In this document: piece after piece, positions 1 to 54,932 of the stretch
Numbering within the stretch: the stretch's first letter is position 1
How the letters are laid out: each line of letters begins with the position of its first letter
IMG/VR virus record: IMGVR_UViG_2939147180_000006
Coordinates: 1 to 54,932 of that record
Source of the DNA: a virus
Taxonomy: Duplodnaviria; Heunggongvirae; Uroviricota; Caudoviricetes
Length of the DNA stretch: 54,932 nucleotides
Direction: 5' to 3' (one strand)
The notes under the pieces: generated by a model
The model's input: the letters and a program-made list of their open reading frames with translations, nothing else
Told to the model about the DNA's origin: nothing
Database searches by the model: none
Position numbers and translations under genes: made by a program

Positions 1-68
1 ATGGATAACTTAATAAAAAATTCATTTATATTCAATATGTTATGCTTTGTTTTTGTTTTTGATTTATC

Positions 69-92
69 AATTTGGTCACAATTTGGTACACA
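69..92. repeat. 24-bp direct repeat copy (aatttggtcacaatttggtacaca); partner at 54897..54920; candidate att core or integrase arm-type site
   Basis: Read directly: 23/24 identity with the copy at the other window end; each built from two 11-12 bp AATTTGGT(C/A)AC sub-repeats. Confidence 0.4.
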
Positions 93-119
93 AAAAGAAA
101 CGAGGCGTAAGCCTCGTTT
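90..119 (-). terminator. Rho-independent terminator downstream of tail fiber gene
   Basis: Hairpin aaacgaggc-gtaa-gcctcgttt followed on minus strand by TTTCTTTTT, 30 nt beyond the stop at 150. Confidence 0.6.
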
Positions 120-149
120 CGCGCGGCGATGTTCTTCGCACATCACCTC

Positions 150-3100
150 TTATTCTTCGCTTCCGGTCAACTGACTGATAAGCGCTTCAAGTTTTGCTAT
201 CCGCTCATCCATTGCTGCAATGTTAGCTTTCAGGCTTGCGTTCTCCTCTTCCAGTTCGGTGACGCGGTTATCAGTTTCGCGTGCCACCTGGACAAGTAAA
301 CCAGTCACCGCCGCATAGTCAACATTAAGGTAACGTGTTTCTTCTCGTAGCTCGTTGCCGTCAACGGTCGGACCCTGCAATTCTTCACCGTAACGCGTAA
401 ACGATCCTACGGCTTCCGGTAGCGCCTCCATTACTTCCTGTGCAATAACGCCAGCATAAGGAAGGCCGTTTTCCTTGAGCGTGTAGGTGTACCCGTTCAT
501 TTTACGGATTGCTTTCGTCGCGTCTCTGATAACGAGAATATCGTCTTTAAGGTCGCGGTCTGATGACTGATTCAGCGTTGTGCAATTAATAGCGCCATTT
601 ACATCAAACAACTGGCCTGCTGACGTTTTTTGCGCATAAAACAGATACGCAGAAGACGTTCCAACCTCAAAAACGTTTTGTCGATCACTTGATCCCCAGA
701 CCCTGATGCTAACTGGTAGTTCTGCATTACCTGAATTAAGTAAAGCAAAACGATTGCCAGTCCCTGCTTGTTTTCTAATTACTAAATCGGCAGTTGAGTT
801 AACCTCATCTTTGTTGATGGTTAGCGCCTGCGCTGTAGCACCGTTAACAGTGCCACTTAGTAGTTGAACCGCTCCATCATCGCCATTTAACAGCACTTGA
901 GCGCTGCTTCTGTGGTTTTTCAGGAACAACATTTTGCCTGTGCTTTCTGATGTACCTACCGACCATGCCGAATTGGTTCCAGTGCTATCAACACCACGCA
1001 CAGTGCAATTCATGCTGCCATAATCTGACGTACTTCCAAGCACATCAATACGCCCGCCACCTAATTTTGATGGAGTCGTCGAGGTTAACGACCTGACGGT
1101 TACATCCTGATTTCTTCCTGAAACAACAATCTGACTCCATGCAGACCAGTTACCATTTTCACAATAGCGAACGTATATTTGTTTTGTGTCTGTGGCAACA
1201 AGGGTTTGCAAGTTTGTATAATCTGAATCCCTAACCTTACGAATTGACTCTACGCGAAGCAAAAAGTTACCGCCTACGCCGTCAGGCTTATTGGTAATGG
1301 CGTTACCACCAGCGGCATTTGTGCATTGATAATATTTAACTGAACCTTTATCCGCGAACTTAATGACAAGGTCGTTAAGATCTATAGCCTTGCCGTCAAT
1401 GGTTTCTGGATTGATAGATCCCGCCATACCTGCGTTAAATGTGGCAAGGCCAGAAAATGTTGTTTGACCGCCTACCGTTACCCCGCTATCTAGTATTGCT
1501 TGTGTAATTACTCTACTGTTTAGTTTCTGATCAGCGCTACCACCAAAAGCCAGATATCCACTATCGTCAATTCCAAGATATTTTTGTTCAATGTCGCTAA
1601 CCTTGAACCCAATGGATAAATTTTTAAATGCGTCAGTGCGCGTTAAAACCAATGGCGTGTGCTGTGCTCCGCTGATTTTTAACGTAGTATTAGTCGCGTC
1701 AGTTGATGTGTTTGCAAGCTCTGCGGTGGCTCCGCTGATTTTATACGTTACTTTCAAATCGCGGGCTTCTACCCTACCGTCGTGGCGAACAACAAAATCA
1801 CCACTTGATTCACCTTTTGCGTTTTTAGCCCTGATGCGAACTTCGCCAAGCGTATCAGTGTTTTGACCAGCATAGATTATGCCGCGCTCCTGGTTTTGGT
1901 CAGTGTAAAACCGCACAGCGGTAGCACCAGTTCCACCTGTTGCCCGTAGGTAGATCGAAGGAGTTTCTTTACTGATTGTTAAGTCTCCTGACATAACATC
2001 GCCGGATTTTTTCACCTGCGCATCGTTAGTTACGTTGCCAAGTCCAACGTCCGATTTCGACGGCTTATTTTGGGTTCCGTATAGCTCATTTACGGCATAA
2101 GTTGCAGTTTCAAGTTTGTTATCATTGCCAGCGAAAATCTTAACTCTGGCATTTTCGTATTCTATGTTGATCGCCGACCATGTATCACCGCACCGAGAGA
2201 ATATACCAGAACCGTGGGCGTAATGTGTCGCTGTGCTTCCGTTAGGCTTATCAGCACGCCAGAAATGACTACCTTTTGCACGCAGTGCTTTTAATAGCTC
2301 TGTATTGCTCATCATGCCGTTTGATGCCGGACCGCTGCCGCCAAGACCAAAAGCGCCTATAAGCATAGCATTAGAAAGGCCTAAGTCTGCCTTGCTGGGT
2401 TTGTTTACCTGGTCGTAAATCCTTGCTGCCGGGCTTTCAATAAATCCAGAAGGTGCGTCGGTTTGGGTAACATATCCTTCAGGAATGTATAATTCCGTGT
2501 TGCCAGTCTGCGCCAGCACCGCGACTTTTGTTTCTTTAATAAAAGCTCGCTGGTAGCACCAGACCTCGATATAGCCGTCACCTTTAACCAGGCCGTAACG
2601 CATTTGATTATCATTGGGAAGGTTTGGTGAACCGAGTCGGCGAACACTTAAAAATTTAGATATATTTTCACTGGTTACTTCGCCTGTATCGTTAAGACCT
2701 CGAGCGGAGATCTCTATAAAGTCAATATTCCCGTAACTTGAACCGTAGTTACCGCCATTTGTAACCATTAGCGTTAAGTGGCAGCTTACTGACTTTGGAT
2801 CGCTAAGTTTAGCGATCTTAACGTAAGCGCCATTATTGCTAGTTTCAACAGGCCAAGCACATTGGACCATTGGGCTGGTAAGCCTTCCCATTTGATTAAG
2901 ATATTCTTGCGCCCTGTTCTCTGATGTTTTGGCGTTGGTTTCGCTTGTCTTCGCGTTGGTTTCGCTTGTCTTCGCGTTGGTTTCTGATGTTTTCGCTGCT
3001 GTGGCAGATTTTGCAGCCGCTGTTTTTGACGCTTCTGCTGCGTTTTTGTCAGATTCTGTTTTTTGAGCGTTGGCGGTTGATTTGGCTGTTTCTGCGCGAA

Positions 3101-3476
3101 TGTTGGCAAGAAGCTGATCCATCTGACCATCACCGCCGAAATCTTCCCACCACTCTACAGCGGCGGCGATTTCTGTTTCCCTGCCCTGGTAGTAACGCAG
3201 GGTTTCAGCTACGTCCTGAGCAAGCCCATCAACTGAGATCGAGTCAGATAGTAGAATACTGAATTTTGTCCCAGCAGGGATGGCTGGGTTAGCCGCTGGT
3301 GTTACTGACAGTTCAGTGCCGCTCTTGATTTCCGTAATGGTAAAGATCTGTACAGGATTGCCAACAGCAATGAGCGTGCAACCTACACGAATGAGAGAAA
3401 GTGGCGCGGAAAAGTTTGTGCCCGTGCCTGTAACAGTATTGCCACTAATGGCAATTGTTCCAGTTGTGTAAATCAT
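150..3476 (-). CDS. Distal tail fiber protein with C-terminal peptidase-S74-type intramolecular chaperone domain
   Basis: 1108-aa ORF after J; C-terminal segment ...NQSSDRDLKDDILVIRDA... plus coiled coil typical of self-cleaving chaperone domains; AKTSETN tandem repeats near N-terminus; GGAGT RBS. Confidence 0.7.
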   Translation of the reverse strand: MIYTTGTIAISGNTVTGTGTNFSAPLSLIRVGCTLIAVGNPVQIFTITEIKSGTELSVTPAANPAIPAGTKFSILLSDSISVDGLAQDVAETLRYYQGRETEIAAAVEWWEDFGGDGQMDQLLANIRAETAKSTANAQKTESDKNAAEASKTAAAKSATAAKTSETNAKTSETNAKTSETNAKTSENRAQEYLNQMGRLTSPMVQCAWPVETSNNGAYVKIAKLSDPKSVSCHLTLMVTNGGNYGSSYGNIDFIEISARGLNDTGEVTSENISKFLSVRRLGSPNLPNDNQMRYGLVKGDGYIEVWCYQRAFIKETKVAVLAQTGNTELYIPEGYVTQTDAPSGFIESPAARIYDQVNKPSKADLGLSNAMLIGAFGLGGSGPASNGMMSNTELLKALRAKGSHFWRADKPNGSTATHYAHGSGIFSRCGDTWSAINIEYENARVKIFAGNDNKLETATYAVNELYGTQNKPSKSDVGLGNVTNDAQVKKSGDVMSGDLTISKETPSIYLRATGGTGATAVRFYTDQNQERGIIYAGQNTDTLGEVRIRAKNAKGESSGDFVVRHDGRVEARDLKVTYKISGATAELANTSTDATNTTLKISGAQHTPLVLTRTDAFKNLSIGFKVSDIEQKYLGIDDSGYLAFGGSADQKLNSRVITQAILDSGVTVGGQTTFSGLATFNAGMAGSINPETIDGKAIDLNDLVIKFADKGSVKYYQCTNAAGGNAITNKPDGVGGNFLLRVESIRKVRDSDYTNLQTLVATDTKQIYVRYCENGNWSAWSQIVVSGRNQDVTVRSLTSTTPSKLGGGRIDVLGSTSDYGSMNCTVRGVDSTGTNSAWSVGTSESTGKMLFLKNHRSSAQVLLNGDDGAVQLLSGTVNGATAQALTINKDEVNSTADLVIRKQAGTGNRFALLNSGNAELPVSIRVWGSSDRQNVFEVGTSSAYLFYAQKTSAGQLFDVNGAINCTTLNQSSDRDLKDDILVIRDATKAIRKMNGYTYTLKENGLPYAGVIAQEVMEALPEAVGSFTRYGEELQGPTVDGNELREETRYLNVDYAAVTGLLVQVARETDNRVTELEEENASLKANIAAMDERIAKLEALISQLTGSEE
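2919..3000. repeat. About 3.5 copies of a 21-bp tandem repeat inside the tail fiber gene (encodes AKTSETN repeats)
   Basis: Read directly: gcgttggtttcgcttgtcttc repeated head-to-tail. Confidence 0.7.
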
Positions 3477-3560
3477 CGCAATGACTCCATTTTGTTAATT
3501 AACGATATTATTTTAACGCTTTGTCATTGCATGTTCTATTTTTGTGTATACATTATGTAT

Positions 3561-3582
3561 AAAAAACCCCGCGACTGCGGGG
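3561..3582 (-). terminator. Rho-independent terminator immediately after J
   Basis: Minus strand GC hairpin ccccgc-agtc-gcgggg followed by TTTTTT, 7 nt after J stop. Confidence 0.6.
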
Positions 3583-3588
3583 TTGGTG

Positions 3589-6500
3589 TTAGTCGTGTGA
3601 TTCTTCCCATTTATCCCACGTACCGTTACAACGTCCAATTAATATAGTGGGGCAACATAACTGTATTTGTGTTATATCAACCGTGGTTGGCGGCGTATAT
3701 ATCTCGATGACAACATCAACAATCTGATCTGTTACACTGTCTCTACCACAAACAAACATACCGTTGGATTGTTCATTGCCAAATTTTTTCGCATCAAGCA
3801 CTTTCACTCCGTTGATAAATGCGTTTATGTACGAACTGGATAGTAACCCTGTTAATCTTGCCTGGAATAATACGTTTTTATAGGTTCCTTCTGTTGTAGA
3901 GTCAATAAAGCGATAACAAAATCTTGCTACCCTGTAAGTAGTATTAGGTACTTTGCTACTATCAGGGAAAACGTGCATTGCTACAATGTCACCAATGAAT
4001 CTGTTGGCGCGTACAGTTCCTGTAAATGTACCGCTGTCCGCATGTATTTCACCCCTTACAACAACGTTGTTAAATTCTGATGCGCCGCTTTGTGTTATCC
4101 TCCAACCACTGGAACCAGGGACGAAGTTTGCTGATTTAATTTCATTAACAATTTTAGCCATAGTAATGGAGGCATCTGCAATTTTAGCCGTCCCTATTGA
4201 CGCATCCTTAATAAACGCCTCTTTCACATACATTGCGCCGTTAGTGACATAGAATGGCGATGTATATGAACCGTTTGCTGCGGTCATTAACACGAAACGG
4301 TCAACAAGGAAAATACACTGCGACTGAAAGTTAGTGCCGTCACCAGTAAGGCCAAGCGACATACCTGCTGCGTATTTTACGCCATTGCTATCTGTGGCGA
4401 GCTTGATTGAATATGTCGCATCAACATTACCCTTAAAGTCGGTTAATGCTTTCGATGTCGTCTCTATTGCCGTCTTATTCCCGTTAACGGTCACTGTTAA
4501 CTGATCAATTTTCGTTGACAACGCCTCGTCTGCCGTAGCCATTGTCTGCGACCATTCTGTAATACTTGCGTTTACTGATTCGAAAGACGCTGAGATCTGG
4601 CTAAATTTTTCTGCGCTTGATGTTTCATGCGTAGAGAGCGCCGTTGACACTTCAGATACTTTTGAGTTGATTGTGCTGGTAAGCGATGCGCTAAGGCCGC
4701 TTATTGCGTCTGCGCGTGCTTTTGTTTCATCGGCGATGGCTTTGTCCATCCTGGTGACGTTGCTTGTCACTTTATTATCAAGCGTGCTGACACTTGCGCT
4801 AACTTCGCTGATAGCTTGTCCTCTGGCGCTTGTTTCGTCAGCAATTGCCTGATCAAGGCGGTTAACGCTTGCTTCGGTTTTCTTATCAAGGTCGGTGATC
4901 GATGCGCTTACCCCGCTAATGGCTTCCGCTGTCGCTTTTTTCTCTTCAGCAATAACGTTGTCAATACGGTCAATTTGCGCGTTTGTTTCTCTGCGGCCTT
5001 TCTTGTATTGGGCCGTAAGAGTAACTCGCGTGTTGGTTTGAGCGATTGAGTTATTGATAAGTGCAATAGATGCGTTTTGCAGGCTTGCTTTTGCCTGATT
5101 TATTTCGTCGCTGTTTTTGCCAACATTATTTTCAACAGCGCCAAGATTTGCGCTGAGGCCTGATATTGCTTGTGCACGGGCGCTTGATTCATCGGCAATT
5201 GCCTGATCAAGACGTTTAACGCTGGCGTTTGTGTTGTTCTCAAGCGTTGTTAAGTCTGCTTTAACCTCTGTTATTGCGTCGCTTCTTGCCTTCGTTTCGT
5301 CTGATATTGCTTTATCAAGGCGGGAAACGCTGGCGTCAGTTTTCTTGTCAAGGGTGTCTATCGACGCCTTCACGCCGCTGATGGCCTGTGCGCGTGCGCT
5401 GGCCTCGTCAGCGATGGCCTGGTCGAGTCTGTTCACCTCTGATTCAGTGTTGCTTTCAAGCGTGCTGATGCTTGCATTAACGCTGCTGATAGCGTCAGTG
5501 CGCGCCTTAGTTTCGTCTGCAATCGCTTTATCAAGGCGGCTAACGTTACTTGTAACCTTGCCGTCGAGTGCGGAAATTGACGCATTCACACCGTTGATGG
5601 CTTCGGTTCTCGCGCTTGTTTCATCCGCAATGGCTTTATCAAGGCGGCTTATGCTTGAATCGGTTTTCTTGTCGAGCGCTGATACTGAGGCATTTACCCC
5701 GCTAATAGCTTCGCTGCGTGCGCTTGTTTCGTCAGCAATAGCTTTATCCAGGCGTTTAACGCTGGCGTCAGTTCTCTTATCAAGTACCGAGATACTTGCG
5801 TTAACGTCACTGACCGCCTGTGTGCGGGCGTTCGTTTCATCTGCAATAGCCTGATCAAGCCTATTGACGCTGGCATCCGTTTTCTTGTCGAGATTGCTTA
5901 TTGAGGCGTTCACACCGTTAATAGCTTCAGCGCGGGCACTAGCCTCGTCAGCCACTGCGCGTTCCACACTGGAGATCTGACCTTTAAGGTTGGAATCCAT
6001 CGCGTTCATTTCTGCCGTGATGGTTTTCAGTGATTCAGCCGTTGCTTTTTTCTCTTCAGCGATAACGTTGTCAATACGGTCAATTTCCGCTTTCGTTTCC
6101 GTTCTGCCTTTTTTGTACTGGGCGGTAAGGGTAACGCGCGTGTTTGTCTGTGCAAGCGAGTTGTTGATAAGCGCCAATGACGCGTTTTGCAGGCTTGCTT
6201 TTGCTTGCTCCAGTTCACTGCCAACTTTTTCGCTGGACACTTCTAATAGGTCAATCCTGGACTCATGCTGACCAATATCATCGGCGTTTTCCTTAACTTT
6301 TTTGTAAAGATCTTCCGTTTCTTTTTTAAGTGTATCGGTGTCAGCTTTTATTGTTCCTGTTTCTGTGATCAGGTTGTCAGTGTCAGTTCTTAAATCTTCG
6401 GTTATGTTGGTCAGGTTGTCGGTTTCAGTTCTTAAATCGTCAGTTATGTTGGTCAGGTTATCAGTTGCAGTTTTGAGGTTGTCGGTCGCTGTTTTTAGTT

Positions 6501-9030
6501 CATTTGTAGCATTTTCAATAACATCCGTGCGATCGCCAAGATCTTTGATGTCACCAATCATTTCCTTGAACTGTTCTGAGTTCATCACGTCTTTGGTGAC
6601 GTAATCGCTGATTTCATCAAAATTCTCTGTCGGCTTACCTGATGCCTCCACAAAGTCAGACACGCCAAAAGCATTGCGTGTGCGCACATAAACGTAATAG
6701 GTGTGGCCCGTGTTCATGCCGCCAAACGTCCACTGATGACCACGCCCAGTATATTGTGCCTTAGTGGTTACTGATGCCGGATCGGTGATCTGCGTTTCAC
6801 CTGAGTAATAAAACTCGTAACTTGTATCAGTGGTAAGCGTTGTTCTGCTGATTGGGTAAACTGTAGCCTGAAATACACCGGGAACCCAATTAACTCCTAC
6901 CGGGGCCGCTGGTGCGCCAATAACCAGATCCACAATGCTTTCCGCGCCCTTCATGCCTGTGTCATTTCTGCCACGAATGCCTAATGAGTAATTGCCAGCA
7001 TCAATACCATAAAAATCATAACTGTAATTCGTAGTCTCGTAGCTTTTAACTACGGCCCCATCTGAATTATATACGCGGATTTCAAAGGTCAGGCGATGAG
7101 TTGTCGTCAGTGTTTCCCATGTTGCGCGGCATTGAACTGTTTCAGATCCAATGTTTAACACCTTCAGGTTTTCAATGTTCGGCACGCGGAAGTGATTAAG
7201 TGTGTCGTTGTTGACCTCAAAGATTGCGCCAGTATCTACTACAGCCTGTTTGTGAGGGTCATGCTGTGATGCCTCTATAGTGTACACGCTGTTATTTTCT
7301 GTTTCTGCTACACTGGTGATTCTACACAATACTGGTTTTGCTGCGCTAGTTGACACCGCAAATACAGTACCGTTACGAATCCATGCCGGGGCTGATGCAA
7401 GGGTAATTTTATTTCCGCTAACTCCGGTGATCTGGTGTTTTTTAAATTTGCCATCACTATCAAGCAAGCTAATGGTGTCGCCAGGGGCGATATATTCAGA
7501 ATCAACCTTATCGACAGTGATAACCCTGCCATTGTTTGCCACGATACGACCGCCTAGACGAGCGCCAGAGCGGTTATTGTCGAGTATCTCGATAATATCA
7601 CCGGGGGTGAAGTGAATTGCGTCACGGGCCATTTTAAACGTGAATTTAGACGGCTCGCGTTTTGCTGTTTCTATCAGCCATTTGCCAGCGCGGTACGCTT
7701 GCCCGCGTGACGTGCATCCGAACGCCTCCAACGTGGTTTCGTTATAACCATCGCGGGCGATTAGTTCATCATCCGCCACGTATTCTTTTGATTGCTCCCA
7801 GCCGTTTTCCGGGTCAGTCCATGATACGATCACGGCGTTGTAACACTCTGCAAGCGGAAGACTTGAGCGAGTAAACGCGCCATCAACGACGTTTGCGTTT
7901 GTGATGGTGGCAATTGGATCCTGTGGCGCATCAATCATCACGGTAAGGCGTTGCCCGTCCCATAACGCGATACCACGGAACATACCTGCGATGTTATCCA
8001 GTAGGTCGCGGGCGCTCATTTGCTCCGTAATGTAAGCGTTGAGAGTCATGCGAGGTTCAAGGCCACCATAGCCATCATCAACCAACTGATCGCAGTATTG
8101 AGAAAGCACATACAAAGCGCCATCATCAACATCAATGTAACCAGCATGTCGAGCAAGCCCGAAGCGCTCGTTTTTAACCAGATACCGGAAAATCCACGCA
8201 GGGTTATTGGTGTACGCTTTTTTGAATCCACCAAGCCATAAACCCGAATATGTGCGCGTTTCTGTGTTGTAGTTATCAGGAACATCAACAATCAGGCCGC
8301 GAAGGTGATAGGTACGGGTGGGTGTATCAGTATACTGATCATGGTCAATTACAGCGCCAGCTACAGCGGTATGAGGATAAGACAGATTATCATCTATTAT
8401 TTCGCTGTAACTACTCCACCGCGTATCATTTCGCAATAGATCGCTGTTGCTGTCTGCTGTTATGCGACGCACGCGAATATCAAACGGTTTTTCATTGGGC
8501 GCGTCTATGACATGAGCTTCCAGATACTCACCACTCTGTTTGCCTGGCCCAATAGTAATAATTTTAATTTGCGACCACGTAGAAGATGATGACGGTTTAA
8601 CATCAACCATCAACATAACGGACGTATTGTATTGATTGCCCTTATCATCTGACTGAACGAGAGCATCAACACCAAGATTCAACCTGACGCGGGTAACGTT
8701 TGGATCTGAAACAGTCCTGATTATTGGTGTGTCGTGAGTTACCTTTGCGTTGACAATAACGGTTGATTCGATGGCATTAAAACCATTAATCGGCGATTGG
8801 TCAGCCGTGCCGTTGCGCCAGGCTATACTAATCCCCGGGATTGATGTATTCCCGTTTGCGTCAGTAACAGGCGTGCCATTAAGCATCACATCATTTAGTG
8901 GCGCTTTCTGGTTTACAGGACCGTATATTGGCCCTTCGCTGAGAATATCTAAAACACGATAAAACTGTTTATGATACAGGTTATCGTTTAATAATACTGG
9001 TGTTTTGGCTTTGCCGCCGCCGCTACTCAT
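3589..9030 (-). CDS. J: Tail tip / host specificity protein J homolog with expanded central coiled-coil repeat region
   Basis: 1813 aa; N-terminal and core segments (WSSYSEIID, YHLRGLIVDVPDNY..YSGLW, NPAWIFRYL) resemble lambda J; position after I/K/L. Confidence 0.85.
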   Translation of the reverse strand: MSSGGGKAKTPVLLNDNLYHKQFYRVLDILSEGPIYGPVNQKAPLNDVMLNGTPVTDANGNTSIPGISIAWRNGTADQSPINGFNAIESTVIVNAKVTHDTPIIRTVSDPNVTRVRLNLGVDALVQSDDKGNQYNTSVMLMVDVKPSSSSTWSQIKIITIGPGKQSGEYLEAHVIDAPNEKPFDIRVRRITADSNSDLLRNDTRWSSYSEIIDDNLSYPHTAVAGAVIDHDQYTDTPTRTYHLRGLIVDVPDNYNTETRTYSGLWLGGFKKAYTNNPAWIFRYLVKNERFGLARHAGYIDVDDGALYVLSQYCDQLVDDGYGGLEPRMTLNAYITEQMSARDLLDNIAGMFRGIALWDGQRLTVMIDAPQDPIATITNANVVDGAFTRSSLPLAECYNAVIVSWTDPENGWEQSKEYVADDELIARDGYNETTLEAFGCTSRGQAYRAGKWLIETAKREPSKFTFKMARDAIHFTPGDIIEILDNNRSGARLGGRIVANNGRVITVDKVDSEYIAPGDTISLLDSDGKFKKHQITGVSGNKITLASAPAWIRNGTVFAVSTSAAKPVLCRITSVAETENNSVYTIEASQHDPHKQAVVDTGAIFEVNNDTLNHFRVPNIENLKVLNIGSETVQCRATWETLTTTHRLTFEIRVYNSDGAVVKSYETTNYSYDFYGIDAGNYSLGIRGRNDTGMKGAESIVDLVIGAPAAPVGVNWVPGVFQATVYPISRTTLTTDTSYEFYYSGETQITDPASVTTKAQYTGRGHQWTFGGMNTGHTYYVYVRTRNAFGVSDFVEASGKPTENFDEISDYVTKDVMNSEQFKEMIGDIKDLGDRTDVIENATNELKTATDNLKTATDNLTNITDDLRTETDNLTNITEDLRTDTDNLITETGTIKADTDTLKKETEDLYKKVKENADDIGQHESRIDLLEVSSEKVGSELEQAKASLQNASLALINNSLAQTNTRVTLTAQYKKGRTETKAEIDRIDNVIAEEKKATAESLKTITAEMNAMDSNLKGQISSVERAVADEASARAEAINGVNASISNLDKKTDASVNRLDQAIADETNARTQAVSDVNASISVLDKRTDASVKRLDKAIADETSARSEAISGVNASVSALDKKTDSSISRLDKAIADETSARTEAINGVNASISALDGKVTSNVSRLDKAIADETKARTDAISSVNASISTLESNTESEVNRLDQAIADEASARAQAISGVKASIDTLDKKTDASVSRLDKAISDETKARSDAITEVKADLTTLENNTNASVKRLDQAIADESSARAQAISGLSANLGAVENNVGKNSDEINQAKASLQNASIALINNSIAQTNTRVTLTAQYKKGRRETNAQIDRIDNVIAEEKKATAEAISGVSASITDLDKKTEASVNRLDQAIADETSARGQAISEVSASVSTLDNKVTSNVTRMDKAIADETKARADAISGLSASLTSTINSKVSEVSTALSTHETSSAEKFSQISASFESVNASITEWSQTMATADEALSTKIDQLTVTVNGNKTAIETTSKALTDFKGNVDATYSIKLATDSNGVKYAAGMSLGLTGDGTNFQSQCIFLVDRFVLMTAANGSYTSPFYVTNGAMYVKEAFIKDASIGTAKIADASITMAKIVNEIKSANFVPGSSGWRITQSGASEFNNVVVRGEIHADSGTFTGTVRANRFIGDIVAMHVFPDSSKVPNTTYRVARFCYRFIDSTTEGTYKNVLFQARLTGLLSSSYINAFINGVKVLDAKKFGNEQSNGMFVCGRDSVTDQIVDVVIEIYTPPTTVDITQIQLCCPTILIGRCNGTWDKWEESHD
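4690..5960. repeat. About 10 copies of a ~108-bp (36-aa) coding repeat inside J, plus a ~180-bp duplication (approx 4890-5070 vs 6040-6220)
   Basis: Protein repeat AIADETSARxxAIxGVNASISxLDKKTDASVxRLDK iterated; DNA lines visibly periodic; boundaries approximate. Confidence 0.7.
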
Positions 9031-9043
9031 GGCTTTTCTCCTG

Positions 9044-9574
9044 TTAACTTACAACGTCTAGGGCGTCTTTGTTGTTACTTGTGTCTATGCCTAACGATCC
9101 GACGTTTGAACCTATTTTCATTTCACCAAACAGGATTGGCACTGGCCTGCCCTGTCCAACCTTGTTTTCAATACTGGTGTAGGTGTTGTTCGTTATGGTG
9201 TTATCTTGTGCGCTTTCTGCTGATGTTTTTATCTTCATGTTGCGTGACATAAAGATCGAGAATGCAACGCTAACCACTGAAACACCAATCAGGATCCAGC
9301 CTACAACACCAATCCCAGCAATACCGCCTTCAACTACAGGCGCAATAATGACGGTAGTTCCGTCAGGGTATTTACTGTTAACCGCTGCCGGGGCCGTCTT
9401 TTCGTTATAATCTTTCCCGGCAATCCGTAACCGCAAAGGTGTATTTAAAAAAGCCTTCTTGAACTCCTGATTCTGCGCGGTCAATAGGCTAAGTCCCTGC
9501 GATGGCGTATCAACGTTTAAACACACCTTGCCGTAATATCTTCGAAGATTGCCCGTAAATCTAAATTTGAGCAT
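9044..9574 (-). CDS. I: Tail assembly protein I homolog
   Basis: 176 aa; LRIAGKDY and GEMKIGSNVG segments resemble lambda I; hydrophobic central stretch; overlaps K 3' end. Confidence 0.7.
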   Translation of the reverse strand: MLKFRFTGNLRRYYGKVCLNVDTPSQGLSLLTAQNQEFKKAFLNTPLRLRIAGKDYNEKTAPAAVNSKYPDGTTVIIAPVVEGGIAGIGVVGWILIGVSVVSVAFSIFMSRNMKIKTSAESAQDNTITNNTYTSIENKVGQGRPVPILFGEMKIGSNVGSLGIDTSNNKDALDVVS

Positions 9575-10254
9575 TTGTCAGATCTCCATATTGAATTGGT
9601 CTGTCGAACATACGCGGGCCGCATTTGCTCGCGGCGGCTTAACAGTCCGGCATTGTCATGATGTAAAACAGTGTTATCGCCCAGGTAAATCATCGCGTGG
9701 CATGGATCTGCACCCTTAAACGGCTGGCGAACAATCACATCACCAGGCTGAATACTTTGCGCGTCAACCATGAAAAACCCGTTCAATGGCAGGTTTTTTA
9801 TGTACAGGTTTTCTCCACGCAGCCACCACCCATCGTGGCGCTCAAAGTCCGGTAGATCCACGCCGCAAAGGTGATAGGCGTCACGAAAAAGCGAGTAGCA
9901 ATCTGTTTTCCCGTGTTCAAATTTACGGCCTAACAGGTGCGCTACCGGGCGGAATTTTCTTACCCTGCCACCGGAACATAAAAACCACGGTAGGCCGGAA
10001 ATAACCTGCTGTTGTCGATCCCGTGCTGACAATACCAATGAATCGTTAGTATGTGAGTGAAAAACGGCTGTTATAACGCCTAATTCGTCAGCTTTGATAT
10101 AATCGTCAGGCGAGATTTTAAAGCTGTTGTGCGGCGTTTCAGACACGTTTAAACACGGGTAAAAATAATCGTTATCTATCACCAGCCCGCATACTTCCTC
10201 GTCAGGGTGGGCCGCTGCATAGCGAATCATTTTATCTTCAATCGCCATAATCAA
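9517..10254 (-). CDS. K: Tail assembly protein K homolog (JAB/MPN plus NlpC/P60-like)
   Basis: 245 aa; EEVCGLV...HSHTNDS JAMM-like motif; position between L and I. Confidence 0.8.
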   Translation of the reverse strand: MIMAIEDKMIRYAAAHPDEEVCGLVIDNDYFYPCLNVSETPHNSFKISPDDYIKADELGVITAVFHSHTNDSLVLSARDRQQQVISGLPWFLCSGGRVRKFRPVAHLLGRKFEHGKTDCYSLFRDAYHLCGVDLPDFERHDGWWLRGENLYIKNLPLNGFFMVDAQSIQPGDVIVRQPFKGADPCHAMIYLGDNTVLHHDNAGLLSRREQMRPAYVRQTNSIWRSDKCSNLDLRAIFEDITARCV

Positions 10255-10955
10255 CCCACCTTGCTGGATCCTGGGAAACAGGAAATTGGTAACGGATTAG
10301 GACGCGGAAAACGCAAACGGCAACCGCTTAGGCGGTGGCTGCATTTATCCAGCTTCGGATCACTGGTTGGATCGTCTTTGTCAGTAGCTACGGGGCCGCC
10401 ACTGTATCTGCAACCGTCGCCGCGATATTGCCACTGGCAAACGTCAGCGAGAATTGTGCGCCCAGGGATAACCGCTTTATCTGCATCAATTGGCGTTGAC
10501 AGTTCATATTGCACCTGGTCCGCTGTTTCTTCGCTCATCGCTTCAACGACGTAAAAAGATACAGCCTCAATAGATGGATCCGCATCTGGATTGCCGTTAG
10601 GGAAATTAACAGCATCCAGGTATTTTACTTCCACCTGGCGGCGCGTAACTTTCATTCCTCGCAGGTCGTTGAAATCGTTATTCATCCCCGTAATGAGTCC
10701 GCCAATGTTGGCAACAACCATCTGCGGGCGAGAATAAACCCCCTCGTTTTTCATTTCGAAGCCAGTTGCCTCAATCGGGTAGCTGTTGTAGGTAACACCC
10801 TTCCAGATAACCGGGCCGTAATAGCCATTCGCGCCGGAATGGAAGCGGATAACCTCGCCACCAAGGGGCGTGAGGTCTAATTCAAACAAGTCAATTACCG
10901 CGCCGACTCCGGCATCGACGGAATCAATAATCATTTCTGTAGGTATGCTGCGCAT
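10251..10955 (-). CDS. L: Minor tail protein L homolog
   Basis: 234 aa; segments TGFEMKNEGVYSRPQMVVANIGG and VTRRQVEVKYLDAVNFPNGN resemble lambda L; C-terminal Cys cluster. Confidence 0.8.
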   Translation of the reverse strand: MRSIPTEMIIDSVDAGVGAVIDLFELDLTPLGGEVIRFHSGANGYYGPVIWKGVTYNSYPIEATGFEMKNEGVYSRPQMVVANIGGLITGMNNDFNDLRGMKVTRRQVEVKYLDAVNFPNGNPDADPSIEAVSFYVVEAMSEETADQVQYELSTPIDADKAVIPGRTILADVCQWQYRGDGCRYSGGPVATDKDDPTSDPKLDKCSHRLSGCRLRFPRPNPLPISCFPGSSKVG

Positions 10956-11083
10956 TTTTTCACCTTGTCATTTTGTGATCGCCGTCACGATAAATCATAC
11001 CAAAACGGTTGATCGCGATTTTTACAATATGTATATTGTACTCAAAAGGAAGCATGGTTAACAAAATGGCGCGGAGGTGTGAA

Positions 11084-11239
11084 ATGGATGATAAGGTGTG
11101 GATGTTGAAGGTGTTCCTTACGGATGGCAGGGAAATGACTGTGGCCCAGTATAAAGATGAAGGCGAGGCACTTGCCGACGCGCTATTGCTCGCTGAAGAC
11201 GAACGCGTTTTGGGGTACAGGATCGAACCTGTCAAATGA
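11084..11239 (+). CDS. Hypothetical small acidic protein (51 aa), first gene of opposite-strand moron operon
   Basis: GGAGG RBS 6 nt upstream of ATG at 11084; table ORF 11009..11239 trimmed to RBS-supported start. Confidence 0.45.
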   Translation: MDDKVWMLKVFLTDGREMTVAQYKDEGEALADALLLAEDERVLGYRIEPVK

Positions 11240-11251
11240 GAGGTTAACGAA

Positions 11252-11602
11252 ATGCAAAAATATAGTTTAGAGGTATGGACTGATAAATGTGAATGGGAAC
11301 GCATGGGCCTGTTTGACACATATGATGCTGCGCGTGACGAAGGTCGTGAATTACTTCGCTGTTGGTCTAACGCTCGTGATTTTGTTATTACTCCTGTACC
11401 AGTGCCGGATAAGGTGGAAGACATGAACCCGAAAGATATTAACTTTAACGTCAATGTTGATTTTGCTGATTCTATGGATCAGTCTTGCCCTGGTGAAATA
11501 CACGCAAAAGGTTTCCCGGCTGACGATCCAGAAGCAAAACGCGAATACGTAAAAGCGGCGAAAGATTTCTGCATAGATAACCTGGGCGCATTCGATAAAT
11601 AA
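11252..11602 (+). CDS. Hypothetical acidic protein (116 aa), moron operon
   Basis: ORF with GAGAGG RBS; 12-nt spacing from upstream gene; no recognisable motif. Confidence 0.5.
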   Translation: MQKYSLEVWTDKCEWERMGLFDTYDAARDEGRELLRCWSNARDFVITPVPVPDKVEDMNPKDINFNVNVDFADSMDQSCPGEIHAKGFPADDPEAKREYVKAAKDFCIDNLGAFDK

Positions 11603-11611
11603 GGCGGCAAC

Positions 11612-11875
11612 ATGGGGAGGAGCAATCACGGCGATTATGTGTACACGTTGAAACAGGCCGCCCGCCTCGTCGGTTATCATGAACACGAATTTATTGATTT
11701 GCTGATTGAGCGCGGGATACTGTACCAGGTCTGTTTAACACTGTACCCAAAAGCGAAATACCTACAGGAAAAGTTATTCATCATCATGACGGATGAAAAC
11801 CAGGTAAATCATTCATTCGTTACTGATAAAGGCGTCAATTATCTGCGTGATAACTTACAGGACTGTATATGTTAA
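11612..11875 (+). CDS. Hypothetical protein (87 aa) with possible HTH segment
   Basis: ORF 9 nt after previous stop; segment YTLKQAARLVGYHEHEFIDLLIERGIL looks helix-turn-helix-like (inference). Confidence 0.45.
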   Translation: MGRSNHGDYVYTLKQAARLVGYHEHEFIDLLIERGILYQVCLTLYPKAKYLQEKLFIIMTDENQVNHSFVTDKGVNYLRDNLQDCIC

Positions 11876-12072
11876 AGTACGACGGTCAAAAAATGGTTAG
11901 GTTTACAGGTTTTGCTAAAGGTAACAATAGAGAATTAACAGAATATTACAGTTTAAATATTGGTGACGTTTACCGCGTGGAAATATGTCTGCCTTCAATT
12001 AATTCTTTAATAATTATAAATAAAGAAAATCAAGGCGTGCTTGTTACATTTAACGAAGTGGAGTTACCTTAA
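11869..12072 (+). CDS. Hypothetical protein (67 aa), moron operon
   Basis: ORF overlapping previous stop by 7 nt (coupled). Confidence 0.4.
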   Translation: MLKYDGQKMVRFTGFAKGNNRELTEYYSLNIGDVYRVEICLPSINSLIIINKENQGVLVTFNEVELP

Positions 12073-12162
12073 TCAATAAAGCGACGAAGTGATTGAAAAT
12101 GTTTTGGTAGTGGCTGGCGCGATTGCCATCGTTTATGCCTTTACGAGTTAATGGGGTGAATC

Positions 12163-12300
12163 ATGAAAGTCGAAGTTTTAGCACTAATTGCAATGGGCTT
12201 GATCGTCTTCGGTGTTCACGCTGCTGGTTGGGACTGGGCGGCAATAGCAAACAACATGGCGCACGCTCACCCAATGAGTTTGCTGTATATTCACTACTAA
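12163..12300 (+). CDS. Small hydrophobic membrane peptide (45 aa)
   Basis: Manually translated: MKVEVLALIAMGLIVFGVHAAGWDWAAIANNMAHAHPMSLLYIHY; below the track size cutoff; followed directly by terminator. Confidence 0.4.
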   Translation: MKVEVLALIAMGLIVFGVHAAGWDWAAIANNMAHAHPMSLLYIHY

Positions 12301-12304
12301 CAAG

Positions 12305-12334
12305 AAAAACCCCGCGCGAAGCGGGGTTGTTTTT
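12305..12334 (+). terminator. Rho-independent terminator (bidirectional) ending the L-M moron operon
   Basis: ccccgc-gcgaa-gcgggg hairpin followed by TTGTTTTT; A-run on the other side. Confidence 0.65.
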
Positions 12335-12530
12335 ATGCGCCATCAATCAGAAATAAAACTTCCTTCCCTTCCCTGGATCTGCACCCAACGTACCCATCGC
12401 CAACGTCGTGTAAATACCATATATCGCCGTTGTCAGCTTTTACAGTAAGGTCGTTGATCTCATAGTCGTCAAACAATGTAAAAGCGTCAGTTTTGTCAAC
12501 TACACAAGTCCCGTACATATCAACCCCCAT
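12333..12530 (-). CDS. Hypothetical protein (65 aa) immediately downstream of M
   Basis: ORF start overlaps M stop; no counterpart in lambda at this position. Confidence 0.35.
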   Translation of the reverse strand: MGVDMYGTCVVDKTDAFTLFDDYEINDLTVKADNGDIWYLHDVGDGYVGCRSREGKEVLFLIDGA

Positions 12531-12883
12531 TAGCCGACAACTTGCTCAAATGTTGCGTTTAGCGTGTATACAGGCCCATCTTTGGTCATGCTCCAGCTAC
12601 GGCAAACAAAAAGCCTTTGCACGTTATCCATTGATGGCGACCAGTAAAAAGCCTCGACAGCGCCGCGCGCCCTCAAGAATGCTTCTGCCTGGATCGCCAC
12701 GTTCCCTCCATCACCACATCCCGCGCTACTGCCTTTAAAAACCAGGGTGTAGCTATCAAGTAATGTGTTGATACCTTTTGCCTGCCTTTGCTCATAACCA
12801 TCACCAAGTTTAACGACTGACACATTTGGTTCCCTGGTCACGCTGTAGCTTCTTTGCGGCGTCCATCTGAAAACTTCCGGCAT
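12530..12883 (-). CDS. M: Minor tail protein M homolog
   Basis: 117 aa; FRW...LGDGYEQRQ...FEQVV resemble lambda M. Confidence 0.7.
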   Translation of the reverse strand: MPEVFRWTPQRSYSVTREPNVSVVKLGDGYEQRQAKGINTLLDSYTLVFKGSSAGCGDGGNVAIQAEAFLRARGAVEAFYWSPSMDNVQRLFVCRSWSMTKDGPVYTLNATFEQVVG

Positions 12884-13053
12884 GATTCCCCCTATAAGTT
12901 ACATATTGCATACATCTTTACGCGCTTCTACGCGAAAAATGAGAACTTTGTCACAAGAATTATACCCAGTTTACGAAATGGCTTCACACATGACGTGCCA
13001 AGTTGTATATAGAAATCAAGAAGAGAGAGCAGTACAAGCAAAGGAGGTCAAAT

Positions 13054-13209
13054 ATGGAACGCTATGTGGTTGTAATGCTGAACAAAGCATTCGAACAGGT
13101 GGAAGTTGCGATTGTGAAGGGATTTGATGATGCATTCAAATACGGTCAATTCATGATGAATGCAAAAGAAGATGAATACCGTGATTTCTTCCTGAAAGTG
13201 GTCAACTGA
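13054..13209 (+). CDS. Hypothetical protein (51 aa), second moron operon
   Basis: AAGGAGG RBS upstream of ATG at 13054 (table ORF 13003..13209 trimmed). Confidence 0.45.
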   Translation: MERYVVVMLNKAFEQVEVAIVKGFDDAFKYGQFMMNAKEDEYRDFFLKVVN

Positions 13210-13229
13210 TTGATTGCGTGGGGTGAGTT

Positions 13230-13484
13230 ATGAAATTGGTGGCGATTGGCAAAAACCTGAAAGCACAGAAAAACGCCCAGGACCGGATAATCAAAAAGGG
13301 CAAGTCTTTATTAAATGCTTTCCTGAAAAAAGAGGCCAACCCCAAAAAATTACGCGATGGCTACGGTTATAAATTTGACATCAACCCCGATTGGCGGTTA
13401 TTCAGCGAAGATTTAAAGATGTGGTTAATTATTGACCATCTGGAATACAACCGCCACTGTGGAGTAAAAGGGGCACATAAATGA
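13230..13484 (+). CDS. Hypothetical basic protein (84 aa)
   Basis: ORF with GGGGTGAG RBS; lysine-rich. Confidence 0.45.
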   Translation: MKLVAIGKNLKAQKNAQDRIIKKGKSLLNAFLKKEANPKKLRDGYGYKFDINPDWRLFSEDLKMWLIIDHLEYNRHCGVKGAHK

Positions 13485-13603
13485 GGTGAAATATGGATGA
13501 CGATAAATTCACCTGGAGGGATATCTGGAACATCTGGCAGGTGATGTTTGCTCGCAGCTATATAGCAAGAAACGGAAGATTGTGATTTGCGGAGGAAAAT
13601 AAA

Positions 13604-13780
13604 ATGAAAAACCCGGCAAATAAAAGCAATGTAAAACGTATGGCATGGATCGTAAAATGGATGGATAGCAAAGGCGAGACATACAAAGAACCGTTTTTCA
13701 GATACACAGATGCCGTATTCGCAAGAAGTGTAAGAGGAGGGAAAATTGAAAGAGGATATACAAGTTTTGAGAATAACTAA
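13604..13780 (+). CDS. Hypothetical protein (58 aa)
   Basis: Manually translated MKNPANKSNVKRMAWIVKWMDSKGETYKEPFF...; GGAGG RBS 8 nt upstream; followed by terminator. Confidence 0.4.
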   Translation: MKNPANKSNVKRMAWIVKWMDSKGETYKEPFFRYTDAVFARSVRGGKIERGYTSFENN

Positions 13781-13785
13781 AAGAT

Positions 13786-13810
13786 AACCCCGGCATTGTA
13801 CCGGGGTTTT
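13786..13810 (+). terminator. Rho-independent terminator (bidirectional) between moron 2 and tape measure gene end
   Basis: aaccccgg-cattgta-ccggggtttt hairpin with T-run. Confidence 0.6.
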
Positions 13811-13812
13811 GT

Positions 13813-16161
13813 TTATTTGCGGCGCGGTTGCAACATTCCTCCCGGTCGTTGCGATTCCCTTGCCATCATTTTCATTGCTACGCGTTCCATCGTCTGTTCA
13901 AGTCTGCGACTGTCTTCGTCACTAAATCCGTTTGTGGTCTGTACGGTGATGTTAACAGGCATATTGATGCCGCCACCATTGAAGAGATCACGGCCAGGAA
14001 TTACTCTACCATTCTCGCCGGGAATCATATACTGACGCCCGTTGCTCGTCTGGAATAGTTCCGGGATCCCGTGCTCACCTACGCGATACAGACTTCCACC
14101 ATTCACAGAACCACCATTATAACGCCCGCCGCCAAAAATTGATGTTGCCAGCGACATGATCGCAGAAAGTGCCGCAGCACCAGCCGCAGCCCAGCTACCA
14201 CCAGTTGACGCAGCCGTTGCAGCCGCAGCCGGGGCCGCCGCAGCCGCAATCTGGCCTTGCGCCGCCACAGCGCCAGCAGTTGTACTTGCCTGGGTAGCCT
14301 TGCTTTGCGTTTCCATCATCAATTGATCTGCTATCCAGTTAGCGGCAATCTCTGATAGTTTGTTACCAACGGTATTGAGGATACTGCTTCCCAGGTTGGC
14401 GAAAACCTCGCTTAATGATTGAGTACCGTTTAACAGGCCGGTGAGCGCATTACCCATGCCACCTTTTAGGCCACTAACACAAGCACCAATCAGGCCGTTT
14501 GTGTCGCTTTGTGCCTGCCATTGTTCCCATTTCAGATCTCGGATCTGTTGTTCGTATTCCAATTGCGCCTGTCTCTGTTGCGCCTCTGTAGCGCCCAGGT
14601 CCAATAGCATTTGTTTTCTTACAGCCCATTCATTTTGCGCCTGCTTGATTGGGTCAATTTCGCCCTTAAGCTGGTCCATCGGGCTAACTATGTGGTCCCA
14701 TTTGTCGCGTAGCTCATCAACGGGGATTTGCGCCAATTCGTCCTTCAGTTCCTTTCCTATCCCTTTCTGCGCGGCCTTGTACTCAAGGAGGGTTATTTTG
14801 CCCTGGGCGAATGCAGCATCAATGGCCTTGCCGTTCTCTAATGCTTTGCGCATAGCGGCGGCGTCCTTGTTGTATTGGTCAGATACGTTTATGCCTTCAT
14901 CGCCAAGCCGATCAGCTTCAGATTTCTTGTCTTTTTTGCCATTTTTCCCTTTTTTGGGCTTACCAACTGGCTGATCGAATCCTGTAATCTTGCCGTCGTC
15001 AGCCTCACCCTGTTTCTGCATGAACTCGTCATAGGCTGCTGTGGCTTTTTCTATGTCATTCTTGAATGTCATAAATTTGCCAATGGTGGGGCCGAATTTC
15101 TTTTCGTTGTTGCTGTTTAGCTCTTCCTTGCGCTTGTCAATGATCTCCTTCATCCATTTGTAGCCATCCATTAGCGCTTTGATTGGCGTCACCATTCTGA
15201 TGATTTCTTCCGCCACCTCACCCGCCTTAATAGCAACATCGTCAAACATGTCGATGAACTCACTACCAGCGGTTTTCAGTGTATTGAAACAGGTTGCGGC
15301 GAATTTTGCGCCTTTACCTAACCCCTCAACGCCACCAGTGATTAAGTCTATTGCTGACACAACGCCGTCAGATATGCCGAAAAGATCATCAAGCTGCTCG
15401 ACAAGTCCCATCACCTCCACTTTAAGCTCGTTAAAGGCCATGCCGGATGTGCGCGGCAACTGTGCGAACTTCTCGTTTGTTTCCTGCGTGGCGGCCTGGA
15501 TCGCGTTGAGCATCCTTTCAGCCGTGATCTTGCCGTCCAGCATTTCGGCGCGGAACTGGCCCATTGACAGCCCCATTTGGCGGGCCATTTCCTGTATGAT
15601 TGTTGGGGTATTGTCACGTATTGAGTTAAATTCTTCAGCCTGCAACACGCCAGCATCAATAGCCTGGCGGAACTGGCGCATGGAGTTTGATAGTTGTTCC
15701 GCAGACACGCCGCCCAGGTTGCCAAGTTTTTGCAGCGTGCTGACCAGGTTGAGTACCTGGCCTTCTGTGGCGGATGTGTTTTTTAGCGATATGGCAAGAC
15801 CTTGCCACAGGTCGCCAGTATCCTTAAGGCTTTGCCCTGTTTCTTTTGATATATCTTTCAGTCTGTTGAAAACACGTTCCGTGGCCTCCGCTTCACCTGT
15901 AAGCAGTTTGATTTTTACGCGAAGCATTTTAGCTTGTTCCGCCATGTCAATAAACTGGCGTACAGCCTCCGCAGCAAGTAGCAAATGGATAACCCTGGAC
16001 AGTGCTTTGATTGAAGTCTTAAGCGTGTTCACCTGGCGGTCAGCGCGTTTTGCGCCACGCTCGATGCTGTCAAAAGCCTGGTCTGCCTGTCGTTGAGCAA
16101 CGAGAAGTTGACCAGTTTTTGCATCAACTTCGTAATAAATTGTGCCTAAACTAGTTGCCAT
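13813..16161 (-). CDS. H: Tail tape measure protein (lambda H-like)
   Basis: 782 aa, coiled-coil-rich, Gly/Ala-rich segment and C-terminal GGGR...NGG region as in lambda H; position between chaperone and M. Confidence 0.8.
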   Translation of the reverse strand: MATSLGTIYYEVDAKTGQLLVAQRQADQAFDSIERGAKRADRQVNTLKTSIKALSRVIHLLLAAEAVRQFIDMAEQAKMLRVKIKLLTGEAEATERVFNRLKDISKETGQSLKDTGDLWQGLAISLKNTSATEGQVLNLVSTLQKLGNLGGVSAEQLSNSMRQFRQAIDAGVLQAEEFNSIRDNTPTIIQEMARQMGLSMGQFRAEMLDGKITAERMLNAIQAATQETNEKFAQLPRTSGMAFNELKVEVMGLVEQLDDLFGISDGVVSAIDLITGGVEGLGKGAKFAATCFNTLKTAGSEFIDMFDDVAIKAGEVAEEIIRMVTPIKALMDGYKWMKEIIDKRKEELNSNNEKKFGPTIGKFMTFKNDIEKATAAYDEFMQKQGEADDGKITGFDQPVGKPKKGKNGKKDKKSEADRLGDEGINVSDQYNKDAAAMRKALENGKAIDAAFAQGKITLLEYKAAQKGIGKELKDELAQIPVDELRDKWDHIVSPMDQLKGEIDPIKQAQNEWAVRKQMLLDLGATEAQQRQAQLEYEQQIRDLKWEQWQAQSDTNGLIGACVSGLKGGMGNALTGLLNGTQSLSEVFANLGSSILNTVGNKLSEIAANWIADQLMMETQSKATQASTTAGAVAAQGQIAAAAAPAAAATAASTGGSWAAAGAAALSAIMSLATSIFGGGRYNGGSVNGGSLYRVGEHGIPELFQTSNGRQYMIPGENGRVIPGRDLFNGGGINMPVNITVQTTNGFSDEDSRRLEQTMERVAMKMMARESQRPGGMLQPRRK

Positions 16162-16200
16162 GATTTAACCTCATACGAAATGTGATCCATGTCTCTATTT

Positions 16201-16241
16201 TATACAAAATGGCTTCATTTCAACGAGTACATTTTGTATAA
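16201..16241. promoter_or_regulatory. Inverted-repeat motif TATACAAAATGG-N17-CATTTTGTATAA (candidate operator/promoter element)
   Basis: Read directly; the same half-site recurs in several other intergenic regions. Confidence 0.4.
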
Positions 16242-16318
16242 AGAAGATAAAGGAAAGGGATAGAGCGAAAGGATTTAAAAGGCCGGATTAACCGGAGGAA
16301 GCAAAAGAGGATAAGAAA

Positions 16319-16405
16319 ATGAAAAACTACTACCGACCCAACGAGCATGAGCGTTATACCGACTTCATCGAAGAAATGCTTAAAGCACTTAAAAATAAAA
16401 ACTAA
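16319..16405 (+). CDS. Possible small ORF (28 aa) at head of third moron operon
   Basis: AAGAGG RBS then ATG; MKNYYRPNEHERYTDFIEEMLKALKNKN; very short, uncertain. Confidence 0.25.
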   Translation: MKNYYRPNEHERYTDFIEEMLKALKNKN

Positions 16406-16417
16406 GCGGGGTGAGTT

Positions 16418-16768
16418 ATGAAACGGTTAATCAAAGCGGCGATGATGGCGGTAATGGTATGTTTAGCATTCAACGCCAACGCAGATAACAAGATTGATAA
16501 AGCGGAGCATGAATGCGCATTTGCCGCAGAAATATACGACTTAAAATACGGTGACGGTATGGGATACCTTGAGATTGTATATGACGCAGCTTGCAGGTAT
16601 AGGGCGGTAGTCCCGTTCCTTGGTGATGAAATTGCCGAAAAATTTAAACTGCACGAAAAATACAAAGATTTGGTAGACGGCATAAATGAACCTGAGCTAC
16701 TCAAAGCGGTTCGTGACGGCGAAGTTAAAGGATTCGCAATCCACCACAGAGTAAAGGCAGGCGTGTAA
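16418..16768 (+). CDS. Hypothetical secreted/periplasmic protein (116 aa) with N-terminal signal peptide
   Basis: N-terminus MKRLIKAAMMAVMVCLAFNANA has n/h/c-region signal-peptide character; RBS GGGGTGAG. Confidence 0.5.
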   Translation: MKRLIKAAMMAVMVCLAFNANADNKIDKAEHECAFAAEIYDLKYGDGMGYLEIVYDAACRYRAVVPFLGDEIAEKFKLHEKYKDLVDGINEPELLKAVRDGEVKGFAIHHRVKAGV

Positions 16769-16876
16769 ATGGAAACAATCAAAACTGTTATAGATGTATA
16801 TATTACAGCATGGTTAGCATTTAATATAATGGCTGTGCTAGTGCTGGCAATGACAACAGAAGATAAACGTAATTAA
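16769..16876 (+). CDS. Small membrane peptide (35 aa)
   Basis: TAAATG stop-start overlap with the previous gene; hydrophobic core ITAWLAFNIMAVLVLAM. Confidence 0.35.
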   Translation: METIKTVIDVYITAWLAFNIMAVLVLAMTTEDKRN

Positions 16877-16886
16877 GGAGTTCATC

Positions 16887-17189
16887 ATGGAAATGGTAAT
16901 TTTCTTTTGCGGATTCGTGGGAACTATGATTGTTGCCCAGAAAAGACATCTTAATATGCTCATGGCATTCATTGGCGCACTGATTTTTTGGCCTGCCGTA
17001 TTGATTTACGCACTGTGCGTTAACAAAAGGATGTTTAAACACTACGTCGATGCGGTGACTTTCGTAAGCATGGAGTTCCCTAACGCAACTGACGTACAGA
17101 AAGCACAGGTTGCAACTTACCTTTACGATAACGTGTACGATATTCATGACCTGGATGAGGCAAGATGCAGATTTGCAGCATACAAATAA
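16887..17189 (+). CDS. Hypothetical membrane protein (100 aa, two predicted TM segments)
   Basis: AGGAG RBS; hydrophobic segments VIFFCGFVGTMIV and LMAFIGALIFWPAVLIYAL. Confidence 0.5.
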   Translation: MEMVIFFCGFVGTMIVAQKRHLNMLMAFIGALIFWPAVLIYALCVNKRMFKHYVDAVTFVSMEFPNATDVQKAQVATYLYDNVYDIHDLDEARCRFAAYK

Positions 17190-17197
17190 AGATAAAG

Positions 17198-17222
17198 GCC
17201 CGGTTAATTCCGGGCTTTTTCT
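17198..17222 (+). terminator. Rho-independent terminator ending third moron operon
   Basis: gcccgg-ttaatt-ccgggc hairpin followed by TTTTTCTT. Confidence 0.65.
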
Positions 17223-17923
17223 TGCTCGCGTTTTTTCATCAATTCCAGCACCCTTTTAGCTGCCTCCATTTGCTCCTCATAATCACGTTTATTTATGTGA
17301 ACGCTTGGCTTACTTACCTCGTTTCTTTCGTCTGGTGGCGTTTTAGCGCGTACAGCTGCCCTGTATCCGGTCATTGTCATGCCCCACGCTTCTGACTCAG
17401 ATAACCCCAGGTGAGCAACGGCAGAATAAACAAACTCGAGGATATCAAATGTCGGCTTGTACTCGCCTTTCTGTGTTGCGCCCGTGTCCTCCTCTGGACC
17501 GTCACCAATTAAACCGTGATACATGCAGTGTTGCGCCAGTGTGATAACGTCACTGGTAGGCATCAATCCGGGTTTTAGTCTCAACTTACCCGAAGGAGTA
17601 AACCTGCATTCGCCCAATAACGGGCCTATTTCTTCCTCTGAGCAACATCTCAGTATGTGGATGGATGTTTGCACTAACTCACCATAACAACGCGCCATAA
17701 TGCGATTACGGAGGTCTGGATCCGTTGGCAAACGCTGTGGATATTTACCACCGTGCACAGTTGCGAAATATTCAACCAGTTCCCTGTCACTGCCGATTTT
17801 AGCCATTGCAGCAAAGCAGGGATTGAATACATACCGCCTGCCATTGACTACAGCCGCAAATTGTCCGGCTCGAACATGGATCATAGATGTCACCTTAAAA
17901 ATAAAGGGGCCAAACGGCCCCAA
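17204..17923 (-). CDS. Putative tail assembly chaperone (G/GT position)
   Basis: 239-aa ORF between major tail and tape measure genes; assignment by position only; true start may be internal. Confidence 0.4.
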   Translation of the reverse strand: MGPFGPFIFKVTSMIHVRAGQFAAVVNGRRYVFNPCFAAMAKIGSDRELVEYFATVHGGKYPQRLPTDPDLRNRIMARCYGELVQTSIHILRCCSEEEIGPLLGECRFTPSGKLRLKPGLMPTSDVITLAQHCMYHGLIGDGPEEDTGATQKGEYKPTFDILEFVYSAVAHLGLSESEAWGMTMTGYRAAVRAKTPPDERNEVSKPSVHINKRDYEEQMEAAKRVLELMKKREQEKARN

Positions 17924-17938
17924 TGTTAATATTTATTG

Positions 17939-18415
17939 TTACATCGACGGAACGTCGCTAACTGTGACCTTGCCAGCGCTTTCGCACTCAATGGACCAGG
18001 TAGACACATCGTCATGCGGATCTTCTTCTTTAAAGGAAGTGCAAAGAAACGGGCCTTCAGTCACATCAAGCGGAGAAACAATTTTTAACCACACGATCGG
18101 CTGAGAACCAGTTACCTCACCAGGGTTAATAACGTGGCGTTTCAACTCTTTCTGATTGTGAAGCGCTTCTGTGCGGGATACTCCGTCACCTGAGAAAGAA
18201 ACGGATTTGTAAGTAACCAATGATTCTTTGGTGTAGTCTGCTGATTTATCAGCGGTGGCGTCTGCGGTTTCCCATTCCACGGAAAGGGATTTGCCACGCA
18301 TCATTCCTAACGCTTTATATGCGTCGGTTTCAGGTTTCGCATTAGGGCAAGCGATAGCGTAGAATACAGCAACGTCGCGGCCTAAAAACGAACCCTTTTC
18401 GCAAGTCTGAGACAT
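17939..18415 (-). CDS. Major tail (tube) protein
   Basis: 158 aa at the canonical position upstream of chaperone and tape measure; no C-terminal Ig-like extension. Confidence 0.55.
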   Translation of the reverse strand: MSQTCEKGSFLGRDVAVFYAIACPNAKPETDAYKALGMMRGKSLSVEWETADATADKSADYTKESLVTYKSVSFSGDGVSRTEALHNQKELKRHVINPGEVTGSQPIVWLKIVSPLDVTEGPFLCTSFKEEDPHDDVSTWSIECESAGKVTVSDVPSM

Positions 18416-18428
18416 GTTTAGTTACCTC

Positions 18429-18815
18429 TTATCTAGATATGATGGTTTGGAAAGCTACGGTAAAAATAAAGCGCCCTTCTCTTGTCTGCATTGCAGGAAT
18501 AGCGCCAACTGGCTTCATGTGTGTAATTTTATCAGTTTTGTATTCGGTTATCATACTTTGACGTATTGCATCGGCGAGATCTTCCACCTCACTGATATTT
18601 GCGTCATTACGCGCTGAAATAACCAGGATGCGGAAATAATCACGGGTTATTGCTTCTTCACCAGCCGCCCCGCCGTTTTGCTGTATGACAATGTATCTGC
18701 TGTTATTCGAATTGGATCGCTCATTCCAGAAACGGGCCTGCAAAATATAGCCTTCATCGTACCCGTGGGATTTAATCCAATCCCTTATTTCGTCGTATAC
18801 TTCGCTGCGTTTCAT
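18429..18815 (-). CDS. Tail terminator / tail completion-type protein (U position)
   Basis: 128 aa, position between head-tail joining genes and major tail gene. Confidence 0.4.
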   Translation of the reverse strand: MKRSEVYDEIRDWIKSHGYDEGYILQARFWNERSNSNNSRYIVIQQNGGAAGEEAITRDYFRILVISARNDANISEVEDLADAIRQSMITEYKTDKITHMKPVGAIPAMQTREGRFIFTVAFQTIISR

Positions 18816-19252
18816 GTTTTGTAACCTTCTACAATCTCTTTATAAATATCGTCGGCGTTGTTTGGATCTTCGAACGCCTTGCGCAAAAATTCAGGTTCAG
18901 CGTTCGGATCCCAGTAATTACCCTTACCAGTACCGCCGCCAAACTCGACGCCTTCTCTGGTTTTGCCGAAATGTTCGCGCGGCTGGCCTTTTAATGTGCC
19001 TGGCATATTGTGTACCCATTCAGCGTAACGGGCCGTATATCCCAGCCGTAACTGCATACCCTCAGCCGTGTTCCCTATGTACTGGAATTGACTGTTAATT
19101 AAAAAACCAGTATCGATCGGTGTCATATTCGCAGCAAAGCCACCAGCCAGCATCCCTACTCGCCATAACACCTCATGAGTTTTCTTGTCTGTGATTTCCT
19201 TTAGTTCCTGCTTCAATCGCTCCCTGACGCGTTTAACACCCTTAATAGGCAT
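18812..19252 (-). CDS. Head-tail joining protein, HK97 gp10-like
   Basis: 146 aa; position and motif GFAANMTPIDTGFLINS reminiscent of gp10-family proteins (from memory). Confidence 0.45.
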   Translation of the reverse strand: MPIKGVKRVRERLKQELKEITDKKTHEVLWRVGMLAGGFAANMTPIDTGFLINSQFQYIGNTAEGMQLRLGYTARYAEWVHNMPGTLKGQPREHFGKTREGVEFGGGTGKGNYWDPNAEPEFLRKAFEDPNNADDIYKEIVEGYKT

Positions 19253-19263
19253 AGAAAACCCCT

Positions 19264-19656
19264 TTAATATTTACTGTGCACGCTGTTACCTGTAATGATT
19301 TTATAATCCGGCGTGTCGTTAAACATGCTCATATCCCATTCAACCACGCCGGAGATCTCATTCGCGCCAGCTTCAAGCGGATCAGAAAAAGCCGTGGTGT
19401 CACCTAGTGCAATCATCCACCCTTTCCGGGGGCGCTCCACTGGTTGCAGGTTGTAAAGCAGTTCGGTAAATATGACGTAACTAACATCGGTTTCACTCCC
19501 GCGCTCGTCTTCGTCTTTACCTTCCGTAGACGTCCAGGTGCAATCAATCAGGTAAGGTTGCCCGTATACCTTCGAATTATTCCAGTCGTCACGCGTTACG
19601 GGGTAAATGGTGGCTATTGCCTTGTAGCTGAATCTCGCGATCTTACTCATAGCCAT
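19264..19656 (-). CDS. Head-tail adaptor / head closure protein (hypothetical)
   Basis: 130-aa ORF in head-tail joining block. Confidence 0.4.
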   Translation of the reverse strand: MAMSKIARFSYKAIATIYPVTRDDWNNSKVYGQPYLIDCTWTSTEGKDEDERGSETDVSYVIFTELLYNLQPVERPRKGWMIALGDTTAFSDPLEAGANEISGVVEWDMSMFNDTPDYKIITGNSVHSKY

Positions 19657-19828
19657 AGCTCCATTTAACGATTTTCGGATGGGTTTTCGCTACGCGCGGG
19701 CAAAGAATTACCCATTCACCAGCATCATTGAGGTAGGCCGCCACCTGTCGCCCGGTGTCAGTTTTCACCCACACGCGGGTAAACAGTTTCGGCAATAGCG
19801 GATCCGGTAATGTCAGGTCGTTCCACAT
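19643..19828 (-). CDS. Hypothetical protein (61 aa) in head-tail joining block
   Basis: ORF overlapping neighbours in operon. Confidence 0.35.
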   Translation of the reverse strand: MWNDLTLPDPLLPKLFTRVWVKTDTGRQVAAYLNDAGEWVILCPRVAKTHPKIVKWSYGYE

Positions 19829-19830
19829 TG

Positions 19831-20217
19831 TTACATCCTCCCGCTTTTACCTATCCAAAGCCCAGCGTGTGCGGTGTTTTCTGGATCTGGTGGAATCAGT
19901 TCTGCTGTACAGTGATGTTTATCAAGGGAGTAAAGCAACGAGCAGGATGCCTTCCATTTTTTATTGAAATCGACATAGCGGTATGACTGGCCTGCACCGT
20001 TCGGACCAGTTTGCGAGGAAACGTACTTGTTAGCCTGGGTGAGTCCTAACAGGCCGATCAGATAAAGTTGGATCAATGTTGCAGTGGAGGCCGGATAGTT
20101 GGCATCAAGGCATTCATTAACGCTGTTTGCCTGCTCCACCAGCAAGGATAAGATAATGTCTGGCAGGTCAATACCCTGGCTTTCAAGATATTCCCGCGCC
20201 TGTTCTGTAGTGACCAT
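19831..20217 (-). CDS. Head-tail connector / gp6-like protein
   Basis: Start trimmed to MVTTEQAREYLESQGIDL (GGAGCA RBS); the table's longer start lies inside the upstream terminator hairpin. Confidence 0.45.
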   Translation of the reverse strand: MVTTEQAREYLESQGIDLPDIILSLLVEQANSVNECLDANYPASTATLIQLYLIGLLGLTQANKYVSSQTGPNGAGQSYRYVDFNKKWKASCSLLYSLDKHHCTAELIPPDPENTAHAGLWIGKSGRM

Positions 20218-20235
20218 TTTGTTTGCTCCACATAC

Positions 20236-20264
20236 AAAAAAAATCCCCGGCATCGCGCCGGGGA
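20236..20264 (-). terminator. Rho-independent terminator just downstream of major capsid gene
   Basis: Perfect 8-bp stem tccccggc/gccgggga followed on minus strand by TTTTTTTT. Confidence 0.7.
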
Positions 20265-20283
20265 GTTACAGGAAATAAGGAAA

Positions 20284-21336
20284 TTATTTGTGACCGTAAA
20301 CAACACCGGAACGGCCCAGCATGTCGCAGGTGATTTGTAAGCCTTCGGCAGACATGATTTTGAAGTTGTAGTTATCAGTAGGCATAAAGCGCGGCATTGG
20401 GACAACACCAGTAGTCATACCAACCAGCGGGGTAATGACGTTGCGACGGCGTTGGTAAGCAATGAACTCGTTGCCTTTCAGTGCAAAGGTCTGACGGATT
20501 TCTTTAACCGGAATGAACGGTTTAACGATATTCAGTACAGTACCAACAACAGTACCGTTAGCAATGTGCGGCGCTGCCAGGTTAGCCATGATTTCAGGTG
20601 ACACCCACATGATGTCATACTGGTCAACGCGGTTGTTACGGGCCATGACACCGAATGCACCAGTGGTGAAGAATTTGATGATGTCGTCGAATCCGTCAGT
20701 GGTGAGGTCGTCAGTGGTCATTTTCAGTTGCTGGGTATTACGGTGATTTTTAATACCCTGGCCAGGTTTACCGTTGACGTTGATTTTTTCGTTACCGTTA
20801 AGGTAATACTCAACGCGGGCTTTGTTGAATTTTTGCAGTTTCAGACGCTGGCTGTCCAGGGCGAGGTCAATACCCACAGTTTTCAGACCTTCGGAATGAC
20901 GCCAGTTGACACCGTAACCCGCTGTGAACATCGGGATCGGGTCGCCATCGCTACCGTATTCGGTGTGATCAAAGCCATGTGGCGCTTGACCATCGATACT
21001 AACGACAACTTCATCGTTAATATCACCGGATACGCTGTACATTTTCTCGGTTTTACCGATTGGTAATACGGTTTGAACAGCCATCAGGTCGTTTACAATT
21101 TCGATGCCAGTCTCTTCGGTGCTCATTTCGATAATCTGGTTATCGATAGCTTTCCAGAATTCCTGATCGAAGCCGCCAACGGCATTACATGCCAGGATGT
21201 CAGCGGTCATGTTTGCCATATTTGCGGCAATAAGAGCGCCGTCACGATCATTGAACATGTTGCGCTGCGCCCAGAGGTGATCCCACTGAGCACGAATGCG
21301 GCTGTTGGTAGCAAGGTTGTGTTTATTAAACAACAT
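20284..21336 (-). CDS. Major capsid protein
   Basis: 350 aa, position after scaffold and decoration-like genes and before the terminator; family not verified. Confidence 0.6.
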   Translation of the reverse strand: MLFNKHNLATNSRIRAQWDHLWAQRNMFNDRDGALIAANMANMTADILACNAVGGFDQEFWKAIDNQIIEMSTEETGIEIVNDLMAVQTVLPIGKTEKMYSVSGDINDEVVVSIDGQAPHGFDHTEYGSDGDPIPMFTAGYGVNWRHSEGLKTVGIDLALDSQRLKLQKFNKARVEYYLNGNEKINVNGKPGQGIKNHRNTQQLKMTTDDLTTDGFDDIIKFFTTGAFGVMARNNRVDQYDIMWVSPEIMANLAAPHIANGTVVGTVLNIVKPFIPVKEIRQTFALKGNEFIAYQRRRNVITPLVGMTTGVVPMPRFMPTDNYNFKIMSAEGLQITCDMLGRSGVVYGHK

Positions 21337-21355
21337 AGTTTTTCACCTCTTATTA

Positions 21356-21757
21356 TTATGCAACGCGGACACGTACAAAATCAGCCGCTTCAAGGTTTAC
21401 AGTTTCCTGGCAGAAAGCGAAAACCGGTTCATCAGATGCTACCAATTTGAACCCACCTTCACCGATGGTGATGGCAGCGTCTTTGGTGTAAGTACCTTCA
21501 GGAAGCAGAATTGCAAATTCGCGTCCTTCTTCTGCGTAGTCAGCAACCACGGAATGACCAACCGGGATCGCGTCTTCAATGCCTAAACCTTCATGGTATG
21601 CCGGATTAACAACATAAATACGTCCTGTGGTATCAGTTGCGGCAGCGAATTTACCAGACGCCATTTTTACCGGGGTGCCAGGCTTAAGTGCTGCGGCAGA
21701 TACTGCGGTTTCAGTAACGGATTTACCGTCAATATTTACACGACGAAAACGGGCCAT
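21356..21757 (-). CDS. Head decoration / capsid accessory protein (DUF2190-like position)
   Basis: 133-aa ORF immediately upstream of capsid gene. Confidence 0.4.
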   Translation of the reverse strand: MARFRRVNIDGKSVTETAVSAAALKPGTPVKMASGKFAAATDTTGRIYVVNPAYHEGLGIEDAIPVGHSVVADYAEEGREFAILLPEGTYTKDAAITIGEGGFKLVASDEPVFAFCQETVNLEAADFVRVRVA

Positions 21758-21768
21758 AATTTCACCTC

Positions 21769-23055
21769 TTATGCGAAATAGTTGTTAATGTCAGGGGTGG
21801 CAGGTTTATTTCCACCAGCGGCTGAGTTTGCTGCCATTGGTGCTGCTTTACCCAGGGATTTAAACATTGCTTCTAACGCTTCACCACTTAATGCGTTAGC
21901 AACAATTTCGCCGTGTACTTTTGCTACTGCGGCGCGTTTTTCTGCTTCTTCTTTATTTGCGTTTGCTGCAATTTCTTCTTTAATTGCTTTCTGGTTGGTC
22001 TGTAATTCTTCAACGCTTGCCTGTACTGGTTTAAGTGCTTCAGCTACTGCATTGGCGATGTTAGCGGATAAACCTTCGTTAATTTCTTTTACCAGTTCGG
22101 CGCGTTCTTCTTTGGTCAAAGGCATGGGATCGTCCTCCGATTTATTGGCCTTAATTTTTTCATTCAGGGAGAAAAGATTAGACAGGTGTTCAGCGAACTG
22201 AGCGAACCATGATTTACTTTCCTCATTGGTTGCAAGCTCGCCATTATTGAGAATAATTTTATCAGCCTGTTTTTGGTAGTTGTATTTTTCCGCGTAATTT
22301 TTATTAGTGGCAATTGTCACTTCTTTGTCAGTGAAGTCCACGACATAGACATAATCGGCATCAGGAAGTAATTCACGCGCCGCTTCTGTCAGTTGTCTTT
22401 CAAGCGTGCGATAGCTGTTTTCTTTCATTGCCACCGCCATTAAAGGCTTCGCCTGGTCAGTGTTAACCATCAGGCCAACGCCCTGCTCTGGTGATGCGGC
22501 TGGCGGCTCATGTAGTAAGATGGCGTCATGGTCAATCGACATGATTTTAACCACGCTGTCAGCACCCTGGGCCTTCATCTCTTCAGTAGCTGGCATACGC
22601 TGACGATATACGGCAACAGATGACCAAATCGGATCTTTGCTTTCGCCTTTTTCCAGTGCTTCCAGTCGGCTTAATAATTCGCGTCCTTGTTCTGAATGGC
22701 TGGCAGTTTCAACATCCACCCATTTTTCCACATAAACACGGTTGCCGCGTAATTCCACATTTCTGTTCCACGCTCCACAAAAGCCAATATTCAGTCCTTC
22801 AGGGCTAAATGCGGAAACAAATTCACCATCAACCGTAGGATGGCCCAACGGTGCGAGCGTTCCTTCCAGTGACTGATAATTAGCGATAATTTCAGCTTCA
22901 GGATAATATTCACGATTCATAACGATGTTGAAGGGCAACGTATAAGACGGGACTACAATATGCTCGCGCCCGTTATATGTTTCCCGACGAATGGTATTAG
23001 CGGTTAATTTGGTATTAACCTGAATCAGTTCTTTACTCACGGTTTTTACTCCCAA
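21769..23055 (-). CDS. Putative head scaffolding protein
   Basis: 428 aa; C-terminal half strongly coiled-coil, Ala/Glu/Lys-rich; position between MuF-like and capsid genes. Confidence 0.45.
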   Translation of the reverse strand: MGVKTVSKELIQVNTKLTANTIRRETYNGREHIVVPSYTLPFNIVMNREYYPEAEIIANYQSLEGTLAPLGHPTVDGEFVSAFSPEGLNIGFCGAWNRNVELRGNRVYVEKWVDVETASHSEQGRELLSRLEALEKGESKDPIWSSVAVYRQRMPATEEMKAQGADSVVKIMSIDHDAILLHEPPAASPEQGVGLMVNTDQAKPLMAVAMKENSYRTLERQLTEAARELLPDADYVYVVDFTDKEVTIATNKNYAEKYNYQKQADKIILNNGELATNEESKSWFAQFAEHLSNLFSLNEKIKANKSEDDPMPLTKEERAELVKEINEGLSANIANAVAEALKPVQASVEELQTNQKAIKEEIAANANKEEAEKRAAVAKVHGEIVANALSGEALEAMFKSLGKAAPMAANSAAGGNKPATPDINNYFA

Positions 23056-24011
23056 TCTTCGCCATATTTAGCGTGCGCAACCTTGTAATTCTCCTGCGCC
23101 CGCTCAAGGATTCGTTTGTTTAATATATTACCGTCTTCGTCAACTAATACGGTAATAGTGCTGCATTTGCAGTTAATTGAATTAGGGGATCTACTCCACC
23201 ATTCGCGCTGCTCTTCTATGGTGTACGTTTTCCCGTGCCGCTGTGCATGTGACAGCCTGGTAGTCGGTGACAATGCCGAAATGTGCATTTGCATAGTGCG
23301 CAAATTAAGCTCTTCTGTCGCCGCTTCTGCCTCATCCATACGCGCTGTGCGCAACGCTGTACATATTTCAGTACGGGCAATACGTTTGCACCTGTATAGC
23401 GGTAATTGCGTTTCCTGCTGCAATGTACGCGCTATTTCAAGTGGGTTTAAGCCGCGAGCCATGCCTTCAGTTAATCGGCGGGCCATATCCTTCTTGATCT
23501 GTGCGGTAAGCCCACGCATCTCTTCAAATACACGGGTACGAACCAGGGCAAGACGCGTGCGATAGGTCTGACTGGTTAATACCGCCGACACTTCGGGGTA
23601 AGCCCTGGAATATGTGACTGACTGGTTAGCTAGGTTGGCATATTCCTGTGAAGTGCCTCGCTGATACGCCACCTTCACGTATTCCTGCCAGAACCAGAAG
23701 TCTTCCGGGTCTGTTAACTCGAATATCTCATCAATCATGTCGCTGGCGTCTTCCAGCAAATCATGTAATTCGTCGATGTAGATCTGGAAAGTGTATTTCT
23801 TATTAACAGCCAGGCTATATTGTATTCTGTCCAGTATGGCGATATACGGATCCGCAACTTTCTTCAGGCAGGCTTTAAAACGCTTGATAGCACCGGACCT
23901 TAACTTCCCTGTCATGGTCGGGTCTTCGGTGTTAGATGGCATTATCGCGGCTGGAGGTATTCGCCTGATTATCTTCTTCACCTTCATCATCGTCTTCCTC
24001 TTCCGTTTCAA
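23046..24011 (-). CDS. Head morphogenesis protein, Mu F-like / SPP1 gp7-like
   Basis: 321 aa downstream of portal; segment IARTEICTALRTARMDE resembles the MuF-family core; start uncertain (may be at 23915). Confidence 0.6.
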   Translation of the reverse strand: MKRKRKTMMKVKKIIRRIPPAAIMPSNTEDPTMTGKLRSGAIKRFKACLKKVADPYIAILDRIQYSLAVNKKYTFQIYIDELHDLLEDASDMIDEIFELTDPEDFWFWQEYVKVAYQRGTSQEYANLANQSVTYSRAYPEVSAVLTSQTYRTRLALVRTRVFEEMRGLTAQIKKDMARRLTEGMARGLNPLEIARTLQQETQLPLYRCKRIARTEICTALRTARMDEAEAATEELNLRTMQMHISALSPTTRLSHAQRHGKTYTIEEQREWWSRSPNSINCKCSTITVLVDEDGNILNKRILERAQENYKVAHAKYGEDWE

Positions 24012-25323
24012 CTACACTGGCAGGGCCATCGTATCCGGCAGCCTCGCGGATCTCGTCACCGCTAAATATTTCTTCACCAGTAGCCAAACAAGCCTGATTG
24101 ATTTGTGCCATTTTGTATGCCGCCTCCAGTAGTTCAGCTTTGGTCATGGCGTTCAGGTCGTCCCATATAACTGATACGTCAATTGGCATACTGATAAGGC
24201 GGAGATCTGCCATCTTGCGGAATAGATCCTCAAGCTCACCGCCGATTTCCTCCCTGCGGGTCATACAGCGGCTGTTGAAGTAGCGGAGGTCTTCGGTTGA
24301 TGCGCGTTCGCCCTGCTGGTTCCCAACCAGGATGCGGGTCGGAATATCAATACCAGCGGCGGCGGTTTGCAGGTTGACGTCATAGGTTGCTGACGGGTCA
24401 GATACGGCAGTCACCAGTGGGCTTACTGTTGCCCCCTGTAATGCCATCATCACGTCGTTACCCTTATTCATTTCAGCCGCTGCCTCATTGAATCTTTCGC
24501 GTAACTCTGTAACGTCGCAATCGTATGTTGCAGCAAGGGAACGGAAGTCAATCTCTTTATCGAACGAGATAGCAAGCTGGCGGGCGGCGTTTTTCAGGAA
24601 TGATTCACCGCTACCCCCCTCCACCTTCTCAAGTGACACAAAGGCGTTATAGGACGGTTCAAGGAAAGCGATGGCATCATCAGAATAGTCGCCAAAGATA
24701 AATATGCGGTCAGGGTGGATCTTTCTGGCAATGGTTTTACTGTTTATGCGCTCTTTGTATTCCCACCATGTAGGCAGGCCATAGTTTTCACTGTTCGGGT
24801 CTTCTTCAAATTCCTTCGGTGTAAGAGCGCCAGCCCATACCGGGGTAAATTTGGCAACACCTACGCCTTTCGTCACTGGCTGATCCCACGGCTGGTTATC
24901 TCTGACATGAATCAACAGGCCAGCATAACGACCAATGAGGCGGCGGCGGTCACATTCGGCAATGATGCGCCAAAATCTGTTATCAAACTGTTTCTTGATT
25001 TCTCTTTCCCAGGATGTTTCTGTTTCCGCTTTCTCGTCTTCTGTTCCTTCAATCATCGTTGGCCTGGTGCGCCAGCACGTCGTGATGATTTTCTCAATAG
25101 CACCGTGAGCAATACCGCCGCGACGATACAGTTTGTACAGGTCGTCATACGTGATCTCTTCTTTGAATCCGTATTCGCTCCACGCAGCATCACGTTTGGC
25201 ATCTATCCCCATAGTGAACGGGTGCGCTGCGGCATAGCGGGCATATGCCGCCTGGCGTTGTGACAAGGCAGCATTAACCGCCAATTCTAAATTGGATGGC
25301 ATAATGTTTACTCCTGAATACAT
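23932..25323 (-). CDS. Portal protein
   Basis: 463 aa between terminase large subunit and MuF-like gene; acidic C-terminal tail. Confidence 0.6.
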   Translation of the reverse strand: MYSGVNIMPSNLELAVNAALSQRQAAYARYAAAHPFTMGIDAKRDAAWSEYGFKEEITYDDLYKLYRRGGIAHGAIEKIITTCWRTRPTMIEGTEDEKAETETSWEREIKKQFDNRFWRIIAECDRRRLIGRYAGLLIHVRDNQPWDQPVTKGVGVAKFTPVWAGALTPKEFEEDPNSENYGLPTWWEYKERINSKTIARKIHPDRIFIFGDYSDDAIAFLEPSYNAFVSLEKVEGGSGESFLKNAARQLAISFDKEIDFRSLAATYDCDVTELRERFNEAAAEMNKGNDVMMALQGATVSPLVTAVSDPSATYDVNLQTAAAGIDIPTRILVGNQQGERASTEDLRYFNSRCMTRREEIGGELEDLFRKMADLRLISMPIDVSVIWDDLNAMTKAELLEAAYKMAQINQACLATGEEIFSGDEIREAAGYDGPASVVETEEEDDDEGEEDNQANTSSRDNAI

Positions 25324-25380
25324 GTTTACGCGTTGCTACGCGAAAAATAGAAAAACTTGTGGGTAGTTGTGAGTCAGATT

Positions 25381-26865
25381 TTAAAATCCGCGCAGGCGCT
25401 TCGGTAACATGAGGCCCATCGCCTGTGGCTGGCTTAGTTCGGTGATACCCCATACCATTGCATCCATACGGTCAGGGGATTTTTTAGCGGTAGCTGGCAC
25501 GTATTCCATCATTTGATTTTCCAGCGTGTACAGGCTGCCAGTGTGGGCCACCCTTCCTTGTGCATACAGTGCTGATATTGGTTCAGCGCGGGCGAATTTA
25601 CCTTTACTTGCGTGCACCTTAACAATGCGGCCTTTGAATCCGGCATTACGCAAAGTGGCCTCTGCCATTTCGCCGCCCTGGTTGGTTTCGATAACTATCG
25701 CGTCAGCTTCATGGATGTTGTAGGCGTTCATTGATGCCTGCGCCCAGTCGTTAGGTGACATGCGTCCTGAGTAGTCACCGTCTACAGAATACTGAGCATT
25801 CTTGCCGCCACCATAGGCGGAACACGCTATGATCCCCGTTTCGTCCGACTCATCAGATGATGTTGTCGCAGGGTCAATAGCTATTACAGTGCGTATTTTC
25901 TCCTGCGTTATCTGCATCCGGTGCGCGGCTGTTATCATCGCCTCTGTCCACAACGCACCCTCTTCATCGAATTTGCGCGGGCGCTGCATGTACTGGGCCT
26001 CAAATGACCTTCTGTGTGCCTTCAATCCAGCTTCATGGGCGTCATTGTGCTTTTTAGGCCACAGCCAGCCGTCTGGCAGATTGTGAGGAATAGGGATAGC
26101 GAACTCGTTTTCAGGGTACAGATCCCAGTAGTCCAGACTGTTATCAATCTTCACTGGCAGGTTCAGGTGATGCCATTTCTCACCGCTCCCACCTCGTAGC
26201 AGGTAGCCGGACAAATCATCGTAGTGGATGCGCTGCATAATGACGATAACAGGCGTTGTTTGCACTGCCAGACGTGAAGCAAGCGTGTCGTTATAGTTAG
26301 TGTTAACCTGCTTTCTCACCACGTCAGAATAAGCGTCAGCGGGTTTTAATGGGTCGTCAATGATTAACGCGCCGTTAAATCCCGGTTCCATATACCCTGC
26401 ACGGAACCCAGTAACCTGACCAAGCGATGACGTTGCATACACGCCGCCACCGTATTCAGTCCACCACATTGATTTTGAGTTTGCATCGTTGCGGATCCTC
26501 ATGGGCCACATTGCCTGATATTCAGGCGTACAGATCATGTTTCTTACGGTCGAGGAATTGAGTAACGCCAGGTTGTTGGAATAGGAGACATGAAGGAATC
26601 GTGTGCGGGGATTTATTGCGAGTGACCGCGCCATCATGTTGATAGTTGCGATCATGGTTTTGCCGTACCCTGGAGGGATGTTAATGATGAGTCTGGTTAT
26701 CTCACCATTGACAACGCGTTGCAGTGCGTCGCGGATAGCTAAGTGATGGCCTGAGATTAACATCTTCGTTCCGTTCGCTTGCTTATAGAAGTAGCGATTG
26801 AAAAACAGGCCATCGTTTTCACATTTGGACTGAATAACTCGTTCTTTGATTGTCAGCATAATCAC
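25381..26865 (-). CDS. terL: Terminase large subunit
   Basis: 494 aa; Walker-A-like NIPPGYGKT; acidic nuclease-type C-terminal motifs; downstream of small subunit. Confidence 0.85.
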   Translation of the reverse strand: MIMLTIKERVIQSKCENDGLFFNRYFYKQANGTKMLISGHHLAIRDALQRVVNGEITRLIINIPPGYGKTMIATINMMARSLAINPRTRFLHVSYSNNLALLNSSTVRNMICTPEYQAMWPMRIRNDANSKSMWWTEYGGGVYATSSLGQVTGFRAGYMEPGFNGALIIDDPLKPADAYSDVVRKQVNTNYNDTLASRLAVQTTPVIVIMQRIHYDDLSGYLLRGGSGEKWHHLNLPVKIDNSLDYWDLYPENEFAIPIPHNLPDGWLWPKKHNDAHEAGLKAHRRSFEAQYMQRPRKFDEEGALWTEAMITAAHRMQITQEKIRTVIAIDPATTSSDESDETGIIACSAYGGGKNAQYSVDGDYSGRMSPNDWAQASMNAYNIHEADAIVIETNQGGEMAEATLRNAGFKGRIVKVHASKGKFARAEPISALYAQGRVAHTGSLYTLENQMMEYVPATAKKSPDRMDAMVWGITELSQPQAMGLMLPKRLRGF

Positions 26866-27347
26866 ACCTCATCTTCTACTTCCTGAACGATGCGGGCGAT
26901 CTCTTCTTTTGTGACTTCTACCTGTACTGGTGCTTCTTCCCTGTTGCCTACGATTTCCTGCGTAACGCGTTCGCCATACTTACGCGGTTGCAGTTTTGCC
27001 AATAGCCATTTACGGGTTTCAATCATCAAATGATGTCTGTTTAACTCTTCCTTTTTGATGTTTTCTGGCGCGTCAGCAAGGTCGATGATTTCATCAGCTA
27101 ACACCTCAAATCCGATCTCCTTCGCGCGCATATACATGTCCGAAAACTCTGGCACGTCACGGAACCATTTAAGGATTGTTGAACGCGCAGGCATACCAGG
27201 CATCTTCGAAATCTTGTTAATACTTTCGCCGTCCGACACCAGCTCGCAGATCTCCAATGCCTTTTCTTCTGAATAGCCATGTGGACGGCCCGTCTTTTTG
27301 GCTGCTGGCTTTTTGTCTTCAGCCTTTGCCTTTTTAGTGCGGGCCAT
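26862..27347 (-). CDS. terS: Terminase small subunit
   Basis: Start trimmed to MARTKKAKAED; HTH-like N-terminal domain; 4-nt overlap with terL. Confidence 0.75.
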   Translation of the reverse strand: MARTKKAKAEDKKPAAKKTGRPHGYSEEKALEICELVSDGESINKISKMPGMPARSTILKWFRDVPEFSDMYMRAKEIGFEVLADEIIDLADAPENIKKEELNRHHLMIETRKWLLAKLQPRKYGERVTQEIVGNREEAPVQVEVTKEEIARIVQEVEDEV

Positions 27348-27451
27348 AATCTCACCTCTTAATATTTGTTGATGATATATACGCAAGCCACAAAACTTGC
27401 GCAATATGTTAATACTTCCAACCAGTCGAATAATTCTTTCATCTTTTCACC

Positions 27452-27520
27452 TTACTGCGACAAGGCCGCCATAGTGAGAACAATCGCGACAATCAGGAAA
27501 AAGAAATCAAGCCATTTCAT
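27452..27520 (-). CDS. Tiny hydrophobic peptide (22 aa) MKWLDFFFLIVAIVLTMAALSQ
   Basis: Manually translated; AGGAG RBS; member of tandem array. Confidence 0.35.
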   Translation of the reverse strand: MKWLDFFFLIVAIVLTMAALSQ

Positions 27521-27537
27521 TTTTAAACTCCTGCGAT

Positions 27538-27609
27538 TCAGTTAACACTTAAAAGAACCGCAACGATGACGATCACTATAATCATGCAAAAGAAGTCTGC
27601 TTCTCTCAT
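27538..27609 (-). CDS. Tiny hydrophobic peptide (23 aa) MREADFFCMIIVIVIVAVLLSVN
   Basis: Manually translated; GAGGG RBS; ATGA overlap with upstream peptide. Confidence 0.35.
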   Translation of the reverse strand: MREADFFCMIIVIVIVAVLLSVN

Positions 27610-27686
27610 CTTTTTAACCCTCGATAAAAATCAACAGCAATGACTACAACTACAGCCACCAGCAATAGCATTTCGTATGCGTTCAT
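27606..27686 (-). CDS. Tiny hydrophobic peptide (26 aa) MNAYEMLLLVAVVVVIAVDFYRGLKR
   Basis: Manually translated; ATGA stop-start overlaps on both sides. Confidence 0.35.
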   Translation of the reverse strand: MNAYEMLLLVAVVVVIAVDFYRGLKR

Positions 27687-27781
27687 TTGATGCTACCCAT
27701 AATAAGGCCGATGATGATAATTATGGCGACAGTGCCTAACATCATTCCGCACATAATCGCCATCAGTTCGAATATATCCAT
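27683..27781 (-). CDS. Tiny hydrophobic peptide (32 aa) MDIFELMAIMCGMMLGTVAIIIIIGLIMGSIK
   Basis: C-terminal part of table ORF 27683..27886; AGGTGA RBS before the internal ATG. Confidence 0.4.
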   Translation of the reverse strand: MDIFELMAIMCGMMLGTVAIIIIIGLIMGSIK

Positions 27782-27789
27782 GCCGTCAC

Positions 27790-27864
27790 CTATACAACAT
27801 TCTTCAACCACAGATACATGATGACGGCGAACGTTGAGCACCATATGAGATCGTAAATATCCAT
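27790..27864 (-). CDS. Tiny hydrophobic peptide (24 aa) MDIYDLIWCSTFAVIMYLWLKNVV
   Basis: Manually translated; weakest member of the array. Confidence 0.25.
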   Translation of the reverse strand: MDIYDLIWCSTFAVIMYLWLKNVV

Positions 27865-27875
27865 TGTGAACACCT

Positions 27876-27950
27876 TCAGCTTTCAATGAATATCATGATC
27901 GCCAGCCATACAGCGACGCATAAGGAAAGGATAACGAGCGGGTCAATCAT
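27876..27950 (-). CDS. Tiny hydrophobic peptide (24 aa) MIDPLVILSLCVAVWLAIMIFIES
   Basis: Manually translated; overlaps upstream peptide stop by 8 nt. Confidence 0.35.
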   Translation of the reverse strand: MIDPLVILSLCVAVWLAIMIFIES

Positions 27951-28059
27951 GCTGCCCCTCCACCCAGTGCTTGATCTTTGCGTTTATTAGTGCAACTGCA
28001 ATAAAACCCACCAGGAATACAGAAACACCGATCAATCCGGCTATTACATAAGCGTCCAT
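27943..28059 (-). CDS. Small membrane peptide (38 aa) MDAYVIAGLIGVSVFLVGFIAVALINAKIKHWVEGQHD
   Basis: Manually translated; GGGGGTGA RBS; starts 2 nt after the HExxH-protein stop. Confidence 0.4.
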   Translation of the reverse strand: MDAYVIAGLIGVSVFLVGFIAVALINAKIKHWVEGQHD

Positions 28060-28061
28060 AA

Positions 28062-28646
28062 TCACCCCCGCTTAAAGCTCATAACACGCGGTACAAGCGC
28101 TTCTTTTGCTTTAGGCTTACGTTTGCCTTTCTTAGCTGGTTTTTTCTCTTCTTTCGGCTCCTCTGCCTGTTCAACTGCCTGTTCTGCTGATTTAGTAGCC
28201 TTTTCCGCCTGGTCTAATGCCTTCTCTACGACTTCAGCCGCCTGCATTGCTGCAACCTGTGCTTCGTTTGATTCAGCCAGGATTGGGAAGAATGCGTCAA
28301 AGATGCGGCCTACCATGTAAGCATATGTCTCGTTTGCCGGATGAGTTGGATCAGTGGTTGCCACGACACCTACATCGCTTAGAACGTGGAATGTAGTGTG
28401 GGCCGCTTCATGTACCAGTGTTCCTAACTCATTGTCGAATACTGCGATCACATAGAAATTACCGCCTTTCTCACCAGTACAAGTAAGCGTTAATCCTCCT
28501 GCCAGTTCGAAATCAGGTTCGATTGGAATCCCTGCCTTTTCGCAAAATTCATAGAACATGTCGCGGGTCGGGCAAAAGAAAACGGTTGTATGCTCAAAAA
28601 GCGGAATCTTGAATTGAGGCAACTTAATGCCTTTAGCCTTAGCCAT
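28062..28646 (-). CDS. Hypothetical protein with HExxH motif and Lys/Glu-rich C-terminal tail
   Basis: 194 aa; LVHEAAHTTFH (HExxH, zinc-metallopeptidase-like) then AEKATKSAEQAVEQAEEPKEEKKPAKKGKRKPKAK. Confidence 0.5.
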   Translation of the reverse strand: MAKAKGIKLPQFKIPLFEHTTVFFCPTRDMFYEFCEKAGIPIEPDFELAGGLTLTCTGEKGGNFYVIAVFDNELGTLVHEAAHTTFHVLSDVGVVATTDPTHPANETYAYMVGRIFDAFFPILAESNEAQVAAMQAAEVVEKALDQAEKATKSAEQAVEQAEEPKEEKKPAKKGKRKPKAKEALVPRVMSFKRG

Positions 28647-28924
28647 CAGAATATTCCTCTATCCTGAAAAATATAACCCCCGCAAAAATCGACACCGCAG
28701 GGAGTGAAAACAGCTATAAAACACTGAAAACGGCGCTTAATCAGTACCGTTTCCAGAATTTTATAAAATTGGATAATGGCGCTTTCTTCTACCCAGGTAG
28801 CGCCGGACCTGTTAATGGGACTGTTGATCCGGTATTACGTGTTTTTGAATTTCCGCCGTCGCTCGCGGGAAGGATTGGCCCGGTTATGGCTGGCTGGCGG
28901 AAACGGCGACACGTCCACGCGCTG

Positions 28925-29413
28925 TTATTCTTTGCGTAAGCACTGCGTTTTGATGTAGTCCTGTAACCCAGTGATCTGAGCGTCTTTCGTTTTTAGTTGT
29001 TCTCTGAGGGATAGATAAGCCGATTCAGCGTCGGGAGTGAGTCTACAGGTGGCTCCATCAATGGCGCTGGCGGATCCGGTGGGGTCGGACAATCGCACAG
29101 GTGTTGCGTTGACGCGCAACCGGATAGTACCGTTATCAATGCCAGTGCGCAGATCGGCAATGTCAGATCTGATAGCTTTAATCTCATCGTGATACCTCTT
29201 ATCAAGTTTTGACAGTTCGGCGTTTCGCTCCTTCATCTGCTGAATAGTGTTACTTGCTGTCTTTAGTGCGCCCTGAGTGGTCGTTAACTCTTCCTGTAAC
29301 CTTGTTGCCTCACTCTGGTAATGGCACGTTACGGCGGTAAGGCTGGCAATAATGCAAACAACAGCGGCGATAATTAACGCCTTCACCTTGTCCACGTTTC
29401 CCCCCATTCGCAA
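28925..29413 (-). CDS. Rz: i-spanin (Rz-like)
   Basis: N-terminal TM anchor [14 protein letters not shown], coiled-coil periplasmic domain; directly after endolysin; Rz1 embedded in +1 frame. Confidence 0.8.
28993..29187 (-). CDS. Rz1: o-spanin (Rz1-like lipoprotein) embedded within Rz
   Basis: [24 protein letters not shown] lipobox followed by Pro-rich [17 protein letters not shown]; start trimmed from table ORF. Confidence 0.75.
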   Translation of the reverse strand: MRLKLSDLTLPICALALITVLSGCASTQHLCDCPTPPDPPAPLMEPPVDSLPTLNRLIYPSENN

Positions 29414-29877
29414 ACGGCATATTCAACCTCGCGGCGGTTAACCAGACCATGCCACTTTTTGCCGCCAGCGTATACCCAGCGTTTAAGCTGTGCGCACGCT
29501 TCTGATTTCTTGCCGTCATTGAGTAGCTTTAATAAGGTTGATGTTTTGAAGTTGGTTGCGCCTACGTTATAGGCGAATGAATAAAGTGCTGCGCGGGTAA
29601 AATCTGATATTTCGACTTTAATATATGGGTCAATCGCTTTTGCGGTCTTGTGTAGATCTTTATTTAACAAAGCATCGCATTCTGATTGCGTGTAAGTCTT
29701 CCCAAGCATGATGTCTTTTCCGGTGTGACCGTAGCAAACAGTCCATACACCAACAACATCACGATATGGATCGTGTTCCACGCCCTCTAATGGCTTAATC
29801 ATCACAGCCGCTATAGCGATTGCCCCACCAGCCGCCGCCGCAACAATCTTGTTTTTCAGCGATTGGCTAATCATATT
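29383..29877 (-). CDS. R: SAR endolysin (T4-lysozyme fold, phage 21 R-like)
   Basis: Start trimmed to MISQSLK; Gly/Ala-rich SAR segment [17 protein letters not shown]; catalytic E-D-T pattern [23 protein letters not shown]; close resemblance to R21 from memory. Confidence 0.85.
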
Positions 29878-30076
29878 ACTTATTCCCCATTCGTGCGTCG
29901 TGTTCCTCTTGCGCCCGCTTGTTCTCCTGTGATTTGAAGTAATAATTAACGGCAAATGTGCCTATGGTTGATAAGATACCCACAAAGACGGCAATGTCAT
30001 TGATGGTTATCGCGCCGAAAAAAGCGGTTACGGCCCCGGTCACATACGCACACGCCTCCCGTATTCTGTCGAACAT
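29876..30076 (-). CDS. S: Class II holin (pinholin, S21-like)
   Basis: 66 aa, two TM segments, charged C-terminus; GGAGG RBS; ATGA overlap with endolysin; table start at 30109 lies in the terminator. Confidence 0.75.
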
Positions 30077-30092
30077 AGATTTACCTCCAACA

Positions 30093-30118
30093 AAGCAAAA
30101 ACCCGGCACGGGGCCGGG
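30093..30118 (-). terminator. tR'-like Rho-independent terminator immediately upstream of holin
   Basis: Minus strand cccggc-cccg-tgccggg hairpin followed by TTTTTGCTTTG, ending about 10 nt before the holin RBS. Confidence 0.6.
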
Positions 30119-30146
30119 TAGTTACAGTTTCGCATTGTTAGGTAAT

Positions 30147-30176
30147 ATTTTAATCTGTTTGTTTGCGCTCTACAAA
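30147..30176 (-). promoter_or_regulatory. Candidate sigma70 late promoter (pR'-like): TTGTAG-17bp-TAAAAT
   Basis: Read on minus strand; promoter, ~45-nt leader and terminator precede the holin as in the lambda pR'-tR' arrangement. Confidence 0.45.
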
Positions 30177-30183
30177 TACGGCT

Positions 30184-30360
30184 TTACTGCTTTCTGTATA
30201 TCAGGCCATTATTTAGTAATGTTTGCATATGCCACCGATCCATGTCGCTTAATTCCCAATACGGAACATCATCAGGTCTTATCATCACCGCTTCACCTCT
30301 AACCAAATACGCGATGTTAAATACCTTATGCAAATAGATACCATCTTCGATCTCATTCAT
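30184..30360 (-). CDS. Hypothetical protein (58 aa), paralog of adjacent ORF 30357..30542
   Basis: Manually translated MNEIEDGIYLHKVFNIAYLVRGE...; shares the IEDGIY N-terminus with its neighbour; ATGA overlap. Confidence 0.4.
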   Translation of the reverse strand: MNEIEDGIYLHKVFNIAYLVRGEAVMIRPDDVPYWELSDMDRWHMQTLLNNGLIYRKQ

Positions 30361-30542
30361 AGTTCACCAAGTTTAAACAGTTCGCCTTTATCAACGTATC
30401 GCTCAATATCTTCCCTTGTTGTTTTGATGAATGGCTCTGCATATTCCTCCCCACCATCTACACTAATTGTTACAGTATCGCCTTCAACCATGTAAAATAC
30501 GTTTTCCATCAGGTTTACACCATAGATACCGTCTTCAATCAT
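30357..30542 (-). CDS. Hypothetical protein (61 aa)
   Basis: Track ORF; MIEDGIYGVNLMENVFYMVEGD N-terminus similar to the downstream paralog. Confidence 0.4.
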   Translation of the reverse strand: MIEDGIYGVNLMENVFYMVEGDTVTISVDGGEEYAEPFIKTTREDIERYVDKGELFKLGEL

Positions 30543-30775
30543 TTCTTGCGCTCCTTAATAGCTCGCTTGATCTGCTCTACCGTAGCATCGAAGAAAGCGA
30601 GAAACATAACTACAGGCCATAAAGGAATCTCAAGGCCACCAGGTTTAGCACCGCTAAACTTAATAAAACATGACATCAGGATCGCGCCAGCGATATAAAG
30701 CAAAACAATCACAGCAATAAGGCATTCAATCATAATCATCCTCATCGTCTTCGTGTTCAGCCAGGAACTCATCAA
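30539..30775 (-). CDS. Hypothetical membrane protein (78 aa, two TM)
   Basis: Track ORF; hydrophobic segments; 4-nt overlap with neighbour. Confidence 0.4.
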   Translation of the reverse strand: MMSSWLNTKTMRMIMIECLIAVIVLLYIAGAILMSCFIKFSGAKPGGLEIPLWPVVMFLAFFDATVEQIKRAIKERKK

Positions 30776-30980
30776 CCACGCGGTAAGTTACTGGCGGGAT
30801 GTATTCGAAATCATCAGAATCAAGATCAAGCGTCCGGCTGTCGCCATCGTCATCAATCGTATTCATCCCTAACTCACCGAAAGGGCCGTACCCAATGTGG
30901 CCCAGGTATTCGCATCCAGTAGTAAAGCCAGGGTATTCGCCTTTACACCTGATCTTGTATAGCTTACTTGATACGCTCAA
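30726..30980 (-). CDS. Hypothetical acidic protein (84 aa)
   Basis: Track ORF in co-directional small-gene island. Confidence 0.35.
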   Translation of the reverse strand: MSVSSKLYKIRCKGEYPGFTTGCEYLGHIGYGPFGELGMNTIDDDGDSRTLDLDSDDFEYIPPVTYRVVDEFLAEHEDDEDDYD

Positions 30981-31287
30981 TTTTCGATCCCCCGTCTTCA
31001 GATTCTGTTATTTTGTATTCCGCGATCTTTTCCGCGCCAATTAATTCGACTTCGTTTTTAGGGAAAGGATTAAGCGCCACCGCAGCAAAAGTAAATCCCC
31101 TAACTTTATTCAGATCTTCAAGATGTTTTGCATCAAAAGGCGGTTCTGATACGTGGAAGCATTTAACGTGCGCGTCGTCTTCAGTGGCTACACGGAAACA
31201 TGCGCCAGGTTGTCCGGCGAATTGTCCATGTTTCTCATCTTCTGGAAAAGTGCCACGGAAAACCTTAACGCTGATAAATTTAGACAT
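30964..31287 (-). CDS. Hypothetical protein (107 aa)
   Basis: Track ORF in island. Confidence 0.4.
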   Translation of the reverse strand: MSKFISVKVFRGTFPEDEKHGQFAGQPGACFRVATEDDAHVKCFHVSEPPFDAKHLEDLNKVRGFTFAAVALNPFPKNEVELIGAEKIAEYKITESEDGGSKIERIK

Positions 31288-31290
31288 TTA

Positions 31291-31545
31291 TTATTCTCCT
31301 TCGTAAAGAATTGCCACCAGTTCTGCATCAATTAGCGTGTTATGATCTGCATAAAACCCGTGGCGCAGAATTGAGGCAAGACCAGCCACTTTACGCCACA
31401 TAGGGGTCGATTCGTTCAGGTATTCTTTCTCCCTTTTTTCGCTGTATGGCAATTCATAAAACCGACCACGATTAACATCTTCAATCACGCGGATATATTT
31501 ACCATCAAATCGGCTATTACCGCGCCATAGTCTGATCACAACCAT
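31291..31545 (-). CDS. Hypothetical protein (84 aa)
   Basis: Track ORF in island. Confidence 0.4.
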   Translation of the reverse strand: MVVIRLWRGNSRFDGKYIRVIEDVNRGRFYELPYSEKREKEYLNESTPMWRKVAGLASILRHGFYADHNTLIDAELVAILYEGE

Positions 31546-31547
31546 AA

Positions 31548-31859
31548 TTAAAACTCCGCACCAGGTAAGCTACGCGCTTTATTTACCGCATCTTGTTTTA
31601 ACAACAAACTGGCGTGATAACTCATGTTCAACATATTGACAGCGGGTATTCCATCATTTTCCGACTTTATTCTTAACAACTGGTTTTTAGTAAAGATCCT
31701 GTCACCATCAGTTATATATAACCAGTCTCCGCGCTTACCAACTACAACATGAGATCCACCCCAACTGTCTTTAAATTCGTAATTACAGAAAACATCACCT
31801 TCAGGCACTTCAACAAAACAGCACGCTATGAATTTATCGCTTTTCATGATTTTGCCCAT
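31548..31859 (-). CDS. Hypothetical protein (103 aa)
   Basis: Track ORF; preceded by intergenic region carrying regulatory motifs. Confidence 0.4.
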   Translation of the reverse strand: MGKIMKSDKFIACCFVEVPEGDVFCNYEFKDSWGGSHVVVGKRGDWLYITDGDRIFTKNQLLRIKSENDGIPAVNMLNMSYHASLLLKQDAVNKARSLPGAEF

Positions 31860-31876
31860 CAGTCTTTCGGTGGCTT

Positions 31877-31940
31877 ATATATAACAAAACGGCACTGCCG
31901 AAACAATGCCATTTTGTATACATTGTGATAAAGATCACAT
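31877..31940. promoter_or_regulatory. Regulatory region: inverted motif TATATAACAAAACGG-N16-CCATTTTGTATA plus CRP-consensus palindrome TGTGATAAAGATCACA
   Basis: Read directly; TGTGA-N6-TCACA at 31925..31940 matches the CRP core consensus. Confidence 0.45.
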
Positions 31941-31976
31941 TTTTATTTATTCATTAAAATCAACATTATAACGCAA

Positions 31977-32189
31977 TTAATAACGCTCGAAGCTGGCGGA
32001 AAAATCAATACTTGATATCTCACCGCCTCGATAAGTAGGCCAAAAACGCCAAATATCATCATGGTCATCAATCAAGACAACATCAGTACCTATTCTGTAA
32101 CCATCATTACCATAAATGACCTTAACATCATAAGTACGCCCAGGAGTAAAAATACTCTCATTGCTTGAGTATATGCATTTAACTTGCAT
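31977..32189 (-). CDS. Hypothetical protein (70 aa)
   Basis: Track ORF in island. Confidence 0.35.
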   Translation of the reverse strand: MQVKCIYSSNESIFTPGRTYDVKVIYGNDGYRIGTDVVLIDDHDDIWRFWPTYRGGEISSIDFSASFERY

Positions 32190-32466
32190 TGTCAGCCACC
32201 TTTAAATAATTTTTCGTGTCAATATCTGCCGGATACCTGGAAAATTGCGCAAGCCATTGTCCGGTAATGTTTTTCACCAGTGCATAATCAAGATCGCCGC
32301 AGTAGAATACCTGGTACATTGTCCCTTCGTTATCATCCATAACAAAGACCATTGGATCGGTAGTCGCATTGCGCAGCCTGTGAATCGTGTAAGCCTGGCC
32401 AGTAGTGAATTTGTACTCGTTACACGTTGTGCGGCAAAACATCCGGTCAAAATAGCTTTCCATCAA
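32179..32466 (-). CDS. Hypothetical protein (95 aa)
   Basis: Track ORF in island. Confidence 0.35.
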   Translation of the reverse strand: MMESYFDRMFCRTTCNEYKFTTGQAYTIHRLRNATTDPMVFVMDDNEGTMYQVFYCGDLDYALVKNITGQWLAQFSRYPADIDTKNYLKVADNAS

Positions 32467-32729
32467 AAAATCCCCTTATAATCGACCGTGTATTTTGCTA
32501 TTAGCTTCCATTCACAATAGCTTTCCATGTCTCGCGGTTGCCAGCCTTTCATGCCTACAGCACCACGCACGCCGTGGCGACGATAATTATCGTTATAGTC
32601 AGCTACACACCACGGCTGAAGCACAAACATGTAATTGGCCTCGTTAACCAGGATCGCCATCTGCTTTCCTGTTGCCTTATCTTTCGCCCGGAAATAACTT
32701 ACCCTGATTTTCATTTTTAATAACCTCAA
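32463..32729 (-). CDS. Hypothetical protein (88 aa)
   Basis: Track ORF in island. Confidence 0.35.
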   Translation of the reverse strand: MRLLKMKIRVSYFRAKDKATGKQMAILVNEANYMFVLQPWCVADYNDNYRRHGVRGAVGMKGWQPRDMESYCEWKLIAKYTVDYKGIF

Positions 32730-32925
32730 TCAACATTTCTTCTTCCAGGTTGGCAGGACGTTTACGGAATATGCCAGCAAAAACCAAATCGTCCAGGTGC
32801 CCCCTGGTGCAAAACAGCTTTTCTTCCCTAACCCCGTCAGAATCGCACCTGTAAGTCTTATCGTTGATCAGAAAGTAAAAGCTACAGAATGAAGGGGCCA
32901 GGTAAACATCTTCGTAAACGTCCAT
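32677..32925 (-). CDS. Hypothetical protein (82 aa)
   Basis: Track ORF in island. Confidence 0.35.
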   Translation of the reverse strand: MDVYEDVYLAPSFCSFYFLINDKTYRCDSDGVREEKLFCTRGHLDDLVFAGIFRKRPANLEEEMLIEVIKNENQGKLFPGER

Positions 32926-32929
32926 GATG

Positions 32930-33172
32930 TTAACCCTCGACTACTTCCAGACCGCGCCCCTTGTCGCCCACGAAGTCGGCAAGGCTGAACGTATACGACC
33001 ATGCCGGATTGATGTAATGGTCATCAGCGCCAGCGGCAATGAGGTCAGCACCGTTAATCATGCAAGTGACACCATCACTATGAACGACGTTAACCACCTT
33101 ACCAACAACCTGTTTTAATGATGGATAACCGTGATCGTGCAAGAATTTGACTTTCACTCTTCTGTCCCCCAA
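32930..33172 (-). CDS. Hypothetical protein (80 aa)
   Basis: Track ORF in island. Confidence 0.35.
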   Translation of the reverse strand: MGDRRVKVKFLHDHGYPSLKQVVGKVVNVVHSDGVTCMINGADLIAAGADDHYINPAWSYTFSLADFVGDKGRGLEVVEG

Positions 33173-33393
33173 CGCTCAATACTGATTAAGAAGTCCCGGA
33201 TAGCGTGTCGCTCGTCGCGCGTTGGTTTGCGCTTACGGTAGATCCTGAAATCGAACCATTCTTTTTCCTGCTCAAAATCCAGGTCGTAAGCAAGCGCCTC
33301 AATGTATCCGCATTCGTGATACCAGTACGCCACGCCAGCACGAACAAAAAAGCGGGTTTTATCCCGCTTGTGCTCATAGATACGCATATTCAC
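33154..33393 (-). CDS. Hypothetical protein (79 aa)
   Basis: Track ORF in island. Confidence 0.35.
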   Translation of the reverse strand: MNMRIYEHKRDKTRFFVRAGVAYWYHECGYIEALAYDLDFEQEKEWFDFRIYRKRKPTRDERHAIRDFLISIERWGTEE

Positions 33394-33399
33394 CCCCCG

Positions 33400-33630
33400 T
33401 TATGCAGTTGTGTAGCTGTCCACCAGCTTTTCATCTTTCATTCTGGCAAGCTGATCGGTGTTCATCGTGTAGCCACCATCAGAGAAAAGCAATTCAGCCG
33501 CAGCGCGACGAAAAGCAATATCATCATGGTTACGTGTCCATGTAGCGATCACAACGCGTTTCCCGTTAGTGGCGAACATAGACAATTCATTATCAACTAC
33601 GTCGATAGCCTGCCAGATTTTTAGCTCCAT
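33400..33630 (-). CDS. Hypothetical protein (76 aa)
   Basis: Track ORF in island. Confidence 0.35.
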   Translation of the reverse strand: MELKIWQAIDVVDNELSMFATNGKRVVIATWTRNHDDIAFRRAAAELLFSDGGYTMNTDQLARMKDEKLVDSYTTA

Positions 33631-33986
33631 GATTTATCTCCGTAGATCTTGAATAGTTCACACGCTTCCTGATTTTCAAATATATTCATATGCAGGTCAC
33701 GCAGGCGGCGCATTGTGCGGAATCGCGGCCTGAACTCCTGGCTACGTTTAATGTATTTGCCGCCAATTGAATAAATATGCCCGTATGCGTACCATCTGTT
33801 ACCTACCCATATGTCATATTCTTTTCCTTCGTAATTGAATTTTATCGTTAGCTCGCCGACTTCAACTATTAACCCTTTATCAATGATGTCATTAAGCATT
33901 TCATCCCATTCTTTGAGGAATGGTTGTTGATAAAAACCAAAAAGCGTATTCACAGCATGACAAAGATAATCAATGATTATTTGCAT
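33621..33986 (-). CDS. Hypothetical protein (121 aa)
   Basis: Track ORF in island. Confidence 0.4.
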   Translation of the reverse strand: MQIIIDYLCHAVNTLFGFYQQPFLKEWDEMLNDIIDKGLIVEVGELTIKFNYEGKEYDIWVGNRWYAYGHIYSIGGKYIKRSQEFRPRFRTMRRLRDLHMNIFENQEACELFKIYGDKSWS

Positions 33987-33990
33987 ATTA

Positions 33991-34203
33991 TCACCACATC
34001 ATATAATAAACGTTCTCGTCAGCTAACATGTCAGCTACATCCTGCGTCATGTGTCTGGCCTCAAGGAAATATTCCTCACTATGCCATTCCCTTACAAGCA
34101 TACGCGCCCATTTACGGCGCTGGCGCTTATTGCGTCGCAGATCATCAAAAGCCTTTAATGCTTTGTCATATGCCCTTACAAGGCGCTTGCGGTTACTTTT
34201 CAT
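33991..34203 (-). CDS. Hypothetical basic protein (70 aa)
   Basis: Track ORF; Arg/Lys-rich. Confidence 0.35.
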   Translation of the reverse strand: MKSNRKRLVRAYDKALKAFDDLRRNKRQRRKWARMLVREWHSEEYFLEARHMTQDVADMLADENVYYMMW

Positions 34204-34206
34204 ATC

Positions 34207-34542
34207 TTAAAACCTATATTGCCAATAAATATCGCAGTTAATAGCAAAAACCTTAACAGGATCGTCACCAAATAAAGGATGTTGAATCGTCTTGATTGTG
34301 TACCCCATATAAGGAAGAATCAGTATTCGTTCTCTATCGTCGTTTGCAGGGTATCCCCATTTAAGAATCAATCTTGTATATTCCCTCCCCTCCAGGCGTT
34401 TACGCCAATAGTCATTATAAAGCCTGTATTCCTCCACCTTCTTTCCCGCCCGTATAGCGTGGAAGTATTCTCCTTTTAAATTCAAATGTAAGTGCTTATT
34501 TGCCATCACTATGATCCTGTAAACAGTCGTTATAGCCTTCAA
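34207..34542 (-). CDS. Hypothetical protein (111 aa)
   Basis: Track ORF in island. Confidence 0.4.
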   Translation of the reverse strand: MKAITTVYRIIVMANKHLHLNLKGEYFHAIRAGKKVEEYRLYNDYWRKRLEGREYTRLILKWGYPANDDRERILILPYMGYTIKTIQHPLFGDDPVKVFAINCDIYWQYRF

Positions 34543-34801
34543 TGTATCCGGTTAATCCGGTGTTACTCACTGACCATTCAGCCGAACGGCGCTTGATGGC
34601 CTTGTCCATAGTCATTTCACCTTTGCGGTGACATCCTGCATCAATGTAACGGTTGACAACTGAAGACAACCGTCCGCGTAGCTGTTGTGTTCCAGCGTAA
34701 TGGTGTGCCGTTTCCGTTAATTCGTTAACCAGTTTTGCAAATAGATGTTCCTTTAATTTAGGCTTCATTGTCGTCAACCTCGAAATACTGCTTAATAGCA
34801 C
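34496..34801 (-). CDS. Hypothetical protein (101 aa; likely starts at MKPKLKEHLF)
   Basis: Track ORF; alternative internal start reduces overlap with the upstream gene. Confidence 0.4.
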   Translation of the reverse strand: MLLSSISRLTTMKPKLKEHLFAKLVNELTETAHHYAGTQQLRGRLSSVVNRYIDAGCHRKGEMTMDKAIKRRSAEWSVSNTGLTGYIEGYNDCLQDHSDGK

Positions 34802-35105
34802 GTTTGACGTTCATTTCACGCTGATAATTGTTATCGCTATAGATTGCGGCTGCCGATACGTGATCGATAATTTGCTGTAATAAATCAGGATGAATTTTTA
34901 TTTTTTCATCAAGGACAATGCGAGATGGCTTATGTGCTGTAGCAATATCATTAACGATTTCTATCTCACCACCGCCGCCGCAGCGAGGACAAACGAATTT
35001 ATCACCTTGATACAGCATGAAGCCGCAACCTTTTTCAGTTTTTACGACCATACCATCGTCGTCGCAGTTTTCGCAATACAGCCACCCAATATTAATTATT
35101 TTCAT
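34758..35105 (-). CDS. Hypothetical zinc-ribbon protein (CxxC...CxxC)
   Basis: Start trimmed to MKIINIGWLYCENC; Cys pairs CENC and CPRC. Confidence 0.4.
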   Translation of the reverse strand: MKIINIGWLYCENCDDDGMVVKTEKGCGFMLYQGDKFVCPRCGGGGEIEIVNDIATAHKPSRIVLDEKIKIHPDLLQQIIDHVSAAAIYSDNNYQREMNVKRAIKQYFEVDDNEA

Positions 35106-35298
35106 TATCTTTATTCCGTCCGTAAATATGTACTGGCTCAACTGGTACGGCTGGCAATTCACCATCATTTAACGCGCTTGCCATACCCAATATTAATCGT
35201 GCTTCCGCACCAGTGACTTTCTTACACCATGCACCGCCAGTTTTATCTTCGAACAAGATAACAGCAAACTGATCGTTTATTTCCAGCTTATCCATCAT
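35092..35298 (-). CDS. Hypothetical protein (68 aa)
   Basis: Track ORF; 4-nt overlap with the Q-like gene. Confidence 0.35.
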   Translation of the reverse strand: MMDKLEINDQFAVILFEDKTGGAWCKKVTGAEARLILGMASALNDGELPAVPVEPVHIYGRNKDNENN

Positions 35299-36017
35299 TC
35301 ACCCCGCGTCACTCTTTTAATTTCGTTATCTGCCAGCGCCTCTTCTTTGAACAATTCAGCAATGGCGTCTTCATAGAAAGCCCGGTACTTTTTCCACCAT
35401 GTTGATCGGCTTACCGGAAAAACAAGCTGATTAACCGCCTGCCGTACAAGATCTACAGGGAAACGCGAGTACCCGCGCCCGCCGCAATGCTGGCACGTTT
35501 TGAACACTGGCATTTCCGCCGCTTCACTGGCTGCTTTATCCGGTACTTCGCCACGGCCCTTGCATTGTTTACAATGATTGCGAACTGTCCCATGCCCCTT
35601 GCATTTCTTACAAAGGTGTTTTTCTCCGTAGTCGTCAAACGTAAATTTATATCCGCCGCACTCCATACAAGTTTTTTCCGTCGCGGCACTCTGGCAATAA
35701 TCCCGAAACGCGAAAACGGCAACAAGAATAATGAGATCATTGCGTTTGGCCTCGTCCAGTTCCATAACGTATTCATAATCTTTTGCCATAGCCCTTAAAC
35801 GCTCTGTAAGCAAAACTACGGCCTTATGTTTTTCGGCTTGTGATAGTTCCATCTTCCCTAAAAAAGCGCTGTAACCAAGCTCTACGCGCGATTGCGCCAT
35901 GCCTGCTGCAGTTAGTGCATCCGTAGTATTAAGAGCATCCGGGGACGTGCCCCGGCTTTCATCTGACAAACGAGGTGATTTTGGGAAGTGGAATTTCAGA
36001 ATTGATTCCAGATTCAT
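35295..36017 (-). CDS. Putative late antiterminator Q-family protein with DnaJ-like CxxCxGxG zinc-finger repeats
   Basis: 240 aa directly downstream of ninG and rusA (canonical Q position); repeats CMECGGY, CKKCKGHG, CKQCKGRG, CQHCGGRG; family assignment from memory, unverified. Confidence 0.45.
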   Translation of the reverse strand: MNLESILKFHFPKSPRLSDESRGTSPDALNTTDALTAAGMAQSRVELGYSAFLGKMELSQAEKHKAVVLLTERLRAMAKDYEYVMELDEAKRNDLIILVAVFAFRDYCQSAATEKTCMECGGYKFTFDDYGEKHLCKKCKGHGTVRNHCKQCKGRGEVPDKAASEAAEMPVFKTCQHCGGRGYSRFPVDLVRQAVNQLVFPVSRSTWWKKYRAFYEDAIAELFKEEALADNEIKRVTRGE

Positions 36018-36211
36018 TATTTACCCCCGTAACGCGCAACCAGTCTTTTGCGATCAGATATTGCCTGCACTAGCTTTCTTTCAAGCTCTTTAAGTGCAAG
36101 CAATTCTCGCATGTGAAAAGCCTGTATTTGTCGCACAGTCTCTAAATCATGCTCATCGTGCTGAATATCTATTTGCAGATCTTTAATTTCGTTTTTCATT
36201 TCTAACCCCAT
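36017..36211 (-). CDS. Hypothetical protein (64 aa)
   Basis: Track ORF between rusA and the Q-like gene. Confidence 0.35.
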   Translation of the reverse strand: MGLEMKNEIKDLQIDIQHDEHDLETVRQIQAFHMRELLALKELERKLVQAISDRKRLVARYGGK

Positions 36212-36603
36212 ATATTCGTTGCGTATTCGTCAATATCCGGTAGTAGGTCACCGCGCTCGCGTACCTTAATAAACAATCGACCGCCTTTTACCTTCCGGCA
36301 GCGAACAATTTTTATAGAATCGATCTGCCCGTCGTCGGTCCAGAATCCAGCGTAAGTAAGGCTGTCAAAAAGGCATTTGGGGATATTATCCAGATCTCTG
36401 ATCCGGTTATCCGGCGGCGCGGCATAAATGGCTATTGCCAGTCGGCAAGATAGGTTGATGTTTAAATTTAATAGCTCGATGATGTCTCTTACCTGTTCCC
36501 TGTATTCTTTACCAACCTTGCTGATATAGTGAAAACCGCGTGAATGACGGTAATATCGGTTATTAGATGGTGGGTAAGGTAGGCTAAATGTATATTCGTT
36601 CAT
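36202..36603 (-). CDS. rusA: RusA-family Holliday junction resolvase
   Basis: 133 aa; N-terminus LPYPPSNNRYYRHSRG, then RDLDNIPKCLFDSLTYAGFW and KGGRL closely match E. coli RusA from memory. Confidence 0.85.
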   Translation of the reverse strand: MNEYTFSLPYPPSNNRYYRHSRGFHYISKVGKEYREQVRDIIELLNLNINLSCRLAIAIYAAPPDNRIRDLDNIPKCLFDSLTYAGFWTDDGQIDSIKIVRCRKVKGGRLFIKVRERGDLLPDIDEYATNIWG

Positions 36604-37205
36604 GCTGCCTTTCTCCTTAAGGCGTCCAATTTAGCCTGATAAACTTTTATGATCTCCTTGCATTCTTCGATCGTCCATTTGTGCGTATCATTGTTGTTCT
36701 CCAGTGCTACCACCCTGGCCAGGCCAATTTTTCGAATCAGTGCCGGGCGATACCCTCCGATGTTGCCGTCTAATGTCTGGTTGCAGTGCCTGCATTGTTT
36801 GTGACAATTATCCTCATTGAAGCGAAGGTGTCCGGCGGCTGCTACCGTTCTATAGTGTCCGGCATCCCATGAACATTGCTCGCCGTAGTAAGTGCCGCAT
36901 GATATACACGGCAAACGAGCGTCACGCTCGCGGATATATGCATTAAATACCGCTTGCGCCTGCTTGATCCAGTAACTACGCGGATTTAACTGTTTCCGCT
37001 TCCGGTTGCGTTCTTCCCGCTGGCTGTCGCGGCGTTTCTTCCGTTCCATAGCCTTCATAGCCTTCTCACGGTCGCGGCATAACTGGTCAAACTTCAGTTC
37101 TTCCAGACATTCGTCACTGCACCACGTTTGATTGTGATATTTAGGCTCAAAAAAAACGCCGCAGCACTTGCAACGGCGTCTTATGGGTTTTTTAGGGTTC
37201 TGCAT
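36600..37205 (-). CDS. ninG: NinG / Rap-like recombination-associated protein
   Basis: Cys-rich protein (CKCCGVFF, CISCGTYYGEQCSWDAGHYR, CRHCNQ) directly upstream of rusA; start trimmed to MQNPKKPIRRR. Confidence 0.7.
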   Translation of the reverse strand: MQNPKKPIRRRCKCCGVFFEPKYHNQTWCSDECLEELKFDQLCRDREKAMKAMERKKRRDSQREERNRKRKQLNPRSYWIKQAQAVFNAYIRERDARLPCISCGTYYGEQCSWDAGHYRTVAAAGHLRFNEDNCHKQCRHCNQTLDGNIGGYRPALIRKIGLARVVALENNNDTHKWTIEECKEIIKVYQAKLDALRRKAA

Positions 37206-37243
37206 AAAAACCACCCCGATTATTTTTGATTCTCTGTTTCGTT

Positions 37244-37396
37244 CAGCCTTTCGGCGTGTCCGGCCCTTAGCCAATGTTCTAAACATTCGTTGCACTCGTT
37301 ACAGCCTCCTTTCTTAGTGCTGCATACATTACACATTGCACGCATGACGCTTTCTCGCTCATAGTCGTCATGCCATTGGTAATCATCAAAAGGCAT
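37244..37396 (-). CDS. Small zinc-ribbon protein (50 aa) upstream of ninG
   Basis: Manually translated MPFDDYQWHDDYERESVMRAMCNVCSTKKGGCNECNECLEHWLRADTPKG; AAGGAGAG RBS. Confidence 0.4.
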
Positions 37397-37473
37397 AATG
37401 CTCTCTCCTTTTCAGGTGATTTATACGCATTTCAGCGCTGCCGGATTTTTAAAGAGCATTTGTTTGCTTGAAG

Positions 37474-37552
37474 TATACAAAATGGATACGTCATAACAAG
37501 CTGAAAAGCGCCATTATGTGATCCGTATCACACAATGACGCCATTTTGTAAA
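37474..37552. promoter_or_regulatory. Regulatory region: TATACAAAATGG and CCATTTTGTAAA in inverted orientation flanking CRP-consensus palindrome TGTGATCCGTATCACA
   Basis: Read directly; TGTGA-N6-TCACA at 37517..37532; intergenic between C5-MTase-like gene and ninG block. Confidence 0.45.
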
Positions 37553-37554
37553 CT

Positions 37555-38337
37555 TCAGTCAGGCAAAACACGGTTAAGCGTAGTACGATTGATGGCCCTG
37601 TCGTTAGCCAGGAATACAGCACGGGCAAAGCCGCGCGGCGTTAGCGAGCGGATCATCTTTGTTCGTTTCGTCCGGCCTCCAGTTTTAGACCATCCCGGGT
37701 TATCACCAGAGTTAAGATCTACAGGTCTGAAAAGCGGTTGTTTAAATCCGTTACCGCACCAAATACAAGTTTTCTTTGTATACGCGTCGCGCGACGGGTA
37801 AACATCCTGGAAAGCAGGATGCTTGTCATCTTCCGGCAGGTAGCCACCGTAAGCGCAAGGATTAAAGATAAAATCCGGTTTACGCCATAACGTTGACAGT
37901 GCGCCCACCGGATTTTCCACCATCCACGGCACGTTATACATATTTGCCAGTTTTTCTACAATTTTTGCGTTATACGCCGCCTTTACCTGGAAGCCAGGAT
38001 CTTTTTTTCGCTTATCAGCGAACCAGCGAGCGCCAGACACAGCGAGATCGTCGCATGGAGGAAAGCCCAAGATAATGTCAGGCTCTGGATAAACAGACAA
38101 TTCAGGGGAGAACATTACCAGGAAATGGCTGTCAATCCATACGTTAACATATTCAATATTCGGATGAATGATTTTAACGCCTTCATAATCGCCGTGGTTT
38201 GCGCCGTCATAGTTGAAGCAATAGCACTTATATCCAGCATCCGCCCAGTCTTTAACGGCATATCCGCTGCCGTCGTACAGCGACCACACAACCCAGCTTC
38301 TAAGCCAATTATTTAACCAGTGTTTAGCCTTGCTCAT
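37555..38337 (-). CDS. Putative DNA cytosine-C5 methyltransferase (compact, divergent)
   Basis: 260 aa; motif-I-like SLYDGSGYA, motif-IV-like GFPPCDDLAVSG, motif-VI-like WMVENPVG; target-recognition region short. Confidence 0.5.
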   Translation of the reverse strand: MSKAKHWLNNWLRSWVVWSLYDGSGYAVKDWADAGYKCYCFNYDGANHGDYEGVKIIHPNIEYVNVWIDSHFLVMFSPELSVYPEPDIILGFPPCDDLAVSGARWFADKRKKDPGFQVKAAYNAKIVEKLANMYNVPWMVENPVGALSTLWRKPDFIFNPCAYGGYLPEDDKHPAFQDVYPSRDAYTKKTCIWCGNGFKQPLFRPVDLNSGDNPGWSKTGGRTKRTKMIRSLTPRGFARAVFLANDRAINRTTLNRVLPD

Positions 38338-38846
38338 TTTCTGCCCTCAAACGTGAGATAGCGGCGCATGATGATAGTGATCACCGTTACCGCTGCCATT
38401 TTTGAGATGAACTGCATAGCTGATATTTCAGGCATAAACGCCATAAACGATAGCGTGGGGAAAATCAACGCATCGCCAATGGCTGACGCTATATTTGCAG
38501 GCCAGCGTTTCGAATCGAAATCACCAGGCAAAACCCGGTAAACACCGCCAGATATAAGCGCACCAGAAACAACCGCGACGAATGACGCGATTGCCACCAT
38601 CCCTGCGTCATAATTTATCAGCACCGTGATTGCGCCAGCGGCGGCGCATGTTGTAGCCGACCATTTCAGGCCGCCGTCATATAACAGAAAGTCGCGGATC
38701 ATCATATTGACACACACTACTGCTACCGTGGTGATAGGAATTACCCACGGGCCGCAATGGTTAACAATTAGGTTGATGATCACGAAAACGGCGACATAAA
38801 CGCAGGCCAATAACCTGTCAATCGCCACCTTTTTCATTTGGGTCAT
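38334..38846 (-). CDS. Integral membrane protein (about 5 TM; possible Vut/YhhQ-like transporter fold)
   Basis: 170 aa, very hydrophobic; segment PANIASAIGDALIFPTLSFMAF loosely resembles a YhhQ motif; weak. Confidence 0.3.
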   Translation of the reverse strand: MTQMKKVAIDRLLACVYVAVFVIINLIVNHCGPWVIPITTVAVVCVNMMIRDFLLYDGGLKWSATTCAAAGAITVLINYDAGMVAIASFVAVVSGALISGGVYRVLPGDFDSKRWPANIASAIGDALIFPTLSFMAFMPEISAMQFISKMAAVTVITIIMRRYLTFEGRK

Positions 38847-39333
38847 ACCTCTTATCGCGAATAGCCTCAGATCTTTTAAAATTCAAGTCAAGTCGAGTTG
38901 AAAGACAACCGCATTGAGGGTTAATCTCCGAAGGCTCAAAGACATCACGGAATTTTATAACCCCATCCTTTACCATCCCTTCACTAATGTTGGCGGCAGT
39001 GAACTGGTTTTTATTTTGCTCCACCTCCCGATCATTCAGTATCTGCTCCGCTTTTAGTGCGCTGTAGCTGATTAGGTCAACCAAAGTGTCAGTAGGGTCA
39101 GAACCATTAACCAAAATGGCTTCTAAACGCGCCTCCTTGAGGCAAATCATAAGATCCCATACATCAAGTGGGGTTAAATTTGCGCCCTTCTTAGCGTTGT
39201 ATATAGTGGCTATTTTTGGCGCTGATTTTTCTTGTTTTCTGTCGTATCCGTTTTGTTTCCCTCTTTGCTCAATTGTTTCCGCTGCAAGTCGTAATAAATC
39301 TGCTACACTAGTCATTATCTGCACCTCTTGCAT
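38818..39333 (-). CDS. Hypothetical protein (171 aa)
   Basis: Track ORF between the two methyltransferase genes. Confidence 0.4.
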   Translation of the reverse strand: MQEVQIMTSVADLLRLAAETIEQRGKQNGYDRKQEKSAPKIATIYNAKKGANLTPLDVWDLMICLKEARLEAILVNGSDPTDTLVDLISYSALKAEQILNDREVEQNKNQFTAANISEGMVKDGVIKFRDVFEPSEINPQCGCLSTRLDLNFKRSEAIRDKRYDPNEKGGD

Positions 39334-39859
39334 ATAGATCTTTGCGCGTTACGTGTGTAAAAATACATTCATGTCTGCACCGTGGATGCCAGATCAAAAA
39401 CAAGCTGCCTTTATTGTTTCCGCTCACTGGCTTACCAGTCGCAGCATTTATAAAAGCCAGCCGCCCGCGCGTGATTAATCTGCATTCGTTTGCCGTCTCA
39501 ACGCCGTTCATAAACCAGCCAACAGAAATATCAGCGGGCAACAACATTACGCAACCTATATGATTTCGTTTATGTTCTATCGCCGCCTTATCAACGAATG
39601 GCCCCGGATTCGAGTATGGCGGATTCATCCAGACATACTCACCAGGCATTGCCACCGCTCCCCACGGATAATGCAACGTGTCCATTTCTTCTGTTATATA
39701 CCGAGGAACTAGCGCATTTTCCTCGCTTGCCGCCACATCTGCGACAAATTCGAACTCGCGATCCATTCCTCTAAAAACTGGTTTTGGCGTCTGCCACAGG
39801 TCTTTTATTTCCTTCGGCGTGTTGCTGCCTCCAAAATCATTTTTCATCATTACCCCCAC
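39308..39859 (-). CDS. dam: Phage-type DNA N6-adenine methyltransferase (Dam family)
   Basis: 183 aa; catalytic motif WMNPPYS (NPPY); size and context typical of lambdoid phage Dam proteins. Confidence 0.7.
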   Translation of the reverse strand: MGVMMKNDFGGSNTPKEIKDLWQTPKPVFRGMDREFEFVADVAASEENALVPRYITEEMDTLHYPWGAVAMPGEYVWMNPPYSNPGPFVDKAAIEHKRNHIGCVMLLPADISVGWFMNGVETANECRLITRGRLAFINAATGKPVSGNNKGSLFLIWHPRCRHECIFTHVTRKDLYARGADND

Positions 39860-40098
39860 TAAAAATAATCCTGGTCAGTCCCCCATCTATTATTGAGATA
39901 CCCCACCAACCACACAAAACGTTCAATACTGATTAGCGGGGCGACCTTGCGATAATGCTTTTCTAATATCAGCCGCGTAGCTTTATCGCTGTAGCCGTTT
40001 CTTTCTACCTCTGATTTGCAGGCAGAAAGCGCCGCACGCGCGGCAGTTTTTACGGCGTTGAATTGCGGCTCTGACAGGTTAAATAAAGCCATTTTCAT
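39859..40098 (-). CDS. Hypothetical protein (79 aa)
   Basis: Track ORF, co-directional early-left operon. Confidence 0.35.
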   Translation of the reverse strand: MKMALFNLSEPQFNAVKTAARAALSACKSEVERNGYSDKATRLILEKHYRKVAPLISIERFVWLVGYLNNRWGTDQDYF

Positions 40099-40337
40099 AA
40101 ATCATCAGTAGAATCAGCGAAAAAGAATCCTATAAATACACTTGCGGCAATAATTATCCTTAACCCATAAAGCGCATCTTCAGGTGATGGCATTTCTGGT
40201 AGTTCCCATGTAACAAAAGACACGCCGCACAAAATTCCAATAAAAACAGTGACAATGCATGAGAATACGAAAAAAGAACAAAATAACCAGCCAACGATGA
40301 AGTCAATAAGTGCACGCATCATTCTAAACATCCTCAA
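40095..40337 (-). CDS. Hypothetical membrane protein (80 aa)
   Basis: Track ORF; two hydrophobic segments. Confidence 0.35.
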   Translation of the reverse strand: MRMFRMMRALIDFIVGWLFCSFFVFSCIVTVFIGILCGVSFVTWELPEMPSPEDALYGLRIIIAASVFIGFFFADSTDDL

Positions 40338-40527
40338 TCACACCGCCTTGCACGCGTTCCTTAATATCCCACACATGAGGCTTGCATATTTCTTGATAAT
40401 AGTGATCCGGCCTGCTGCCGAAATACCATTTCCCTTCCATATAAAAATAAACGCCCGAAAAGTTTCCGGGCGCTGCCTTTGTTGCTGACTCTGGAATTTT
40501 CCATTCTCTGTAATGTTTAAACCGCAT
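40324..40527 (-). CDS. Hypothetical protein (67 aa)
   Basis: Track ORF. Confidence 0.35.
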   Translation of the reverse strand: MRFKHYREWKIPESATKAAPGNFSGVYFYMEGKWYFGSRPDHYYQEICKPHVWDIKERVQGGVIEDV

Positions 40528-40711
40528 GTAATGACACCTCCCGGATAAGTTTACTCAATTCAATGTCTGGTAGTCTGCGAAAATGCTGTACACCATCGAC
40601 AAAGCGCACGCAATAAATATCGCCTACATTGTTGTAGTAATAACAGCCGCTAAAACCAATTCCCGCCAATTTAGCGTTATCAGGCAACGTATAACCGCCA
40701 ACATTTTTCAT
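40517..40711 (-). CDS. Hypothetical protein (64 aa)
   Basis: Track ORF. Confidence 0.35.
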   Translation of the reverse strand: MKNVGGYTLPDNAKLAGIGFSGCYYYNNVGDIYCVRFVDGVQHFRRLPDIELSKLIREVSLHAV

Positions 40712-40809
40712 AAATCACCTCATATGGTATTCAATAAACCACCTGATAAACAGGCATAAGGCAATAAAACCCCAGCAAATGCACATAAATAGAAGTGGAT
40801 CGTCCATAG

Positions 40810-41028
40810 TTAAGCCTCAAATAATGCGTAGTCGAATTTGCCCAAATATCTTTCAAGGCTGACTATCTCAACGCCATCAACGCATCGCTTCCACACAGAC
40901 ACCTGGTTTTCATTTTCCCGGAAGTGCATATTAGAAAGCACTTCATCGGCTGGATAGCTTTTCCCGGCGACGTAGGCATCACTACCAACGCCACCTTCAA
41001 CACAATAAAGCATTAATTCGCGGGCCAT
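40810..41028 (-). CDS. Hypothetical protein (72 aa)
   Basis: Track ORF. Confidence 0.35.
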   Translation of the reverse strand: MARELMLYCVEGGVGSDAYVAGKSYPADEVLSNMHFRENENQVSVWKRCVDGVEIVSLERYLGKFDYALFEA

Positions 41029-41127
41029 CTTGTTTTCCTCCGTGCCGTAAACATTTTGATTTCAGTTTACAAAACGGATTCGCGATCGCAACACAAAACG
41101 TATATTTATGCGATCGCAACCACAATG

Positions 41128-41748
41128 TTAATGAAGTACGCGCTTTTCAGGTTCAGGCATTGGCTGCACGTTTTTCCGTACATCATTAAGCACAGCTATA
41201 GCCGCCTGTACACCTAAATCATTTGCACGCATATTATTCCCAACCATTTCGCCGTAAAACAATGGCATGATCGCCTTTACGTCTTCCTCTTTGTGCCCTT
41301 CATCAATACACTTCTGTAACGCTTTAGCCTCGAATATTTCTTTCATTACGCCGCGCATAGAATACAGCGCAACGCTACCCATATGATTTTCATCTAACGG
41401 GAAAATAACCGCACTTCCGAACGCCAGCGGGTCAATTTCTTCCGGCACTGGTACTCGTCCAAATTCTTCTTCCATTCGTTTTACGAAAGTAAGGCAGAAG
41501 ACATAACGAGCTACAGCCGTTTTTTCTTCAGCGCTTAAAGACACATAATCGCGGATCGACGCATCCATCACAATATCAACAATCTGTAACGCCAGATTCA
41601 AATCAGCGTCATACTTGCCAGCTTCCATATCTTTCAATACTTCGTGATAATCTTTAATTTCAACTTCATGAAAACTTGCGTCTTCAGTGTAGCGAGTGAT
41701 TAACATGCCTTCGCTGCCTAGTGAATAAGCTGTTTTGATGTCGTTCAT
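41128..41748 (-). CDS. Hypothetical protein (206 aa)
   Basis: Track ORF, largest unknown in early-left region. Confidence 0.45.
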   Translation of the reverse strand: MNDIKTAYSLGSEGMLITRYTEDASFHEVEIKDYHEVLKDMEAGKYDADLNLALQIVDIVMDASIRDYVSLSAEEKTAVARYVFCLTFVKRMEEEFGRVPVPEEIDPLAFGSAVIFPLDENHMGSVALYSMRGVMKEIFEAKALQKCIDEGHKEEDVKAIMPLFYGEMVGNNMRANDLGVQAAIAVLNDVRKNVQPMPEPEKRVLH

Positions 41749-41760
41749 GATATTTATCCT

Positions 41761-42093
41761 TTATAGTGGGTGATGCCATTTCATTTCGGTTTCTGGATTG
41801 AACGTGTTTCCTTCACTTGAAAGGAATAAATCACGCGCCCGTTTTAGTTCTTCCTGGATTATTTCAATTTCATCAATCTGACCGAACGATCCAGGCATCA
41901 TCCGTTTTAAATCAGATAGAGGGCGCATAAGTCCGCAGCCACGTAACAACATGTCTAACGCGAACTGCCGCCGCCCTGCCGCATCATTAAAGCGCCGAGA
42001 ATAAGGAACAACCACAATCCGGCGTTCGAACTCAATAAATAGCGATAGCTTGTTAGTTTCTGCGTCATATGCTTTATGGAATTTAATTTTCAT
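41761..42093 (-). CDS. Hypothetical protein (110 aa)
   Basis: Track ORF. Confidence 0.4.
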   Translation of the reverse strand: MKIKFHKAYDAETNKLSLFIEFERRIVVVPYSRRFNDAAGRRQFALDMLLRGCGLMRPLSDLKRMMPGSFGQIDEIEIIQEELKRARDLFLSSEGNTFNPETEMKWHHPL

Positions 42094-42274
42094 CTAACAC
42101 CTCGATATATTGTTCAAGATGCCATCTGCCGACTTCCTTCAGGTCTTCATCGTATATAACGACTTCCCCGCCCTGCATGATCATGAAGGCAGCTGCTGTA
42201 AATTCACGCCCCCACCACGCCTTTAATCGCTCACCGCCTTTCAGGTCTTTGACCTTTACTTCTTTTATAGCCAT
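42083..42274 (-). CDS. Hypothetical protein (63 aa)
   Basis: Track ORF. Confidence 0.35.
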   Translation of the reverse strand: MAIKEVKVKDLKGGERLKAWWGREFTAAAFMIMQGGEVVIYDEDLKEVGRWHLEQYIEVLDEN

Positions 42275-42537
42275 ACGCCGTACATCCCATTAAGTCCGGC
42301 GAATAATTTCCGCCAGTGGTCTTCAACATAAGCCCGGAACGGCTTAACGCGAACATTGCGTGCCTTCAGTTCAATCTTGTCAAAGAAACGCGGCTCTATA
42401 ATTGTTCCGTCCAGGTATTTAACCAGGATCGGGCGCTCAAGATCATTAAATGTCTTATTCAGCACGACCAGGCCAGGGTCACTACGATACTCAGGCAAAA
42501 CAACAAGATCGCCATCTTTTGCATTCCAAGTAATCAT
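42265..42537 (-). CDS. Hypothetical protein (90 aa)
   Basis: Track ORF; ATG at 42537 (table start at 42540 is a GTG codon). Confidence 0.4.
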   Translation of the reverse strand: MITWNAKDGDLVVLPEYRSDPGLVVLNKTFNDLERPILVKYLDGTIIEPRFFDKIELKARNVRVKPFRAYVEDHWRKLFAGLNGMYGVWL

Positions 42538-42653
42538 CACATCACCCCGCCGATATAGCTAATAATTGCCGCAGTAGCGCCAGCCATTACCACCATGAAG
42601 ACGAAAGCGACCACGCAGAAAACAGCCCTTACAGTATTTTTATCGACTCGCAT
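42537..42653 (-). CDS. Small hydrophobic peptide (38 aa) MRVDKNTVRAVFCVVAFVFMVVMAGATAAIISYIGGVM
   Basis: Manually translated; stop overlaps the next gene's start. Confidence 0.3.
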   Translation of the reverse strand: MRVDKNTVRAVFCVVAFVFMVVMAGATAAIISYIGGVM

Positions 42654-42660
42654 ATAAGCC

Positions 42661-42768
42661 TCACATGTCAGTAATCAGCTTAACAATCGCCACAGTGATA
42701 TAAAGTGACGCACTAAGGTAAACAGCCGCCACAGCAACAAATGCGGCTAACATTGCAATCTTTTTCAT
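42661..42768 (-). CDS. Small hydrophobic peptide (35 aa) MKKIAMLAAFVAVAAVYLSASLYITVAIVKLITDM
   Basis: Manually translated; ATGA overlap with the upstream gene stop. Confidence 0.3.
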   Translation of the reverse strand: MKKIAMLAAFVAVAAVYLSASLYITVAIVKLITDM

Positions 42769-42989
42769 TTGCCACCCTCCGCAATGAATTTATCAAGCCA
42801 TTTGTTATTCGCCAGGCGTTCGGCATCTTCGCCGAATGATTTACGGTCATTCAATTCCTTGCGAGTAGGCAGAGGCCATTTATCATGCCAACCAGCCGAC
42901 GTATCGAACTCATACAGGCCACCATCAAAAGTAACGTAGTCATCTGCTGTGTCAGGCATTTCCTTATCAACTTCTTTATCTTCGATCAT
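42765..42989 (-). CDS. Hypothetical acidic protein (74 aa)
   Basis: Track ORF. Confidence 0.35.
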   Translation of the reverse strand: MIEDKEVDKEMPDTADDYVTFDGGLYEFDTSAGWHDKWPLPTRKELNDRKSFGEDAERLANNKWLDKFIAEGGK

Positions 42990-43003
42990 GATTTAATACC
43001 TCA

Positions 43004-43282
43004 TTAATCGTTAATAACCTGACCCATACGCCCGCGATATTTGCGCATACGTGGATCGACATATTCAGGCCAATGCATATCCGGTTTTCTTTGCAGTGGG
43101 TAAAAACTTGCCTGCCAGTTGTCGAACCATATTTGTTTTGCGTACAGGTCACTAAATCTTTTTGCCATCCGTTCCGCTGCCGTTCCGCATAAAAAAAGCC
43201 CATGATCGATATGATCACGGGCTTCTTTTAGAACTTGCTCTTTTGTTCGCGGTGGCGGTGGCGGTTTTAAATAATCACCCAT
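43004..43282 (-). CDS. Hypothetical protein (92 aa)
   Basis: Track ORF. Confidence 0.35.
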   Translation of the reverse strand: MGDYLKPPPPPRTKEQVLKEARDHIDHGLFLCGTAAERMAKRFSDLYAKQIWFDNWQASFYPLQRKPDMHWPEYVDPRMRKYRGRMGQVIND

Positions 43283-43297
43283 CGCTAACCTATTGAA

Positions 43298-43714
43298 TCA
43301 GAACGGAATATCATCGTCGAAGTCCATCGGCGGAGGATTATTCACGTTATTATTTTGATGCGGTGGCGCTTTCTGCTGCTGGCCTTGCTGCTGGCCTTGT
43401 TGGTTAACGTTCATGAATTCAAATTCGTTAACCGCCACTTCTACCGCCGTCCCCTTCGTGCCGTCGTTCCGGTCATATTGCCGAACATCCAGGCGACCGC
43501 TTACCACTATTTTCCCACCCTTGCGGATATGTGGCGCTAATTTTTCCGCACGCTCGCCAAATACCAGGCAAGTGACCCACATTGTCCGCTTATTATCGCC
43601 GTAGCCATTCGTTACAGCTAACGGAAAACTACCAATCGCTTTTCCGTTTTGCGTGTAACGAACTTCCATATCATTCCCGATATTACCGCCAAGTGTGATT
43701 AAATTTAAGCTCAT
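43298..43714 (-). CDS. ssb: Single-stranded DNA-binding protein
   Basis: 138 aa; OB-fold-like N-terminus, Gln/Gly-rich linker, acidic C-terminal tip DFDDDIPF. Confidence 0.85.
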   Translation of the reverse strand: MSLNLITLGGNIGNDMEVRYTQNGKAIGSFPLAVTNGYGDNKRTMWVTCLVFGERAEKLAPHIRKGGKIVVSGRLDVRQYDRNDGTKGTAVEVAVNEFEFMNVNQQGQQQGQQQKAPPHQNNNVNNPPPMDFDDDIPF

Positions 43715-44355
43715 TAACTGATCTCCCCGTTAAGCTCTTTTAATCGAATGTCATAAACGTCTTTGGCTTTCTGTTGCTGCTCTGAATCTTTAGGCAGTAG
43801 CTTCCAGCACTTCCCGAAGATCTCGCGCAATTTGTTAGCGTCCTGCGCTTTCGCTGCCGCATCACAGAAACGCGCTAACACCTCATCAGGATTTGGAGGC
43901 GCTTTCTGCTGCTGTGGTTGTTGTTTTGGTGGGTTTTTCTGCTGGCGTGGCTGTTGATTTGTCTGTTTCGCGTAAGCATCAGTATCAGGATCTTTTGCGT
44001 CATCAATGCAGAACAACCCGTTCAAAGCGTATTTACGCGCGTAACTTGATGTCGCGCCAGTTAACTGGCTTGCGTCCATTCCCTTCTTGCTTTCTTCCTC
44101 CCTGGCGTAAGCCGTTACCGCTATTTCATCCTCACCGTCGCTTAGTGTCGCAGTGGCTTTCACATAATAGCGATTGCCGATCAGGACAATTTCATCGCTT
44201 ACAGTCAGAGTAATACTTTGAAGCAGTGGTTTGACCGCTTCTAAAATATCCTCCGCCGACCTGTAATTGTATCCACCGAAATTATTACGCTGATTTTTCG
44301 GTGCGTTCAGCGTTTGCTGAATCGTCCGCAGTTTTTTGTGTAACTCTGTTTTCAC
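43714..44355 (-). CDS. erf: ERF-family single-strand annealing recombinase (P22 Erf-like)
   Basis: 213 aa; N-terminal region incl. VLIGNRYYVKATAT and GATSSYARKYALNGLF closely resembles P22 Erf from memory. Confidence 0.85.
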   Translation of the reverse strand: MKTELHKKLRTIQQTLNAPKNQRNNFGGYNYRSAEDILEAVKPLLQSITLTVSDEIVLIGNRYYVKATATLSDGEDEIAVTAYAREEESKKGMDASQLTGATSSYARKYALNGLFCIDDAKDPDTDAYAKQTNQQPRQQKNPPKQQPQQQKAPPNPDEVLARFCDAAAKAQDANKLREIFGKCWKLLPKDSEQQQKAKDVYDIRLKELNGEIS

Positions 44356-44504
44356 TCTTTAATCTCCTTCGCTGTTAACACTATGTATAAGGCTTTATTC
44401 GCGGCGCTCCACATTTCGGCATCATGAAGCATTTCCGCTACCGCCAGTTTGAATTGAAGCGCCTGAATAACCATAACGTCACCTCCGGCTGTTTACATTT
44501 TGTA

Positions 44505-44795
44505 TTAATGGTAACGGACTTTATCAAGGGGTTTTTCCCCTAAATGGCGTGGTTGCGTTGCGTGGTAGTAGTTGCCGCTTTCATTTTCCGTATACCATTT
44601 TACTGCTCCTTTGCGACGTTCTTTAATGCTATTTGGTTTGCATCTTTCCTCGTTTGCAAAGCGAATAGCTTTATCCACATTGTCTGTTTTATTAATTGCA
44701 GGTGATGATTTTCTTTCGTTTTCTCTTTTTATTCTTCTGCGTTCCCTGGCATTCAGTTTACTGTCACATTTGCCATACATGATTGTAACTGTCAT
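44505..44795 (-). CDS. Putative N-type antiterminator (P22 gene 24-like) with arginine-rich motif
   Basis: 96 aa; N-terminus MTVTIMYGK...NARERRRIKRENERK (ARM-like); first gene downstream of the pL-type region. Confidence 0.5.
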   Translation of the reverse strand: MTVTIMYGKCDSKLNARERRRIKRENERKSSPAINKTDNVDKAIRFANEERCKPNSIKERRKGAVKWYTENESGNYYHATQPRHLGEKPLDKVRYH

Positions 44796-45267
44796 GATCT
44801 GATCTCCTTATATCCTTGATGATACTTAATAAAAAATCATCTTCGTTAATTGCCGCACTTCCAGCGGCTGACCAGATTGTTAAAGAATGGCTTAACATCT
44901 TTCAACTAATCCCGCAATCATCGCCGTTTCCGGTGTGACCCTGCTCACTCCAAGCAAGCTGACTTGTCGCCTTGCGTGCGGTTTCGTGGGGGATGTAACG
45001 CTTTAAACACCCCATGCGCCTTGTTATCAGTGCCGCTTTCGGTCCCCCATCGGGGAGTTACTCCACGGTTGACAAGGTGTTAAGCCTGATTTTTAAAGTG
45101 CCAGGAAGGTGCTTTTTTGTTTACTGCCTCCTTCCTTTGATTCGCAATATACGCCCTGTGATATGTCGAGTCAATCCATTTTGTATACTTTTTAAAAAAA
45201 TTTTATATCTTATTGATATTTAAATGATAAAACTGTTTTTTTGTTTACGTTTTGGCGTTTTTGGTGG

Positions 45268-45293
45268 CAAAGAAAAGCCGCCACCAGGCGGCT
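45268..45293 (-). terminator. Rho-independent terminator 5 nt downstream of repressor gene
   Basis: agccgcc-acca-ggcggct hairpin followed on minus strand by TTTTCTTT. Confidence 0.55.
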
Positions 45294-45298
45294 AGTGT

Positions 45299-45946
45299 TT
45301 ATGGCAGGTTTACGATCTTCGCATCCACTACCACGCCTATGATTTTAGATTCTGGATTCATAGGGATTGGCGGATACAGCGGATTGAGAGAACGTAAAAG
45401 CCTTTGACCTCCATCAATAACAAGCTGTTTAAACGTAGGAGTTTGCCCTTCCTCCAGTTGGGCTATAACCAGTTTTCCGTCAATAGCTGGCGCGTGCGGA
45501 TCGACAAGTATCATCGTCCCCGCTGGTATACTCAATCCTTGCGGCGCGTTCATTGATTCTCCTTTAGCCACCAGCCAATAACTATCATCTGAACAAATAA
45601 CGCTAGTTGTAACGTGTGGTAATGTTGATCGCCTTGCATCTTCCATATTGTTTACTGCATCCTTCCAGTCAACAACCGGGTAACTGCCTAAATCACGCGG
45701 TGGCGCTCCCGGTAACGTGTTAGAAACAGAATCATCTATGACCATCCCATCATGTGTGACAGTGAATTGCCGACGCCCAAGCGCCCGCATAATCCGCGCA
45801 ATATCTTCAAGATTTGGCTCACGGCGACCGTTCAGCCAGTGCGACAAGCCGCCTTTTGTTATCCCCATGAGATCAGCCAGTGAATCCTGACTCATGCCCT
45901 GCGCCCGCATGAGTTGTTTTGCCAAGTCATACCATTTTGTTTTCAT
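45299..45946 (-). CDS. cI: CI/C2-type prophage repressor (HTH_XRE plus S24 LexA-like peptidase)
   Basis: 215 aa; N-terminal HTH QDSLADLMGITKGGLSHWLNG; C-terminal GESM...FKQL Ser/Lys dyad; C-terminus KIIGVVVDAKIVNLP as in P22 C2. Confidence 0.85.
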   Translation of the reverse strand: MKTKWYDLAKQLMRAQGMSQDSLADLMGITKGGLSHWLNGRREPNLEDIARIMRALGRRQFTVTHDGMVIDDSVSNTLPGAPPRDLGSYPVVDWKDAVNNMEDARRSTLPHVTTSVICSDDSYWLVAKGESMNAPQGLSIPAGTMILVDPHAPAIDGKLVIAQLEEGQTPTFKQLVIDGGQRLLRSLNPLYPPIPMNPESKIIGVVVDAKIVNLP

Positions 45947-45949
45947 GTC

Positions 45950-46100
45950 GCTACCCTATAAGCTAAAAAAGTTTGATGCAAGTCACAAAATGTATTTTTC
46001 AATCCTTGACCTGTTAACGCCATTCTGTAAACTTGCAGACAAGGTAAGTCCATACTTGCAAGGATGCAAGAAAAAAGATAATGGAAAGCACAAAAGGAAC
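45950..46100. promoter_or_regulatory. Immunity-region operator/promoter region (OR/PR/PRM equivalent) with CTTGCA/TGCAAG palindromic half-sites
   Basis: Divergent intergenic region between repressor and rightward operon; repeated CTTGcagaCAAG, aCTTGCAAGg, gaTGCAAG; TTGACC -35-like hexamer. Confidence 0.4.
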
Positions 46101-46252
46101 ATACCTTAAAAGCTCTTTAAAAATCCGGTGTCGCTGCGAAGCGAAAAACAAATATCACGCAACGGCGGGATCTGTTGAGCGGTCAGTCACTGCTATCTAA
46201 TGCTAATTGGATGCCCGCCAGCGCGTTCACTCTAACCATAGGAGAAAACACG

Positions 46253-46507
46253 ATGAGCACGAACATGATTAACAAAGCATGGAACGTAAAACTTAACAGC
46301 CCGATTCAAAAACTAGTTTTAATCTCCCTTGCTGAGACGGCGGATAGCCAGGGGCGGACAAGCGTATCACGCGAAGAAGTAGCAAAAATGTGTGAACTTC
46401 CTGTTCATACGGTACATGATGCCTTCGCCGCATTAATTAGCAAAGGGTTTGTTTGCCGTATTGATGCGTTTAGTGGTGTCTATGTAGTTATGTTGCCGGA
46501 GGAATGA
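46253..46507 (+). CDS. Winged-helix DNA-binding protein, first gene of rightward early operon
   Basis: AGGAG RBS and ATG at 46253 (table ORF has an N-terminal extension); HTH-like segment TSVSREEVAKMCELPVHTVHDAFAALISKGFV; not lambda-Cro-like. Confidence 0.45.
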   Translation: MSTNMINKAWNVKLNSPIQKLVLISLAETADSQGRTSVSREEVAKMCELPVHTVHDAFAALISKGFVCRIDAFSGVYVVMLPEE

Positions 46508-47556
46508 TTATGAAGTGGTTTAAGCATGATAGCGATGCGAACCGCGATGAAAAACTTCAAAACGTTTTATTAGATTATGGCCTGGAAGGTTACGGGCTTT
46601 ATTGGTATTGCCTTGAACTGATAACTTATGACGTAGATCAGCACAATCTTACTTTTGACCTACGACATGACGCGAGAATCATTGCGCGAAACGTCGGATC
46701 TACTGAAAAACGTATAGAAGAAATGATGAAATACTTCATCGAAATTGGTTTGTTTGAATGTTCTCAAGGCCACATAACTTGCCTAAAGTTATTAAAAAGG
46801 CTAGACCAATCAATGACTTCTAAAAGCGCTTACAGGGCCGCCATAAACACAGCGAAGGAGCAATTAAAATTAGAAAAGTTAATCAATCCAACACAAAAAG
46901 GTCATGATAGGGTCATGACCGGGTCAGGAAAGGGTCATGAATTAGAATTAGAAGAAGAAATAGAAAAAGATATATACACTTCGTGTATTGTCGAAAATGA
47001 ACAAAAAATGGTCAATCAGGATGACGTAAACGAAGCGGCGTTGCGTTGCCTGGCCTTCTACAACGACAAGGCAGGATGCAAATGTCGTGATGCGAAGCCA
47101 TTCATCGAACTACTGACAGAAACAAAAACACGTAAAGCGTATACGGAGGATGAGATCACATTGGTGATTGAGTGGGCTTTAACGCAATGGCGTAGCCGTG
47201 GTGGAACACCTAAGCCTATCAATATTTGCCGGGTAACTAAATTTGATGGGTATCTGACTGATGCTGAACAATGGCGCAAACTGTCAGCCACTGCAAACGC
47301 TGCCGACGTGGTGGAAGCATTTAACAGCACGTTTGACGGCCTGTTACCACCTGTCGAACTGGATCGGGATCTTGAACGCAAGATCTATGCGTTCACTGAC
47401 TACCTGAAAGACAAAAGCATTAACGGCTTTGTCGCCTACTTCGAAACATTCAAAAACACGGCTTCAGATTTTTACTTCGGCAATGGCTTCACGGCGACAC
47501 TTGATTTTCTGCTTAAACCAAAAACGCTACGCGATACACGCGCAGGCGCTCTTTGA
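46504..47556 (+). CDS. Replication initiation / replisome organiser protein
   Basis: 350 aa; N-terminus KWFKHDSDANRDEKLQNVLLDYGLEGYGLYWYCLE resembles phage replisome-organiser N-domain proteins; followed by helicase. Confidence 0.6.
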   Translation: MIMKWFKHDSDANRDEKLQNVLLDYGLEGYGLYWYCLELITYDVDQHNLTFDLRHDARIIARNVGSTEKRIEEMMKYFIEIGLFECSQGHITCLKLLKRLDQSMTSKSAYRAAINTAKEQLKLEKLINPTQKGHDRVMTGSGKGHELELEEEIEKDIYTSCIVENEQKMVNQDDVNEAALRCLAFYNDKAGCKCRDAKPFIELLTETKTRKAYTEDEITLVIEWALTQWRSRGGTPKPINICRVTKFDGYLTDAEQWRKLSATANAADVVEAFNSTFDGLLPPVELDRDLERKIYAFTDYLKDKSINGFVAYFETFKNTASDFYFGNGFTATLDFLLKPKTLRDTRAGAL

Positions 47557-47690
47557 CCAACCACGATCCACAAAAACCCAAAATAACCCGCAAAACAAGC
47601 TCGCCAGCGAGATAAATCGCATGTGGTGCTATACTTGCTTACCTTTTTGCGATTAGCTCGTTATAGAGCGTTACAGAGAGGATTTCAAAA

Positions 47691-47792
47691 ATGGACGGTA
47701 AACACGTTTTCGCCCTGGCTTTTGCCATCGCCGCTGCAATAGCTGTTAACGTCGCTTTGTTCGGCGGTTTGTTCCTTCTAGTCAATCCATAA
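47691..47792 (+). CDS. Small hydrophobic peptide (33 aa) MDGKHVFALAFAIAAAIAVNVALFGGLFLLVNP
   Basis: Manually translated; GAGAGGA RBS; in the rep-ant intergenic region. Confidence 0.3.
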   Translation: MDGKHVFALAFAIAAAIAVNVALFGGLFLLVNP

Positions 47793-47923
47793 CATACCTA
47801 CCAGTCAGTAAATCAAAAATTAGCCACCTGGTAGCGCCTCTGACGCAATAAGACACTGCAACCCGTGCAAATGGGTTACGCGGTGGAATTTTGCGTTGTA
47901 GAGTGTTTTACGGGGAATATACA

Positions 47924-48661
47924 ATGTCTGATTTAATGGTTTTTAATTTTGATAATAATCAAATCACTGCTGTAATTTATGATGGTAAACCTGCTTTTGT
48001 TGCGGTTGAGGTAGCGAAAACGTTAGGTTATAACGATGAGCATCAAGCTCTTAATAAGCATTGTAAGTCATTGATTAGACTTGATTCCGTCGAAACGACG
48101 TCTTTGGGTTTTGGGTTCAGACCTAAAGGAATAATTCTAATCAGGGAGGCAGACGTATACCGTCTTGTCATGCGATCGAAGCTACCATCGGCTGAGCGCT
48201 TCCAGGATTGGGTGTGCGAGGATGTTCTCCCTGCTTTGCGTGAAAATGGACATTACGGCTTTAAACCAGCTTTGCCGGATTTCACTGATCCGGTTGCGGC
48301 AGCCCGCGCATGGGCGGATGAGGTTGAGCAAAAATTGTTAGTTAAGAAAGAAAATGAACGGCTTACGCTTGAAAACAAGGTGCTGGCTCCGAAAGCGGCT
48401 GTATGTGACGCGATAGTCAAAAACGATATGCACAGAACGGCTTCAGAGGTAGCTAAACCGCTGGGAATGTCAGCCGTAAAATTAAACAGAAAACTTTCGG
48501 CGGTTGGTGTTTACGATCTTCGCTGTCGCCGCCGTGTATTCAGTCAGTGGTTTATTGATGAGGGCTACGGTGAAATGAGGGTAACTCACGATGGATATGA
48601 GCAGGCTGTATTCACTGCTAAAGGACAAGTATGGATCACTGAGCTTTTAACTTGTAACTAA
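47924..48661 (+). CDS. ant: Antirepressor (Bro-N plus KilAC/ANT domains)
   Basis: Start trimmed to MSDLMVFNF; Bro-N-like N-terminus and ANT-like C-terminal half. Confidence 0.65.
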   Translation: MSDLMVFNFDNNQITAVIYDGKPAFVAVEVAKTLGYNDEHQALNKHCKSLIRLDSVETTSLGFGFRPKGIILIREADVYRLVMRSKLPSAERFQDWVCEDVLPALRENGHYGFKPALPDFTDPVAAARAWADEVEQKLLVKKENERLTLENKVLAPKAAVCDAIVKNDMHRTASEVAKPLGMSAVKLNRKLSAVGVYDLRCRRRVFSQWFIDEGYGEMRVTHDGYEQAVFTAKGQVWITELLTCN

Positions 48662-48695
48662 GTATACAATTTGTTATTCGTGAGGAAATGACACT

Positions 48696-49814
48696 ATGTC
48701 ACAAAGAAAGATAAGCGATGAGCAATTGATCGCTGAATATAACAACGGTTTAACGTACAAGCAGATCGCTGAAAAGTACGGCATGTCAAAACGCAACGTA
48801 GAGCGCCTGGGGGCAAAACTGGCGAAACGCGGTTTATTGTCAACACGCCGCGCGCCTGGTTTTGGCGTCAATGGCGAGTCGTTGCTAGTCGATAAGAACG
48901 GCAATGTGATCATGCGCTGGATTAAAACAGTCCGTGACCGCGATGAAATGGAACAGCTAATGGAATCGGCCCGCTACGCATTCACGGAAGAAATACCACG
49001 CGCGGAGGCAGTGCCAGTGCCGGAAATTGATTTCCAAAAAAGCCTGGCCCTTTATCCGGTATTTGATCTGCATATCGGCGCACTTGCTCACAAAGCAGAA
49101 TGCGGCGAGAGCTACGACACCGGGATCGCTGAGCGCGTGTTGAATGACTTCTTTGACTACGCGGTGGGCGCTGCGCCGATGTCTGAAAAAGCCGTTTTGC
49201 TTCTCGGTGGCGACCTGCTTCATTCTGATGGAATGGTCCCGGTTACACCAACAAGCGGGCACATTCTTGATCAAGATAGTCGTTATGCAAAACTTGTCTA
49301 TGTAGCGATCCGGTCTGTCCGGCGTGCTGTCGGGAAGATGTTGTTAAATCATAAGGATATTGAAATCCAGGTGTTATCAGGCAATCACGATCAGTCAGGG
49401 ATGATCTGGTTACGTGCGGCGCTGGCGGCTTTTTACGAAGATGAACCGCGTGTGACGGTTGATGTGTCACCTGCTATTGTTCACCACACGCAGTACGGTA
49501 AAACATTTCTCGCTTACCACCACGGGCACACTATCAAAAAGCCAGAGAATTTACTTTCTGCCTGCGTTTCTGACTGGCGGGAGGATTTCGGCAAGTCTTC
49601 GGCGGTTTACGCTCATTGTGGGCACTGGCATCATCAACGGCTGATTGAATCATCGCTAGGCGTTGTTGAGTATCACGGCACATTAGCGGGAAAAGACGCT
49701 TATTCGACTAATGGCGGCTGGCGGTCGCGGCGTCTGGCGGCGGTAATAATTTACAGTCCTGATCACGGGGAGATCGGGCGCTTTGTTTATTACCCTGAAT
49801 ATTCCATTTTGTAA
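48696..49814 (+). CDS. HTH-domain / calcineurin-like metallophosphoesterase fusion protein
   Basis: 372 aa; N-terminal HTH LTYKQIAEKYGMSKRNVERLGAKLAKRGLL; phosphoesterase motifs in order: FDLHIG, LGGDLLHSDG, LSGNHDQ, YHHGH, CGHWHH; GAGGA RBS. Confidence 0.55.
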   Translation: MSQRKISDEQLIAEYNNGLTYKQIAEKYGMSKRNVERLGAKLAKRGLLSTRRAPGFGVNGESLLVDKNGNVIMRWIKTVRDRDEMEQLMESARYAFTEEIPRAEAVPVPEIDFQKSLALYPVFDLHIGALAHKAECGESYDTGIAERVLNDFFDYAVGAAPMSEKAVLLLGGDLLHSDGMVPVTPTSGHILDQDSRYAKLVYVAIRSVRRAVGKMLLNHKDIEIQVLSGNHDQSGMIWLRAALAAFYEDEPRVTVDVSPAIVHHTQYGKTFLAYHHGHTIKKPENLLSACVSDWREDFGKSSAVYAHCGHWHHQRLIESSLGVVEYHGTLAGKDAYSTNGGWRSRRLAAVIIYSPDHGEIGRFVYYPEYSIL

Positions 49815-49832
49815 ACCGGAGGCAATAACATA

Positions 49833-51248
49833 ATGGTAACTGAGCAAATAAACTCACTACGGCAGGAACGTGAAGCATCAGTTATCGGCGGGCTGCTGTT
49901 AGGTGGCCTTACTCCTAACGCGCAAGATGTTCTAGCCACACTTGATCCTGAAGTGTTCACGATCCCGCTTTATAAACGTGCGTTTGAAGTTATCCGGGCG
50001 CAAGCCAGAAACAGAAATCTTATCGACGCGTTATTGGTTGGCGATGAGATTGGCAATGAAAACTTTGTACCGCTAATGCAAACGGCGCGATCGTGTCCTT
50101 CTGCTGCCAACCTGAAGGGATACGCACAGCTACTACGTGAAGAGCACCAGCGGCGGCAGATGTTGGAACTCATCGACGATATGCGCTACAAACTGGAAAC
50201 TGGGACACTTGATGTCGTCAAAGAGACGATGAAAGATTTTGATTCCCGGTATTCAAAATTAAAAGTAACGAAAGACAAGATCATTCCGGTGTTGTTGCGC
50301 GATGCGGTACAGGAATACACGGAGGTTTTAAGCAAACGCATGGAATGCGGTGTCAATTCTGACAACATCAAAACAGGGGTAGAACCACTCGACGAAATGT
50401 TAGGCGGCATTAACGCTACTGATTTGGTGCTTCTCGCCGGACGTCCTGGGTCTGGTAAATCTGCGTTGGCGCTGACAATTGCCCGCGCTGCCGCTGAACG
50501 CCCTTACCCTGGCAGTAAAGATCAGCGGGTTGGCGTTTTGTTCTTCACGCTTGAAATGTCACTCGATCAGATGACTGAACGCGCCATCGCTGGCGCTGGT
50601 AATTTATCAACCGACTGCCTGCGCAATCCGGTAAAACTTGATGATGAGGGGTGGGCGCATGTCGGCCAGGGCATGAGCGCACTTGCTAACCTTGATGTGT
50701 GGATCGTTGACGCGTCGCAGTTAACGGTTGAGGAAATACGCGCAACAACGGAACGCATGAAACAGGATCACCCAAATTTGGGCATGTTAATGATTGACTA
50801 CATCGGGTTAATGAAGCTGGCTAAGGCCGAACGTCACGATCTCGCTGTAGGGCAATTGTCGTGGTCGTTGAAGATGATGGCGAAAGAATTGCGCGTACCA
50901 GTGTTGGCGCTGGCGCAGTTGTCCCGCCGCGTTGAGGAACGACCGAATAAGCGTCCTAACAATTCAGATCTTCGCGATTCCGGGAACCTTGAGCAAGACG
51001 CTGACAGGATCATCATGGTGTACCGCGATGGATATTACGATGAGCAGTCTGTAGCACGTGAATACATGGAAATAATTGTATCTAAAAACCGTCACGGGAA
51101 AACTGGTACTGTTTACCAGCGGTTTGATGACAACGGCAATATATTACCATGCGACCAGGGTAAGGCCGCCGCCGCGTGCATTCAGTCCATGAATCATCGT
51201 ACAAGCAGATTTAATCAACGAAACAATCAGAATAGCGCATCTTTTTAA
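49833..51248 (+). CDS. dnaB: Replicative DNA helicase (DnaB family)
   Basis: 471 aa; Walker A GRPGSGKSA, Walker B LMIDYIG, DnaB-type N-terminal domain. Confidence 0.85.
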   Translation: MVTEQINSLRQEREASVIGGLLLGGLTPNAQDVLATLDPEVFTIPLYKRAFEVIRAQARNRNLIDALLVGDEIGNENFVPLMQTARSCPSAANLKGYAQLLREEHQRRQMLELIDDMRYKLETGTLDVVKETMKDFDSRYSKLKVTKDKIIPVLLRDAVQEYTEVLSKRMECGVNSDNIKTGVEPLDEMLGGINATDLVLLAGRPGSGKSALALTIARAAAERPYPGSKDQRVGVLFFTLEMSLDQMTERAIAGAGNLSTDCLRNPVKLDDEGWAHVGQGMSALANLDVWIVDASQLTVEEIRATTERMKQDHPNLGMLMIDYIGLMKLAKAERHDLAVGQLSWSLKMMAKELRVPVLALAQLSRRVEERPNKRPNNSDLRDSGNLEQDADRIIMVYRDGYYDEQSVAREYMEIIVSKNRHGKTGTVYQRFDDNGNILPCDQGKAAAACIQSMNHRTSRFNQRNNQNSASF

Positions 51249-51324
51249 TTAATATGAGCAAACGGCTTACCGGAAAGTTTACCGCTTTCTGGTGGCCGTT
51301 ATCGCGTTTAAAGCGAGGCTGAAA

Positions 51325-51852
51325 ATGAAAACTTCATACCAACAACAAATAATTGATTTTTTAAATGACGCTGTTATTTCAGGTGAGGGAACGATAGTTA
51401 AATCTATTCCTGGACCTGAAGGTGAAATAATTTGCGCTTTGGATGCTTTGGTTTCTGATGGTGTTATTATAAAAGTAGATCTAAATAGTAAAAGATTATC
51501 ATATTGCTTGAAGTCAGTAAGAGAAATGGCGATAAGGGATATAATCCCTTTGTTTTCAAATAGTAGCGGGTATTTTTCAGCGGAAGATGTTAAAAATGAA
51601 TTGAATATTAATATAAACAAAGGAAAGGTCGGAAGAATATTGCGGATGTTAGGAAGTGAGAACCTATTAACTGTTAATAAGTTTGACGGTAAATATTTTT
51701 TCAGAAACGCGCGTTTTTATGGCTATTCAAATGTTATCGCATTTAATTTTAGTAACTTATTAAACGAATACCGTAAAAATAATGGGCTGCTTCCTGATAA
51801 ACCAGTATTTGAGATCGAAAAACTTAACGGCAAAAAGGGGTTGGAATTATGA
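51325..51852 (+). CDS. Hypothetical protein (176 aa) in locally AT-rich segment
   Basis: GAGGCT RBS and ATG at 51325; marked local drop in GC suggests separate acquisition. Confidence 0.45.
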   Translation: MKTSYQQQIIDFLNDAVISGEGTIVKSIPGPEGEIICALDALVSDGVIIKVDLNSKRLSYCLKSVREMAIRDIIPLFSNSSGYFSAEDVKNELNININKGKVGRILRMLGSENLLTVNKFDGKYFFRNARFYGYSNVIAFNFSNLLNEYRKNNGLLPDKPVFEIEKLNGKKGLEL

Positions 51853-52055
51853 GACGTGTAATTTTTTATTCAGTTGAAACGTTTATTGACGAATCTCACT
51901 TTAAATTCCCACGCAATCCTTGCTGCGCGATGGTTTATACACCTCCACTAATGCGCAAGTATAGGCACGTAAAATTTAACCGGGCTTTTGTGCCGATTCG
52001 TTACGCTTTGCAGGCGTTGCGCGGTGAATTACGAAACACAATGCGTATTGTGTAA
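51849..52055 (+). CDS. Hypothetical protein (68 aa)
   Basis: Track ORF; 4-nt overlap with the previous gene. Confidence 0.35.
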   Translation: MRRVIFYSVETFIDESHFKFPRNPCCAMVYTPPLMRKYRHVKFNRAFVPIRYALQALRGELRNTMRIV

Positions 52056-52064
52056 GGGGCGATC

Positions 52065-52262
52065 ATGAATAAGGAATTGGATTTAACCGTTGAAGACTTG
52101 AGCACGATTGCTGAATACATGCGAGGAGACGATCCTGATAAACCTGTCGTGGTTGACATGAAAGAGTTAAAAGAAAAATACATGACAAGCTCGCGTCTAA
52201 TTTCTTTGCAGGCGATCATGTATGCGCGGGCACAGTGGAAAAATAGTAACGGTGTATCATGA
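52065..52262 (+). CDS. Hypothetical protein (65 aa)
   Basis: Track ORF; overlaps ninB start. Confidence 0.35.
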   Translation: MNKELDLTVEDLSTIAEYMRGDDPDKPVVVDMKELKEKYMTSSRLISLQAIMYARAQWKNSNGVS

Positions 52263-52690
52263 GGCAAATAAGATTTGAGATAGTAAATGACGCCGTAAAA
52301 GAAAACGCTATCAGACAGATAAGGGATATTCAGCCTGATAGCAAAAGCCCGCTGATAATTACCATTCGGGAGAAAACCCGCTCGCTAAGTCAGAATGCGT
52401 TGCTTTGGGCGCTACTGACAGACGTTAGCGATCAGGTTAATTGGTACGGCAAGAAGCTGTCACCTGAAGACTGGAAGGCGGTATTCACTGCCGGGCTTAA
52501 GAAATATGGCGTTGTCCCTAACCTGGACAAATCAGGCTTTGTTGTTCTGGGAACATCAACCAGCCGGATGAGTAAAGCAGAATTTAGCGAATTAATCGAA
52601 CTGATCTACTCGTTCGGCGCGGAACACGGTGTTCAGTGGTCTGGCGATACGAAGTTAAACGAGGAATTTATAAAACGCTGGGGGCAATAA
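52259..52690 (+). CDS. ninB: NinB (Orf-family recombination mediator)
   Basis: 143 aa; extensive resemblance to lambda NinB incl. RSLSQNALLWA, WKAVFTAGLKK, GVVPNLDKSGFVVLGTSTSRMS. Confidence 0.85.
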   Translation: MRQIRFEIVNDAVKENAIRQIRDIQPDSKSPLIITIREKTRSLSQNALLWALLTDVSDQVNWYGKKLSPEDWKAVFTAGLKKYGVVPNLDKSGFVVLGTSTSRMSKAEFSELIELIYSFGAEHGVQWSGDTKLNEEFIKRWGQ

Positions 52691-52866
52691 TGGTTAGTTA
52701 TTACAGGGCTAAACCTACAGGCATTTTGTATAAGATTGATGGCGAATATGTTTATTACTTTCACAACCAGGCGCGTGATTGGCGATTGTGTCACGCGCAC
52801 TTTAAGCACGAAATAGAAAATAACCCTGAATACTTTATCAAAGTTGACAATGTAACGGTGGCGTAA
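52690..52866 (+). CDS. Hypothetical nin-region protein (58 aa)
   Basis: TAATG overlap with ninB stop; table ORF 52636..52866 trimmed. Confidence 0.4.
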   Translation: MVSYYRAKPTGILYKIDGEYVYYFHNQARDWRLCHAHFKHEIENNPEYFIKVDNVTVA

Positions 52867-52867
52867 T

Positions 52868-53521
52868 ATGGCAAATAAAACACCTCGCGCAATAGGAAGA
52901 ATATTTCATCGTTTCAACGTTGATATTCCAAGTTTTGAAGTAACAACGTTTTTAAGCTATTACGATTTTGGTACTAAGTATTACGCAGGATCTAAGGTTG
53001 GCGGCGAGAGTTATACGCTGATGGCTAATACGTGGAGTTTTGTGCGCTACTCTGAAAAGGATGCTGACGGTATGAATAAAGAAAGCGAAATCATTGATGA
53101 ATTGATCGAAGATGAACGACGTGAATGCGAAACACAACCAGAAAAAACGGAATGGGCCGCAGGTGATAAACCTCCTGTTAATGTGTGGCTTGATTGTATG
53201 GGTGTAACCAGTGGAACGGTTCTTGATGTCGTCAAGTTTTTATATCTCGGTGATAATTGGGCTATCGCTCACAGTAAATTAGTATCAGATATTGAAACAG
53301 CTATCGCATGGAAACAATACTCTTACCGCATTCACATTGACCCGAAAGAAAAGGCGCTTGCTGAAATCGCGTTCGCACTTGCTATCAATGTCATGGGTGA
53401 AGATGCGGCAAAAGAGATTGACTTTAACCACGACAATGATTTTTCGTGCGATTATCGCAATATGGCGCAAGCTATTATTGACGGATGTATCGGACACGTT
53501 GAATACACGGGGAAAAGATAA
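52868..53521 (+). CDS. Hypothetical protein (217 aa)
   Basis: Track ORF; 1-nt spacing from neighbours. Confidence 0.45.
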   Translation: MANKTPRAIGRIFHRFNVDIPSFEVTTFLSYYDFGTKYYAGSKVGGESYTLMANTWSFVRYSEKDADGMNKESEIIDELIEDERRECETQPEKTEWAAGDKPPVNVWLDCMGVTSGTVLDVVKFLYLGDNWAIAHSKLVSDIETAIAWKQYSYRIHIDPKEKALAEIAFALAINVMGEDAAKEIDFNHDNDFSCDYRNMAQAIIDGCIGHVEYTGKR

Positions 53522-53739
53522 TGGATAAGGTCGGGACAATTCTTATTAATCGTGAGCAAGTGCAAAAAATGTTGGGCGGGCTTAGTAAGTCCGCCTTTTT
53601 TAAGCTCGTTAAGAAATGGAAAGATGCCGGAACTCCTTTCCCTGAACCAGTTAAGGGGATGCCAGCGTTAAAGCGCGGCGGATCTCTTTACCGTTATCAG
53701 GATGTCATTTCATTTTGTAAATCAATGGGCTTCATGTAG
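53521..53739 (+). CDS. xis: AlpA-family excisionase / transcriptional regulator
   Basis: 72 aa; HTH LINREQVQKMLGGLSKSAFFKLVKK followed by FPEPVK...RYQDV, AlpA-like; convergent with and overlapping the integrase 3' end. Confidence 0.5.
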   Translation: MDKVGTILINREQVQKMLGGLSKSAFFKLVKKWKDAGTPFPEPVKGMPALKRGGSLYRYQDVISFCKSMGFM

Positions 53740-54896
53740 TAATCAGCCAGTTTATTCATCGCCTCGATTTGCTCCCTCACATAATCATACTGATCATATA
53801 TAGCCATCATTCCCGCCAGTTTATGACCTAAGACCTTTTCGGCTACGTGCGGCGCAATGCCAAGCGCTGAAAGGTTTGTCCTTACAGTGCGGCGTAGATC
53901 GTGACACGACCACGGCTCGCCGCCCATCCTTAGCATCAAATCCCTTGCGGCTGTTTTCGGTACGCTCCTGTCCACCGCTTCATCCCTTCCAGAAAGCACT
54001 GGAACGAAGATAAAATTAAAGCCGTGCAAATCCATAGCTTCACGCAATAAATCAACGCTAACGGCGGATAAACCGCGTTTAAACTCATTTCTGTTCTTAC
54101 TCAATGCGCCAGGCACGGTCCACACGCAGTTATCAAGATCGAAATGTTCGCGCCTTGAGTTTGTCAGTTCGCTTGTTCTGCATCCGGTGAATATAATCAG
54201 CTTCATCAATATCTGGTTCAGTCGCGCCATTTTTGAACTGTCTATAAGGCTGATTAGATGGTGAATCTCTTGTATTGACAAAACGCGTTTCCTTTGCGCA
54301 GGGTTTTTGCCTACGTCTTTCACGCGTAGCAATGATATGTCGTCACGCTCCACGCGGCGGCGTCGCATGGCATATTTTATCACCGCCTTCATCCTGTTTA
54401 AGACTATCCCTGCCTGAACGGGCGCGCCACCATTAGCTACCTTTCTAAAAATCCCCTCCCACATTATGGAGTCCATATCATCGACGATATAGCTACCGCA
54501 TGGTCTGACAATATGCTTACTTAGCATCGCCTCGACTTGCTTATAGTTGACCATGTTTCTTGCCTGCGGTGATTCCATATACTCCCTTACAATATCCTCA
54601 ACCGTTGCCCGTGTCGTAACGCGGGAAATGTGCATTCTTTTTGCTACCGATGGATCTCGACCTGAGTTTAGCACTTCCTTATGCTCCGCCACCGCCGCCC
54701 GCGCTTCTTTGAGTGTTATTTCTCCGTATGTGCCGATCTTCATCCGTCGAGGCTTGCCGTTGAATCGGTAGCGATACTGGAAAGATATAACTCCGCGCGG
54801 GCTTATCCTGGCAGACAATCCGCCCGCGTCCGGTACTTCTTCCGGGCCGTCGTATGGCTTGCCGTGGATGTTTCTTAATTTGGTATCTGTAAGCAT
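53697..54896 (-). CDS. int: Tyrosine integrase (P4-like, DUF4102-type arm-binding N-terminus)
   Basis: Typical start MLTDTKLRN at 54896 (ORF is open to 54932); catalytic-domain segments incl. HDLRRT and LGH...Y; N-terminal arm-binding domain. Confidence 0.85.
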   Translation of the reverse strand: MLTDTKLRNIHGKPYDGPEEVPDAGGLSARISPRGVISFQYRYRFNGKPRRMKIGTYGEITLKEARAAVAEHKEVLNSGRDPSVAKRMHISRVTTRATVEDIVREYMESPQARNMVNYKQVEAMLSKHIVRPCGSYIVDDMDSIMWEGIFRKVANGGAPVQAGIVLNRMKAVIKYAMRRRRVERDDISLLRVKDVGKNPAQRKRVLSIQEIHHLISLIDSSKMARLNQILMKLIIFTGCRTSELTNSRREHFDLDNCVWTVPGALSKNRNEFKRGLSAVSVDLLREAMDLHGFNFIFVPVLSGRDEAVDRSVPKTAARDLMLRMGGEPWSCHDLRRTVRTNLSALGIAPHVAEKVLGHKLAGMMAIYDQYDYVREQIEAMNKLADYYMKPIDLQNEMTS

Positions 54897-54920
54897 AATT
54901 TGGTCACTATTTGGTACACA
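54897..54920. repeat. 24-bp direct repeat copy (aatttggtcactatttggtacaca), partner of 69..92; a third partial copy sits at 54878..54888
   Basis: Read directly; immediately upstream of the probable integrase start. Confidence 0.4.
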
Positions 54921-54932
54921 CATTCTACGCAT

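What the first reader, a model, noticed from the sequence alone, without database searches (positions are those of the whole stretch)
30076..54932. Non-canonical lambdoid architecture: nin/Q/late genes lie on the pL-type (recombination) arm, replication arm ends at xis-int
In lambda and P22 the rightward operon carries replication, nin, Q, lysis and morphogenesis genes, while the leftward operon carries N, recombination genes and int. Here the leftward (minus) arm from the repressor reads N-like, erf, ssb, methyltransferases, ninG, rusA, Q-like, lysis, head and tail, whereas the rightward arm carries replication genes, ninB and an xis-like gene that converges on int. The nin region is thus split between the two arms (ninB on plus, ninG/rusA on minus). 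This implies a different temporal wiring of late-gene expression, or a past rearrangement.
Basis: partly seen in the sequence, partly recalled or inferred. Interest (0 to 1): 0.4.

Follow-up and report, generated by a model that had tools for sequence, protein, structure and literature searches.

The report
Known mEp021-type coliphage gene layout
The unusual gene order is real, but it is the standard, already published layout of the mEp021-like ("mEpimmI") temperate phages of E. coli, and this window is one more integrated copy of such a phage.

Summary
On the minus strand, after a CI-type repressor, come an N-like antiterminator, Erf, SSB, two methyltransferases, NinF/NinG/RusA, Q, lysis genes, terminase, head and tail. 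On the plus strand come replication genes, a DnaB helicase, NinB and a small HTH gene whose end overlaps a minus-strand integrase.

It is neither an assembly artefact nor a private rearrangement. The window is collinear, with no inversion, with seven sequenced phage isolates (mEp010, mEp013, mEp021, mEp044, mEp515, mEp554, MagusPhagus). It also matches single-copy prophages in 49 of 5,426 complete E. coli genomes and 45 of 45 IMG/VR contigs. More distant lineages, with Q only 45-49% identical, keep the same layout.

Its repressor is 98.5% identical and its N-like protein 97.9% identical to the experimentally studied Rep021 and Gp17 of mEp021. The three published nut sites sit at the expected positions. 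The group was described in 2025 (PMC11893012).

The same Q family sits in the canonical lambda order in Citrobacter and Serratia prophages, so "non-canonical" is fair. The N-to-Q-to-late cascade is kept, but Q hangs on the N/recombination operon. Interest is low.

The parts
69..92 (.). 24-nt repeat AATTTGGTCACAATTTGGTACACA; probable integrase arm-type site on the tail-fibre side of attP
   Evidence: A direct repeat of 54897-54920. It flanks the att region in MagusPhagus, mEp010 and E. coli 190. The function is inferred.
97..120 (-). Intrinsic terminator that ends the long (late) transcription unit just before attP
   Evidence: 10-bp stem with 6 GC pairs, followed by TTTTT.
150..3476 (-). Side tail fibre gene
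   Evidence: phrog_24369 E=1.5e-279. The C-terminal part is about 84% identical in DNA to the phage T5 L-shaped tail fibre gene.
3589..9030 (-). Central tail fibre / host-specificity protein J
   Evidence: phrog_31, E=0.
13813..16161 (-). Tail tape measure protein
   Evidence: phrog_1538 E=1.5e-138.
20284..21336 (-). Major capsid-type virion protein
   Evidence: phrog_771 E=3e-138; phrog_264 major head protein.
23932..27404 (-). Portal (23932-25323), large terminase (25381-26865) and small terminase (26862-27404)
   Evidence: phrog_146, phrog_38 and phrog_1482.
28925..30076 (-). Lysis cassette: Rz-like spanin (28925-29413), endolysin (29383-29874), holin (29876-30076)
   Evidence: phrog_13, phrog_7 and phrog_20.
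30101..30150 (-). Candidate late promoter region: a -10-like TAAAAT, the conserved segment CCTAACAATGCG, then a strong terminator (30119..30101, equivalent to t5 of mEp021) about 20 nt before the holin ribosome-binding site
   Evidence: Terminator found. The hairpin folds at -15.7 kcal/mol, z=-2.4. The block is nearly invariant in mEp021, mEp010 and MagusPhagus, whereas in MagusPhagus the sequence just upstream of it diverges strongly. t5 is reported as experimentally demonstrated in PMC11893012. The promoter assignment is inferred.
35295..36017 (-). Q-type late antiterminator
   Evidence: PF03589 E=9.7e-30; phrog_127 E=3e-78; 95% identical to mEp021 gp37.
36202..37396 (-). NinF-like (37220-37396), NinG (36600-37295) and RusA (36202-36603)
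   Evidence: PF05766 E=4e-68 and PF05866 E=1.1e-14; phrog_30170.
37425..37458 (-). nutR2: boxA GCTCTTTAAAAA, spacer, boxB hairpin GCGCTGAAATGCG
   Evidence: Pattern search. Identical or near-identical at the syntenic position in mEp021, mEp010 and MagusPhagus. Position as published, downstream of the methyltransferase gene (PMC11893012, section 3.5).
37472..37499 (-). Conserved promoter-like element TTGTTA-16-TATACT between terminator t4 and nutR2; it contains the repeated motif CCATTTTGTATAC
   Evidence: The -10 hexamer and the motif are invariant in four genomes; the last base of the -35-like hexamer varies (TTGTTA or TTGTTC). Function not shown.
37508..37542 (-). Terminator t4: a 16-bp hairpin followed by CTTTT
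   Evidence: Folds at -23.2 kcal/mol, z=-7.8. The homologous site is annotated TERM_4 in the mEp021 record.
37555..39859 (-). DNA methyltransferase (37555-38337), membrane protein, unknown ORF, and Dam methyltransferase (39308-39859)
   Evidence: phrog_757 E=1.2e-87; PF05869 E=5e-54.
43298..44355 (-). Recombination genes: Erf (43714-44355) and SSB (43298-43714)
   Evidence: PF04404 E=6.9e-43; PF00436 E=6.4e-23.
44505..44795 (-). N-like antiterminator (Gp17 homologue) with arginine-rich motif R17, R19, R20, R21, R24
   Evidence: phrog_271 E=8.8e-12; 97.9% identical to mEp021 Gp17. The arginines match those reported as conserved in PMC11893012.
44850..44889 (-). nutR1: boxA-like CATTCTTTAACAA plus boxB hairpin GCCGCTGGAAGTGCGGC
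45146..45174 (-). Early promoter of the long arm (TTGACT-17-TATATT)
   Evidence: The best sigma-70 match in the region, 10 of 12. It lies between repressor terminator t1 and nutR1. Function inferred.
45276..45293 (-). Terminator t1, directly after the repressor gene
   Evidence: Annotated TERM_1 in mEp021 and reported as experimentally demonstrated (PMC11893012).
45299..45946 (-). CI-type repressor (immunity group I)
   Evidence: HTH_3 + Peptidase_S24; 98.5% identical to Rep021.
46006..46033 (+). Promoter-like site for the replication arm (TTGACC-16-TAAACT)
   Evidence: Function inferred.
46111..46147 (+). nutL: boxA GCTCTTTAAAAA plus boxB hairpin TCGCTGCGAAGCGA
   Evidence: identical in five genomes. 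Position as published, between the repressor gene and the first replication-arm gene.
46253..53521 (+). Replication arm: winged-HTH protein like the N-terminus of O (46253-46507), Lin1244_N replication protein (46504-47556), Bro-N/ANT (47891-48661), phosphoesterase (48696-49814), DnaB helicase (49833-51248), small ORFs, NinB (52259-52690), 217-aa unknown protein (52868-53521)
53521..53739 (+). 72-aa HTH gene in the position of an excisionase ('xis-like'); its 3' end overlaps the integrase gene
   Evidence: No family hit. Homologues occur only in this phage group. AF2 model pLDDT 78. Best fold matches are MerR-type winged HTH proteins and the GIsul2 excisionase, but all with E>0.3.
53697..54896 (-). 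Tyrosine integrase (abgT-type, 'type II')
   Evidence: Arm-DNA-bind_3 + Phage_int_M + Phage_integrase. About 91% DNA identity to the mEp010 integrase region. The exact protein lies next to ogt-fnr-uspE in independent assemblies.
54897..54920 (.). Second copy of the 24-nt repeat, abutting the integrase start codon

Best explanation
The window is a complete prophage of the mEp021-like ('mEpimmI', immunity group I) temperate siphoviruses of E. coli. It is integrated at the 3' end of abgT and was cut out at gene-call boundaries.

Its layout is the normal one for this lineage:
- A lambda-like immunity core: N-like gene <- early promoter | repressor | promoter -> replication genes.
- Q, lysis and morphogenesis genes are attached to the N/recombination operon instead of the replication operon.

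Relative to the lambda prophage map, this gene order is what a single inversion of the segment from the recombination genes to ninB would give, plus an integrase of opposite orientation.

Likely mechanism:
1. When the repressor is lost, two divergent early promoters fire.
2. The Gp17-type N protein, with host Nus factors, modifies RNA polymerase at nutL on the replication arm, and at nutR1 and nutR2 on the long arm.
3. Transcription then passes the internal terminators of the long arm (t3 and t4 are seen in this window) and reaches ninF-ninG-rusA-Q, about 9 kb downstream.
4. Q then makes transcripts from a late promoter just upstream of the holin gene resistant to terminator t5. These run through lysis, head and tail genes to a terminator immediately before attP.
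5. The replication operon ends in a small HTH (probable excisionase) gene that converges on an autonomously transcribed integrase.

Shown experimentally for close relatives (PMC11893012, and the Arch Virol 2023 paper it cites): repressor immunity, Gp17-dependent antitermination at three nut sites, terminators t1, t2 and t5, and the attachment sites.

Inferred here: the promoter positions, the role of Q at the holin-proximal promoter, and the excisionase function.
For: Identity with the group:
- 87-93% DNA identity in single collinear places with seven mEp-type phage records and 49 E. coli chromosomes.
- All blast segments against mEp010, mEp021 and MagusPhagus lie on one strand and in monotonic order.
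- Repressor 98.5%, Gp17 97.9%, Q 95% identical to mEp021.

Layout conservation:
- 45 of 45 IMG/VR loci show rep, N, erf, ssb, dam, (second methyltransferase, no match in 3 loci), ninG, rusA, Q, holin, lysin, terL on one strand as far as each contig reaches, with the replication gene on the other strand.
- A lineage with Q 49% identical shows both arms, and int followed by tail fibre genes, in 52.8-kb contigs.
- A 45% Q lineage shows the same long arm.

Contrast: the same Q family at 40% identity (Citrobacter) and 32% (Serratia) sits in the order cI | cro - replication - nin genes (NinB only in the Citrobacter locus) - Q - lysis.

Regulatory sites and integration:
- nutL, nutR1 and nutR2 found and conserved.
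- Terminators and promoters.
- Prophage junctions abgT'/tail fibre and int/ogt.
- The virion genome of MagusPhagus joins tail fibre, attP and int on one strand.

Published description of the group: (PMC11893012).
Against: - No transcription data exist for this sequence, and promoter calls are consensus matches only. The scans found no more promoter-like sites than shuffled sequence gives.
- A Cro equivalent was not identified in the window. The first plus-strand gene resembles the N-terminus of replication initiators, although the divergent lineage does have an HTH_3 gene there.
- The position of the late promoter is inferred from conservation only; its -35 region is not conserved in MagusPhagus.
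- The excisionase assignment is unproven.
- I could not read the primary antitermination paper.
Confidence: 0.9

Rival explanations
1. The layout is an assembly artefact, such as a mis-joined or inverted contig segment.
For: None found.
Against: The same order and strand appear in seven independently sequenced phage isolates, 49 complete E. coli chromosomes (one place per genome, with no inverted second place), 45 IMG/VR contigs and several metagenome contigs. The exact integrase protein occurs in the same context in three further assemblies.
Confidence: 0.01
2. A recent private rearrangement of a canonical lambdoid prophage in this host, or a composite of two adjacent elements (a phage plus an integrative element that carries the replication genes and int).
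For: Individual modules have lambdoid relatives: the helicase is 57% identical to P22 gp12, and NinB, NinG, RusA and Q belong to lambdoid families.
Against: The layout is shared by lineages whose Q proteins are only 45-49% identical, so it is old. Virion genomes (mEp021, MagusPhagus and others) contain both arms in one 53-55-kb molecule. There is only one att pair, at abgT/ogt.
Confidence: 0.02
3. The wiring differs more than the published model says. The long arm would be split by a further early promoter between t4 and nutR2 (37499..37472), so that ninF-ninG-rusA-Q forms a third N-dependent operon, the functional counterpart of lambda pR-nutR...Q. The repeated CCATTTTGTATAC motif would mark a family of phage promoter or operator elements.
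For: - A promoter-like TTGTTA-16-TATACT lies directly upstream of nutR2 and downstream of a strong terminator.
- This intergenic region is 93% conserved, above the 81-94% of the long genome segments, and the motif is invariant.
- The motif is over-represented: 18 matches against 2.5 expected. It often lies in intergenic inverted pairs.
- A nut site placed after a terminator makes most sense if new transcripts start there.
Against: The promoter match is only 9 of 12, and overall promoter-like hits are not enriched. nutR2 could simply re-load N onto polymerases coming from the upstream promoter. The motif could be an operator, part of terminator or RNA structures, or a relic of moron (accessory-gene) insertions. 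There are no transcript data.
Confidence: 0.2

Closest known systems
mEp021 and the mEpimmI group of Nus-dependent 'non-lambdoid' coliphages (Negrete-Mendez et al. 2025, PMC11893012; GenBank MH706966, PP180001-PP180005; also MagusPhagus PP925836)
   Same: Whole-genome collinearity at 87-93% identity. Same repressor (98.5%) and Gp17 (97.9%). Same three nut sites and terminators, same two-arm layout, same abgT integration site as the type II integrase members, and same genome size of about 54-55 kb.
   Different: It is not identical to any record searched; the best match is 93% identity over 84% of the early region. It carries a Bro-N/ANT gene where mEp021 has zinc-ribbon and HNH genes. It lacks the Lpp exclusion gene between J and the side fibre. 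Its replication initiator is only 56% identical to that of mEp021.
Lambda, P22 and other lambdoid phages
   Same: CI-type repressor (HTH + S24). N-type antiterminator with an arginine-rich motif and boxA/boxB nut sites on both divergent early operons. Q-type late antiterminator. NinB, NinF, NinG and RusA genes. Erf/SSB recombination module (P22-like). DnaB-type helicase 57% identical to P22 gp12. Lysis cassette followed by terminase, head and tail genes.
   Different: Q and the late genes follow the N/recombination operon, not the replication operon. The replication arm is short and ends at NinB and the xis-like gene. The integrase points the opposite way and lies just beyond the late operon across attP. 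There is a third nut site. No Cro was identified. The group is reported not to form hybrids with lambda (PMC11893012, introduction).
Canonical lambdoid prophages that carry the same Q family (PF03589), in Citrobacter (L056) and Serratia (L057)
   Same: Q 32-40% identical. RusA (Citrobacter locus only), lysis genes and terminase have the same positions relative to Q.
   Different: There, Q lies downstream of cro-(cII)-replication-nin genes (cII and NinB only in the Citrobacter locus) on the strand opposite to cI. This is the arrangement the window lacks.
N15-type linear plasmid prophages (recalled from memory, not tested here)
   Same: As I recall, repA lies on the arm opposite to the cro-Q-late direction, so replication and Q/late genes are likewise on different arms.
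   Different: No integrase or att site (a protelomerase instead), no N-type system as far as I recall, and no sequence relationship was seen in any search here.

Membership tests
mEpimmI (mEp021-like) phage group | Immunity group I repressor (CI-type, HTH + S24) highly similar to Rep021 | tested here: met
   HTH_3 + Peptidase_S24; 98.5% identity to the mEp021 repressor. The paper reports about 96% similarity within the group.
mEpimmI (mEp021-like) phage group | Gp17 N-like antiterminator with conserved arginines at positions 17, 19, 20 and 24 | tested here: met
   97.9% identity to Gp17; R17, R19, R20, R21 and R24 are all present.
mEpimmI (mEp021-like) phage group | Three nut sites (nutL, nutR1, nutR2) at the syntenic positions | tested here: met
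   Found at 46111-46147 (+), 44850-44889 (-) and 37425-37458 (-); conserved in mEp021, mEp010 and MagusPhagus.
mEpimmI (mEp021-like) phage group | Genome-wide nucleotide similarity and synteny with mEp021 | tested here: met
   Collinear blast segments of 80-94% identity with no inversion.
mEpimmI (mEp021-like) phage group | Integration at ydaM, abgT or mppA, with the matching integrase type | tested here: met
   The integrase region is about 91% identical in DNA to mEp010 (type II, abgT). The exact integrase protein lies next to ogt-fnr-uspE. The homologous prophage in E. coli 190 lies between a truncated abgT and ogt.
mEpimmI (mEp021-like) phage group | Siphovirus morphology and dependence on host Nus factors | not testable with these tools
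   Siphovirus-type tail genes are present (tape measure, J, tail tube). Nus dependence needs genetics.
Lambdoid phages (lambda/P22 type) | N and Q antitermination plus CI/Cro immunity | tested here: inconclusive
   N-like, Q and CI are present. No Cro was recognised in the window.
Lambdoid phages (lambda/P22 type) | Common gene order: pR operon = cro-replication-nin-Q-late; pL operon = N-recombination-xis-int | tested here: not met
   Q and the late genes follow N, erf and ssb on one strand. The replication genes and NinB are on the other strand and end at the xis-like gene.
Lambdoid phages (lambda/P22 type) | Ability to form viable hybrids with lambda | not testable with these tools
   Reported negative for the group (PMC11893012 introduction, citing Kameyama 1999).

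The most novel reading that the evidence does not exclude
The long arm is not one early operon. A conserved promoter between terminator t4 and nutR2 would make ninF-ninG-rusA-Q a third, separately initiated N-dependent operon. The over-represented CCATTTTGTATAC motif, often in inverted pairs in intergenic gaps, would be a phage-specific promoter or operator element that partitions the genome into units. That would explain why this group needs a third nut site, and it would mean the timing of late genes is set differently from lambda.
Probability: 0.2. Interest if true: 0.4.

Novelty: already known. Interest (0 to 1): 0.15.

Why it matters
The value is mostly practical. Annotators should recognise this layout as the normal map of mEp021-type prophages, present in about 1% of complete E. 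coli genomes, and not flag it as a mis-assembly.

Biologically, the group is a natural experiment. The Q/late module of a lambda-like circuit can hang on either early arm, and the replication operon can be a short dead-end arm. Comparing it with lambda could show how operon placement sets the delay before late gene expression. That question is already open to the laboratories that work on mEp021. This window adds only one more member.

Tried and rejected
1. **24-nt terminal repeats as the att core.** I first took the repeats at 69-92 and 54897-54920 for the att core. Comparison with E. coli 190, mEp010 and MagusPhagus shows instead that the crossover region is an abgT-like sequence (about TATCCGCTTATCTTTT). 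It lies just left of window position 1 and about 130 nt beyond the right end. The repeats are more likely integrase arm-type sites.

2. **Palindromes as CRP sites.** I read the perfect palindromes TGTGAT-N4-ATCACA at 37517-37532 and 31924-31939 as class I CRP sites upstream of weak promoters. Folding shows that the first is the apex of a 16-bp hairpin followed by a T-run (-23.2 kcal/mol, z=-7.8), and it is annotated TERM_4 in mEp021. The terminator reading is preferred and the CRP idea is downgraded.

3. **Excisionase test.** There are no Pfam, PHROG or NCBIfam hits. Homologues occur only within the group. The AF2 model with Foldseek gave MerR/excisionase-like top hits, but all with E>0.3. The result is inconclusive.

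4. **GTDB representative genomes.** Two scans, with NinG and with Q, found nothing.

5. **IMG/VR scan with the Erf of the divergent lineage.** It returned heterogeneous, unrelated contigs and was not analysed further.

6. **Papers not available.** The Arch Virol 2023 antitermination paper and the J Virol 2024 classification guide are not held.

7. **Terminator t2.** I did not find it convincingly in this window. That stretch instead encodes two small hydrophobic peptides.

Full report
**What is in the window.**
The ORF map shows a long run of minus-strand genes from about 44.8 kb down to 0.15 kb. A minus-strand gene sits at 45.3-45.9 kb, a plus-strand run covers 46.2-53.7 kb, and a minus-strand gene occupies the right end. 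GC skew changes sign at about 46 kb, and there are no tRNAs.

On the minus strand:
- CI-type repressor (HTH_3 + Peptidase_S24)
- N-like protein (phrog_271, E=8.8e-12; Pfam N_peptide only sub-threshold)
- ERF and SSB
- Dam and a second methyltransferase
- NinF-like, NinG and RusA
- Q (PF03589)
- Holin, endolysin and Rz
- Small and large terminase, portal, capsid protein, tape measure, J and a side fibre

On the plus strand:
- A small winged-HTH protein resembling the N-terminus of replication initiators
- A Lin1244_N replication protein
- A Bro-N/ANT protein
- A phosphoesterase
- A DnaB helicase
- NinB
- A 217-aa unknown protein
- A 72-aa HTH gene whose 3' end overlaps the integrase gene by 43 nt

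**What it is.**
The window matches the mEp021 group of coliphages at 87-93% identity, in one collinear place per record. The matching phage records are mEp010, mEp013, mEp021, mEp044, mEp515, mEp554 and MagusPhagus. It also matches single-copy chromosomal prophages in 49 of 5,426 complete E. coli genomes.

Local blastn against mEp010, mEp021 and MagusPhagus gives only segments on one strand and in monotonic order. There is no inversion.

The repressor is 98.5% identical, the N-like protein 97.9% and Q 95% identical to those of mEp021. The integrase region matches mEp010 (type II) rather than mEp021, whose integrase is only 50% identical at the protein level.

The group is described in Negrete-Mendez et al. 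2025 (PMC11893012). That paper reports:
- 48 genomes with high synteny, called 'Nus-dependent non-lambdoid' phages
- A CI-like repressor shown to confer immunity
- Gp17, an N-like antiterminator acting at nutL, nutR1 and nutR2
- A Q-like protein
- Attachment sites in ydaM, abgT or mppA

The mEp021 GenBank record carries the same map in the opposite orientation.

**How widespread the layout is.**
All 45 IMG/VR loci that hold a close Q homologue show one order on one strand, as far as each contig reaches: repressor, N, erf, ssb, dam, the second methyltransferase (no match in 3 loci), ninG, rusA, Q, holin, lysin, terL. Where the replication gene is in range, it lies on the opposite strand.

A more distant lineage, with Q 49% and the phosphoesterase 72% identical, occurs in 52.8-kb metagenome contigs. 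It shows both arms completely: repressor(-) | HTH_3, ANT, phosphoesterase, DnaB, NinB (+) | int(-), followed on the same strand by tail fibre genes. A 45% Q lineage shows the same long arm.

By contrast, Q homologues at 40% identity (Citrobacter) and 32% (Serratia) sit in the classical order cI | cro-(cII)-replication-nin genes-Q-lysis-terminase, where cII, NinB, NinF and RusA are seen only in the Citrobacter locus. So the layout is truly different from the lambdoid one, but it is a fixed and old trait of a described lineage. It is neither an artefact nor a recent event.

Scans of GTDB species-representative genomes found no close relative.

**Topology.**
The window is a prophage cut at gene-call boundaries. 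Position 1 is the ATG of a small ORF, and the last base is the first base of an extended integrase ORF.

In E. coli 190 the homologous prophage lies between a truncated abgT and ogt. The window's exact integrase protein occurs next to ogt-fnr-uspE in three other assemblies.

In the virion genome of MagusPhagus the side-fibre gene, attP and int are contiguous on one strand. On the circular map, the long arm therefore runs N ... Q ... lysis ... tail fibre, then a terminator (120..97), then attP and int. It meets the end of the short replication arm head-on.

Relative to the lambda prophage map, the gene order equals a single inversion of the block from the recombination genes to ninB, plus an integrase of opposite orientation. 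This is my inference from established lambda gene order, which is also summarised in the introduction of PMC11893012.

**How it probably works.**
The immunity core has the same arrangement as lambda's. The parts are:
- The repressor gene, followed by terminator t1 (45293..45276).
- The best sigma-70 match in the region (45174..45146, TTGACT-17-TATATT), then nutR1 (44889-44850), then the N-like gene.
- On the other side, a promoter-like site (46006..46033) and nutL (46111-46147), which precede the replication genes.
- nutR2 (37458-37425), which follows a strong hairpin terminator, t4 (-23.2 kcal/mol, z=-7.8), and precedes ninF-ninG-rusA-Q.

All three nut sites are conserved at syntenic positions in mEp021, mEp010, MagusPhagus and the E. 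coli 190 prophage (nutL only, because only that part was fetched).

A strong terminator (30119..30101, the equivalent of t5) lies about 20 nt before the holin ribosome-binding site. It is preceded by a block, GATTAAAATATTACCTAACAATGCGAAACTGTAACT, that is nearly invariant among relatives, whereas in MagusPhagus the sequence just upstream of it diverges strongly. I take this block as the likely Q-dependent late promoter and leader, but that is inference.

The cascade is thus CI, then N-type, then Q, then late genes, as in lambda. The difference is that Q lies at the far end of the operon that also encodes N, about 9 kb from its promoter.

Published experiments on mEp021 support the repressor, Gp17, the nut sites, and terminators t1, t2 and t5. 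The promoter positions and the role of Q are not shown.

**What remains uncertain.**
The 'xis-like' gene has no family assignment, and its homologues occur only in this group. The predicted fold (pLDDT 78) resembles MerR-type winged HTH proteins and a transposon excisionase only weakly, with E>0.3.

No Cro was recognised in the window.

A promoter-like TTGTTA-16-TATACT lies between t4 and nutR2. Its -10 hexamer is invariant in four genomes, and it overlaps a motif (CCATTTTGTATAC) that is over-represented in the window: 18 matches against 2.5 expected. This would make Q part of a third N-dependent operon, but nothing here proves it.

I first read the palindrome at 37517-37532 as a CRP site. The fold result shows it is the tip of the t4 hairpin, so I withdrew that reading.

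**Verdict.**

The window is an ordinary member of the mEpimmI group. It has an abgT-type integrase, a Bro-N/ANT insertion in the replication arm, and no Lpp exclusion gene. Interest is low.

Noticed in passing
window 3546-3562, 12970-13009, 16201-16240, 31880-31921, 37473-37553, 41065-41079, 45174-45188, 52719-52733: The motif ATCCATTTTGTATAC (up to 3 mismatches) occurs 18 times against 2.5 expected. Many copies are intergenic and in inverted pairs; the element TATACAAAATGG-N16-CCATTTTGTATA occurs at 16201-16240, with weaker copies at 31880-31921 and 12970-13009. The copy next to nutR2 is invariant in four genomes. It may be a promoter -10 region, an operator, or a boundary of accessory-gene (moron) cassettes.
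   Followed up: partly
window 31924-31939 and 37517-37532: The only two perfect TGTGAT-N4-ATCACA palindromes in the window both lie in intergenic gaps of the long arm, 17 nt upstream of a TTGTT(A/T) hexamer. They match the CRP consensus. However, the second is the apex of the 16-bp t4 hairpin.
   Followed up: partly
window 69-92 and 54897-54920 (also about 54877-54890): Direct 24-nt repeats, each made of two ATTTGGT(C/A)CAC units, flank the att region. One copy abuts the integrase start codon. They are probably integrase arm-type binding sites. The true core is abgT-like sequence lying just outside both window ends.
   Followed up: partly
window 3476-3589: Only 113 nt, with a terminator at 3584..3565, separate J from the side-fibre gene. 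The Lpp superinfection-exclusion lipoprotein gene present here in MagusPhagus and E. coli 190 is absent, with no tblastn hit anywhere in the window. The paper reports the lipoprotein superinfection-exclusion system in 83% of genomes.
   Followed up: yes
window 150-3476 (about 1950-3040): The C-terminal part of the side tail fibre gene is about 84% identical in DNA to the L-shaped tail fibre gene (ltf/pb1) of the lytic phage T5 and its relatives. This is a sign of recent exchange of a receptor-binding module.
   Followed up: no
window 48696-49814: The 372-aa phosphoesterase ('DNA repair exonuclease', phrog_704) on the replication arm is about 65% identical to proteins of Escherichia phages damhaus, egaa and aaroes (which I recall as virulent T1-like phages), and 71% to Salmonella phage ST44, whose locus shows no integrase or repressor. 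This module is shared with phages outside the group.
   Followed up: partly
window 47556-48661: This is a variable spot in the replication arm. The window carries a Bro-N/ANT antirepressor-type gene where mEp021 has a zinc-ribbon protein and an HNH endonuclease, and mEp010 has a homing endonuclease.
   Followed up: no
window 53574-53596 (+): A strong terminator-like hairpin (10 bp, 6 GC pairs, then TTTTTT) lies inside the 72-aa xis-like ORF. If it works, only antiterminated transcripts would complete this gene and run antisense into int.
   Followed up: no
window 42545-42766 (-): Two tandem ORFs encode very hydrophobic peptides of 35 and 38 residues (MKKIAMLAAFVAVAAVYL... and MRVDKNTVRAVFCVVAFVFMVV...). 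They sit where mEp021 has terminator t2, and may be Kil- or Hok-like membrane peptides.
   Followed up: no
window 11250-12070, 12880-13780, 16418-16768 (+): Plus-strand ORF clusters are embedded antisense in the tail gene region. The same positions are annotated as opposite-strand genes in mEp010 and MagusPhagus. They are probably accessory genes (morons) expressed from the prophage.
   Followed up: no

Follow-up and report, generated by a model that had tools for sequence, protein, structure and literature searches.

Late regulatory cassettes of the Q-lambda type consist of a Q gene, the promoter PR', a Q-binding element (QBE), a sigma-dependent pause element (SDPE) and a terminator (PMC9388147). 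In phage lambda, the sequence AACGAT at +1 to +6 acts as a -10-like element that brings about a sigma-70 pause at +16 (PMC4005639), and the paused complex is the state onto which Q loads (PMC4005639; PMC9388147). The late promoters of lambda and P22 both read TAAATT-TGACTC-AACGAT, and in P22 the transcription start is annotated at the initial A of the last hexamer. In Stx phages, cargo genes are located downstream of pR'-tR' and are therefore Q-dependent. For the mEp021 group of temperate coliphages (mEpimmI phages), which match lambdoid phages in frequency in human gut samples, an N-like antiterminator, Gp17, and three nut sites have been described; Gp17/nut antitermination is experimentally established in mEp021, t5 is listed as an experimentally demonstrated terminator, a Q-like protein is mentioned, and a late promoter or Q site is not described in that work (PMC11893012).

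The window, meaning the whole stretch of 54,932 nucleotides analysed here, belongs to a relative of these mEp021/mEpimmI phages (89-97% identity). On its minus strand, a 107-bp gap bounded by the last small open reading frame (ORF; 30184..30360) and the holin ATG at 30076 holds what is probably the late regulatory cassette of a temperate coliphage from the mEp021 (mEpimmI) group, working like the pR'-qut-tR' regions of lambda and P22 (Table 1). Read 5' to 3', the gap contains TTGTAG, AGCGCAAACAAACAGAT, TAAAAT, ATTACCT, AACAAT, GCGAAACTGTAACT and the hairpin ACCCGGC-CCCGT-GCCGGGT, followed by TTTTGCTTTG, TT, GGAGG, TAAATCT and the holin ATG. It is one of just two intergenic gaps longer than 100 bp between Q and the holin gene. 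A first-pass annotation of this DNA had listed TTGTAG, a 17-nt spacer, TAAAAT, a strong terminator and the holin ribosome-binding site on the minus strand, and every one of these motifs was found where it had been placed.

Table 1 Features of the proposed late cassette and of the neighbouring genes (positions in the window)
Feature	Position	Strand	Remark
Q-lambda-family antiterminator gene, 240 aa	35295..36017	-	PF03589, PHROG 127, PDB 7ubm
Island of ~20 tightly packed small ORFs	30184..35298	-	ORF list
Proposed -35, TTGTAG	30170..30175	-	Weak match, 3/6 to TTGACA
Spacer AGCGCAAACAAACAGAT, 17 nt	30153..30169	-	Between TTGTAG and TAAAAT
Spacer core AAACAAA..GAT	30163..30153	-	Candidate Q-binding element; invariant in 37 distinct sequences
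Proposed -10, TAAAAT	30147..30152	-	5/6 to consensus; invariant
AACAAT, putative -10-like sigma-dependent pause element	30134..30139	-	Would occupy +1..+6; invariant in all relatives
Terminator hairpin ACCCGGC-CCCGT-GCCGGGT	30101..30119	-	7-bp stem with 6 G-C pairs, 5-nt loop
T-rich terminator tail TTTTGCTTTG	30091..30100	-	Directly past the hairpin
Ribosome-binding site GGAGG	30084..30088	-	7 nt before the holin ATG
Holin gene, 66 aa, HP1/class II type	29876..30076	-	PF16080, PHROG 20; first late gene

The promoter had previously been described as near-consensus, a description that has to be withdrawn. Its -35 hexamer is poor, the pair TTGTAG/TAAAAT scores 8/12 and is consequently absent from the list of a consensus scan with a threshold of 9/12, and no extended -10 (TGn) is present at TAAAAT. 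Even pairs of at least 9/12 occur at chance frequency in the scanned region (23 found versus 23.0 +/- 4.5 expected). Because promoter-like sites are found there at chance level, the hexamers alone were dropped as evidence for a promoter. Among the relatives, the -35 takes the forms TTGTAG, TTGTGG, TTGTTG and TTGTAT, with TTGT retained in most of them; the MagusPhagus-type variant has TCGCGC at this position, i.e. no -35, and roughly a quarter of the relatives lack a recognisable one.

The segment downstream of the -10 holds the key feature, one that the first-pass annotation did not mention. AACAAT lies 7 nt past TAAAAT, is followed by GCG and retains both critical bases, A in position 2 and T in position 6, and it can be classed by these bases as a putative sigma-dependent pause element of the Q-lambda type. 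By analogy with the known systems, transcription is predicted to start at about A30139, and a pause is predicted from lambda near 30124/30123 (+16/+17). The location of the lambda element between -35 and -10 points to the spacer core AAACAAA..GAT as the candidate Q-binding element of the window, and the spacer resembles neither those of lambda and SEN22 nor any other known Q-binding element in sequence. A search of Rfam gave one sub-threshold chance match only.

For comparison, an outgroup was assembled from 54 loci with Q-lambda-family proteins (34-41% identity), lambda and P22, which reduced to 44 distinct sequences. All 44 contain, within about 110 nt after the Q stop, a -35, a 17-nt spacer, a -10, a gap of 5-7 nt and AAC[GA]NT or AATGAT; the -35 is a good one in every case (such as TTTACA or TTGACT), and one locus has exactly CCTAACAAT, that is, TAAATT, 6 nt and AACAAT. 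A position-weight model of -35, -10 and pause element was then built from these outgroup sites alone and applied to both strands of the 54.9-kb window. The site at 30152(-) came out best with 20.7 bits, the next independent site reaching 13.6; for -10 and pause element alone, the scores were 19.7 bits versus 14.5. In dinucleotide shuffles of the whole window, the real score was reached in 11 of 300 with the full model and in 13 of 300 with -10 and pause element only. The model score alone is thus only modest evidence (p ~0.04 window-wide). The top match is on the right strand and inside the 107-bp gap, directly before the best terminator and the first late gene, and the composite promoter-pause site is beyond chance. 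When 185,579 species genomes were scanned with the 17-base pattern of the -10-plus-pause core, 54 matches were obtained, all in unrelated taxa and by rough estimate consistent with chance, and no distant relatives were found.

The core motif is present in 44 IMG/VR contigs of the mEp021 group and in 28 of 5,426 complete E. coli genomes, with one copy per genome and without annotation. Across 37 distinct 260-nt segments, the spacer core, the -10, CTAACAATGCGAAA, the hairpin stem, the T-run and the ribosome-binding site are invariant or nearly so, whereas the loop of the hairpin varies, as do two bases immediately 5' of its stem. The module follows at least four unrelated upstream genes and precedes two different holins; being kept amid different flanking genes, it behaves as a unit. 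Each of the 43 loci that have both Q and the module contains a single copy, on the Q strand and 3.0-6.7 kb past Q, and in all 43 no other -10-plus-pause match between Q and the holin gene scores as well as the module. No recurring alternative site near Q was found in these loci. The distance from Q to the module is 5.1 kb in the window, 1.9 kb in mEp021 and 1.9-6.7 kb across 44 relatives, never adjoining Q, versus at most 110 nt in the 44 outgroup loci. Adjacency to Q is an organisational, not a mechanistic, feature of such cassettes.

The Q-like protein matches Pfam PF03589 (E 1e-29) and PHROG 127 and aligns with the Q-lambda structure PDB 7ubm (E 8e-40), the N-terminal 114 aa from end to end; the four zinc ligands and the N- and C-terminal RNAP-contact regions are conserved. 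Judged by these comparisons, it is a genuine Q-lambda homolog. It does not fall into the Q21/Q82 type, as a Pfam scan of the protein returned PF03589 and a sub-threshold DnaJ zinc finger and no PF06530. An insertion of ~33 aa (residues about 115-147) places two extra CxxCxGxG motifs in the zinc-ribbon arm, and the sub-threshold match marks it as DnaJ-like. Two subtypes of this arm, in proteins of 240 and 242 aa, occur in the group and combine freely with all spacer and promoter variants; covariation of the zinc-ribbon subtypes with the spacer variants was sought and none was found. The status of this gene as the only Q-like one was checked via the mEp021 annotation alone.

The terminator had been called strong, and the data bear this out: the hairpin is the top-ranked terminator-like site of the 26-38 kb region and alone folds at -12.5 kcal/mol. 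Hairpin and T-run (30119..30092) lie 3' of the pause element and 5' of the late genes, as expected of the intrinsic terminator of a Q-lambda-type cassette. From A30139 to the end of the T-run we count ~44 nt, in good agreement with the "about 45 nt" given earlier for the distance from promoter to terminator. The leader has a folding energy of -21.8 kcal/mol (z-score -3.35). Among relatives the stem is invariant and the loop varies, and this hairpin is annotated as a predicted terminator in the GenBank records of mEp021, mEp010, mEp013, mEp044 and mEp515, none of which annotates a promoter. By GenBank order, t5 of mEp021 is probably the terminator of the window.

We also considered whether the hairpin might be a nut site. 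The boxA consensus is CGCTCTTA-like. No such boxA is found in the leader, and the hairpin loop is CCCGU and variable among relatives, whereas the boxB loops of the mEp021 Gp17 system are conserved and A-rich (PMC11893012). A boxA/boxB reading was ruled out because the loop is not A-rich and boxA is missing.

Two further pairings were noted in leaders. In the window, the leader 5' end AACAAUGCGAAA (30139..30128, minus strand) is complementary to UUUUUGCUUUGUU (30100..30088) just beyond the hairpin; this pairing (-20.7 kcal/mol) encloses the terminator hairpin and could form in read-through RNA only. In the outgroup, we examined the first 30 nt after the predicted late start of loci L130-L183, L056 and L057, and in 25 of the 34 distinct leaders (2.3 expected) the first five bases, i.e. 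the pause element, form pairs with +19..+25. Compensatory changes affect two of the five pairs (AACGA/TCGTT versus AATGA/TCATT and AACAA/TTGTT). We know of no described role for this stem of Q-lambda-family leaders, and the window leader does not have it at that position.

That Q and its presumed target are separated by an island of small genes, as the first-pass annotation had it, is confirmed by their coordinates. All eight island genes of mEp021 have homologs in the window island, which has further genes, and island length among relatives ranges from 1.9 to 6.7 kb. The last two genes, at 30184..30360 (58 aa) and 30357..30542 (61 aa) on the minus strand, are tandem paralogs belonging to PHROG 15318, a family of unknown function. 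Another ORF, 32677..32925 (-), upstream of the proposed late promoter, shares 70% identity with mEp021 gp41, whose annotation as a virion structural protein is based on mass spectrometry (mEp021 record; PMC11893012). Since the island is upstream of the cassette, it should belong to the early, N-type-antiterminated transcript and should be Q-independent.

Other places between Q and the holin gene were weighed as the late site and rejected. The next small ORF begins within the stop codon of Q (ATGA), which leaves no space for a promoter right behind Q, and no above-chance site was found near Q in the window or the 43 loci. The island contains an AT-rich gap of 117 bp (31860..31976, minus strand) with a perfect TATAAT, the inverted repeat GTGATctttATCAC and a weak hairpin that ends in a T-run; this gap has no pause element and is not conserved in mEp021, and it could serve as promoter or operator of the moron type. 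Another hairpin with T-run, a good terminator-like one (33340..33369, minus strand; AAGCGGGATAAAACCCGCTT TTTTTGTT), was set aside because it is inside coding sequence, 18 nt into the CDS that starts at ATG 33387 and encodes a homolog of mEp021 gp39.

Downstream of the cassette, the holin gene is followed by a gene for a SAR-type lysozyme (PF00959) and then by spanins, and all ORFs of 130 aa or more in the late region (10-30 kb) are encoded by the minus strand. Within the late structural operon, the coding strand has strong hairpins resembling intrinsic terminators at 20244..20264, 17906..17921, 17198..17215, 13786..13808 and 12308..12328 (-), and the one at 20264 is situated just after a 350-aa ORF (20284..21336). 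With such internal terminators in a co-directional late operon, processive antitermination makes sense.

A Q-target cassette of the pR'/tR' kind, as had been proposed, is supported at the level of sequence by the elements themselves, their conservation, the Q family membership, the uniqueness of the site and the equivalents directly after Q in outgroup relatives. For the window we infer a transcription start, a pause, Q binding and Q-dependent read-through as follows. E. coli sigma-70 RNA polymerase would start at about A30139 from the good -10 TAAAAT and the weak -35, and sigma region 2 would re-bind AACAAT at +1..+6, causing the complex to pause at about +16/+17. Without Q, termination at the hairpin and T-run would yield an RNA of ~44 nt, and the 30-kb operon for lysis, head and tail would remain silent. 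Q would be supplied by the early rightward transcript, 5 kb upstream; once accumulated, it would bind the conserved promoter spacer and load on the paused complex, making it terminator-resistant, and the Q-modified polymerase would pass the cassette terminator as well as the strong terminators inside the late operon. The early/island transcript would likewise end at the cassette hairpin.

Several features may be counted against a Q cassette. The -35 is weak or, in some relatives, absent and there is no extended -10, whereas the outgroup pR' promoters all have a good -35; the spacer is unlike known Q-binding elements and shows no covariation with Q; the +1..+5/+19..+25 stem found in most outgroup leaders is not at that position; and the homolog of gp41, a reported virion protein in mEp021, is encoded upstream of the proposed late start. 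The poor or missing -35 is also what one would expect if the hairpin merely ended the early/island operon and the late genes were reached through Gp17/nutR2 by terminator-resistant polymerases, with silent hexamers and an upstream block kept otherwise or by recent common descent. The wholly co-directional region from repressor to tail fits this explanation, as do the Gp17/nut system established experimentally in mEp021, the demonstrated t5, which is probably the terminator of the window, and a module divergence of just 3-10% among relatives. We nevertheless consider it unlikely, as it leaves an intact and conserved Q-lambda homolog without a target, no other candidate site being present, and accounts neither for a -10 and an AACAAT at family-typical spacing right before the terminator nor for the invariance of the block despite swapped flanks on both sides. 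Both routes moreover coexist in lambda, so N-type read-through does not exclude a pR', and Gp17 acting from nutR2 upstream of Q could contribute some late expression by read-through.

The promoter and terminator could also be a real pair that is independent of Q, an attenuated or activator-dependent holin/late promoter under another phage factor, with a leaky attenuator or a small-RNA leader. A weak or absent -35 suggests activator dependence, no covariation of Q and site was seen, and short pR' leaders may have a function of their own, StxS being an example (PMC7547250). However, a -10-like element at +1..+6 is what specifically marks sites of the Q-lambda family, the mEp021 annotation shows no other evident late activator, and a late operon with internal terminators requires processive antitermination, which makes a Q-independent pair very unlikely. 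Least of all do we believe in a chance juxtaposition of hexamers beside an ordinary terminator: hexamer pairs of such quality do occur at chance frequency and the composite score is reached in ~4% of shuffled windows, but position, strand and adjacency to both the terminator and the first late gene, together with invariance over 37 distinct sequences despite exchanged flanks and the uniqueness of the site in 43 loci, make coincidence extremely improbable.

In a rather improbable extension of the Q-cassette reading, Q and its site would have been split by a fast-evolving 2-7 kb island of early-expressed small genes and the -35 mostly or wholly lost, and Q with its enlarged DnaJ-like double zinc-ribbon arm may therefore do more than antiterminate, for instance replace the -35 contact and help to recruit or retain the sigma-70 polymerase; the terminated leader of ~44 nt may also be made constitutively in lysogens as a small RNA, like StxS in Stx phages. 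Whereas the early N-like antitermination of mEpimmI phages has been studied, their late promoter, pause site and terminator can now be placed, as sequence-based predictions, at single-base resolution. The predicted ~44-nt leader RNA and +16/+17 pause make the late switch directly testable, and the textbook adjacency of Q and its site appears dispensable.

Compared with known systems, the window cassette is probably a member of the Q-lambda late-cassette family in a group for which we found no description of one, its unusual trait being a loading site detached from Q. With lambda pR'-qut-tR' and Q-lambda it shares the Q family, a -10-like pause element AAC..T that occupies +1..+6 at 6-7 nt past the -10, an intrinsic terminator ahead of the lysis genes and a holin as the first late gene. 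The lambda cassette starts ~45 nt past the Q stop, whereas 5.1 kb separate the two in the window; the -35 of lambda is good (TTGACT), its leader has 194 nt (6S RNA) and its discriminator-like sequence is GGG, as against TTGTAG, ~44 nt and GCG in the window, and the two spacers, which include the Q-binding element, are unrelated in sequence. The likeness to lambda pR', 6S RNA and tR' claimed by the first-pass annotation thus holds for the layout, while in leader length the window is nearer to P22. P-late/qut/t-late of P22, with gp23, shares the short terminated leader (terminator ending at ~+59 versus ~+44) and otherwise has the promoter/pause layout of lambda; it differs in adjoining gene 23, in its strong -35 and in having ~300 nt between leader and holin. 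A short leader is thus nothing unusual for this family.

The closest outgroup is formed by the SEN22/SE1-type P22-like Salmonella phages, whose Q proteins share 40% identity and the same CxxCxGxG insertion and whose site, TAATAT, 7 nt and AACAGT, has the 7-nt spacing and CTAACA context of the window. In these phages, however, the site directly follows Q, with a good -35 (TTTACA), a different spacer (AAGTGGCGATTTTTGTT), and tRNA-like and other sequence past the terminator. The late regions of Stx phages resemble the window in that accessory genes spanning several kb separate Q from the lysis genes. The Stx cargo is downstream of pR'-tR', where it is Q-dependent (PMC6266700), whereas the window island is upstream of the cassette; its predicted early and Q-independent expression, unlike that of Stx-type cargo, matters for predicting when accessory genes are expressed.

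Follow-up and report, generated by a model that had tools for sequence, protein, structure and literature searches.

Between its Q antiterminator and holin genes, this phage carries 20 small genes, a block that is real yet unremarkable and to which no function has been assigned. It is fairly likely that this island forms the distal end of a delayed-early operon, with the late promoter situated after the island, and that it serves as the accessory-gene region of a mEpimmI-type phage.

In a megablast search, the window (the whole 54,932-nt stretch of DNA analysed) matched only phages of the mEp021 group and 34 E. coli prophages, at 84–92% identity with a coverage of only 34–84%. By these matches, it is a mEpimmI (mEp021)-type temperate coliphage, and its gene order, NinG-RusA-Q followed by the island and then holin-lysozyme-Rz, is syntenic with that of the mEp021 group. 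An earlier sequence-only reading had likened the interval to the moron hotspot of lambdoid phages. The phage does have lambda-type Q and N-like systems, but the mEpimmI (mEp021) group has been published as Nus-dependent and non-lambdoid (PMC11893012). The upstream flanking gene is, judged by its PDB and Pfam matches, a bona fide Q-lambda homologue (7ubm_Q, E 8e-40; PF03589, E 1e-29, 103 bits against a cut-off of 26.7), a member of the Q-lambda family that carries an extra insertion of ~33 aa rich in CxxC. Our comparison set comprised the Q-to-holin interval of 52 loci, and dN/dS compares each window ORF with its homologues in the other 51. Across these 51 related loci, Q is 83–99% identical (dN/dS 0.11); the holin, which would be the first late gene, is 92–100% identical in relatives (dN/dS 0.04).

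Between these anchors, the earlier reading had described about 20 small co-directional ORFs, and 20 were indeed present at the stated coordinates, all on the minus strand with transcription running from 35298 to 30184 and with the flanks as described. The proposed overlaps of 1–14 nt held as regards tight packing; once starts had been refined by RBS and independent gene calls in other assemblies, neighbours ranged from overlapping by 38 nt to lying 12 nt apart, the single exception being a gap of 117–129 nt (31860–31976). All 20 ORFs are real genes. Their dN/dS lies between 0.05 and 0.46 (dS 0.07–1.8), and a codon-usage log-likelihood, for which 22 long non-island ORFs served as training set, ranked the annotated frame first of six in 20/20 cases. 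The same gene sizes were called independently in three other assemblies. On conservation and codon usage, the grounds on which the earlier reading had left its ORFs open to doubt, all 20 behave as genes. The notion that many of them are non-coding frames in AT-rich spacer DNA might draw on their shortness (58–136 aa), the lack of a curated family for any of them and the slightly low GC of the island (0.405–0.443 versus about 0.45–0.51 over most of the remaining window), but it is refuted by the dN/dS values and the six-frame test, sits poorly with the PHROG families matched by 16 of the 20 ORFs (profiles spanning the full length of most), the RBS-like motifs, the stop/start coupling and two confident AF2 models, and is extremely improbable.

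Table 1. Features of the Q-to-holin interval in the order of transcription (window coordinates).
Feature	Position	Strand	Class	PHROG match (E)	Loci (of 52)	dN/dS	Remarks
Q antiterminator, 240 aa	35295..36017	-					upstream anchor of the island
o01, 68 aa	35092..35298	-	flexible	phrog_35000 (1e-40)	47	0.10	
o02, 115 aa	34758..35105	-	flexible		23	0.20	from ATG 35105
o03, 90 aa	34496..34768	-	flexible	phrog_29262 (1e-41)	45	0.25	from ATG 34768
o04, 99 aa	34207..34506	-	flexible	phrog_625 (2e-37)	39		from ATG 34506
o05, 70 aa	33991..34203	-	flexible	phrog_8758 (1e-23)	48	0.19	
o06, 121 aa	33621..33986	-	nearly core	phrog_16975 (5e-61)	51	0.075	
o07, 76 aa	33400..33630	-	core	phrog_38280 (1e-50)	52		mEp021 gp38 orthologue
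o08, 77 aa	33154..33387	-	core	phrog_30442 (1e-51)	52	0.059	from ATG 33387; gp39 orthologue
Terminator-like hairpin and T-run in o08	33350..33369	-					AAGCGGGATAAAACCCGCTT TTTTGTTCG; found by scan
o09, 75 aa	32930..33157	-	core	phrog_5009 (6e-29)	52		from GTG 33157; gp40 orthologue
o10, 82 aa	32677..32925	-	core		52		mEp021 gp41 orthologue
o11, 83 aa	32463..32714	-	core	phrog_38609 (7e-57)	52	0.10	from ATG 32714; gp42 region
o12, 94 aa	32179..32463	-	rare cassette		6		93–98% identity
o13, 70 aa	31977..32189	-			24		multi-copy family, KC...F.G..Y...D.DGD.W
Gap cassette, conserved non-coding	31872..31945	-					two hairpins
o14, 99 aa	31548..31847	-	flexible		36	0.19	from ATG 31847 (MKSDKFI, as in relatives), start inferred from alignment with relatives
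o15, 84 aa	31291..31545	-	flexible	phrog_32200 (9e-54)	31	0.26	
o16, 107 aa	30964..31287	-	flexible	phrog_23107 (8e-56)	47	0.36	unmatched against PDB sequences
o17, 84 aa	30726..30980	-	flexible	phrog_25234 (4e-54)	44	0.13	
o18, ~64–68 aa	30539..30745	-	flexible	phrog_10061 (5e-24)	45	0.46	
o19, 61 aa	30357..30542	-		phrog_15318 (7e-19)	37		acidic
o20, 58 aa	30184..30360	-		phrog_15318 (9e-31)	41		last island gene
Candidate PR'-like late promoter	30134..30175	-					read from sequence
Intrinsic terminator	30092..30119	-					ACCCGGC-CCCGT-GCCGGGT then TTTTTGCTTTG; 24 nt before holin ATG
Holin, 66 aa	29876..30076	-					HP1-family; PF16080 (E 2e-14); downstream anchor

That none of the products is recognisable was likewise borne out, as no island ORF reached a curated family threshold in Pfam, NCBIfam or PADLOC and sequence comparison of six ORFs with the PDB gave zero matches. 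The CxxC...CxxC zinc ribbon announced earlier is real: o02, called independently at 115 aa although the mechanical ORF starts at 35168, contains a pair of CxxC motifs and is zinc-ribbon-like, its match to DnaJ_CXXCXGXG staying at 17.2 bits, below the cut-off of 32.7. o04 is ASCH-like or 'RNA-binding protein'-like (Pfam ASCH 16.2 bits, short of the 21.2 cut-off), with homologues at 50–60% identity in 330 phage records, often beside EaA genes. Some of these homologues are annotated as ASCH or RNA-binding, and their EaA neighbours in other temperate phages are early genes, in keeping with an early character. Basic proteins include o03 (pI 9.2), o11 and o05 (pI 10), the last matching the C-terminal half of the 151-position phrog_8758 profile; o17 is very acidic (pI 4.1), its tail being rich in D/E, and o18 is the sole predicted membrane protein of the island (maximal Kyte-Doolittle 19-residue window 2.76).

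The earlier description of an accessory array with variable content was confirmed by wide gene-content differences among the 52 loci. The Q-to-holin interval spans 2.0–6.8 kb, the pooled islands comprise 54 ORF families, and mEp021 lacks 12 of the 20 window ORFs. Five genes, o07–o11, occur in 52/52 loci, the others in 6–51; in-frame chimeras are seen, for example in mEp013, and in L056 and L057 a direct repeat of GCCGTATTTGTAGAGCGYAAACA brackets a 75-aa cassette. The island consists of a five-gene core between two arms, in which genes come and go between phages, are exchanged and now and then fuse in frame. Within the core, o07 is 98% identical to mEp021 gp38, o09 has homologues at ~41% identity in rV5-like virulent coliphages, and o10 is present as a divergent allele. 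The ubiquity of the core and its strong purifying selection (dN/dS 0.06–0.16) would suit a small morphogenetic or virion-associated module with only the arms being accessory, all the more as MS of CsCl-purified virions detected mEp021 gp41 ('virion structural protein'), which is said to be conserved in all genomes (PMC11893012). However, o07–o11 lie distant from the structural cluster, upstream of the lysis genes, profile searches found no structural-protein family match, and the predicted fold of o10 is that of the dispensable and variable o19 and o20, so that we consider such a module quite unlikely. A gp41 orthologue in virions would also suit late expression better; the early protein Ssb was detected in the same preparation (PMC11893012), making co-purification possible.

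The tandem paralogy suspected for the last two ORFs proved significant. With a BLASTP E of 1e-5, an hhalign match of 95.7% (E 9e-9, 53 columns), a shared PHROG family and a full-length alignment with invariant I-E-D-G-x-Y, o19 and o20 are, on these comparisons, full-length tandem paralogs. Alleles of o19 are 27–86% identical (dS 1.8), and P0067, from E. coli assemblies, is a protein identical to o19. For o20, AF2 predicted a beta3-(beta)-alpha-beta fold (pLDDT 92.7, pTM 0.76), and a search of 1.84 billion representative proteins gave its family only 15 matches at E<=1e-3. o10 is predicted to share this small fold and is probably a third member of the family. Residues 18–46 of o06 bear a weak resemblance to the C-terminal helix of o19 (hhalign 53%). 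A second, distant paralogous pair is, by profile alignment, formed by o12 and o13 (o13-family profile versus o12: hhalign 83%, E 9e-6, 69 columns). In relatives, the o13 family has up to two adjacent tandem copies (L012, 11191-11397/11411-11626; L028, 11699-11923/11920-12135), and its sub-clusters 3, 4, 5, 6 and 11 are 30–40% identical over the full length. Both of these small families, o19/o20 (probably with o10) and o12/o13, are restricted to this phage group.

The 'promoter-like gap' at 31860–31976 is real as a gap, but what it contains folds as two conserved hairpins with a U-run (dG -28.3 kcal/mol, z -6.6) and looks more like a terminator than a promoter. Hairpin 1 is TGTGAT-cttt-ATCACA, including a perfect TGTGA-N6-TCACA at 31924–31939; the long hairpin 2 reads ACAAAATGGCATTG-tttcgg-CAGTGCCGTTTTGT, followed by the U-run. 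The cassette is conserved in L002–L005 and L008 and absent in mEp021, and ARNold terminators are annotated at its position in mEp554, mEp010 and mEp044. In relatives, the cassette is followed by a 46-aa ORF and another hairpin, both of which are deleted in the window. It is unlikely, in our estimate, that the cassette acts instead as an autonomous, possibly cAMP-CRP-activated promoter driving o14–o20 from the prophage, with transcription ending at the terminator before the holin, an arrangement compatible with the delayed-early model. Such a role would explain the perfect CRP core, which matches 18/22 positions of the 22-bp CRP consensus, the excess of CRP-type sites at <=1 mismatch (7 in the window versus 1.6 expected), and a TG-containing TTGTTT-17-TATATA situated ~61.5 bp downstream of the centre of the palindrome, and would fit the separate 46-aa ORF with its own RBS in relatives and the location of membrane protein o18 in this arm. 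Yet the same bases build the two strong hairpins annotated as terminators in three relatives, L002, L004 and L008 have degenerate CRP half-sites, other TGTGAT/ATCACA palindromes of this kind in the phage serve as terminator stems, the conserved final T is missing from the -10, and mEp021 does without the cassette.

The sole non-coding block conserved in all 52 loci covers ~100 nt directly upstream of the holin RBS and has the form AAACAA..GATTAAAATA.T..CTAACAATGCGAAA...CCCGG-loop-CCGGGTTTTTG. In it, a PR'-like -10 and AACAAT, which resembles a pause element, precede a strong terminator. The candidate promoter comprises TTGTAG (30175–30170), a 17-nt spacer, TAAAAT (30152–30147), ATTACCT and AACAAT (30139–30134), the same layout as in lambda PR' (TTGACT-17-TAAATT-TGACTC-AACGAT, read from J02459). 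The 52 loci (33 unique sequences) show no variation in the -10, AACAAT or the block around them. TTGTAG is weak as a -35, 13/52 loci lack its TTG, and extra cassettes insert upstream of the -10; we infer the promoter at consensus level. Since CTAACAATGCGAAA, itself invariant, shows complementarity to the U-run and to RBS-proximal sequence as well, its conservation could reflect RNA structure instead of a pause element. The terminator stem is invariant in 31/33 unique sequences, with a variable loop (dG -21.8 kcal/mol, z -3.35). Because members of the Q-lambda family require a promoter with an adjacent sigma70-dependent pause, and Q is a true member, we propose that the late promoter lies in this block. 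The positional equivalent of the terminator in mEp021 is TERM_5 (score 100, MH706966), which may correspond to the experimentally shown terminator 't5' (PMC11893012).

In the delayed-early model, transcription would begin near 45.15 kb, at the repressor-proximal promoter, and be rendered terminator-resistant by an N-like protein at nutR-type sites, one of them at ~37457–37425; a nutR-like boxA is found upstream of the island. The transcript would extend across NinG, RusA, Q and the island, passing the hairpins at 33369–33350 and 31917–31884 without terminating. The Q-dependent late promoter, sigma-dependent pause element and terminator would reside in the invariant 100 nt before the holin, and Q would therefore act 2–7 kb downstream of its own gene.

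The earlier reading had instead equated the island with the stx-type moron hotspot of lambdoid phages, a comparison that is probably wrong. If the island were such a late-operon hotspot, PR' and its terminator would be Q-proximal, and Q-modified polymerase would transcribe the ORFs along with the lysis genes. The site, between Q and holin, is shared with Stx phages, the island encodes the orthologue of virion-detected gp41 (PMC11893012), and the hairpin inside core gene o08, where ACcCGCTTTTTTGT is invariant or nearly so among 43 unique sequences and ARNold predicts terminator T9 at the homologous place in mEp554, could in principle act as tR'. Upstream of this hairpin, however, there are only poor -10/-35 matches in sequence that must also encode an RBS and start codon. 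Furthermore, Q is followed by no intergenic space: its stop overlaps the start of o01 in the window (ATGA) and abuts or overlaps that of o07 in mEp021, the next gene differing between the phages, and a sequence scan found no minus-strand promoter or terminator match within Q. As the invariant -10/pause-like/terminator block adjoins the holin instead, we regard a late-operon hotspot as rather unlikely.

The island proteins may, conjecturally, be small soluble, mostly acidic or basic binders of host or competing-phage components with roles in host takeover, counter-defence or exclusion, an individual activity being assigned to none. In Stx phages and lambda, the hotspot is located downstream of PR'/tR', whereas the island of the window lies upstream of its PR'-like element and terminator. 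With the PR'-like -10, pause-like element and terminator beside the holin, the island has the look of an early accessory region of the nin or ea type that follows Q, and its genes would be comparable to the nin and ea genes of lambda.

Similarity and synteny identify the interval between the Q-like gene and the holin gene as the Q-to-lysis variable region of an mEpimmI (mEp021-like) phage. By megablast, the window DNA matched the mEp021 group alone (mEp554, mEp010, mEp044, mEp013, mEp021, mEp515, MagusPhagus and prophages), at 84–92% identity and with a coverage of the interval of just 34–84%; of 5426 complete E. coli genomes, 34 carried matching prophages. The gene order NinG-RusA-64aa-Q-...-holin-lysozyme-Rz is identical to that of mEp021, mEp554, mEp010, mEp044 and mEp013, and the island ORFs o07–o11 (numbering o01 to o20 from the Q end to the holin end) correspond to the mEp021 core genes mEp021_38 to mEp021_42. 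The mEpimmI phages were described in 2025 as Nus-dependent temperate coliphages of non-lambdoid type, which encode an N-like protein (Gp17) and a Q-like protein and possess three nut sites; 'flexible' genes make up roughly half of their gene content and cluster in variable regions (PMC11893012, Negrete-Mendez et al. 2025). That paper contains no analysis of the Q-to-holin interval, its paralog families, a late promoter or the non-coding cassette between o13 and o14, and the term 'late promoter' occurs in it zero times. The interval (30184-35298) comprises 20 ORFs, which all lie on the minus strand; the sequence-only reading, which had described about 20 small co-directional ORFs between a Q-like gene and the holin gene, was accurate for the interval and its flanks. 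RusA and NinG lie upstream of Q, outside the island, and the HP1-family holin, lysozyme and Rz lie downstream. The Q product matched PDB 7ubm_Q over both domains (E 8e-40) and Pfam PF03589 with 103 bits (cut-off 26.7), which by family membership establishes true homology to the antiterminator Q of lambda. Compared to lambda Q, it bears an insertion of ~33 residues with extra CxxC motifs (residues 115–147), which is present in all relatives and matches the DnaJ CxxCxGxG profile below threshold (26.3 bits vs 32.7).

Elsewhere in the window, a 96-aa protein with the arginine-rich motif ARERRRIKRENERK is likely the homologue of the N-like Gp17. Its gene is located downstream of, and on the same strand as, that of a 215-aa CI-like repressor, for which an HTH and an S24-like C-terminal domain were recognized by reading its sequence. 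Possible operators have the form CTTGCA-N4-TGCAAG. Two nut-like sites consist of GCTCTTTAAAAATCCGG and, after it, a short hairpin whose loop is A-rich; the minus-strand site, upstream of the nin-like genes, would be the equivalent of nutR2, and the plus-strand site, at the start of the divergent operon, that of nutL.

To refine the start codons, we drew on RBS-like motifs, the N-termini in relatives and gene calls made independently for three other assemblies. At 19 of 20 junctions, neighbouring genes then overlap by up to 38 nt or are separated by at most 12 nt, and the stretch between o13 and o14 is the sole real gap. For comparison we used 51 related loci with both anchors, comprising 7 phage or E. 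coli prophage records, mEp021 and 43 of 45 IMG/VR loci. Nei-Gojobori dN/dS ratios between the window ORFs and their homologues in related loci amounted to 0.05–0.46 (Q, 0.11; holin, 0.04), and the codon-usage log-likelihood, for which 22 long ORFs from other parts of the window served as the training set, ranked the annotated frame best of six for every one of the 20 ORFs. PHROG profiles matched 16 of them, mostly over the full length. Having passed both the conservation and the periodicity test, the array proposed from sequence alone is real, and by these measures all 20 ORFs are genes. Set against Hendrix-type morons, the island displays promoter- or terminator-like signals at the gap cassette only and a GC content slightly below that of the flanks; since 19 of 20 junctions have spacers of at most 12 nt, the ORFs are not individual promoter-gene-terminator units.

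Between the Q stop and the holin ATG lie 2.0 kb (mEp021) to 6.8 kb across the loci, and 5.2 kb in the window. Pooling the islands of all 52 loci yielded 54 ORF families (at least 38 aa). The ORFs o07–o11 occur in 52 of 52 loci and o06 in 51, and the others in 6 to 48, with o12 present in only 6. The cassette combination of the window, which includes o12 and an o10 allele, both rare, was not found as such in the 51 other loci. Relative to its relatives, in which a 46-aa ORF comes after the gap cassette, the window has lost ~190 nt including this ORF, and therefore the true o14 start is probably ATG 31847. Two loci (L056 and L057) contain a further 75-aa ORF, inserted behind o20; a direct repeat of GCCGTATTTGTAGAGCGYAAACA flanks this ORF and illustrates the way in which cassettes enter. 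Deletions have also generated in-frame chimeras between unrelated island ORFs, for example in mEp013. Such chimeric ORFs were seen in L006 (mEp013; 4003-4299, Q-to-holin orientation), L008 (6782-6979) and L031 (11319-11552); each combines an N-terminal portion from one island family with a C-terminal portion from a second, such as an o13-family member fused to o19, and all apparently arose by deletions between neighbouring cassettes. Some cassettes are, judged by homology, common to other phage types: o04 homologues with 50–60% identity occur in 330 phage records, often beside EaA early genes of Stx and P22-like phages, and o09 homologues with ~41% identity occur in rV5-like virulent coliphages.

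The tandem paralogy that had been claimed for o19 and o20 proved real, as their pairwise alignment is significant (BLASTP E 1e-5; hhalign 95.7%, E 9e-9, 53 columns). Both proteins match positions 1–58 of the 60-position profile phrog_15318 (o20, E 9e-31; o19, E 7e-19) and align over their full length, with I-E-D-G-x-Y and Y18 invariant and G22, V25, D50 and G52 near-invariant; full-length profile matches thus place them in this small-protein family. An exhaustive HMMER search of 1.84 billion representative proteins with the o19/o20 profile returned 15 matches at E <= 1e-3 and no distant relatives, and all named matches in two word-index searches were from E. coli, so that by database searches the family is extremely narrow. 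The AlphaFold2 model of o20 (pLDDT 92.7) comprises three or four strands, a helix and a last strand. According to structural modelling, o10, the core gene whose orthologue gp41 was reported in virions, appears to have the same fold and may be a third member of the phrog_15318 family. The most divergent island genes are o10 and o19 (dS 1.4 and 1.8), and because their dN/dS stays at 0.16–0.18, their divergence points to the exchange of old alleles and not to recent positive selection. A second family (KC...F.G..Y...D.DGD.W) includes o13 and forms up to two adjacent tandem copies in relatives. Profile comparison (hhalign 83%, E 9e-6) makes o12 a distant member of this family, and o12/o13 accordingly a second adjacent pair. 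A 'large paralog superfamily' of o13, o17, o19 and o20, obtained by single-linkage clustering, was rejected, as the links were in-frame chimeric ORFs created by deletions and hhalign gave no support for o17.

We then considered the position of the late promoter. The Q stop overlaps the following start in the window (o01) and abuts or overlaps it in mEp021 (o07), and a scan of Q revealed no minus-strand promoter or terminator match. The sole non-coding block kept in all 52 loci (33 distinct sequences) comprises ~100 nt before the holin gene and has the invariant pattern AAACAA..GATTAAAATA.T..CTAACAATGCGAAA.T.TA...CCCGG-(variable loop)-CCGGGTTTTTG.TTTGTTGGAGG. In the window, it contains a PR'-like element and a terminator hairpin, the latter annotated by GenBank as TERM_5 (score 100) in mEp021. 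In its layout, the block resembles lambda PR' and the sigma70-dependent pause element of that promoter. As seen in L056 and L057, new cassettes enter upstream of the -10 and the block stays joined to the holin gene. In lambda (J02459), PR' (TTGACT-17-TAAATT-TGACTC-AACGAT) follows ~80 nt after Q and tR' is at about +194; stx and similar cargo is located downstream of both. Proteins of the Q-lambda family load onto polymerase paused just downstream of the promoter, 7ubm and 7ubn being the solved complexes. Considering such promoter-proximal loading together with the invariant PR'-like block, we favour, with somewhat better than even confidence, a late promoter at the pre-holin block and an island upstream of it. 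The -35 of this candidate is weak, its TTG being missing in 13 of the 52 loci, and the invariant CTAACAATGCGAAA is able to pair with the U-run region, too. The o10 orthologue gp41 was detected in virions, a better fit to late expression, although the virion preparation also contained the early protein Ssb (PMC11893012).

Late-operon morons are situated downstream of the late promoter and terminator; by sequence reading, the conserved block with -10, pause-like element and terminator (30175-30092) lies downstream of all 20 island ORFs. The analogy to the stx site drawn by the sequence-only reading is therefore probably wrong, as the PR'-like element and terminator would lie beyond the cargo, and beside Q there is neither room nor a match for them. 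We propose that transcription of the island would start at the repressor-proximal early promoter near 45.15 kb, and that an N-like system, with the nutR-like boxA upstream of the island, would render transcription through the island terminator-resistant. The island is most likely early rather than late cargo.

Several structures in this part of the window are listed with their coordinates in the table. In the presumed short leader RNA, UAACAA.GCGAAA can pair with UUUUGC.UUUGUUG, which would extend the terminator hairpin (dG -21.8 kcal/mol, z -3.35) to just before the holin Shine-Dalgarno sequence; this pairing might link holin translation to termination or to leader structure. An intrinsic-terminator-like hairpin inside o08 (AAGCGGGATAAAACCCGCTT, then TTTTGTTCG) is almost invariant among 43 distinct sequences and might limit read-through when antitermination is absent. 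Placing PR' inside o07/o08, with this hairpin as tR', was rejected as promoter matches there were poor.

Coordinates of predicted and candidate features in the window
Feature	Position	Strand	Description
PR'-like element	TTGTAG(30175-30170)-17-TAAAAT(30152-30147)-ATTACCT-AACAAT(30139-30134)	minus	sequence reading
Terminator hairpin	30119-30101	minus	7-bp GC-rich, then U-run; 24 nt before holin ATG
Presumed leader RNA	30085-30140	minus	extended hairpin
Hairpin inside o08	33350-33369	minus	intrinsic-terminator-like
Gap between o13 and o14	31860-31976		palindrome, then hairpin with U-run
Palindrome in gap	31924-31939		perfect TGTGA-N6-TCACA
Second palindrome	37517-37532		perfect TGTGA-N6-TCACA
Inverted repeat around second palindrome	37459-37567		27 nt
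Copies of GTATACAAAATGG	11057, 12969, 16200, 16229, 20214, 24108, 31909, 37473, 37541, 41065, 45176, 45643, 45932, 46020, 49804, 52721		13-mer
Q gene	35295-36017		lambda Q homologue
Insertion in Q	35574-35674		extra CxxC motifs
nut-like site (nutR2 equivalent)	~37457-37425	minus	boxA-like, then hairpin
nut-like site (nutL equivalent)	46112-46140	plus	start of divergent operon
Gene of likely Gp17 homologue	44505-44795	minus	96 aa
CI-like repressor gene	45299-45946	minus	215 aa
Possible operators	46055-46070		CTTGCA-N4-TGCAAG

The gap between o13 and o14, previously called promoter-like, does not resemble a typical promoter. In it, a perfect TGTGA-N6-TCACA palindrome precedes a hairpin with 14-bp arms and a U-run; the two fold together (-28.3 kcal/mol, z -6.6), and ARNold annotates a terminator at this cassette in three GenBank records. 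Five of six relatives compared keep the cassette, which is absent in mEp021. A simple sigma70 promoter was rejected in view of this terminator-like double hairpin. On paper, a CRP-dependent promoter is possible, as the gap holds TTGTTT-17-TATATA with the palindrome centred near -61.5, but the half-sites are degenerate in relatives and like palindromes elsewhere in the phage are terminator stems. A second perfect palindrome of this type, between the DNA methyltransferase gene and a NinF-like ORF, lies within a hairpin with 15-bp arms followed by TTTTCAG and is nested in an inverted repeat; the hairpin is probably TERM_4 of mEp021. The 13-mer GTATACAAAATGG, allowing at most 2 mismatches, has 16 copies in the window vs 1.8 expected. 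Four copies cluster in the immunity region; one lies directly upstream of a strong early promoter (TTGACT-17-TATATT) and another overlaps the -10 of the divergent promoter. Several represent the 5' arm of long AU-rich hairpins, and several adjoin TGTGAT/ATCACA palindromes. The 13-mer, which could be a dispersed regulatory or terminator element, is absent from the text of PMC11893012.

Database searches offered few leads to function. Pfam and NCBIfam scans of all 20 ORFs and a PADLOC scan of o01–o10 yielded nothing above threshold (curated thresholds for the former), and none of six ORFs searched against PDB sequences was matched, with o02, o04 (single sequence and profile), o06, o10 and o16 lacking any hit at E < 0.04. 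Foldseek against BFVD retrieved merely small uncharacterised phage proteins (E >= 0.015), and tRNA and Rfam scans of the window gave no match. In these searches, no island protein matched a characterised anti-defence inhibitor (Acr, Tad, Ocr/Ard-like) in sequence or fold, and the island revealed neither a toxin nor a tRNA nor any other known moron cargo. The N-terminal part of an ASCH profile (PF04266, positions 1–25 only) matches o04 with 16.2 bits vs a cut-off of 21.2, as it does 7 of 9 family members, and PDB 2z0t was matched with E 0.47–0.81; because other annotators name its homologues ASCH or RNA-binding, an ASCH-like fold is plausible for o04. For o02, the DnaJ-type CxxCxGxG zinc finger (PF00684) scored 17.2 bits vs 32.7, with two CxxC motifs vs four repeats. 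A derivation of o02 from the zinc insertion of Q was rejected, as the CxxC motif alone is common to both (E 0.013). The sole predicted membrane protein of the island is o18, and o17 and o19 are strongly acidic. The anti-defence or host-takeover role suggested earlier is a reasonable prior for such arrays, for which our analysis provided no support.

The earlier interpretation thus holds in part: the island is real, variable and uncharacterised and belongs to the variable region of an already described phage group, but the late stx-type cargo is probably wrong. The island represents a typical reservoir of small phage genes without known relatives in prevalent, little-studied gut coliphages. Its main value should be as a defined set of genes with natural variation (54 ORF families in 52 loci), whose presence/absence variants can be screened against E. 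coli defence systems. If the late promoter truly follows the island, the Q gene is parted from its action site by 2–7 kb of exchangeable cargo, which would be expressed early. Such an arrangement would bear on the cis-preference of Q in lambda, an old question. The apparent separation of Q and promoter and the putative o10/o19/o20 family with its virion-associated member deserve experiment. As a long shot, o10/o19/o20 could be a group-specific, fast-diversifying beta3-alpha-beta family of 58–82 residues with one packaged member (the gp41 orthologue), counteracting the defences of hosts or prophages either as injected or as very early proteins, with different specificities supplied by tandem copies and divergent alleles, and with genes in a cassette-exchange island between Q and a late promoter 2–7 kb off.

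Among known systems, the mEpimmI variable regions are closest, belonging to the same group and sharing synteny and the core genes gp38–gp42, including the MS-detected gp41; all their products are hypothetical, as here. The lambda nin and ea/exo-xis genes are likewise small, co-directional, tightly packed and mostly dispensable ORFs in an N-antiterminated early operon subject to mosaic exchange. Similarly, the island ORFs overlap or abut, are probably translationally coupled and follow a boxA-like GCTCTTTAAAAA with a hairpin on the same strand, from which we infer that the island would belong to the PR operon downstream of a nutR-like site. Whereas the lambda nin region lies between P and Q, the island follows Q, and it differs from nin in its position and in NinA-I content, no nin family match being found among the 20 ORFs (Pfam and NCBIfam above threshold). 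With the moron hotspot of Stx phages and lambda (stx, bor, orf-64), the island shares the Q-to-lysis location and a highly variable cargo. The pre-holin module resembles lambda PR'-qut-tR' in the Q-lambda-family protein, the -10 (TAAAAT vs TAAATT in lambda) and a strong intrinsic terminator ahead of the first late gene; its -35 is weak or absent, it bears no recognisable similarity to the lambda Q-binding element, and its -10 is separated from the -10-like AAC(A/G)AT by 7 nt, compared to 6 nt in lambda. The terminator starts ~20 nt after the presumed start, so that the predicted RNA would measure ~45–50 nt vs 194 nt for the 6S RNA of lambda, and, unlike in lambda, the Q gene and the candidate late module are 5.2 kb apart in the window and 2.0–6.8 kb apart in the relatives.

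Follow-up and report, generated by a model that had tools for sequence, protein, structure and literature searches.

Putative binding sites for host CRP in a proposed mobile promoter module of an mEp021/MagusPhagus-like temperate coliphage

The window analyzed here, a 54,932-bp stretch of DNA, is an mEp021/MagusPhagus-like (mEpimmI) temperate coliphage carrying two perfect CRP-type palindromes beside predicted promoters; judging from sequence and geometry, we give even chances to the proposal that these are putative class-I-type sites for the host CRP on a mobile promoter module, and consider host cAMP-CRP control of the promoters plausible. A search of the whole window for TGTGANNNNNNTCACA found exactly two matches against 0.03 expected, and none of 100 dinucleotide-preserving shuffles reached two. 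Both palindromes are intergenic (Table 1). The preliminary description had reported both, with site 1 displaced by one base (31925-31940 instead of 31924-31939), and was right that both adjoin a recurrent 12-mer, which lies 3 nt from site 1 and has copies flanking site 2; the genes here lie on the minus strand, as do the early-right genes generally, and in that reading site 1 precedes small genes heading for the lysis cassette and site 2 precedes ninF-ninG-rusA-Q, in agreement with the preliminary description.

Table 1. Features of the window around the CRP-type sites and related promoters (all promoters are consensus predictions)
Feature	Position	Strand	Sequence or elements	Remarks
Site 1 palindrome	31924-31939		TGTGATAAAGATCACA	Minus-strand reading TGTGATCTTTATCACA
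ORF	31548..31859	minus		One flank of site 1 gap
ORF	31977..32189	minus		Other flank of site 1 gap
12-mer at site 1	31909-31920	minus	TATACAAAATGG	About -49..-38 of site-1 promoter; also 5' arm of hairpin 31880-31922
Site-1 sigma-70 promoter	31878..31906	minus	TTGTTT 31906..31901; 17-nt spacer; TATATA 31883..31878	Predicted start near 31871
RNA hairpin beside site 1	31880..31922	minus	ACAAAAUGGCAUUGU-UUCG-GCAGUGCCGUUUUGU	-20.4 kcal/mol, z -5.6
Site 2 palindrome	37517-37532		TGTGATCCGTATCACA	Minus-strand reading TGTGATACGGATCACA
dcm-annotated ORF	37555..38337	minus		Flanks site 2 gap
ninF	37220..37396	minus		Flanks site 2 gap; downstream of site 2
ninG	36600-37295	minus		Downstream of site 2
rusA	36202-36603	minus		Downstream of site 2
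Q, lambda-type antiterminator	35295-36017	minus		Downstream of site 2
ninF-ninG-rusA-Q block	35295..37396	minus		Genes downstream of site 2
Hairpin at site 2	37507..37542	minus	16-bp stem, ACGG loop, then UUUU	-23.2 kcal/mol, z -6.2
12-mer copy	37541-37552	minus	TTTACAAAATGG	Just past dcm stop codon; flanks site 2
12-mer copy, inverted	37474-37485	plus		Flanks site 2
Site-2 promoter	37472..37499	minus	TTGTTA 37499..37494; 16-nt spacer; TATACT 37477..37472	Predicted start near 37465
nutR2	37425..37458	minus	boxA GCTCTTTAAAAATCCGG; boxB GCGC-U-GAAA-U-GCGU	Invariant in relatives
Third module	16181..16242	plus	Degenerate site TGTGATCCATGTCTCT 16181-16196; 12-mer 16201-16212; -35 TTCATT 16214; inverted 12-mer 16229-16240; -10 TATAAA 16237	Predicted start near 16249; predicted driver of moron cassette 16320-17189 (plus), upstream of tape-measure gene
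Fourth module	12940..13011	plus	Site TGAGAACTTTGTCACA 12940-12955; 12-mer variant TTTACGAAATGG 12970-12981; -35 TTCACA 12983; -10 TATATA 13006	-70.5/-71.5 class; predicted start near 13018; predicted driver of small genes from 13054 (plus)
Fifth module	10974..11037	plus	Site TGTGATCGCCGTCACG 10974-10989; CCAAAACGG; -35 TTGATC 11009; -10 TATATT 11032	Predicted start near 11044; upstream of gene starting near 11075 (plus)
PL-like early promoter	45972..46033	plus	Site TTTGATGCAAGTCACA 45972-45987; -35 TTGACC 46006; -10 TAAACT 46028, inside CCATTCTGTAAAC	Predicted start near 46040; 12-mer at 45984-45993 and 46020-46031; then nutL 46110-46146
PR-like promoter	45146..45187	minus	12-mer TATACAAAATGG 45187..45176; TTGACT 45174..45169; 17-nt spacer; TATATT 45151..45146	Upstream of nutR1 and N-like gene

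The match to CRP extends beyond the two palindromic cores. Scanning the whole window with the 22-bp CRP consensus returned 14 matches versus 5 in shuffles, and the best four 22-mers, at 31921 (site 1, AAATGTGATCTTTATCACAATG on the minus strand, 18/22), 16178 (16/22), 37514 (site 2, 14/22 with a 10/10 core) and 12937 (14/22 with a 9/10 core), are all intergenic and all adjoin a copy of the 12-mer; the top positions are the same in MagusPhagus. The two palindromes are the strongest of a larger set, which the preliminary description had missed and which includes sites at 10974, 12940, 16181 and 45972. Each of these six sites retains 8-10 of the 10 core bases and precedes a predicted sigma-70 -35 hexamer, with the dyad centre 25 nt from the -35 in the 16.2k, 31.9k and 37.5k modules, 26 nt in the PL-like module, 27 nt at 10.97k and 35 nt at 12.95k, so that all six share one helical face (24.5-27 after one turn is subtracted). 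The 25-nt distance of sites 1 and 2 is that of lac P1, for which the same count on the lac sequence gives 25 nt. Relative to the predicted starts the dyads fall at roughly -60.5 to -62.5, and at -70.5; class-I CRP sites are centred at -61.5 and -71.5, and the promoters with 17-nt spacers (computed -60.5, -62.5 and -70.5) are about one base off these positions. We wish to stress that all of the promoters are consensus predictions, some picked with the motif positions already known, and that the six modules, being probably paralogs of one another, do not amount to six independent observations.

Read 5′ to 3′ in the direction of transcription, the module runs from a dyad of the CRP type through TATACAAAATGG (the 12-mer) or one of its variants, a -35, and a 16-17-nt spacer to a TATAnn -10. 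Host CRP would bind the dyads as class-I activator sites on this repeated promoter module, and high cAMP-CRP would raise transcription from i) the site 1 promoter, which would serve the small genes that separate Q from the lysis cassette; ii) the site 2 promoter, which would read through nutR2 into ninF-ninG-rusA-Q; iii) three tail-region promoters, which would serve plus-strand moron cassettes; and iv) the PL-like promoter. Downstream of the 10.97k, 12.95k, and 16.2k modules are plus-strand cassettes that have good ribosome-binding sites and are embedded in the minus-strand late (tail) operon; such cassettes therefore need promoters of their own. That the site-2 promoter would read straight into nutR2 and the block beyond makes coupling of Q to cAMP-CRP a coherent model; if true, accessory-gene expression and Q supply would be tied to host carbon status. 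There is a phage precedent, since the pir, dam, and recE promoters of phage T1 are directly regulated by host cAMP-CRP (PMC6737242). The preliminary description had also raised a phage-encoded CRP-like protein, but a tblastn search with E. coli CRP as query found no CRP/FNR-like phage gene, and the host protein is therefore the simplest binder. Its other suggestion, coupling to host cAMP-CRP, gains from the extended consensus match, the 25-nt distance, and the four further sites at 25-27 or 35 nt, and loses from the poor conservation of the cores and from the second identity of site 2 as a hairpin tip.

Conservation is uneven within each module family: one half-site is conserved and perfect palindromes are a minority among relatives. 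Site 2 is perfect in 6/28 distinct relatives, with CGTGA in place of TGTGA in the other 22, although G5, G7, and A8 never vary in either half and the central 4 nt are hypervariable; site 1 is perfect in 5/18, its promoter-proximal half being degenerate (TCGCA, CCGCA, TTACA or CAGCA) in the remaining 13, while AAA[T/C]GTGATCT is kept in most of the 18, five of which carry 12 nt (AAATGTGATCTA) identical to the left half of the CRP consensus. In the 16.2k family TGTGATC is invariant and the right half is TCTCT, CCTCT or TATCT; in the 12.95k family [A/G]TCACA is nearly invariant and the left half is never TGTGA. Absence of the sites from close relatives had been named in advance as evidence against a CRP role, and the relatives go part of the way: perfect cores are in the minority and the site-1 module is missing entirely from mEp021, but one half-site is kept and dyad to -35 spacing is constant in the relatives compared (leaving out L012 site 2, which is one base shorter).

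Site 2 forms the tip of an inverted repeat far longer than itself, another feature missed by the preliminary description; the stem runs 10 bp past the CRP core. The minus-strand hairpin is far more stable than its plus-strand counterpart (only -13.7 kcal/mol), variants in relatives keep -23 to -28 kcal/mol, and the single changes U.G to C.G, G.U to A.U, and U.A to U.G all fit minus-strand pairing. Its homologue in mEp021 is TERM_4, annotated as a predicted terminator (MH706966) and listed as predicted terminator t4 (PMC11893012). The symmetry and variable centre of site 2, the latter well suited to a loop, would be explicable by the hairpin alone. It is accordingly possible, though we think it unlikely, that structure is the whole story: the site-2 palindrome would owe its existence to the conserved t4 hairpin, whose tip it forms and which could act as an intrinsic terminator, 3′-end stabilizer or processing site on the early-right transcript between dcm and ninF; at site 1, recombination would have left a short inverted repeat at a joint beside another terminator hairpin; and the resemblance to CRP, whose perfect cores are not conserved, would be incidental and of no regulatory consequence. 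Against this, the site-2 stem has a C.A mismatch in 22/28 relatives and no double compensatory change in any of the 28, and its U-tract is just UUUU, varying to UAUU, UUUA or CAUU; it fails the terminator criterion of our scan. Nor would structure account for the non-palindromic sites (10.97k, 12.95k, 16.2k, and 45.97k) or the common distance to the -35.

Site 1 bears on the same question from both sides. Its predicted promoter, conserved in 18 relatives, is embedded in a second hairpin whose equivalents are annotated as ARNold terminators (T10/T7/T8) in mEp554, mEp044, and mEp010, and in which all substitutions among relatives are compatible with wobble pairing. The site-1 palindrome alone, however, folds at -4.6 kcal/mol (z -1.3, not significant) and has no U-tract on the transcribed strand, and structure therefore does not explain site 1; moreover, AAATGTGATCT is conserved while the other arm decays, and a hairpin needs both arms.

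On the host CRP reading, site 2 could serve two roles, as activator site and as tip of the predicted t4 hairpin on the early-right minus-strand transcript; the hairpin would end or attenuate transcription from the dcm side just before a new promoter and nutR2. That promoter was recovered independently by a promoter consensus scan, and all 28 relatives keep its CTTGTT and GTATCCATTTTGTATACTT elements unchanged but differ in the 5 nt that follow the -35. nutR2, positioned downstream of the cytosine methyltransferase gene like the published mEp021 nutR2, lies about 10 nt past the predicted start, and service to the site-2 promoter would explain the presence of a third nut site in these phages.

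The 12-mer admits a different protein. TATACAAAATGG has 9 matches at one or fewer mismatches against 0.51 expected, and the shorter YACAWAATGK has 12 against 1.5. The 12-mer is A-rich and resembles a proximal UP-element subsite, the docking place of the RNA polymerase alpha C-terminal domain. In three modules (16.2k, 31.9k, and PR-like) it immediately precedes the -35, at about -49 to -37, and elsewhere its placement differs; an inverted copy contains the TATAnn -10 in three (16.2k, 37.5k, and PL-like) and, in degenerate form, at 31.9k. Occurring in both orientations, over the -10 and upstream of the -35, it looks more like an operator than a UP element. A regulator other than CRP, either a dimeric phage DNA-binding protein or another host factor, might bind the GTGAT-N4-ATCAC dyads and/or YACAWAATGK and switch the whole promoter set on or off together in operator fashion; a CI-like repressor, a Cro-like protein, and the winged-helix protein encoded at 46253 are candidates. 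We judge this distinctly improbable, although the 12-mer is present at both immunity-region promoters, in site 2 the proximal arm (ATCACATAATGG) is an 8/12 variant of it, the PL-like site GTCACAAAATGT fuses dyad and 12-mer motifs, promoters directed toward Q must stay harmless in a lysogen, and the operators of Rep021 are described as unknown in a paper on mEp021-like phages. Upstream of the PR-like promoter there is no GTGAT...ATCAC dyad, only an A/T-rich tract in place of the CRP-type site; the match to CRP beyond the core (AAATGTGATCT(A), and TGTGATCTAGATCT in relatives) would be coincidence for an unrelated protein; the failure to find a CRP/FNR-like gene applies here as well; and morons under a repressor operator would be silent in lysogens, an unusual state for such genes. 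The copy just past the dcm stop codon can also pair with the inverted copy across site 2 in a 92-nt fold of -36.7 kcal/mol.

The modules could instead persist mainly as short patches of homology for cassette swapping, a proposal compatible with the other readings but, as the main explanation, very unlikely in our estimation. In this they would parallel the promoter-terminator motifs called PeSL in T4-like phages, and the modules, composites of promoter and stem-loop with several copies per genome, fit the definition of PeSL (PMC4122927). Homology patches, however, need no particular sequence, leaving the CRP match and the fixed distance to the -35 unexplained, and the site-2 module is bracketed by the conserved core genes dcm and ninF in 37/37 loci examined, which is no variable junction. 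Site 1, on the other hand, falls within the region's sole break in collinearity with MagusPhagus (31851-31977); its module is kept in 18 relatives, beginning exactly at the dyad, with unrelated upstream flanks and some unrelated downstream genes. A 41-46 aa gene (MNANAKYPAW...) that follows the site-1 promoter in relatives is deleted from the window, and at least 6 different leader/cassette sequences follow the 16.2k module in relatives.

The dyad TGTGA-N6-TCACA occurs exactly twice in the window, at 31924-31939 (site 1) and 37517-37532 (site 2), against 0.03 occurrences expected by chance; each lies in an intergenic gap beside the 12-mer TATACAAAATGG, bearing out the preliminary description of two perfect CRP-consensus palindromes beside a recurrent motif, in which the position of site 2 was exact and that of site 1 (31925-31940) was off by one base. 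The 12-mer has 9 matches in the window at no more than one mismatch (0.5 expected), and its looser form YACAWAATGK has 12 (1.5 expected). Against the established 22-bp CRP consensus AAATGTGATCTAGATCACATTT, site 1 scores 18/22, with a left half matching 11/11 on the minus strand, and site 2 scores 14/22. An unbiased scan with this consensus ranks highest 31921 (18/22), 16178 (16/22), 37514 (14/22, core 10/10), and 12937 (14/22, core 9/10), all four adjoined by the 12-mer; a fifth CRP-type site (TTTGA...TCACA) lies at 45969 upstream of the PL-like promoter, and a sixth, TGTGATCGCCGTCACG, at 10974 ahead of another module. Sites 1 and 2 match the core dyad 10/10 and the four further sites 8-9/10. 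Scanning the related phage MagusPhagus returned the same top sites and one more at its Lpp moron.

Each of the six dyads precedes a predicted sigma-70 promoter, and we refer to these modules by position (10.97k, 12.95k, 16.2k, 31.9k at site 1, 37.5k at site 2, and the PL-like module). In class I CRP promoters, CRP is centred at -61.5 (lac P1) or else at -71.5 or -82.5, on one helical face; the distance from dyad centre to -35, counted alike, is 25 nt in lac P1, and here it is 25 nt in three modules, 26 and 27 nt in two others, and 35 nt in one. When one turn is subtracted from 35, the six sites lie within ~1.3 bp of each other on the helix, and with 17-nt spacers they fall at ~-60.5 to -62.5 and -70.5 relative to the predicted starts, which would correspond to class-I activator positions; the computed -60.5 and -70.5 differ from the -61.5 and -71.5 of that class. 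These starts are predicted near 11044, 13018, 16249, and 46040 on the plus strand and near 31871 and 37465 on the minus strand. The predicted -35 hexamers (TTGTTT, TTGTTA, TTCATT) are weak, as expected of activator-dependent promoters of this class, and the phage sites share with lac P1-type promoters the 16-bp core and up to 18 of the 22 consensus positions; they differ in belonging to a repeated module with direct and inverted 12-mer copies, and in that one of them doubles as the tip of a hairpin.

Positions of the CRP-type dyads and of the genes and predicted signals discussed
Feature	Position	Strand	Core match	Dyad centre to first base of predicted -35	Remarks
CRP-type site	10974	+	9/10	27 nt	
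CRP-type site	12940	+	9/10	35 nt	
CRP-type site	16181	+	8/10	25 nt	
CRP-type site (site 1)	31924	-	10/10	25 nt	
CRP-type site (site 2)	37517	-	10/10	25 nt	
CRP-type site	45972	+	9/10	26 nt	
Strong terminator	~30119..30095	-			ACCCGGCCCCGTGCCGGGTTTTTGC; ~30 nt after late promoter candidate; homologue of mEp021 TERM_5
Late promoter candidate	30175..30147	-			PR'-like, TTGTAG-17-TAAAAT; directly upstream of holin gene
Q, lambda type	35295-36017	-			PF03589
RusA	36202-36603	-			
NinG	36600-37295	-			
ninF	37220-37396	-			
nutR2	boxA 37449-37457, boxB ~37425-37439	-			boxA GCTCTTTAA; 60-95 nt downstream of site 2
ORF, cytosine methyltransferase (dcm) by relatives' annotation	37555-38337	-			
N-like Gp17 homologue	44505-44795	-			
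PR-like promoter	45174..45146	-			TTGACT-17-TATATT; 12-mer in same place, A/T-rich tract replaces dyad
CI-like repressor	45299-45946	-			HTH_3 and Peptidase_S24

The simplest account of the six CRP-type sites, and one for which we judge the prospects even, is a modular phage promoter on which host cAMP-CRP would act at class-I positions. Such control would explain the match to the consensus beyond the core, the shared helical face, and the weak -35 hexamers; it would also explain the pairing of a strong with a weaker half-site, which is seen at many natural CRP sites as in most relatives here, and the absence of a phage CRP homologue. The suggestion that a phage-encoded CRP-like protein binds the palindromes found no support, a tblastn search of the window with E. 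coli CRP giving only chance matches (best E 0.27), at a sensitivity that remote homologues would escape.

Conservation in related phages, which the preliminary description had proposed as a check, is partial: dyad spacing and one half-site are kept in every family, but perfect cores are found in only 6 of 28 variants of site 2 and 5 of 18 of site 1, and that perfect cores are a minority state counts against control by CRP. Phages with a perfect core include mEp554 and mEp044 for site 1 and MagusPhagus for site 2. Among relatives of the 16.2k module, TGTGATC is invariant and the right halves are TCTCT-like, some variants reading TGTGATCTAGATCT; relatives of the 12.95k module keep [A/G]TCACA and have TGAGA-like left halves; and the dyad spacing is constant in both families. 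The modules are probably paralogous, and are therefore not independent observations. Four of the dyads enclose GATC (Dam) sites (31933-31936, 37520-37523, 16184-16187, and 10977-10980), and the phage carries a gene annotated in relatives as an N6-adenine methyltransferase; whether the dyads are methylated could influence how proteins bind them.

Between 31 and 38.5 kb, seven phage records (MagusPhagus, mEp010, mEp013, mEp021, mEp044, mEp515, and mEp554) align with the window at 88-92% identity, and MagusPhagus is collinear with the entire window. They are mEpimmI phages, temperate coliphages of a family-level group that was described recently and is both Nus-dependent and non-lambdoid; it comes from human faeces, where it is reportedly as common as lambdoids (PMC11893012). 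The complete mEpimmI genomes number 48 in that paper, and RefSeq has 34 such E. coli prophages. The minus strand carries the early-right genes, including a 260-aa ORF (37555-38337) whose annotation in mEp021, MagusPhagus, and RefSeq prophages is DNA cytosine methyltransferase but which has no Pfam match at E <=0.01. In the lambda nin region, terminators tR2-tR4 lie between P and Q and are read through by N; ninF-ninG-rusA-Q likewise lies here behind a hairpin or terminator and depends on an N-like antiterminator (Gp17), and Q is of the lambda type. Unlike lambda, these phages carry nutR2, an additional nut site immediately ahead of ninF, together with a predicted extra promoter bearing a CRP-type site. 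Also unlike lambda, the late promoter candidate and terminator are not adjacent to Q: some 25 small genes follow Q before the holin gene near 30.1 kb, placing the site of Q action ~5 kb downstream of the Q gene. The mEp021 counterpart of this terminator, TERM_5, is t5, which is listed as experimentally demonstrated.

Site 2 occupies the gap between dcm and ninF, which on the minus strand begins with TTTACAAAATGG, continues with a 16-bp hairpin (GGCGUCAUUGUGUGAU-ACGG-AUCACAUAAUGGCGCU) whose tip is the site-2 palindrome, then UUUU and a promoter-like TTGTTA-16-TATACT with its -10 inside an inverted 12-mer copy, and ends with boxA GCTCTTTAAAAATCCGG, a GNRA-type boxB, and the ninF ribosome-binding site. 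Starting 13 nt beyond the dcm stop codon, the hairpin is a stable stem-loop that closes a transcription unit; its folding energy is -23.2 kcal/mol (z -6.2) for the minus strand versus -13.7 for the plus strand. Its exact homologue in the GenBank record of mEp021 is TERM_4, named "predicted t4" and treated as a predicted terminator only (PMC11893012); the mEp021 version has CGTGA...TCACA as its core and UAUU as its U-tract. The same paper places nutR2 downstream of the cytosine methyltransferase gene, the position of the boxA/boxB element here, gives no stated rationale for this third nut site, leaves mEpimmI promoters and operators undefined, and in its text makes no mention of CRP and uses "promoter" only for the Ptac vector promoter (PMC11893012). 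A nut site pairs boxA with a boxB hairpin whose loop is A-rich; the palindromes themselves were considered as nut sites and rejected, the nut element being nutR2, 60-95 nt downstream of site 2.

We compared 28 distinct site-2 variants from 37 loci (7 phage records and IMG/VR contigs). The distal half-site opens with T in 6 variants and with C in the other 22, and the proximal arm with A in 25 and with G in 3. Variation is also found in the four bases at the centre, the six that follow the stem, and the five after the -35, while all other columns, including CTTGTT, GTATCCATTTTGTATACTT, and nutR2, are invariant or nearly so. Single changes (U.G to C.G, G.U to A.U, U.A to U.G) are compatible with minus-strand pairing, three variants have disruptive changes, and the prevailing form contains a C.A mismatch, despite which the variants keep -23 to -28 kcal/mol. 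None of the 28 variants has a double compensatory change, and the pattern of changes neither proves nor disproves an RNA function. The U-tract (UUUU then CAG in the window; UAUU, UUUA, or CAUU in relatives) falls below the minimum set by the terminator scan (5 T in 8); the hairpin is thus real and conserved, yet its status as a canonical terminator is doubtful because the U-tract is short and not conserved.

A further drawback of control by CRP is that the site-2 dyad is fully explained as the tip of this hairpin, and the palindromes might be RNA or DNA structures whose likeness to CRP sites has no regulatory role. We think this unlikely, if still worth serious weight; site 2 would then be simply the predicted t4 hairpin and quite ordinary, while the palindrome at site 1 forms no significant hairpin by itself (-4.6 kcal/mol, z -1.3) and no terminator stem-loop. 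Host CRP at the site-2 promoter would, for its part, give nutR2 a purpose: the third nut site is explained if the predicted promoter ~10 nt upstream of it loads Gp17 onto polymerases bound for Q. A terminator-like hairpin, CGTTGCAAGTGCTGCGGCG then TTTTTTTT, lies within the 5′ part of ninG (37175..37157, minus strand), so that any promoter between dcm and ninF would need antitermination to express Q, and this hairpin would keep the nutR2-side promoter harmless without Gp17. The arms of the site-2 hairpin (37507-37552, minus strand) are degenerate 12-mers (ATCACATAATGG versus TATACAAAATGG, 8/12; TCATTGTGTGAT versus CCATTTTGTATA, 7/12), and the dyad may therefore stem from a tail-to-tail 12-mer pair. 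A 37-aa ORF has been called across the hairpin, promoter, and nutR2 in MagusPhagus (CDS0096; L003 16504-16617), mEp554 (mEp554_44; L004 183-296), and mEp010 (L005 183-296); we rejected it as probably spurious, and took the gap as non-coding, because the window frame (ATG GCG CTT TTC AGC TTG TTA TGA) stops after 7 codons.

Site 1 marks the only break in collinearity with MagusPhagus in its region (window 31851-31977). Its minus strand reads AAATGTGATCTTTATCACA-atg-TATACAAAATGG-ca-TTGTTT-17-TATATA, and the 43 nt that follow the palindrome form a hairpin, ACAAAAUGGCAUUGU-UUCG-GCAGUGCCGUUUUGU (-20.4 kcal/mol, z -5.6), annotated by ARNold as a terminator in mEp554, mEp044, and mEp010. The module from dyad to -10 is kept in 18 distinct relatives and is lacking from mEp021; upstream of the dyad the sequences are unrelated between phages, and in some the downstream genes differ. 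Most of the 18 keep the distal half AAA[T/C]GTGATCT, whereas the proximal half is TCACA in 5 and TCGCA, CCGCA, TTACA, TCACG, ACACA, or CAGCA in the others. In mEp554, mEp044, mEp010, and MagusPhagus the promoter is followed by a gene of 41-46 aa (MNANAKYPAWVFELY...) that is deleted in the window, where the promoter is joined directly to ORF 31548..31859 (window 31860-31880, minus strand, versus 700-880 of the related locus L038); two IMG/VR relatives (L018 and L030) have the same deletion. Site 1 was also considered as a Q-dependent late promoter and rejected, a PR'-like promoter and strong terminator being found instead directly before the holin gene. TCGCA, which replaces TCACA in the site-1 homologues L010, L018, L037, L040, and L041, is the signature of Sxy-dependent CRP-S sites (TGCGA-N6-TCGCA), a likeness that may be coincidental.

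The 10.97k, 12.95k, and 16.2k modules precede plus-strand cassettes with good ribosome-binding sites, which need promoters of their own because they are inserted in the minus-strand tail operon, and the modules are the sole promoter candidates in the short gaps before them. Short conserved intergenic cassettes of a sigma-70 promoter and a stem-loop, the PeSLs of T4-like phages (PMC4122927, PMC2839356), are likewise multi-copy and found at the borders of variable gene cassettes, although the window derives from a temperate siphovirus rather than a T4-like myovirus, the two kinds of cassette have no sequence relation, and those described here include an upstream activator-type dyad. By analogy with PeSLs (PMC4122927), the modules might serve recombination alone, which we consider very unlikely, while a recombinational role as such would be compatible with the other readings; the 16.2k and 31.9k modules combine a composite promoter and stem-loop, several copies, and a variable-cassette border, but the 37.5k module lies between core genes.

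A regulator other than CRP might bind the sites, which strikes us as improbable. In favour of such a regulator, and as another drawback of control by CRP, the placement of the 12-mer looks operator-like, being both upstream of the -35 and inverted over the -10 and present, unlike the dyad, at both immunity-region promoters; in three modules (16.2k, 31.9k, PR-like) the 12-mer lies directly upstream of the -35, at ~-49 to -37. Its A-rich core resembles a proximal UP-element subsite, and compared by eye with the sigma-54 (-24/-12), IHF, and extended -10 consensus sequences it fits none across the module copies. A CI/Cro-type operator, with dyads over both early promoters, does not describe the palindromes: the PR-like promoter has no GTGAT...ATCAC dyad, and the only dyad in the immunity region (45972-45987) is at ~-61 of the PL-like promoter and not over it. 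A PRM-like promoter upstream of rep (TTAACA-17-TACATT) is not conserved in MagusPhagus and was not relied on. The leader of the PL-like promoter contains a perfect 6-4-6 palindrome, CTTGCAAGGATGCAAG (46055-46070, plus strand), partly conserved in MagusPhagus, with related half-sites GATGCAAGT and ACTTGCAGACAAGGT nearby (45977-45985, 46031-46045) and none at the PR-like promoter; the CI-like repressor may use them as operators, or another protein may bind them.

Control of coliphage promoters by host CRP has a precedent in phage T1, where cAMP-CRP directly controls the pir, dam, and recE promoters, linking the decision to lyse with sugar uptake (PMC6737242). The T1 evidence is experimental whereas ours comes from sequence, T1 belongs to a different family with a different promoter architecture, and CRP represses in T1 while the geometry here suggests activation. 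Class-I CRP promoters, CRP-regulated phage promoters, and the annotated site-2 hairpin and nutR2 are already known; new are i) the putative group of six CRP-type sites whose geometry resembles that of lac, ii) the predicted promoter ahead of nutR2, and iii) the repeated promoter-in-hairpin module at cassette borders of mEpimmI phages. If host CRP does act on these sites, a third early promoter would account for nutR2; the supply of Q, transcription of the PL operon, and expression of morons would respond to cAMP-CRP; and six class-I-type promoters of graded site quality would be available in one compact natural set. More speculatively, and in our view rather unlikely, a mobile cassette of CRP site, TATACAAAATGG, and hairpin-embedded sigma-70 promoter might be the standard promoter unit of mEpimmI phages, wiring moron cassettes, the PL-like operon, and nutR2-ninF-ninG-rusA-Q to cAMP-CRP and doubling as a homology patch for exchange of accessory cassettes; host carbon status in the gut would then gate lysogenic-conversion genes and commitment to late gene expression. 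If host CRP does act here, experiments on this system could show, directly and at low cost, how lysis, lysogeny, and conversion genes of a gut phage are governed by nutrient status.

The whole window gave no match to a known RNA family in Rfam at gathering thresholds, and a scan for GCTCTTTAAAAATCCGG in one genome per species gave 120 mostly unrelated loci, none with the module. This 17-mer is common to nutL (46110-46146, plus strand) and nutR2 (37425-37458, minus strand), followed in each by a GNRA-loop hairpin (CGCU-GCGA-AGCG in nutL; GCGC-U-GAAA-U-GCGU in nutR2). Short contigs from genomes of Buttiauxella, Cedecea, Dryocola, Trabulsiella, and Mangrovibacter contain the 17-mer as well, possibly in the boxA regions of rRNA-operon leaders.
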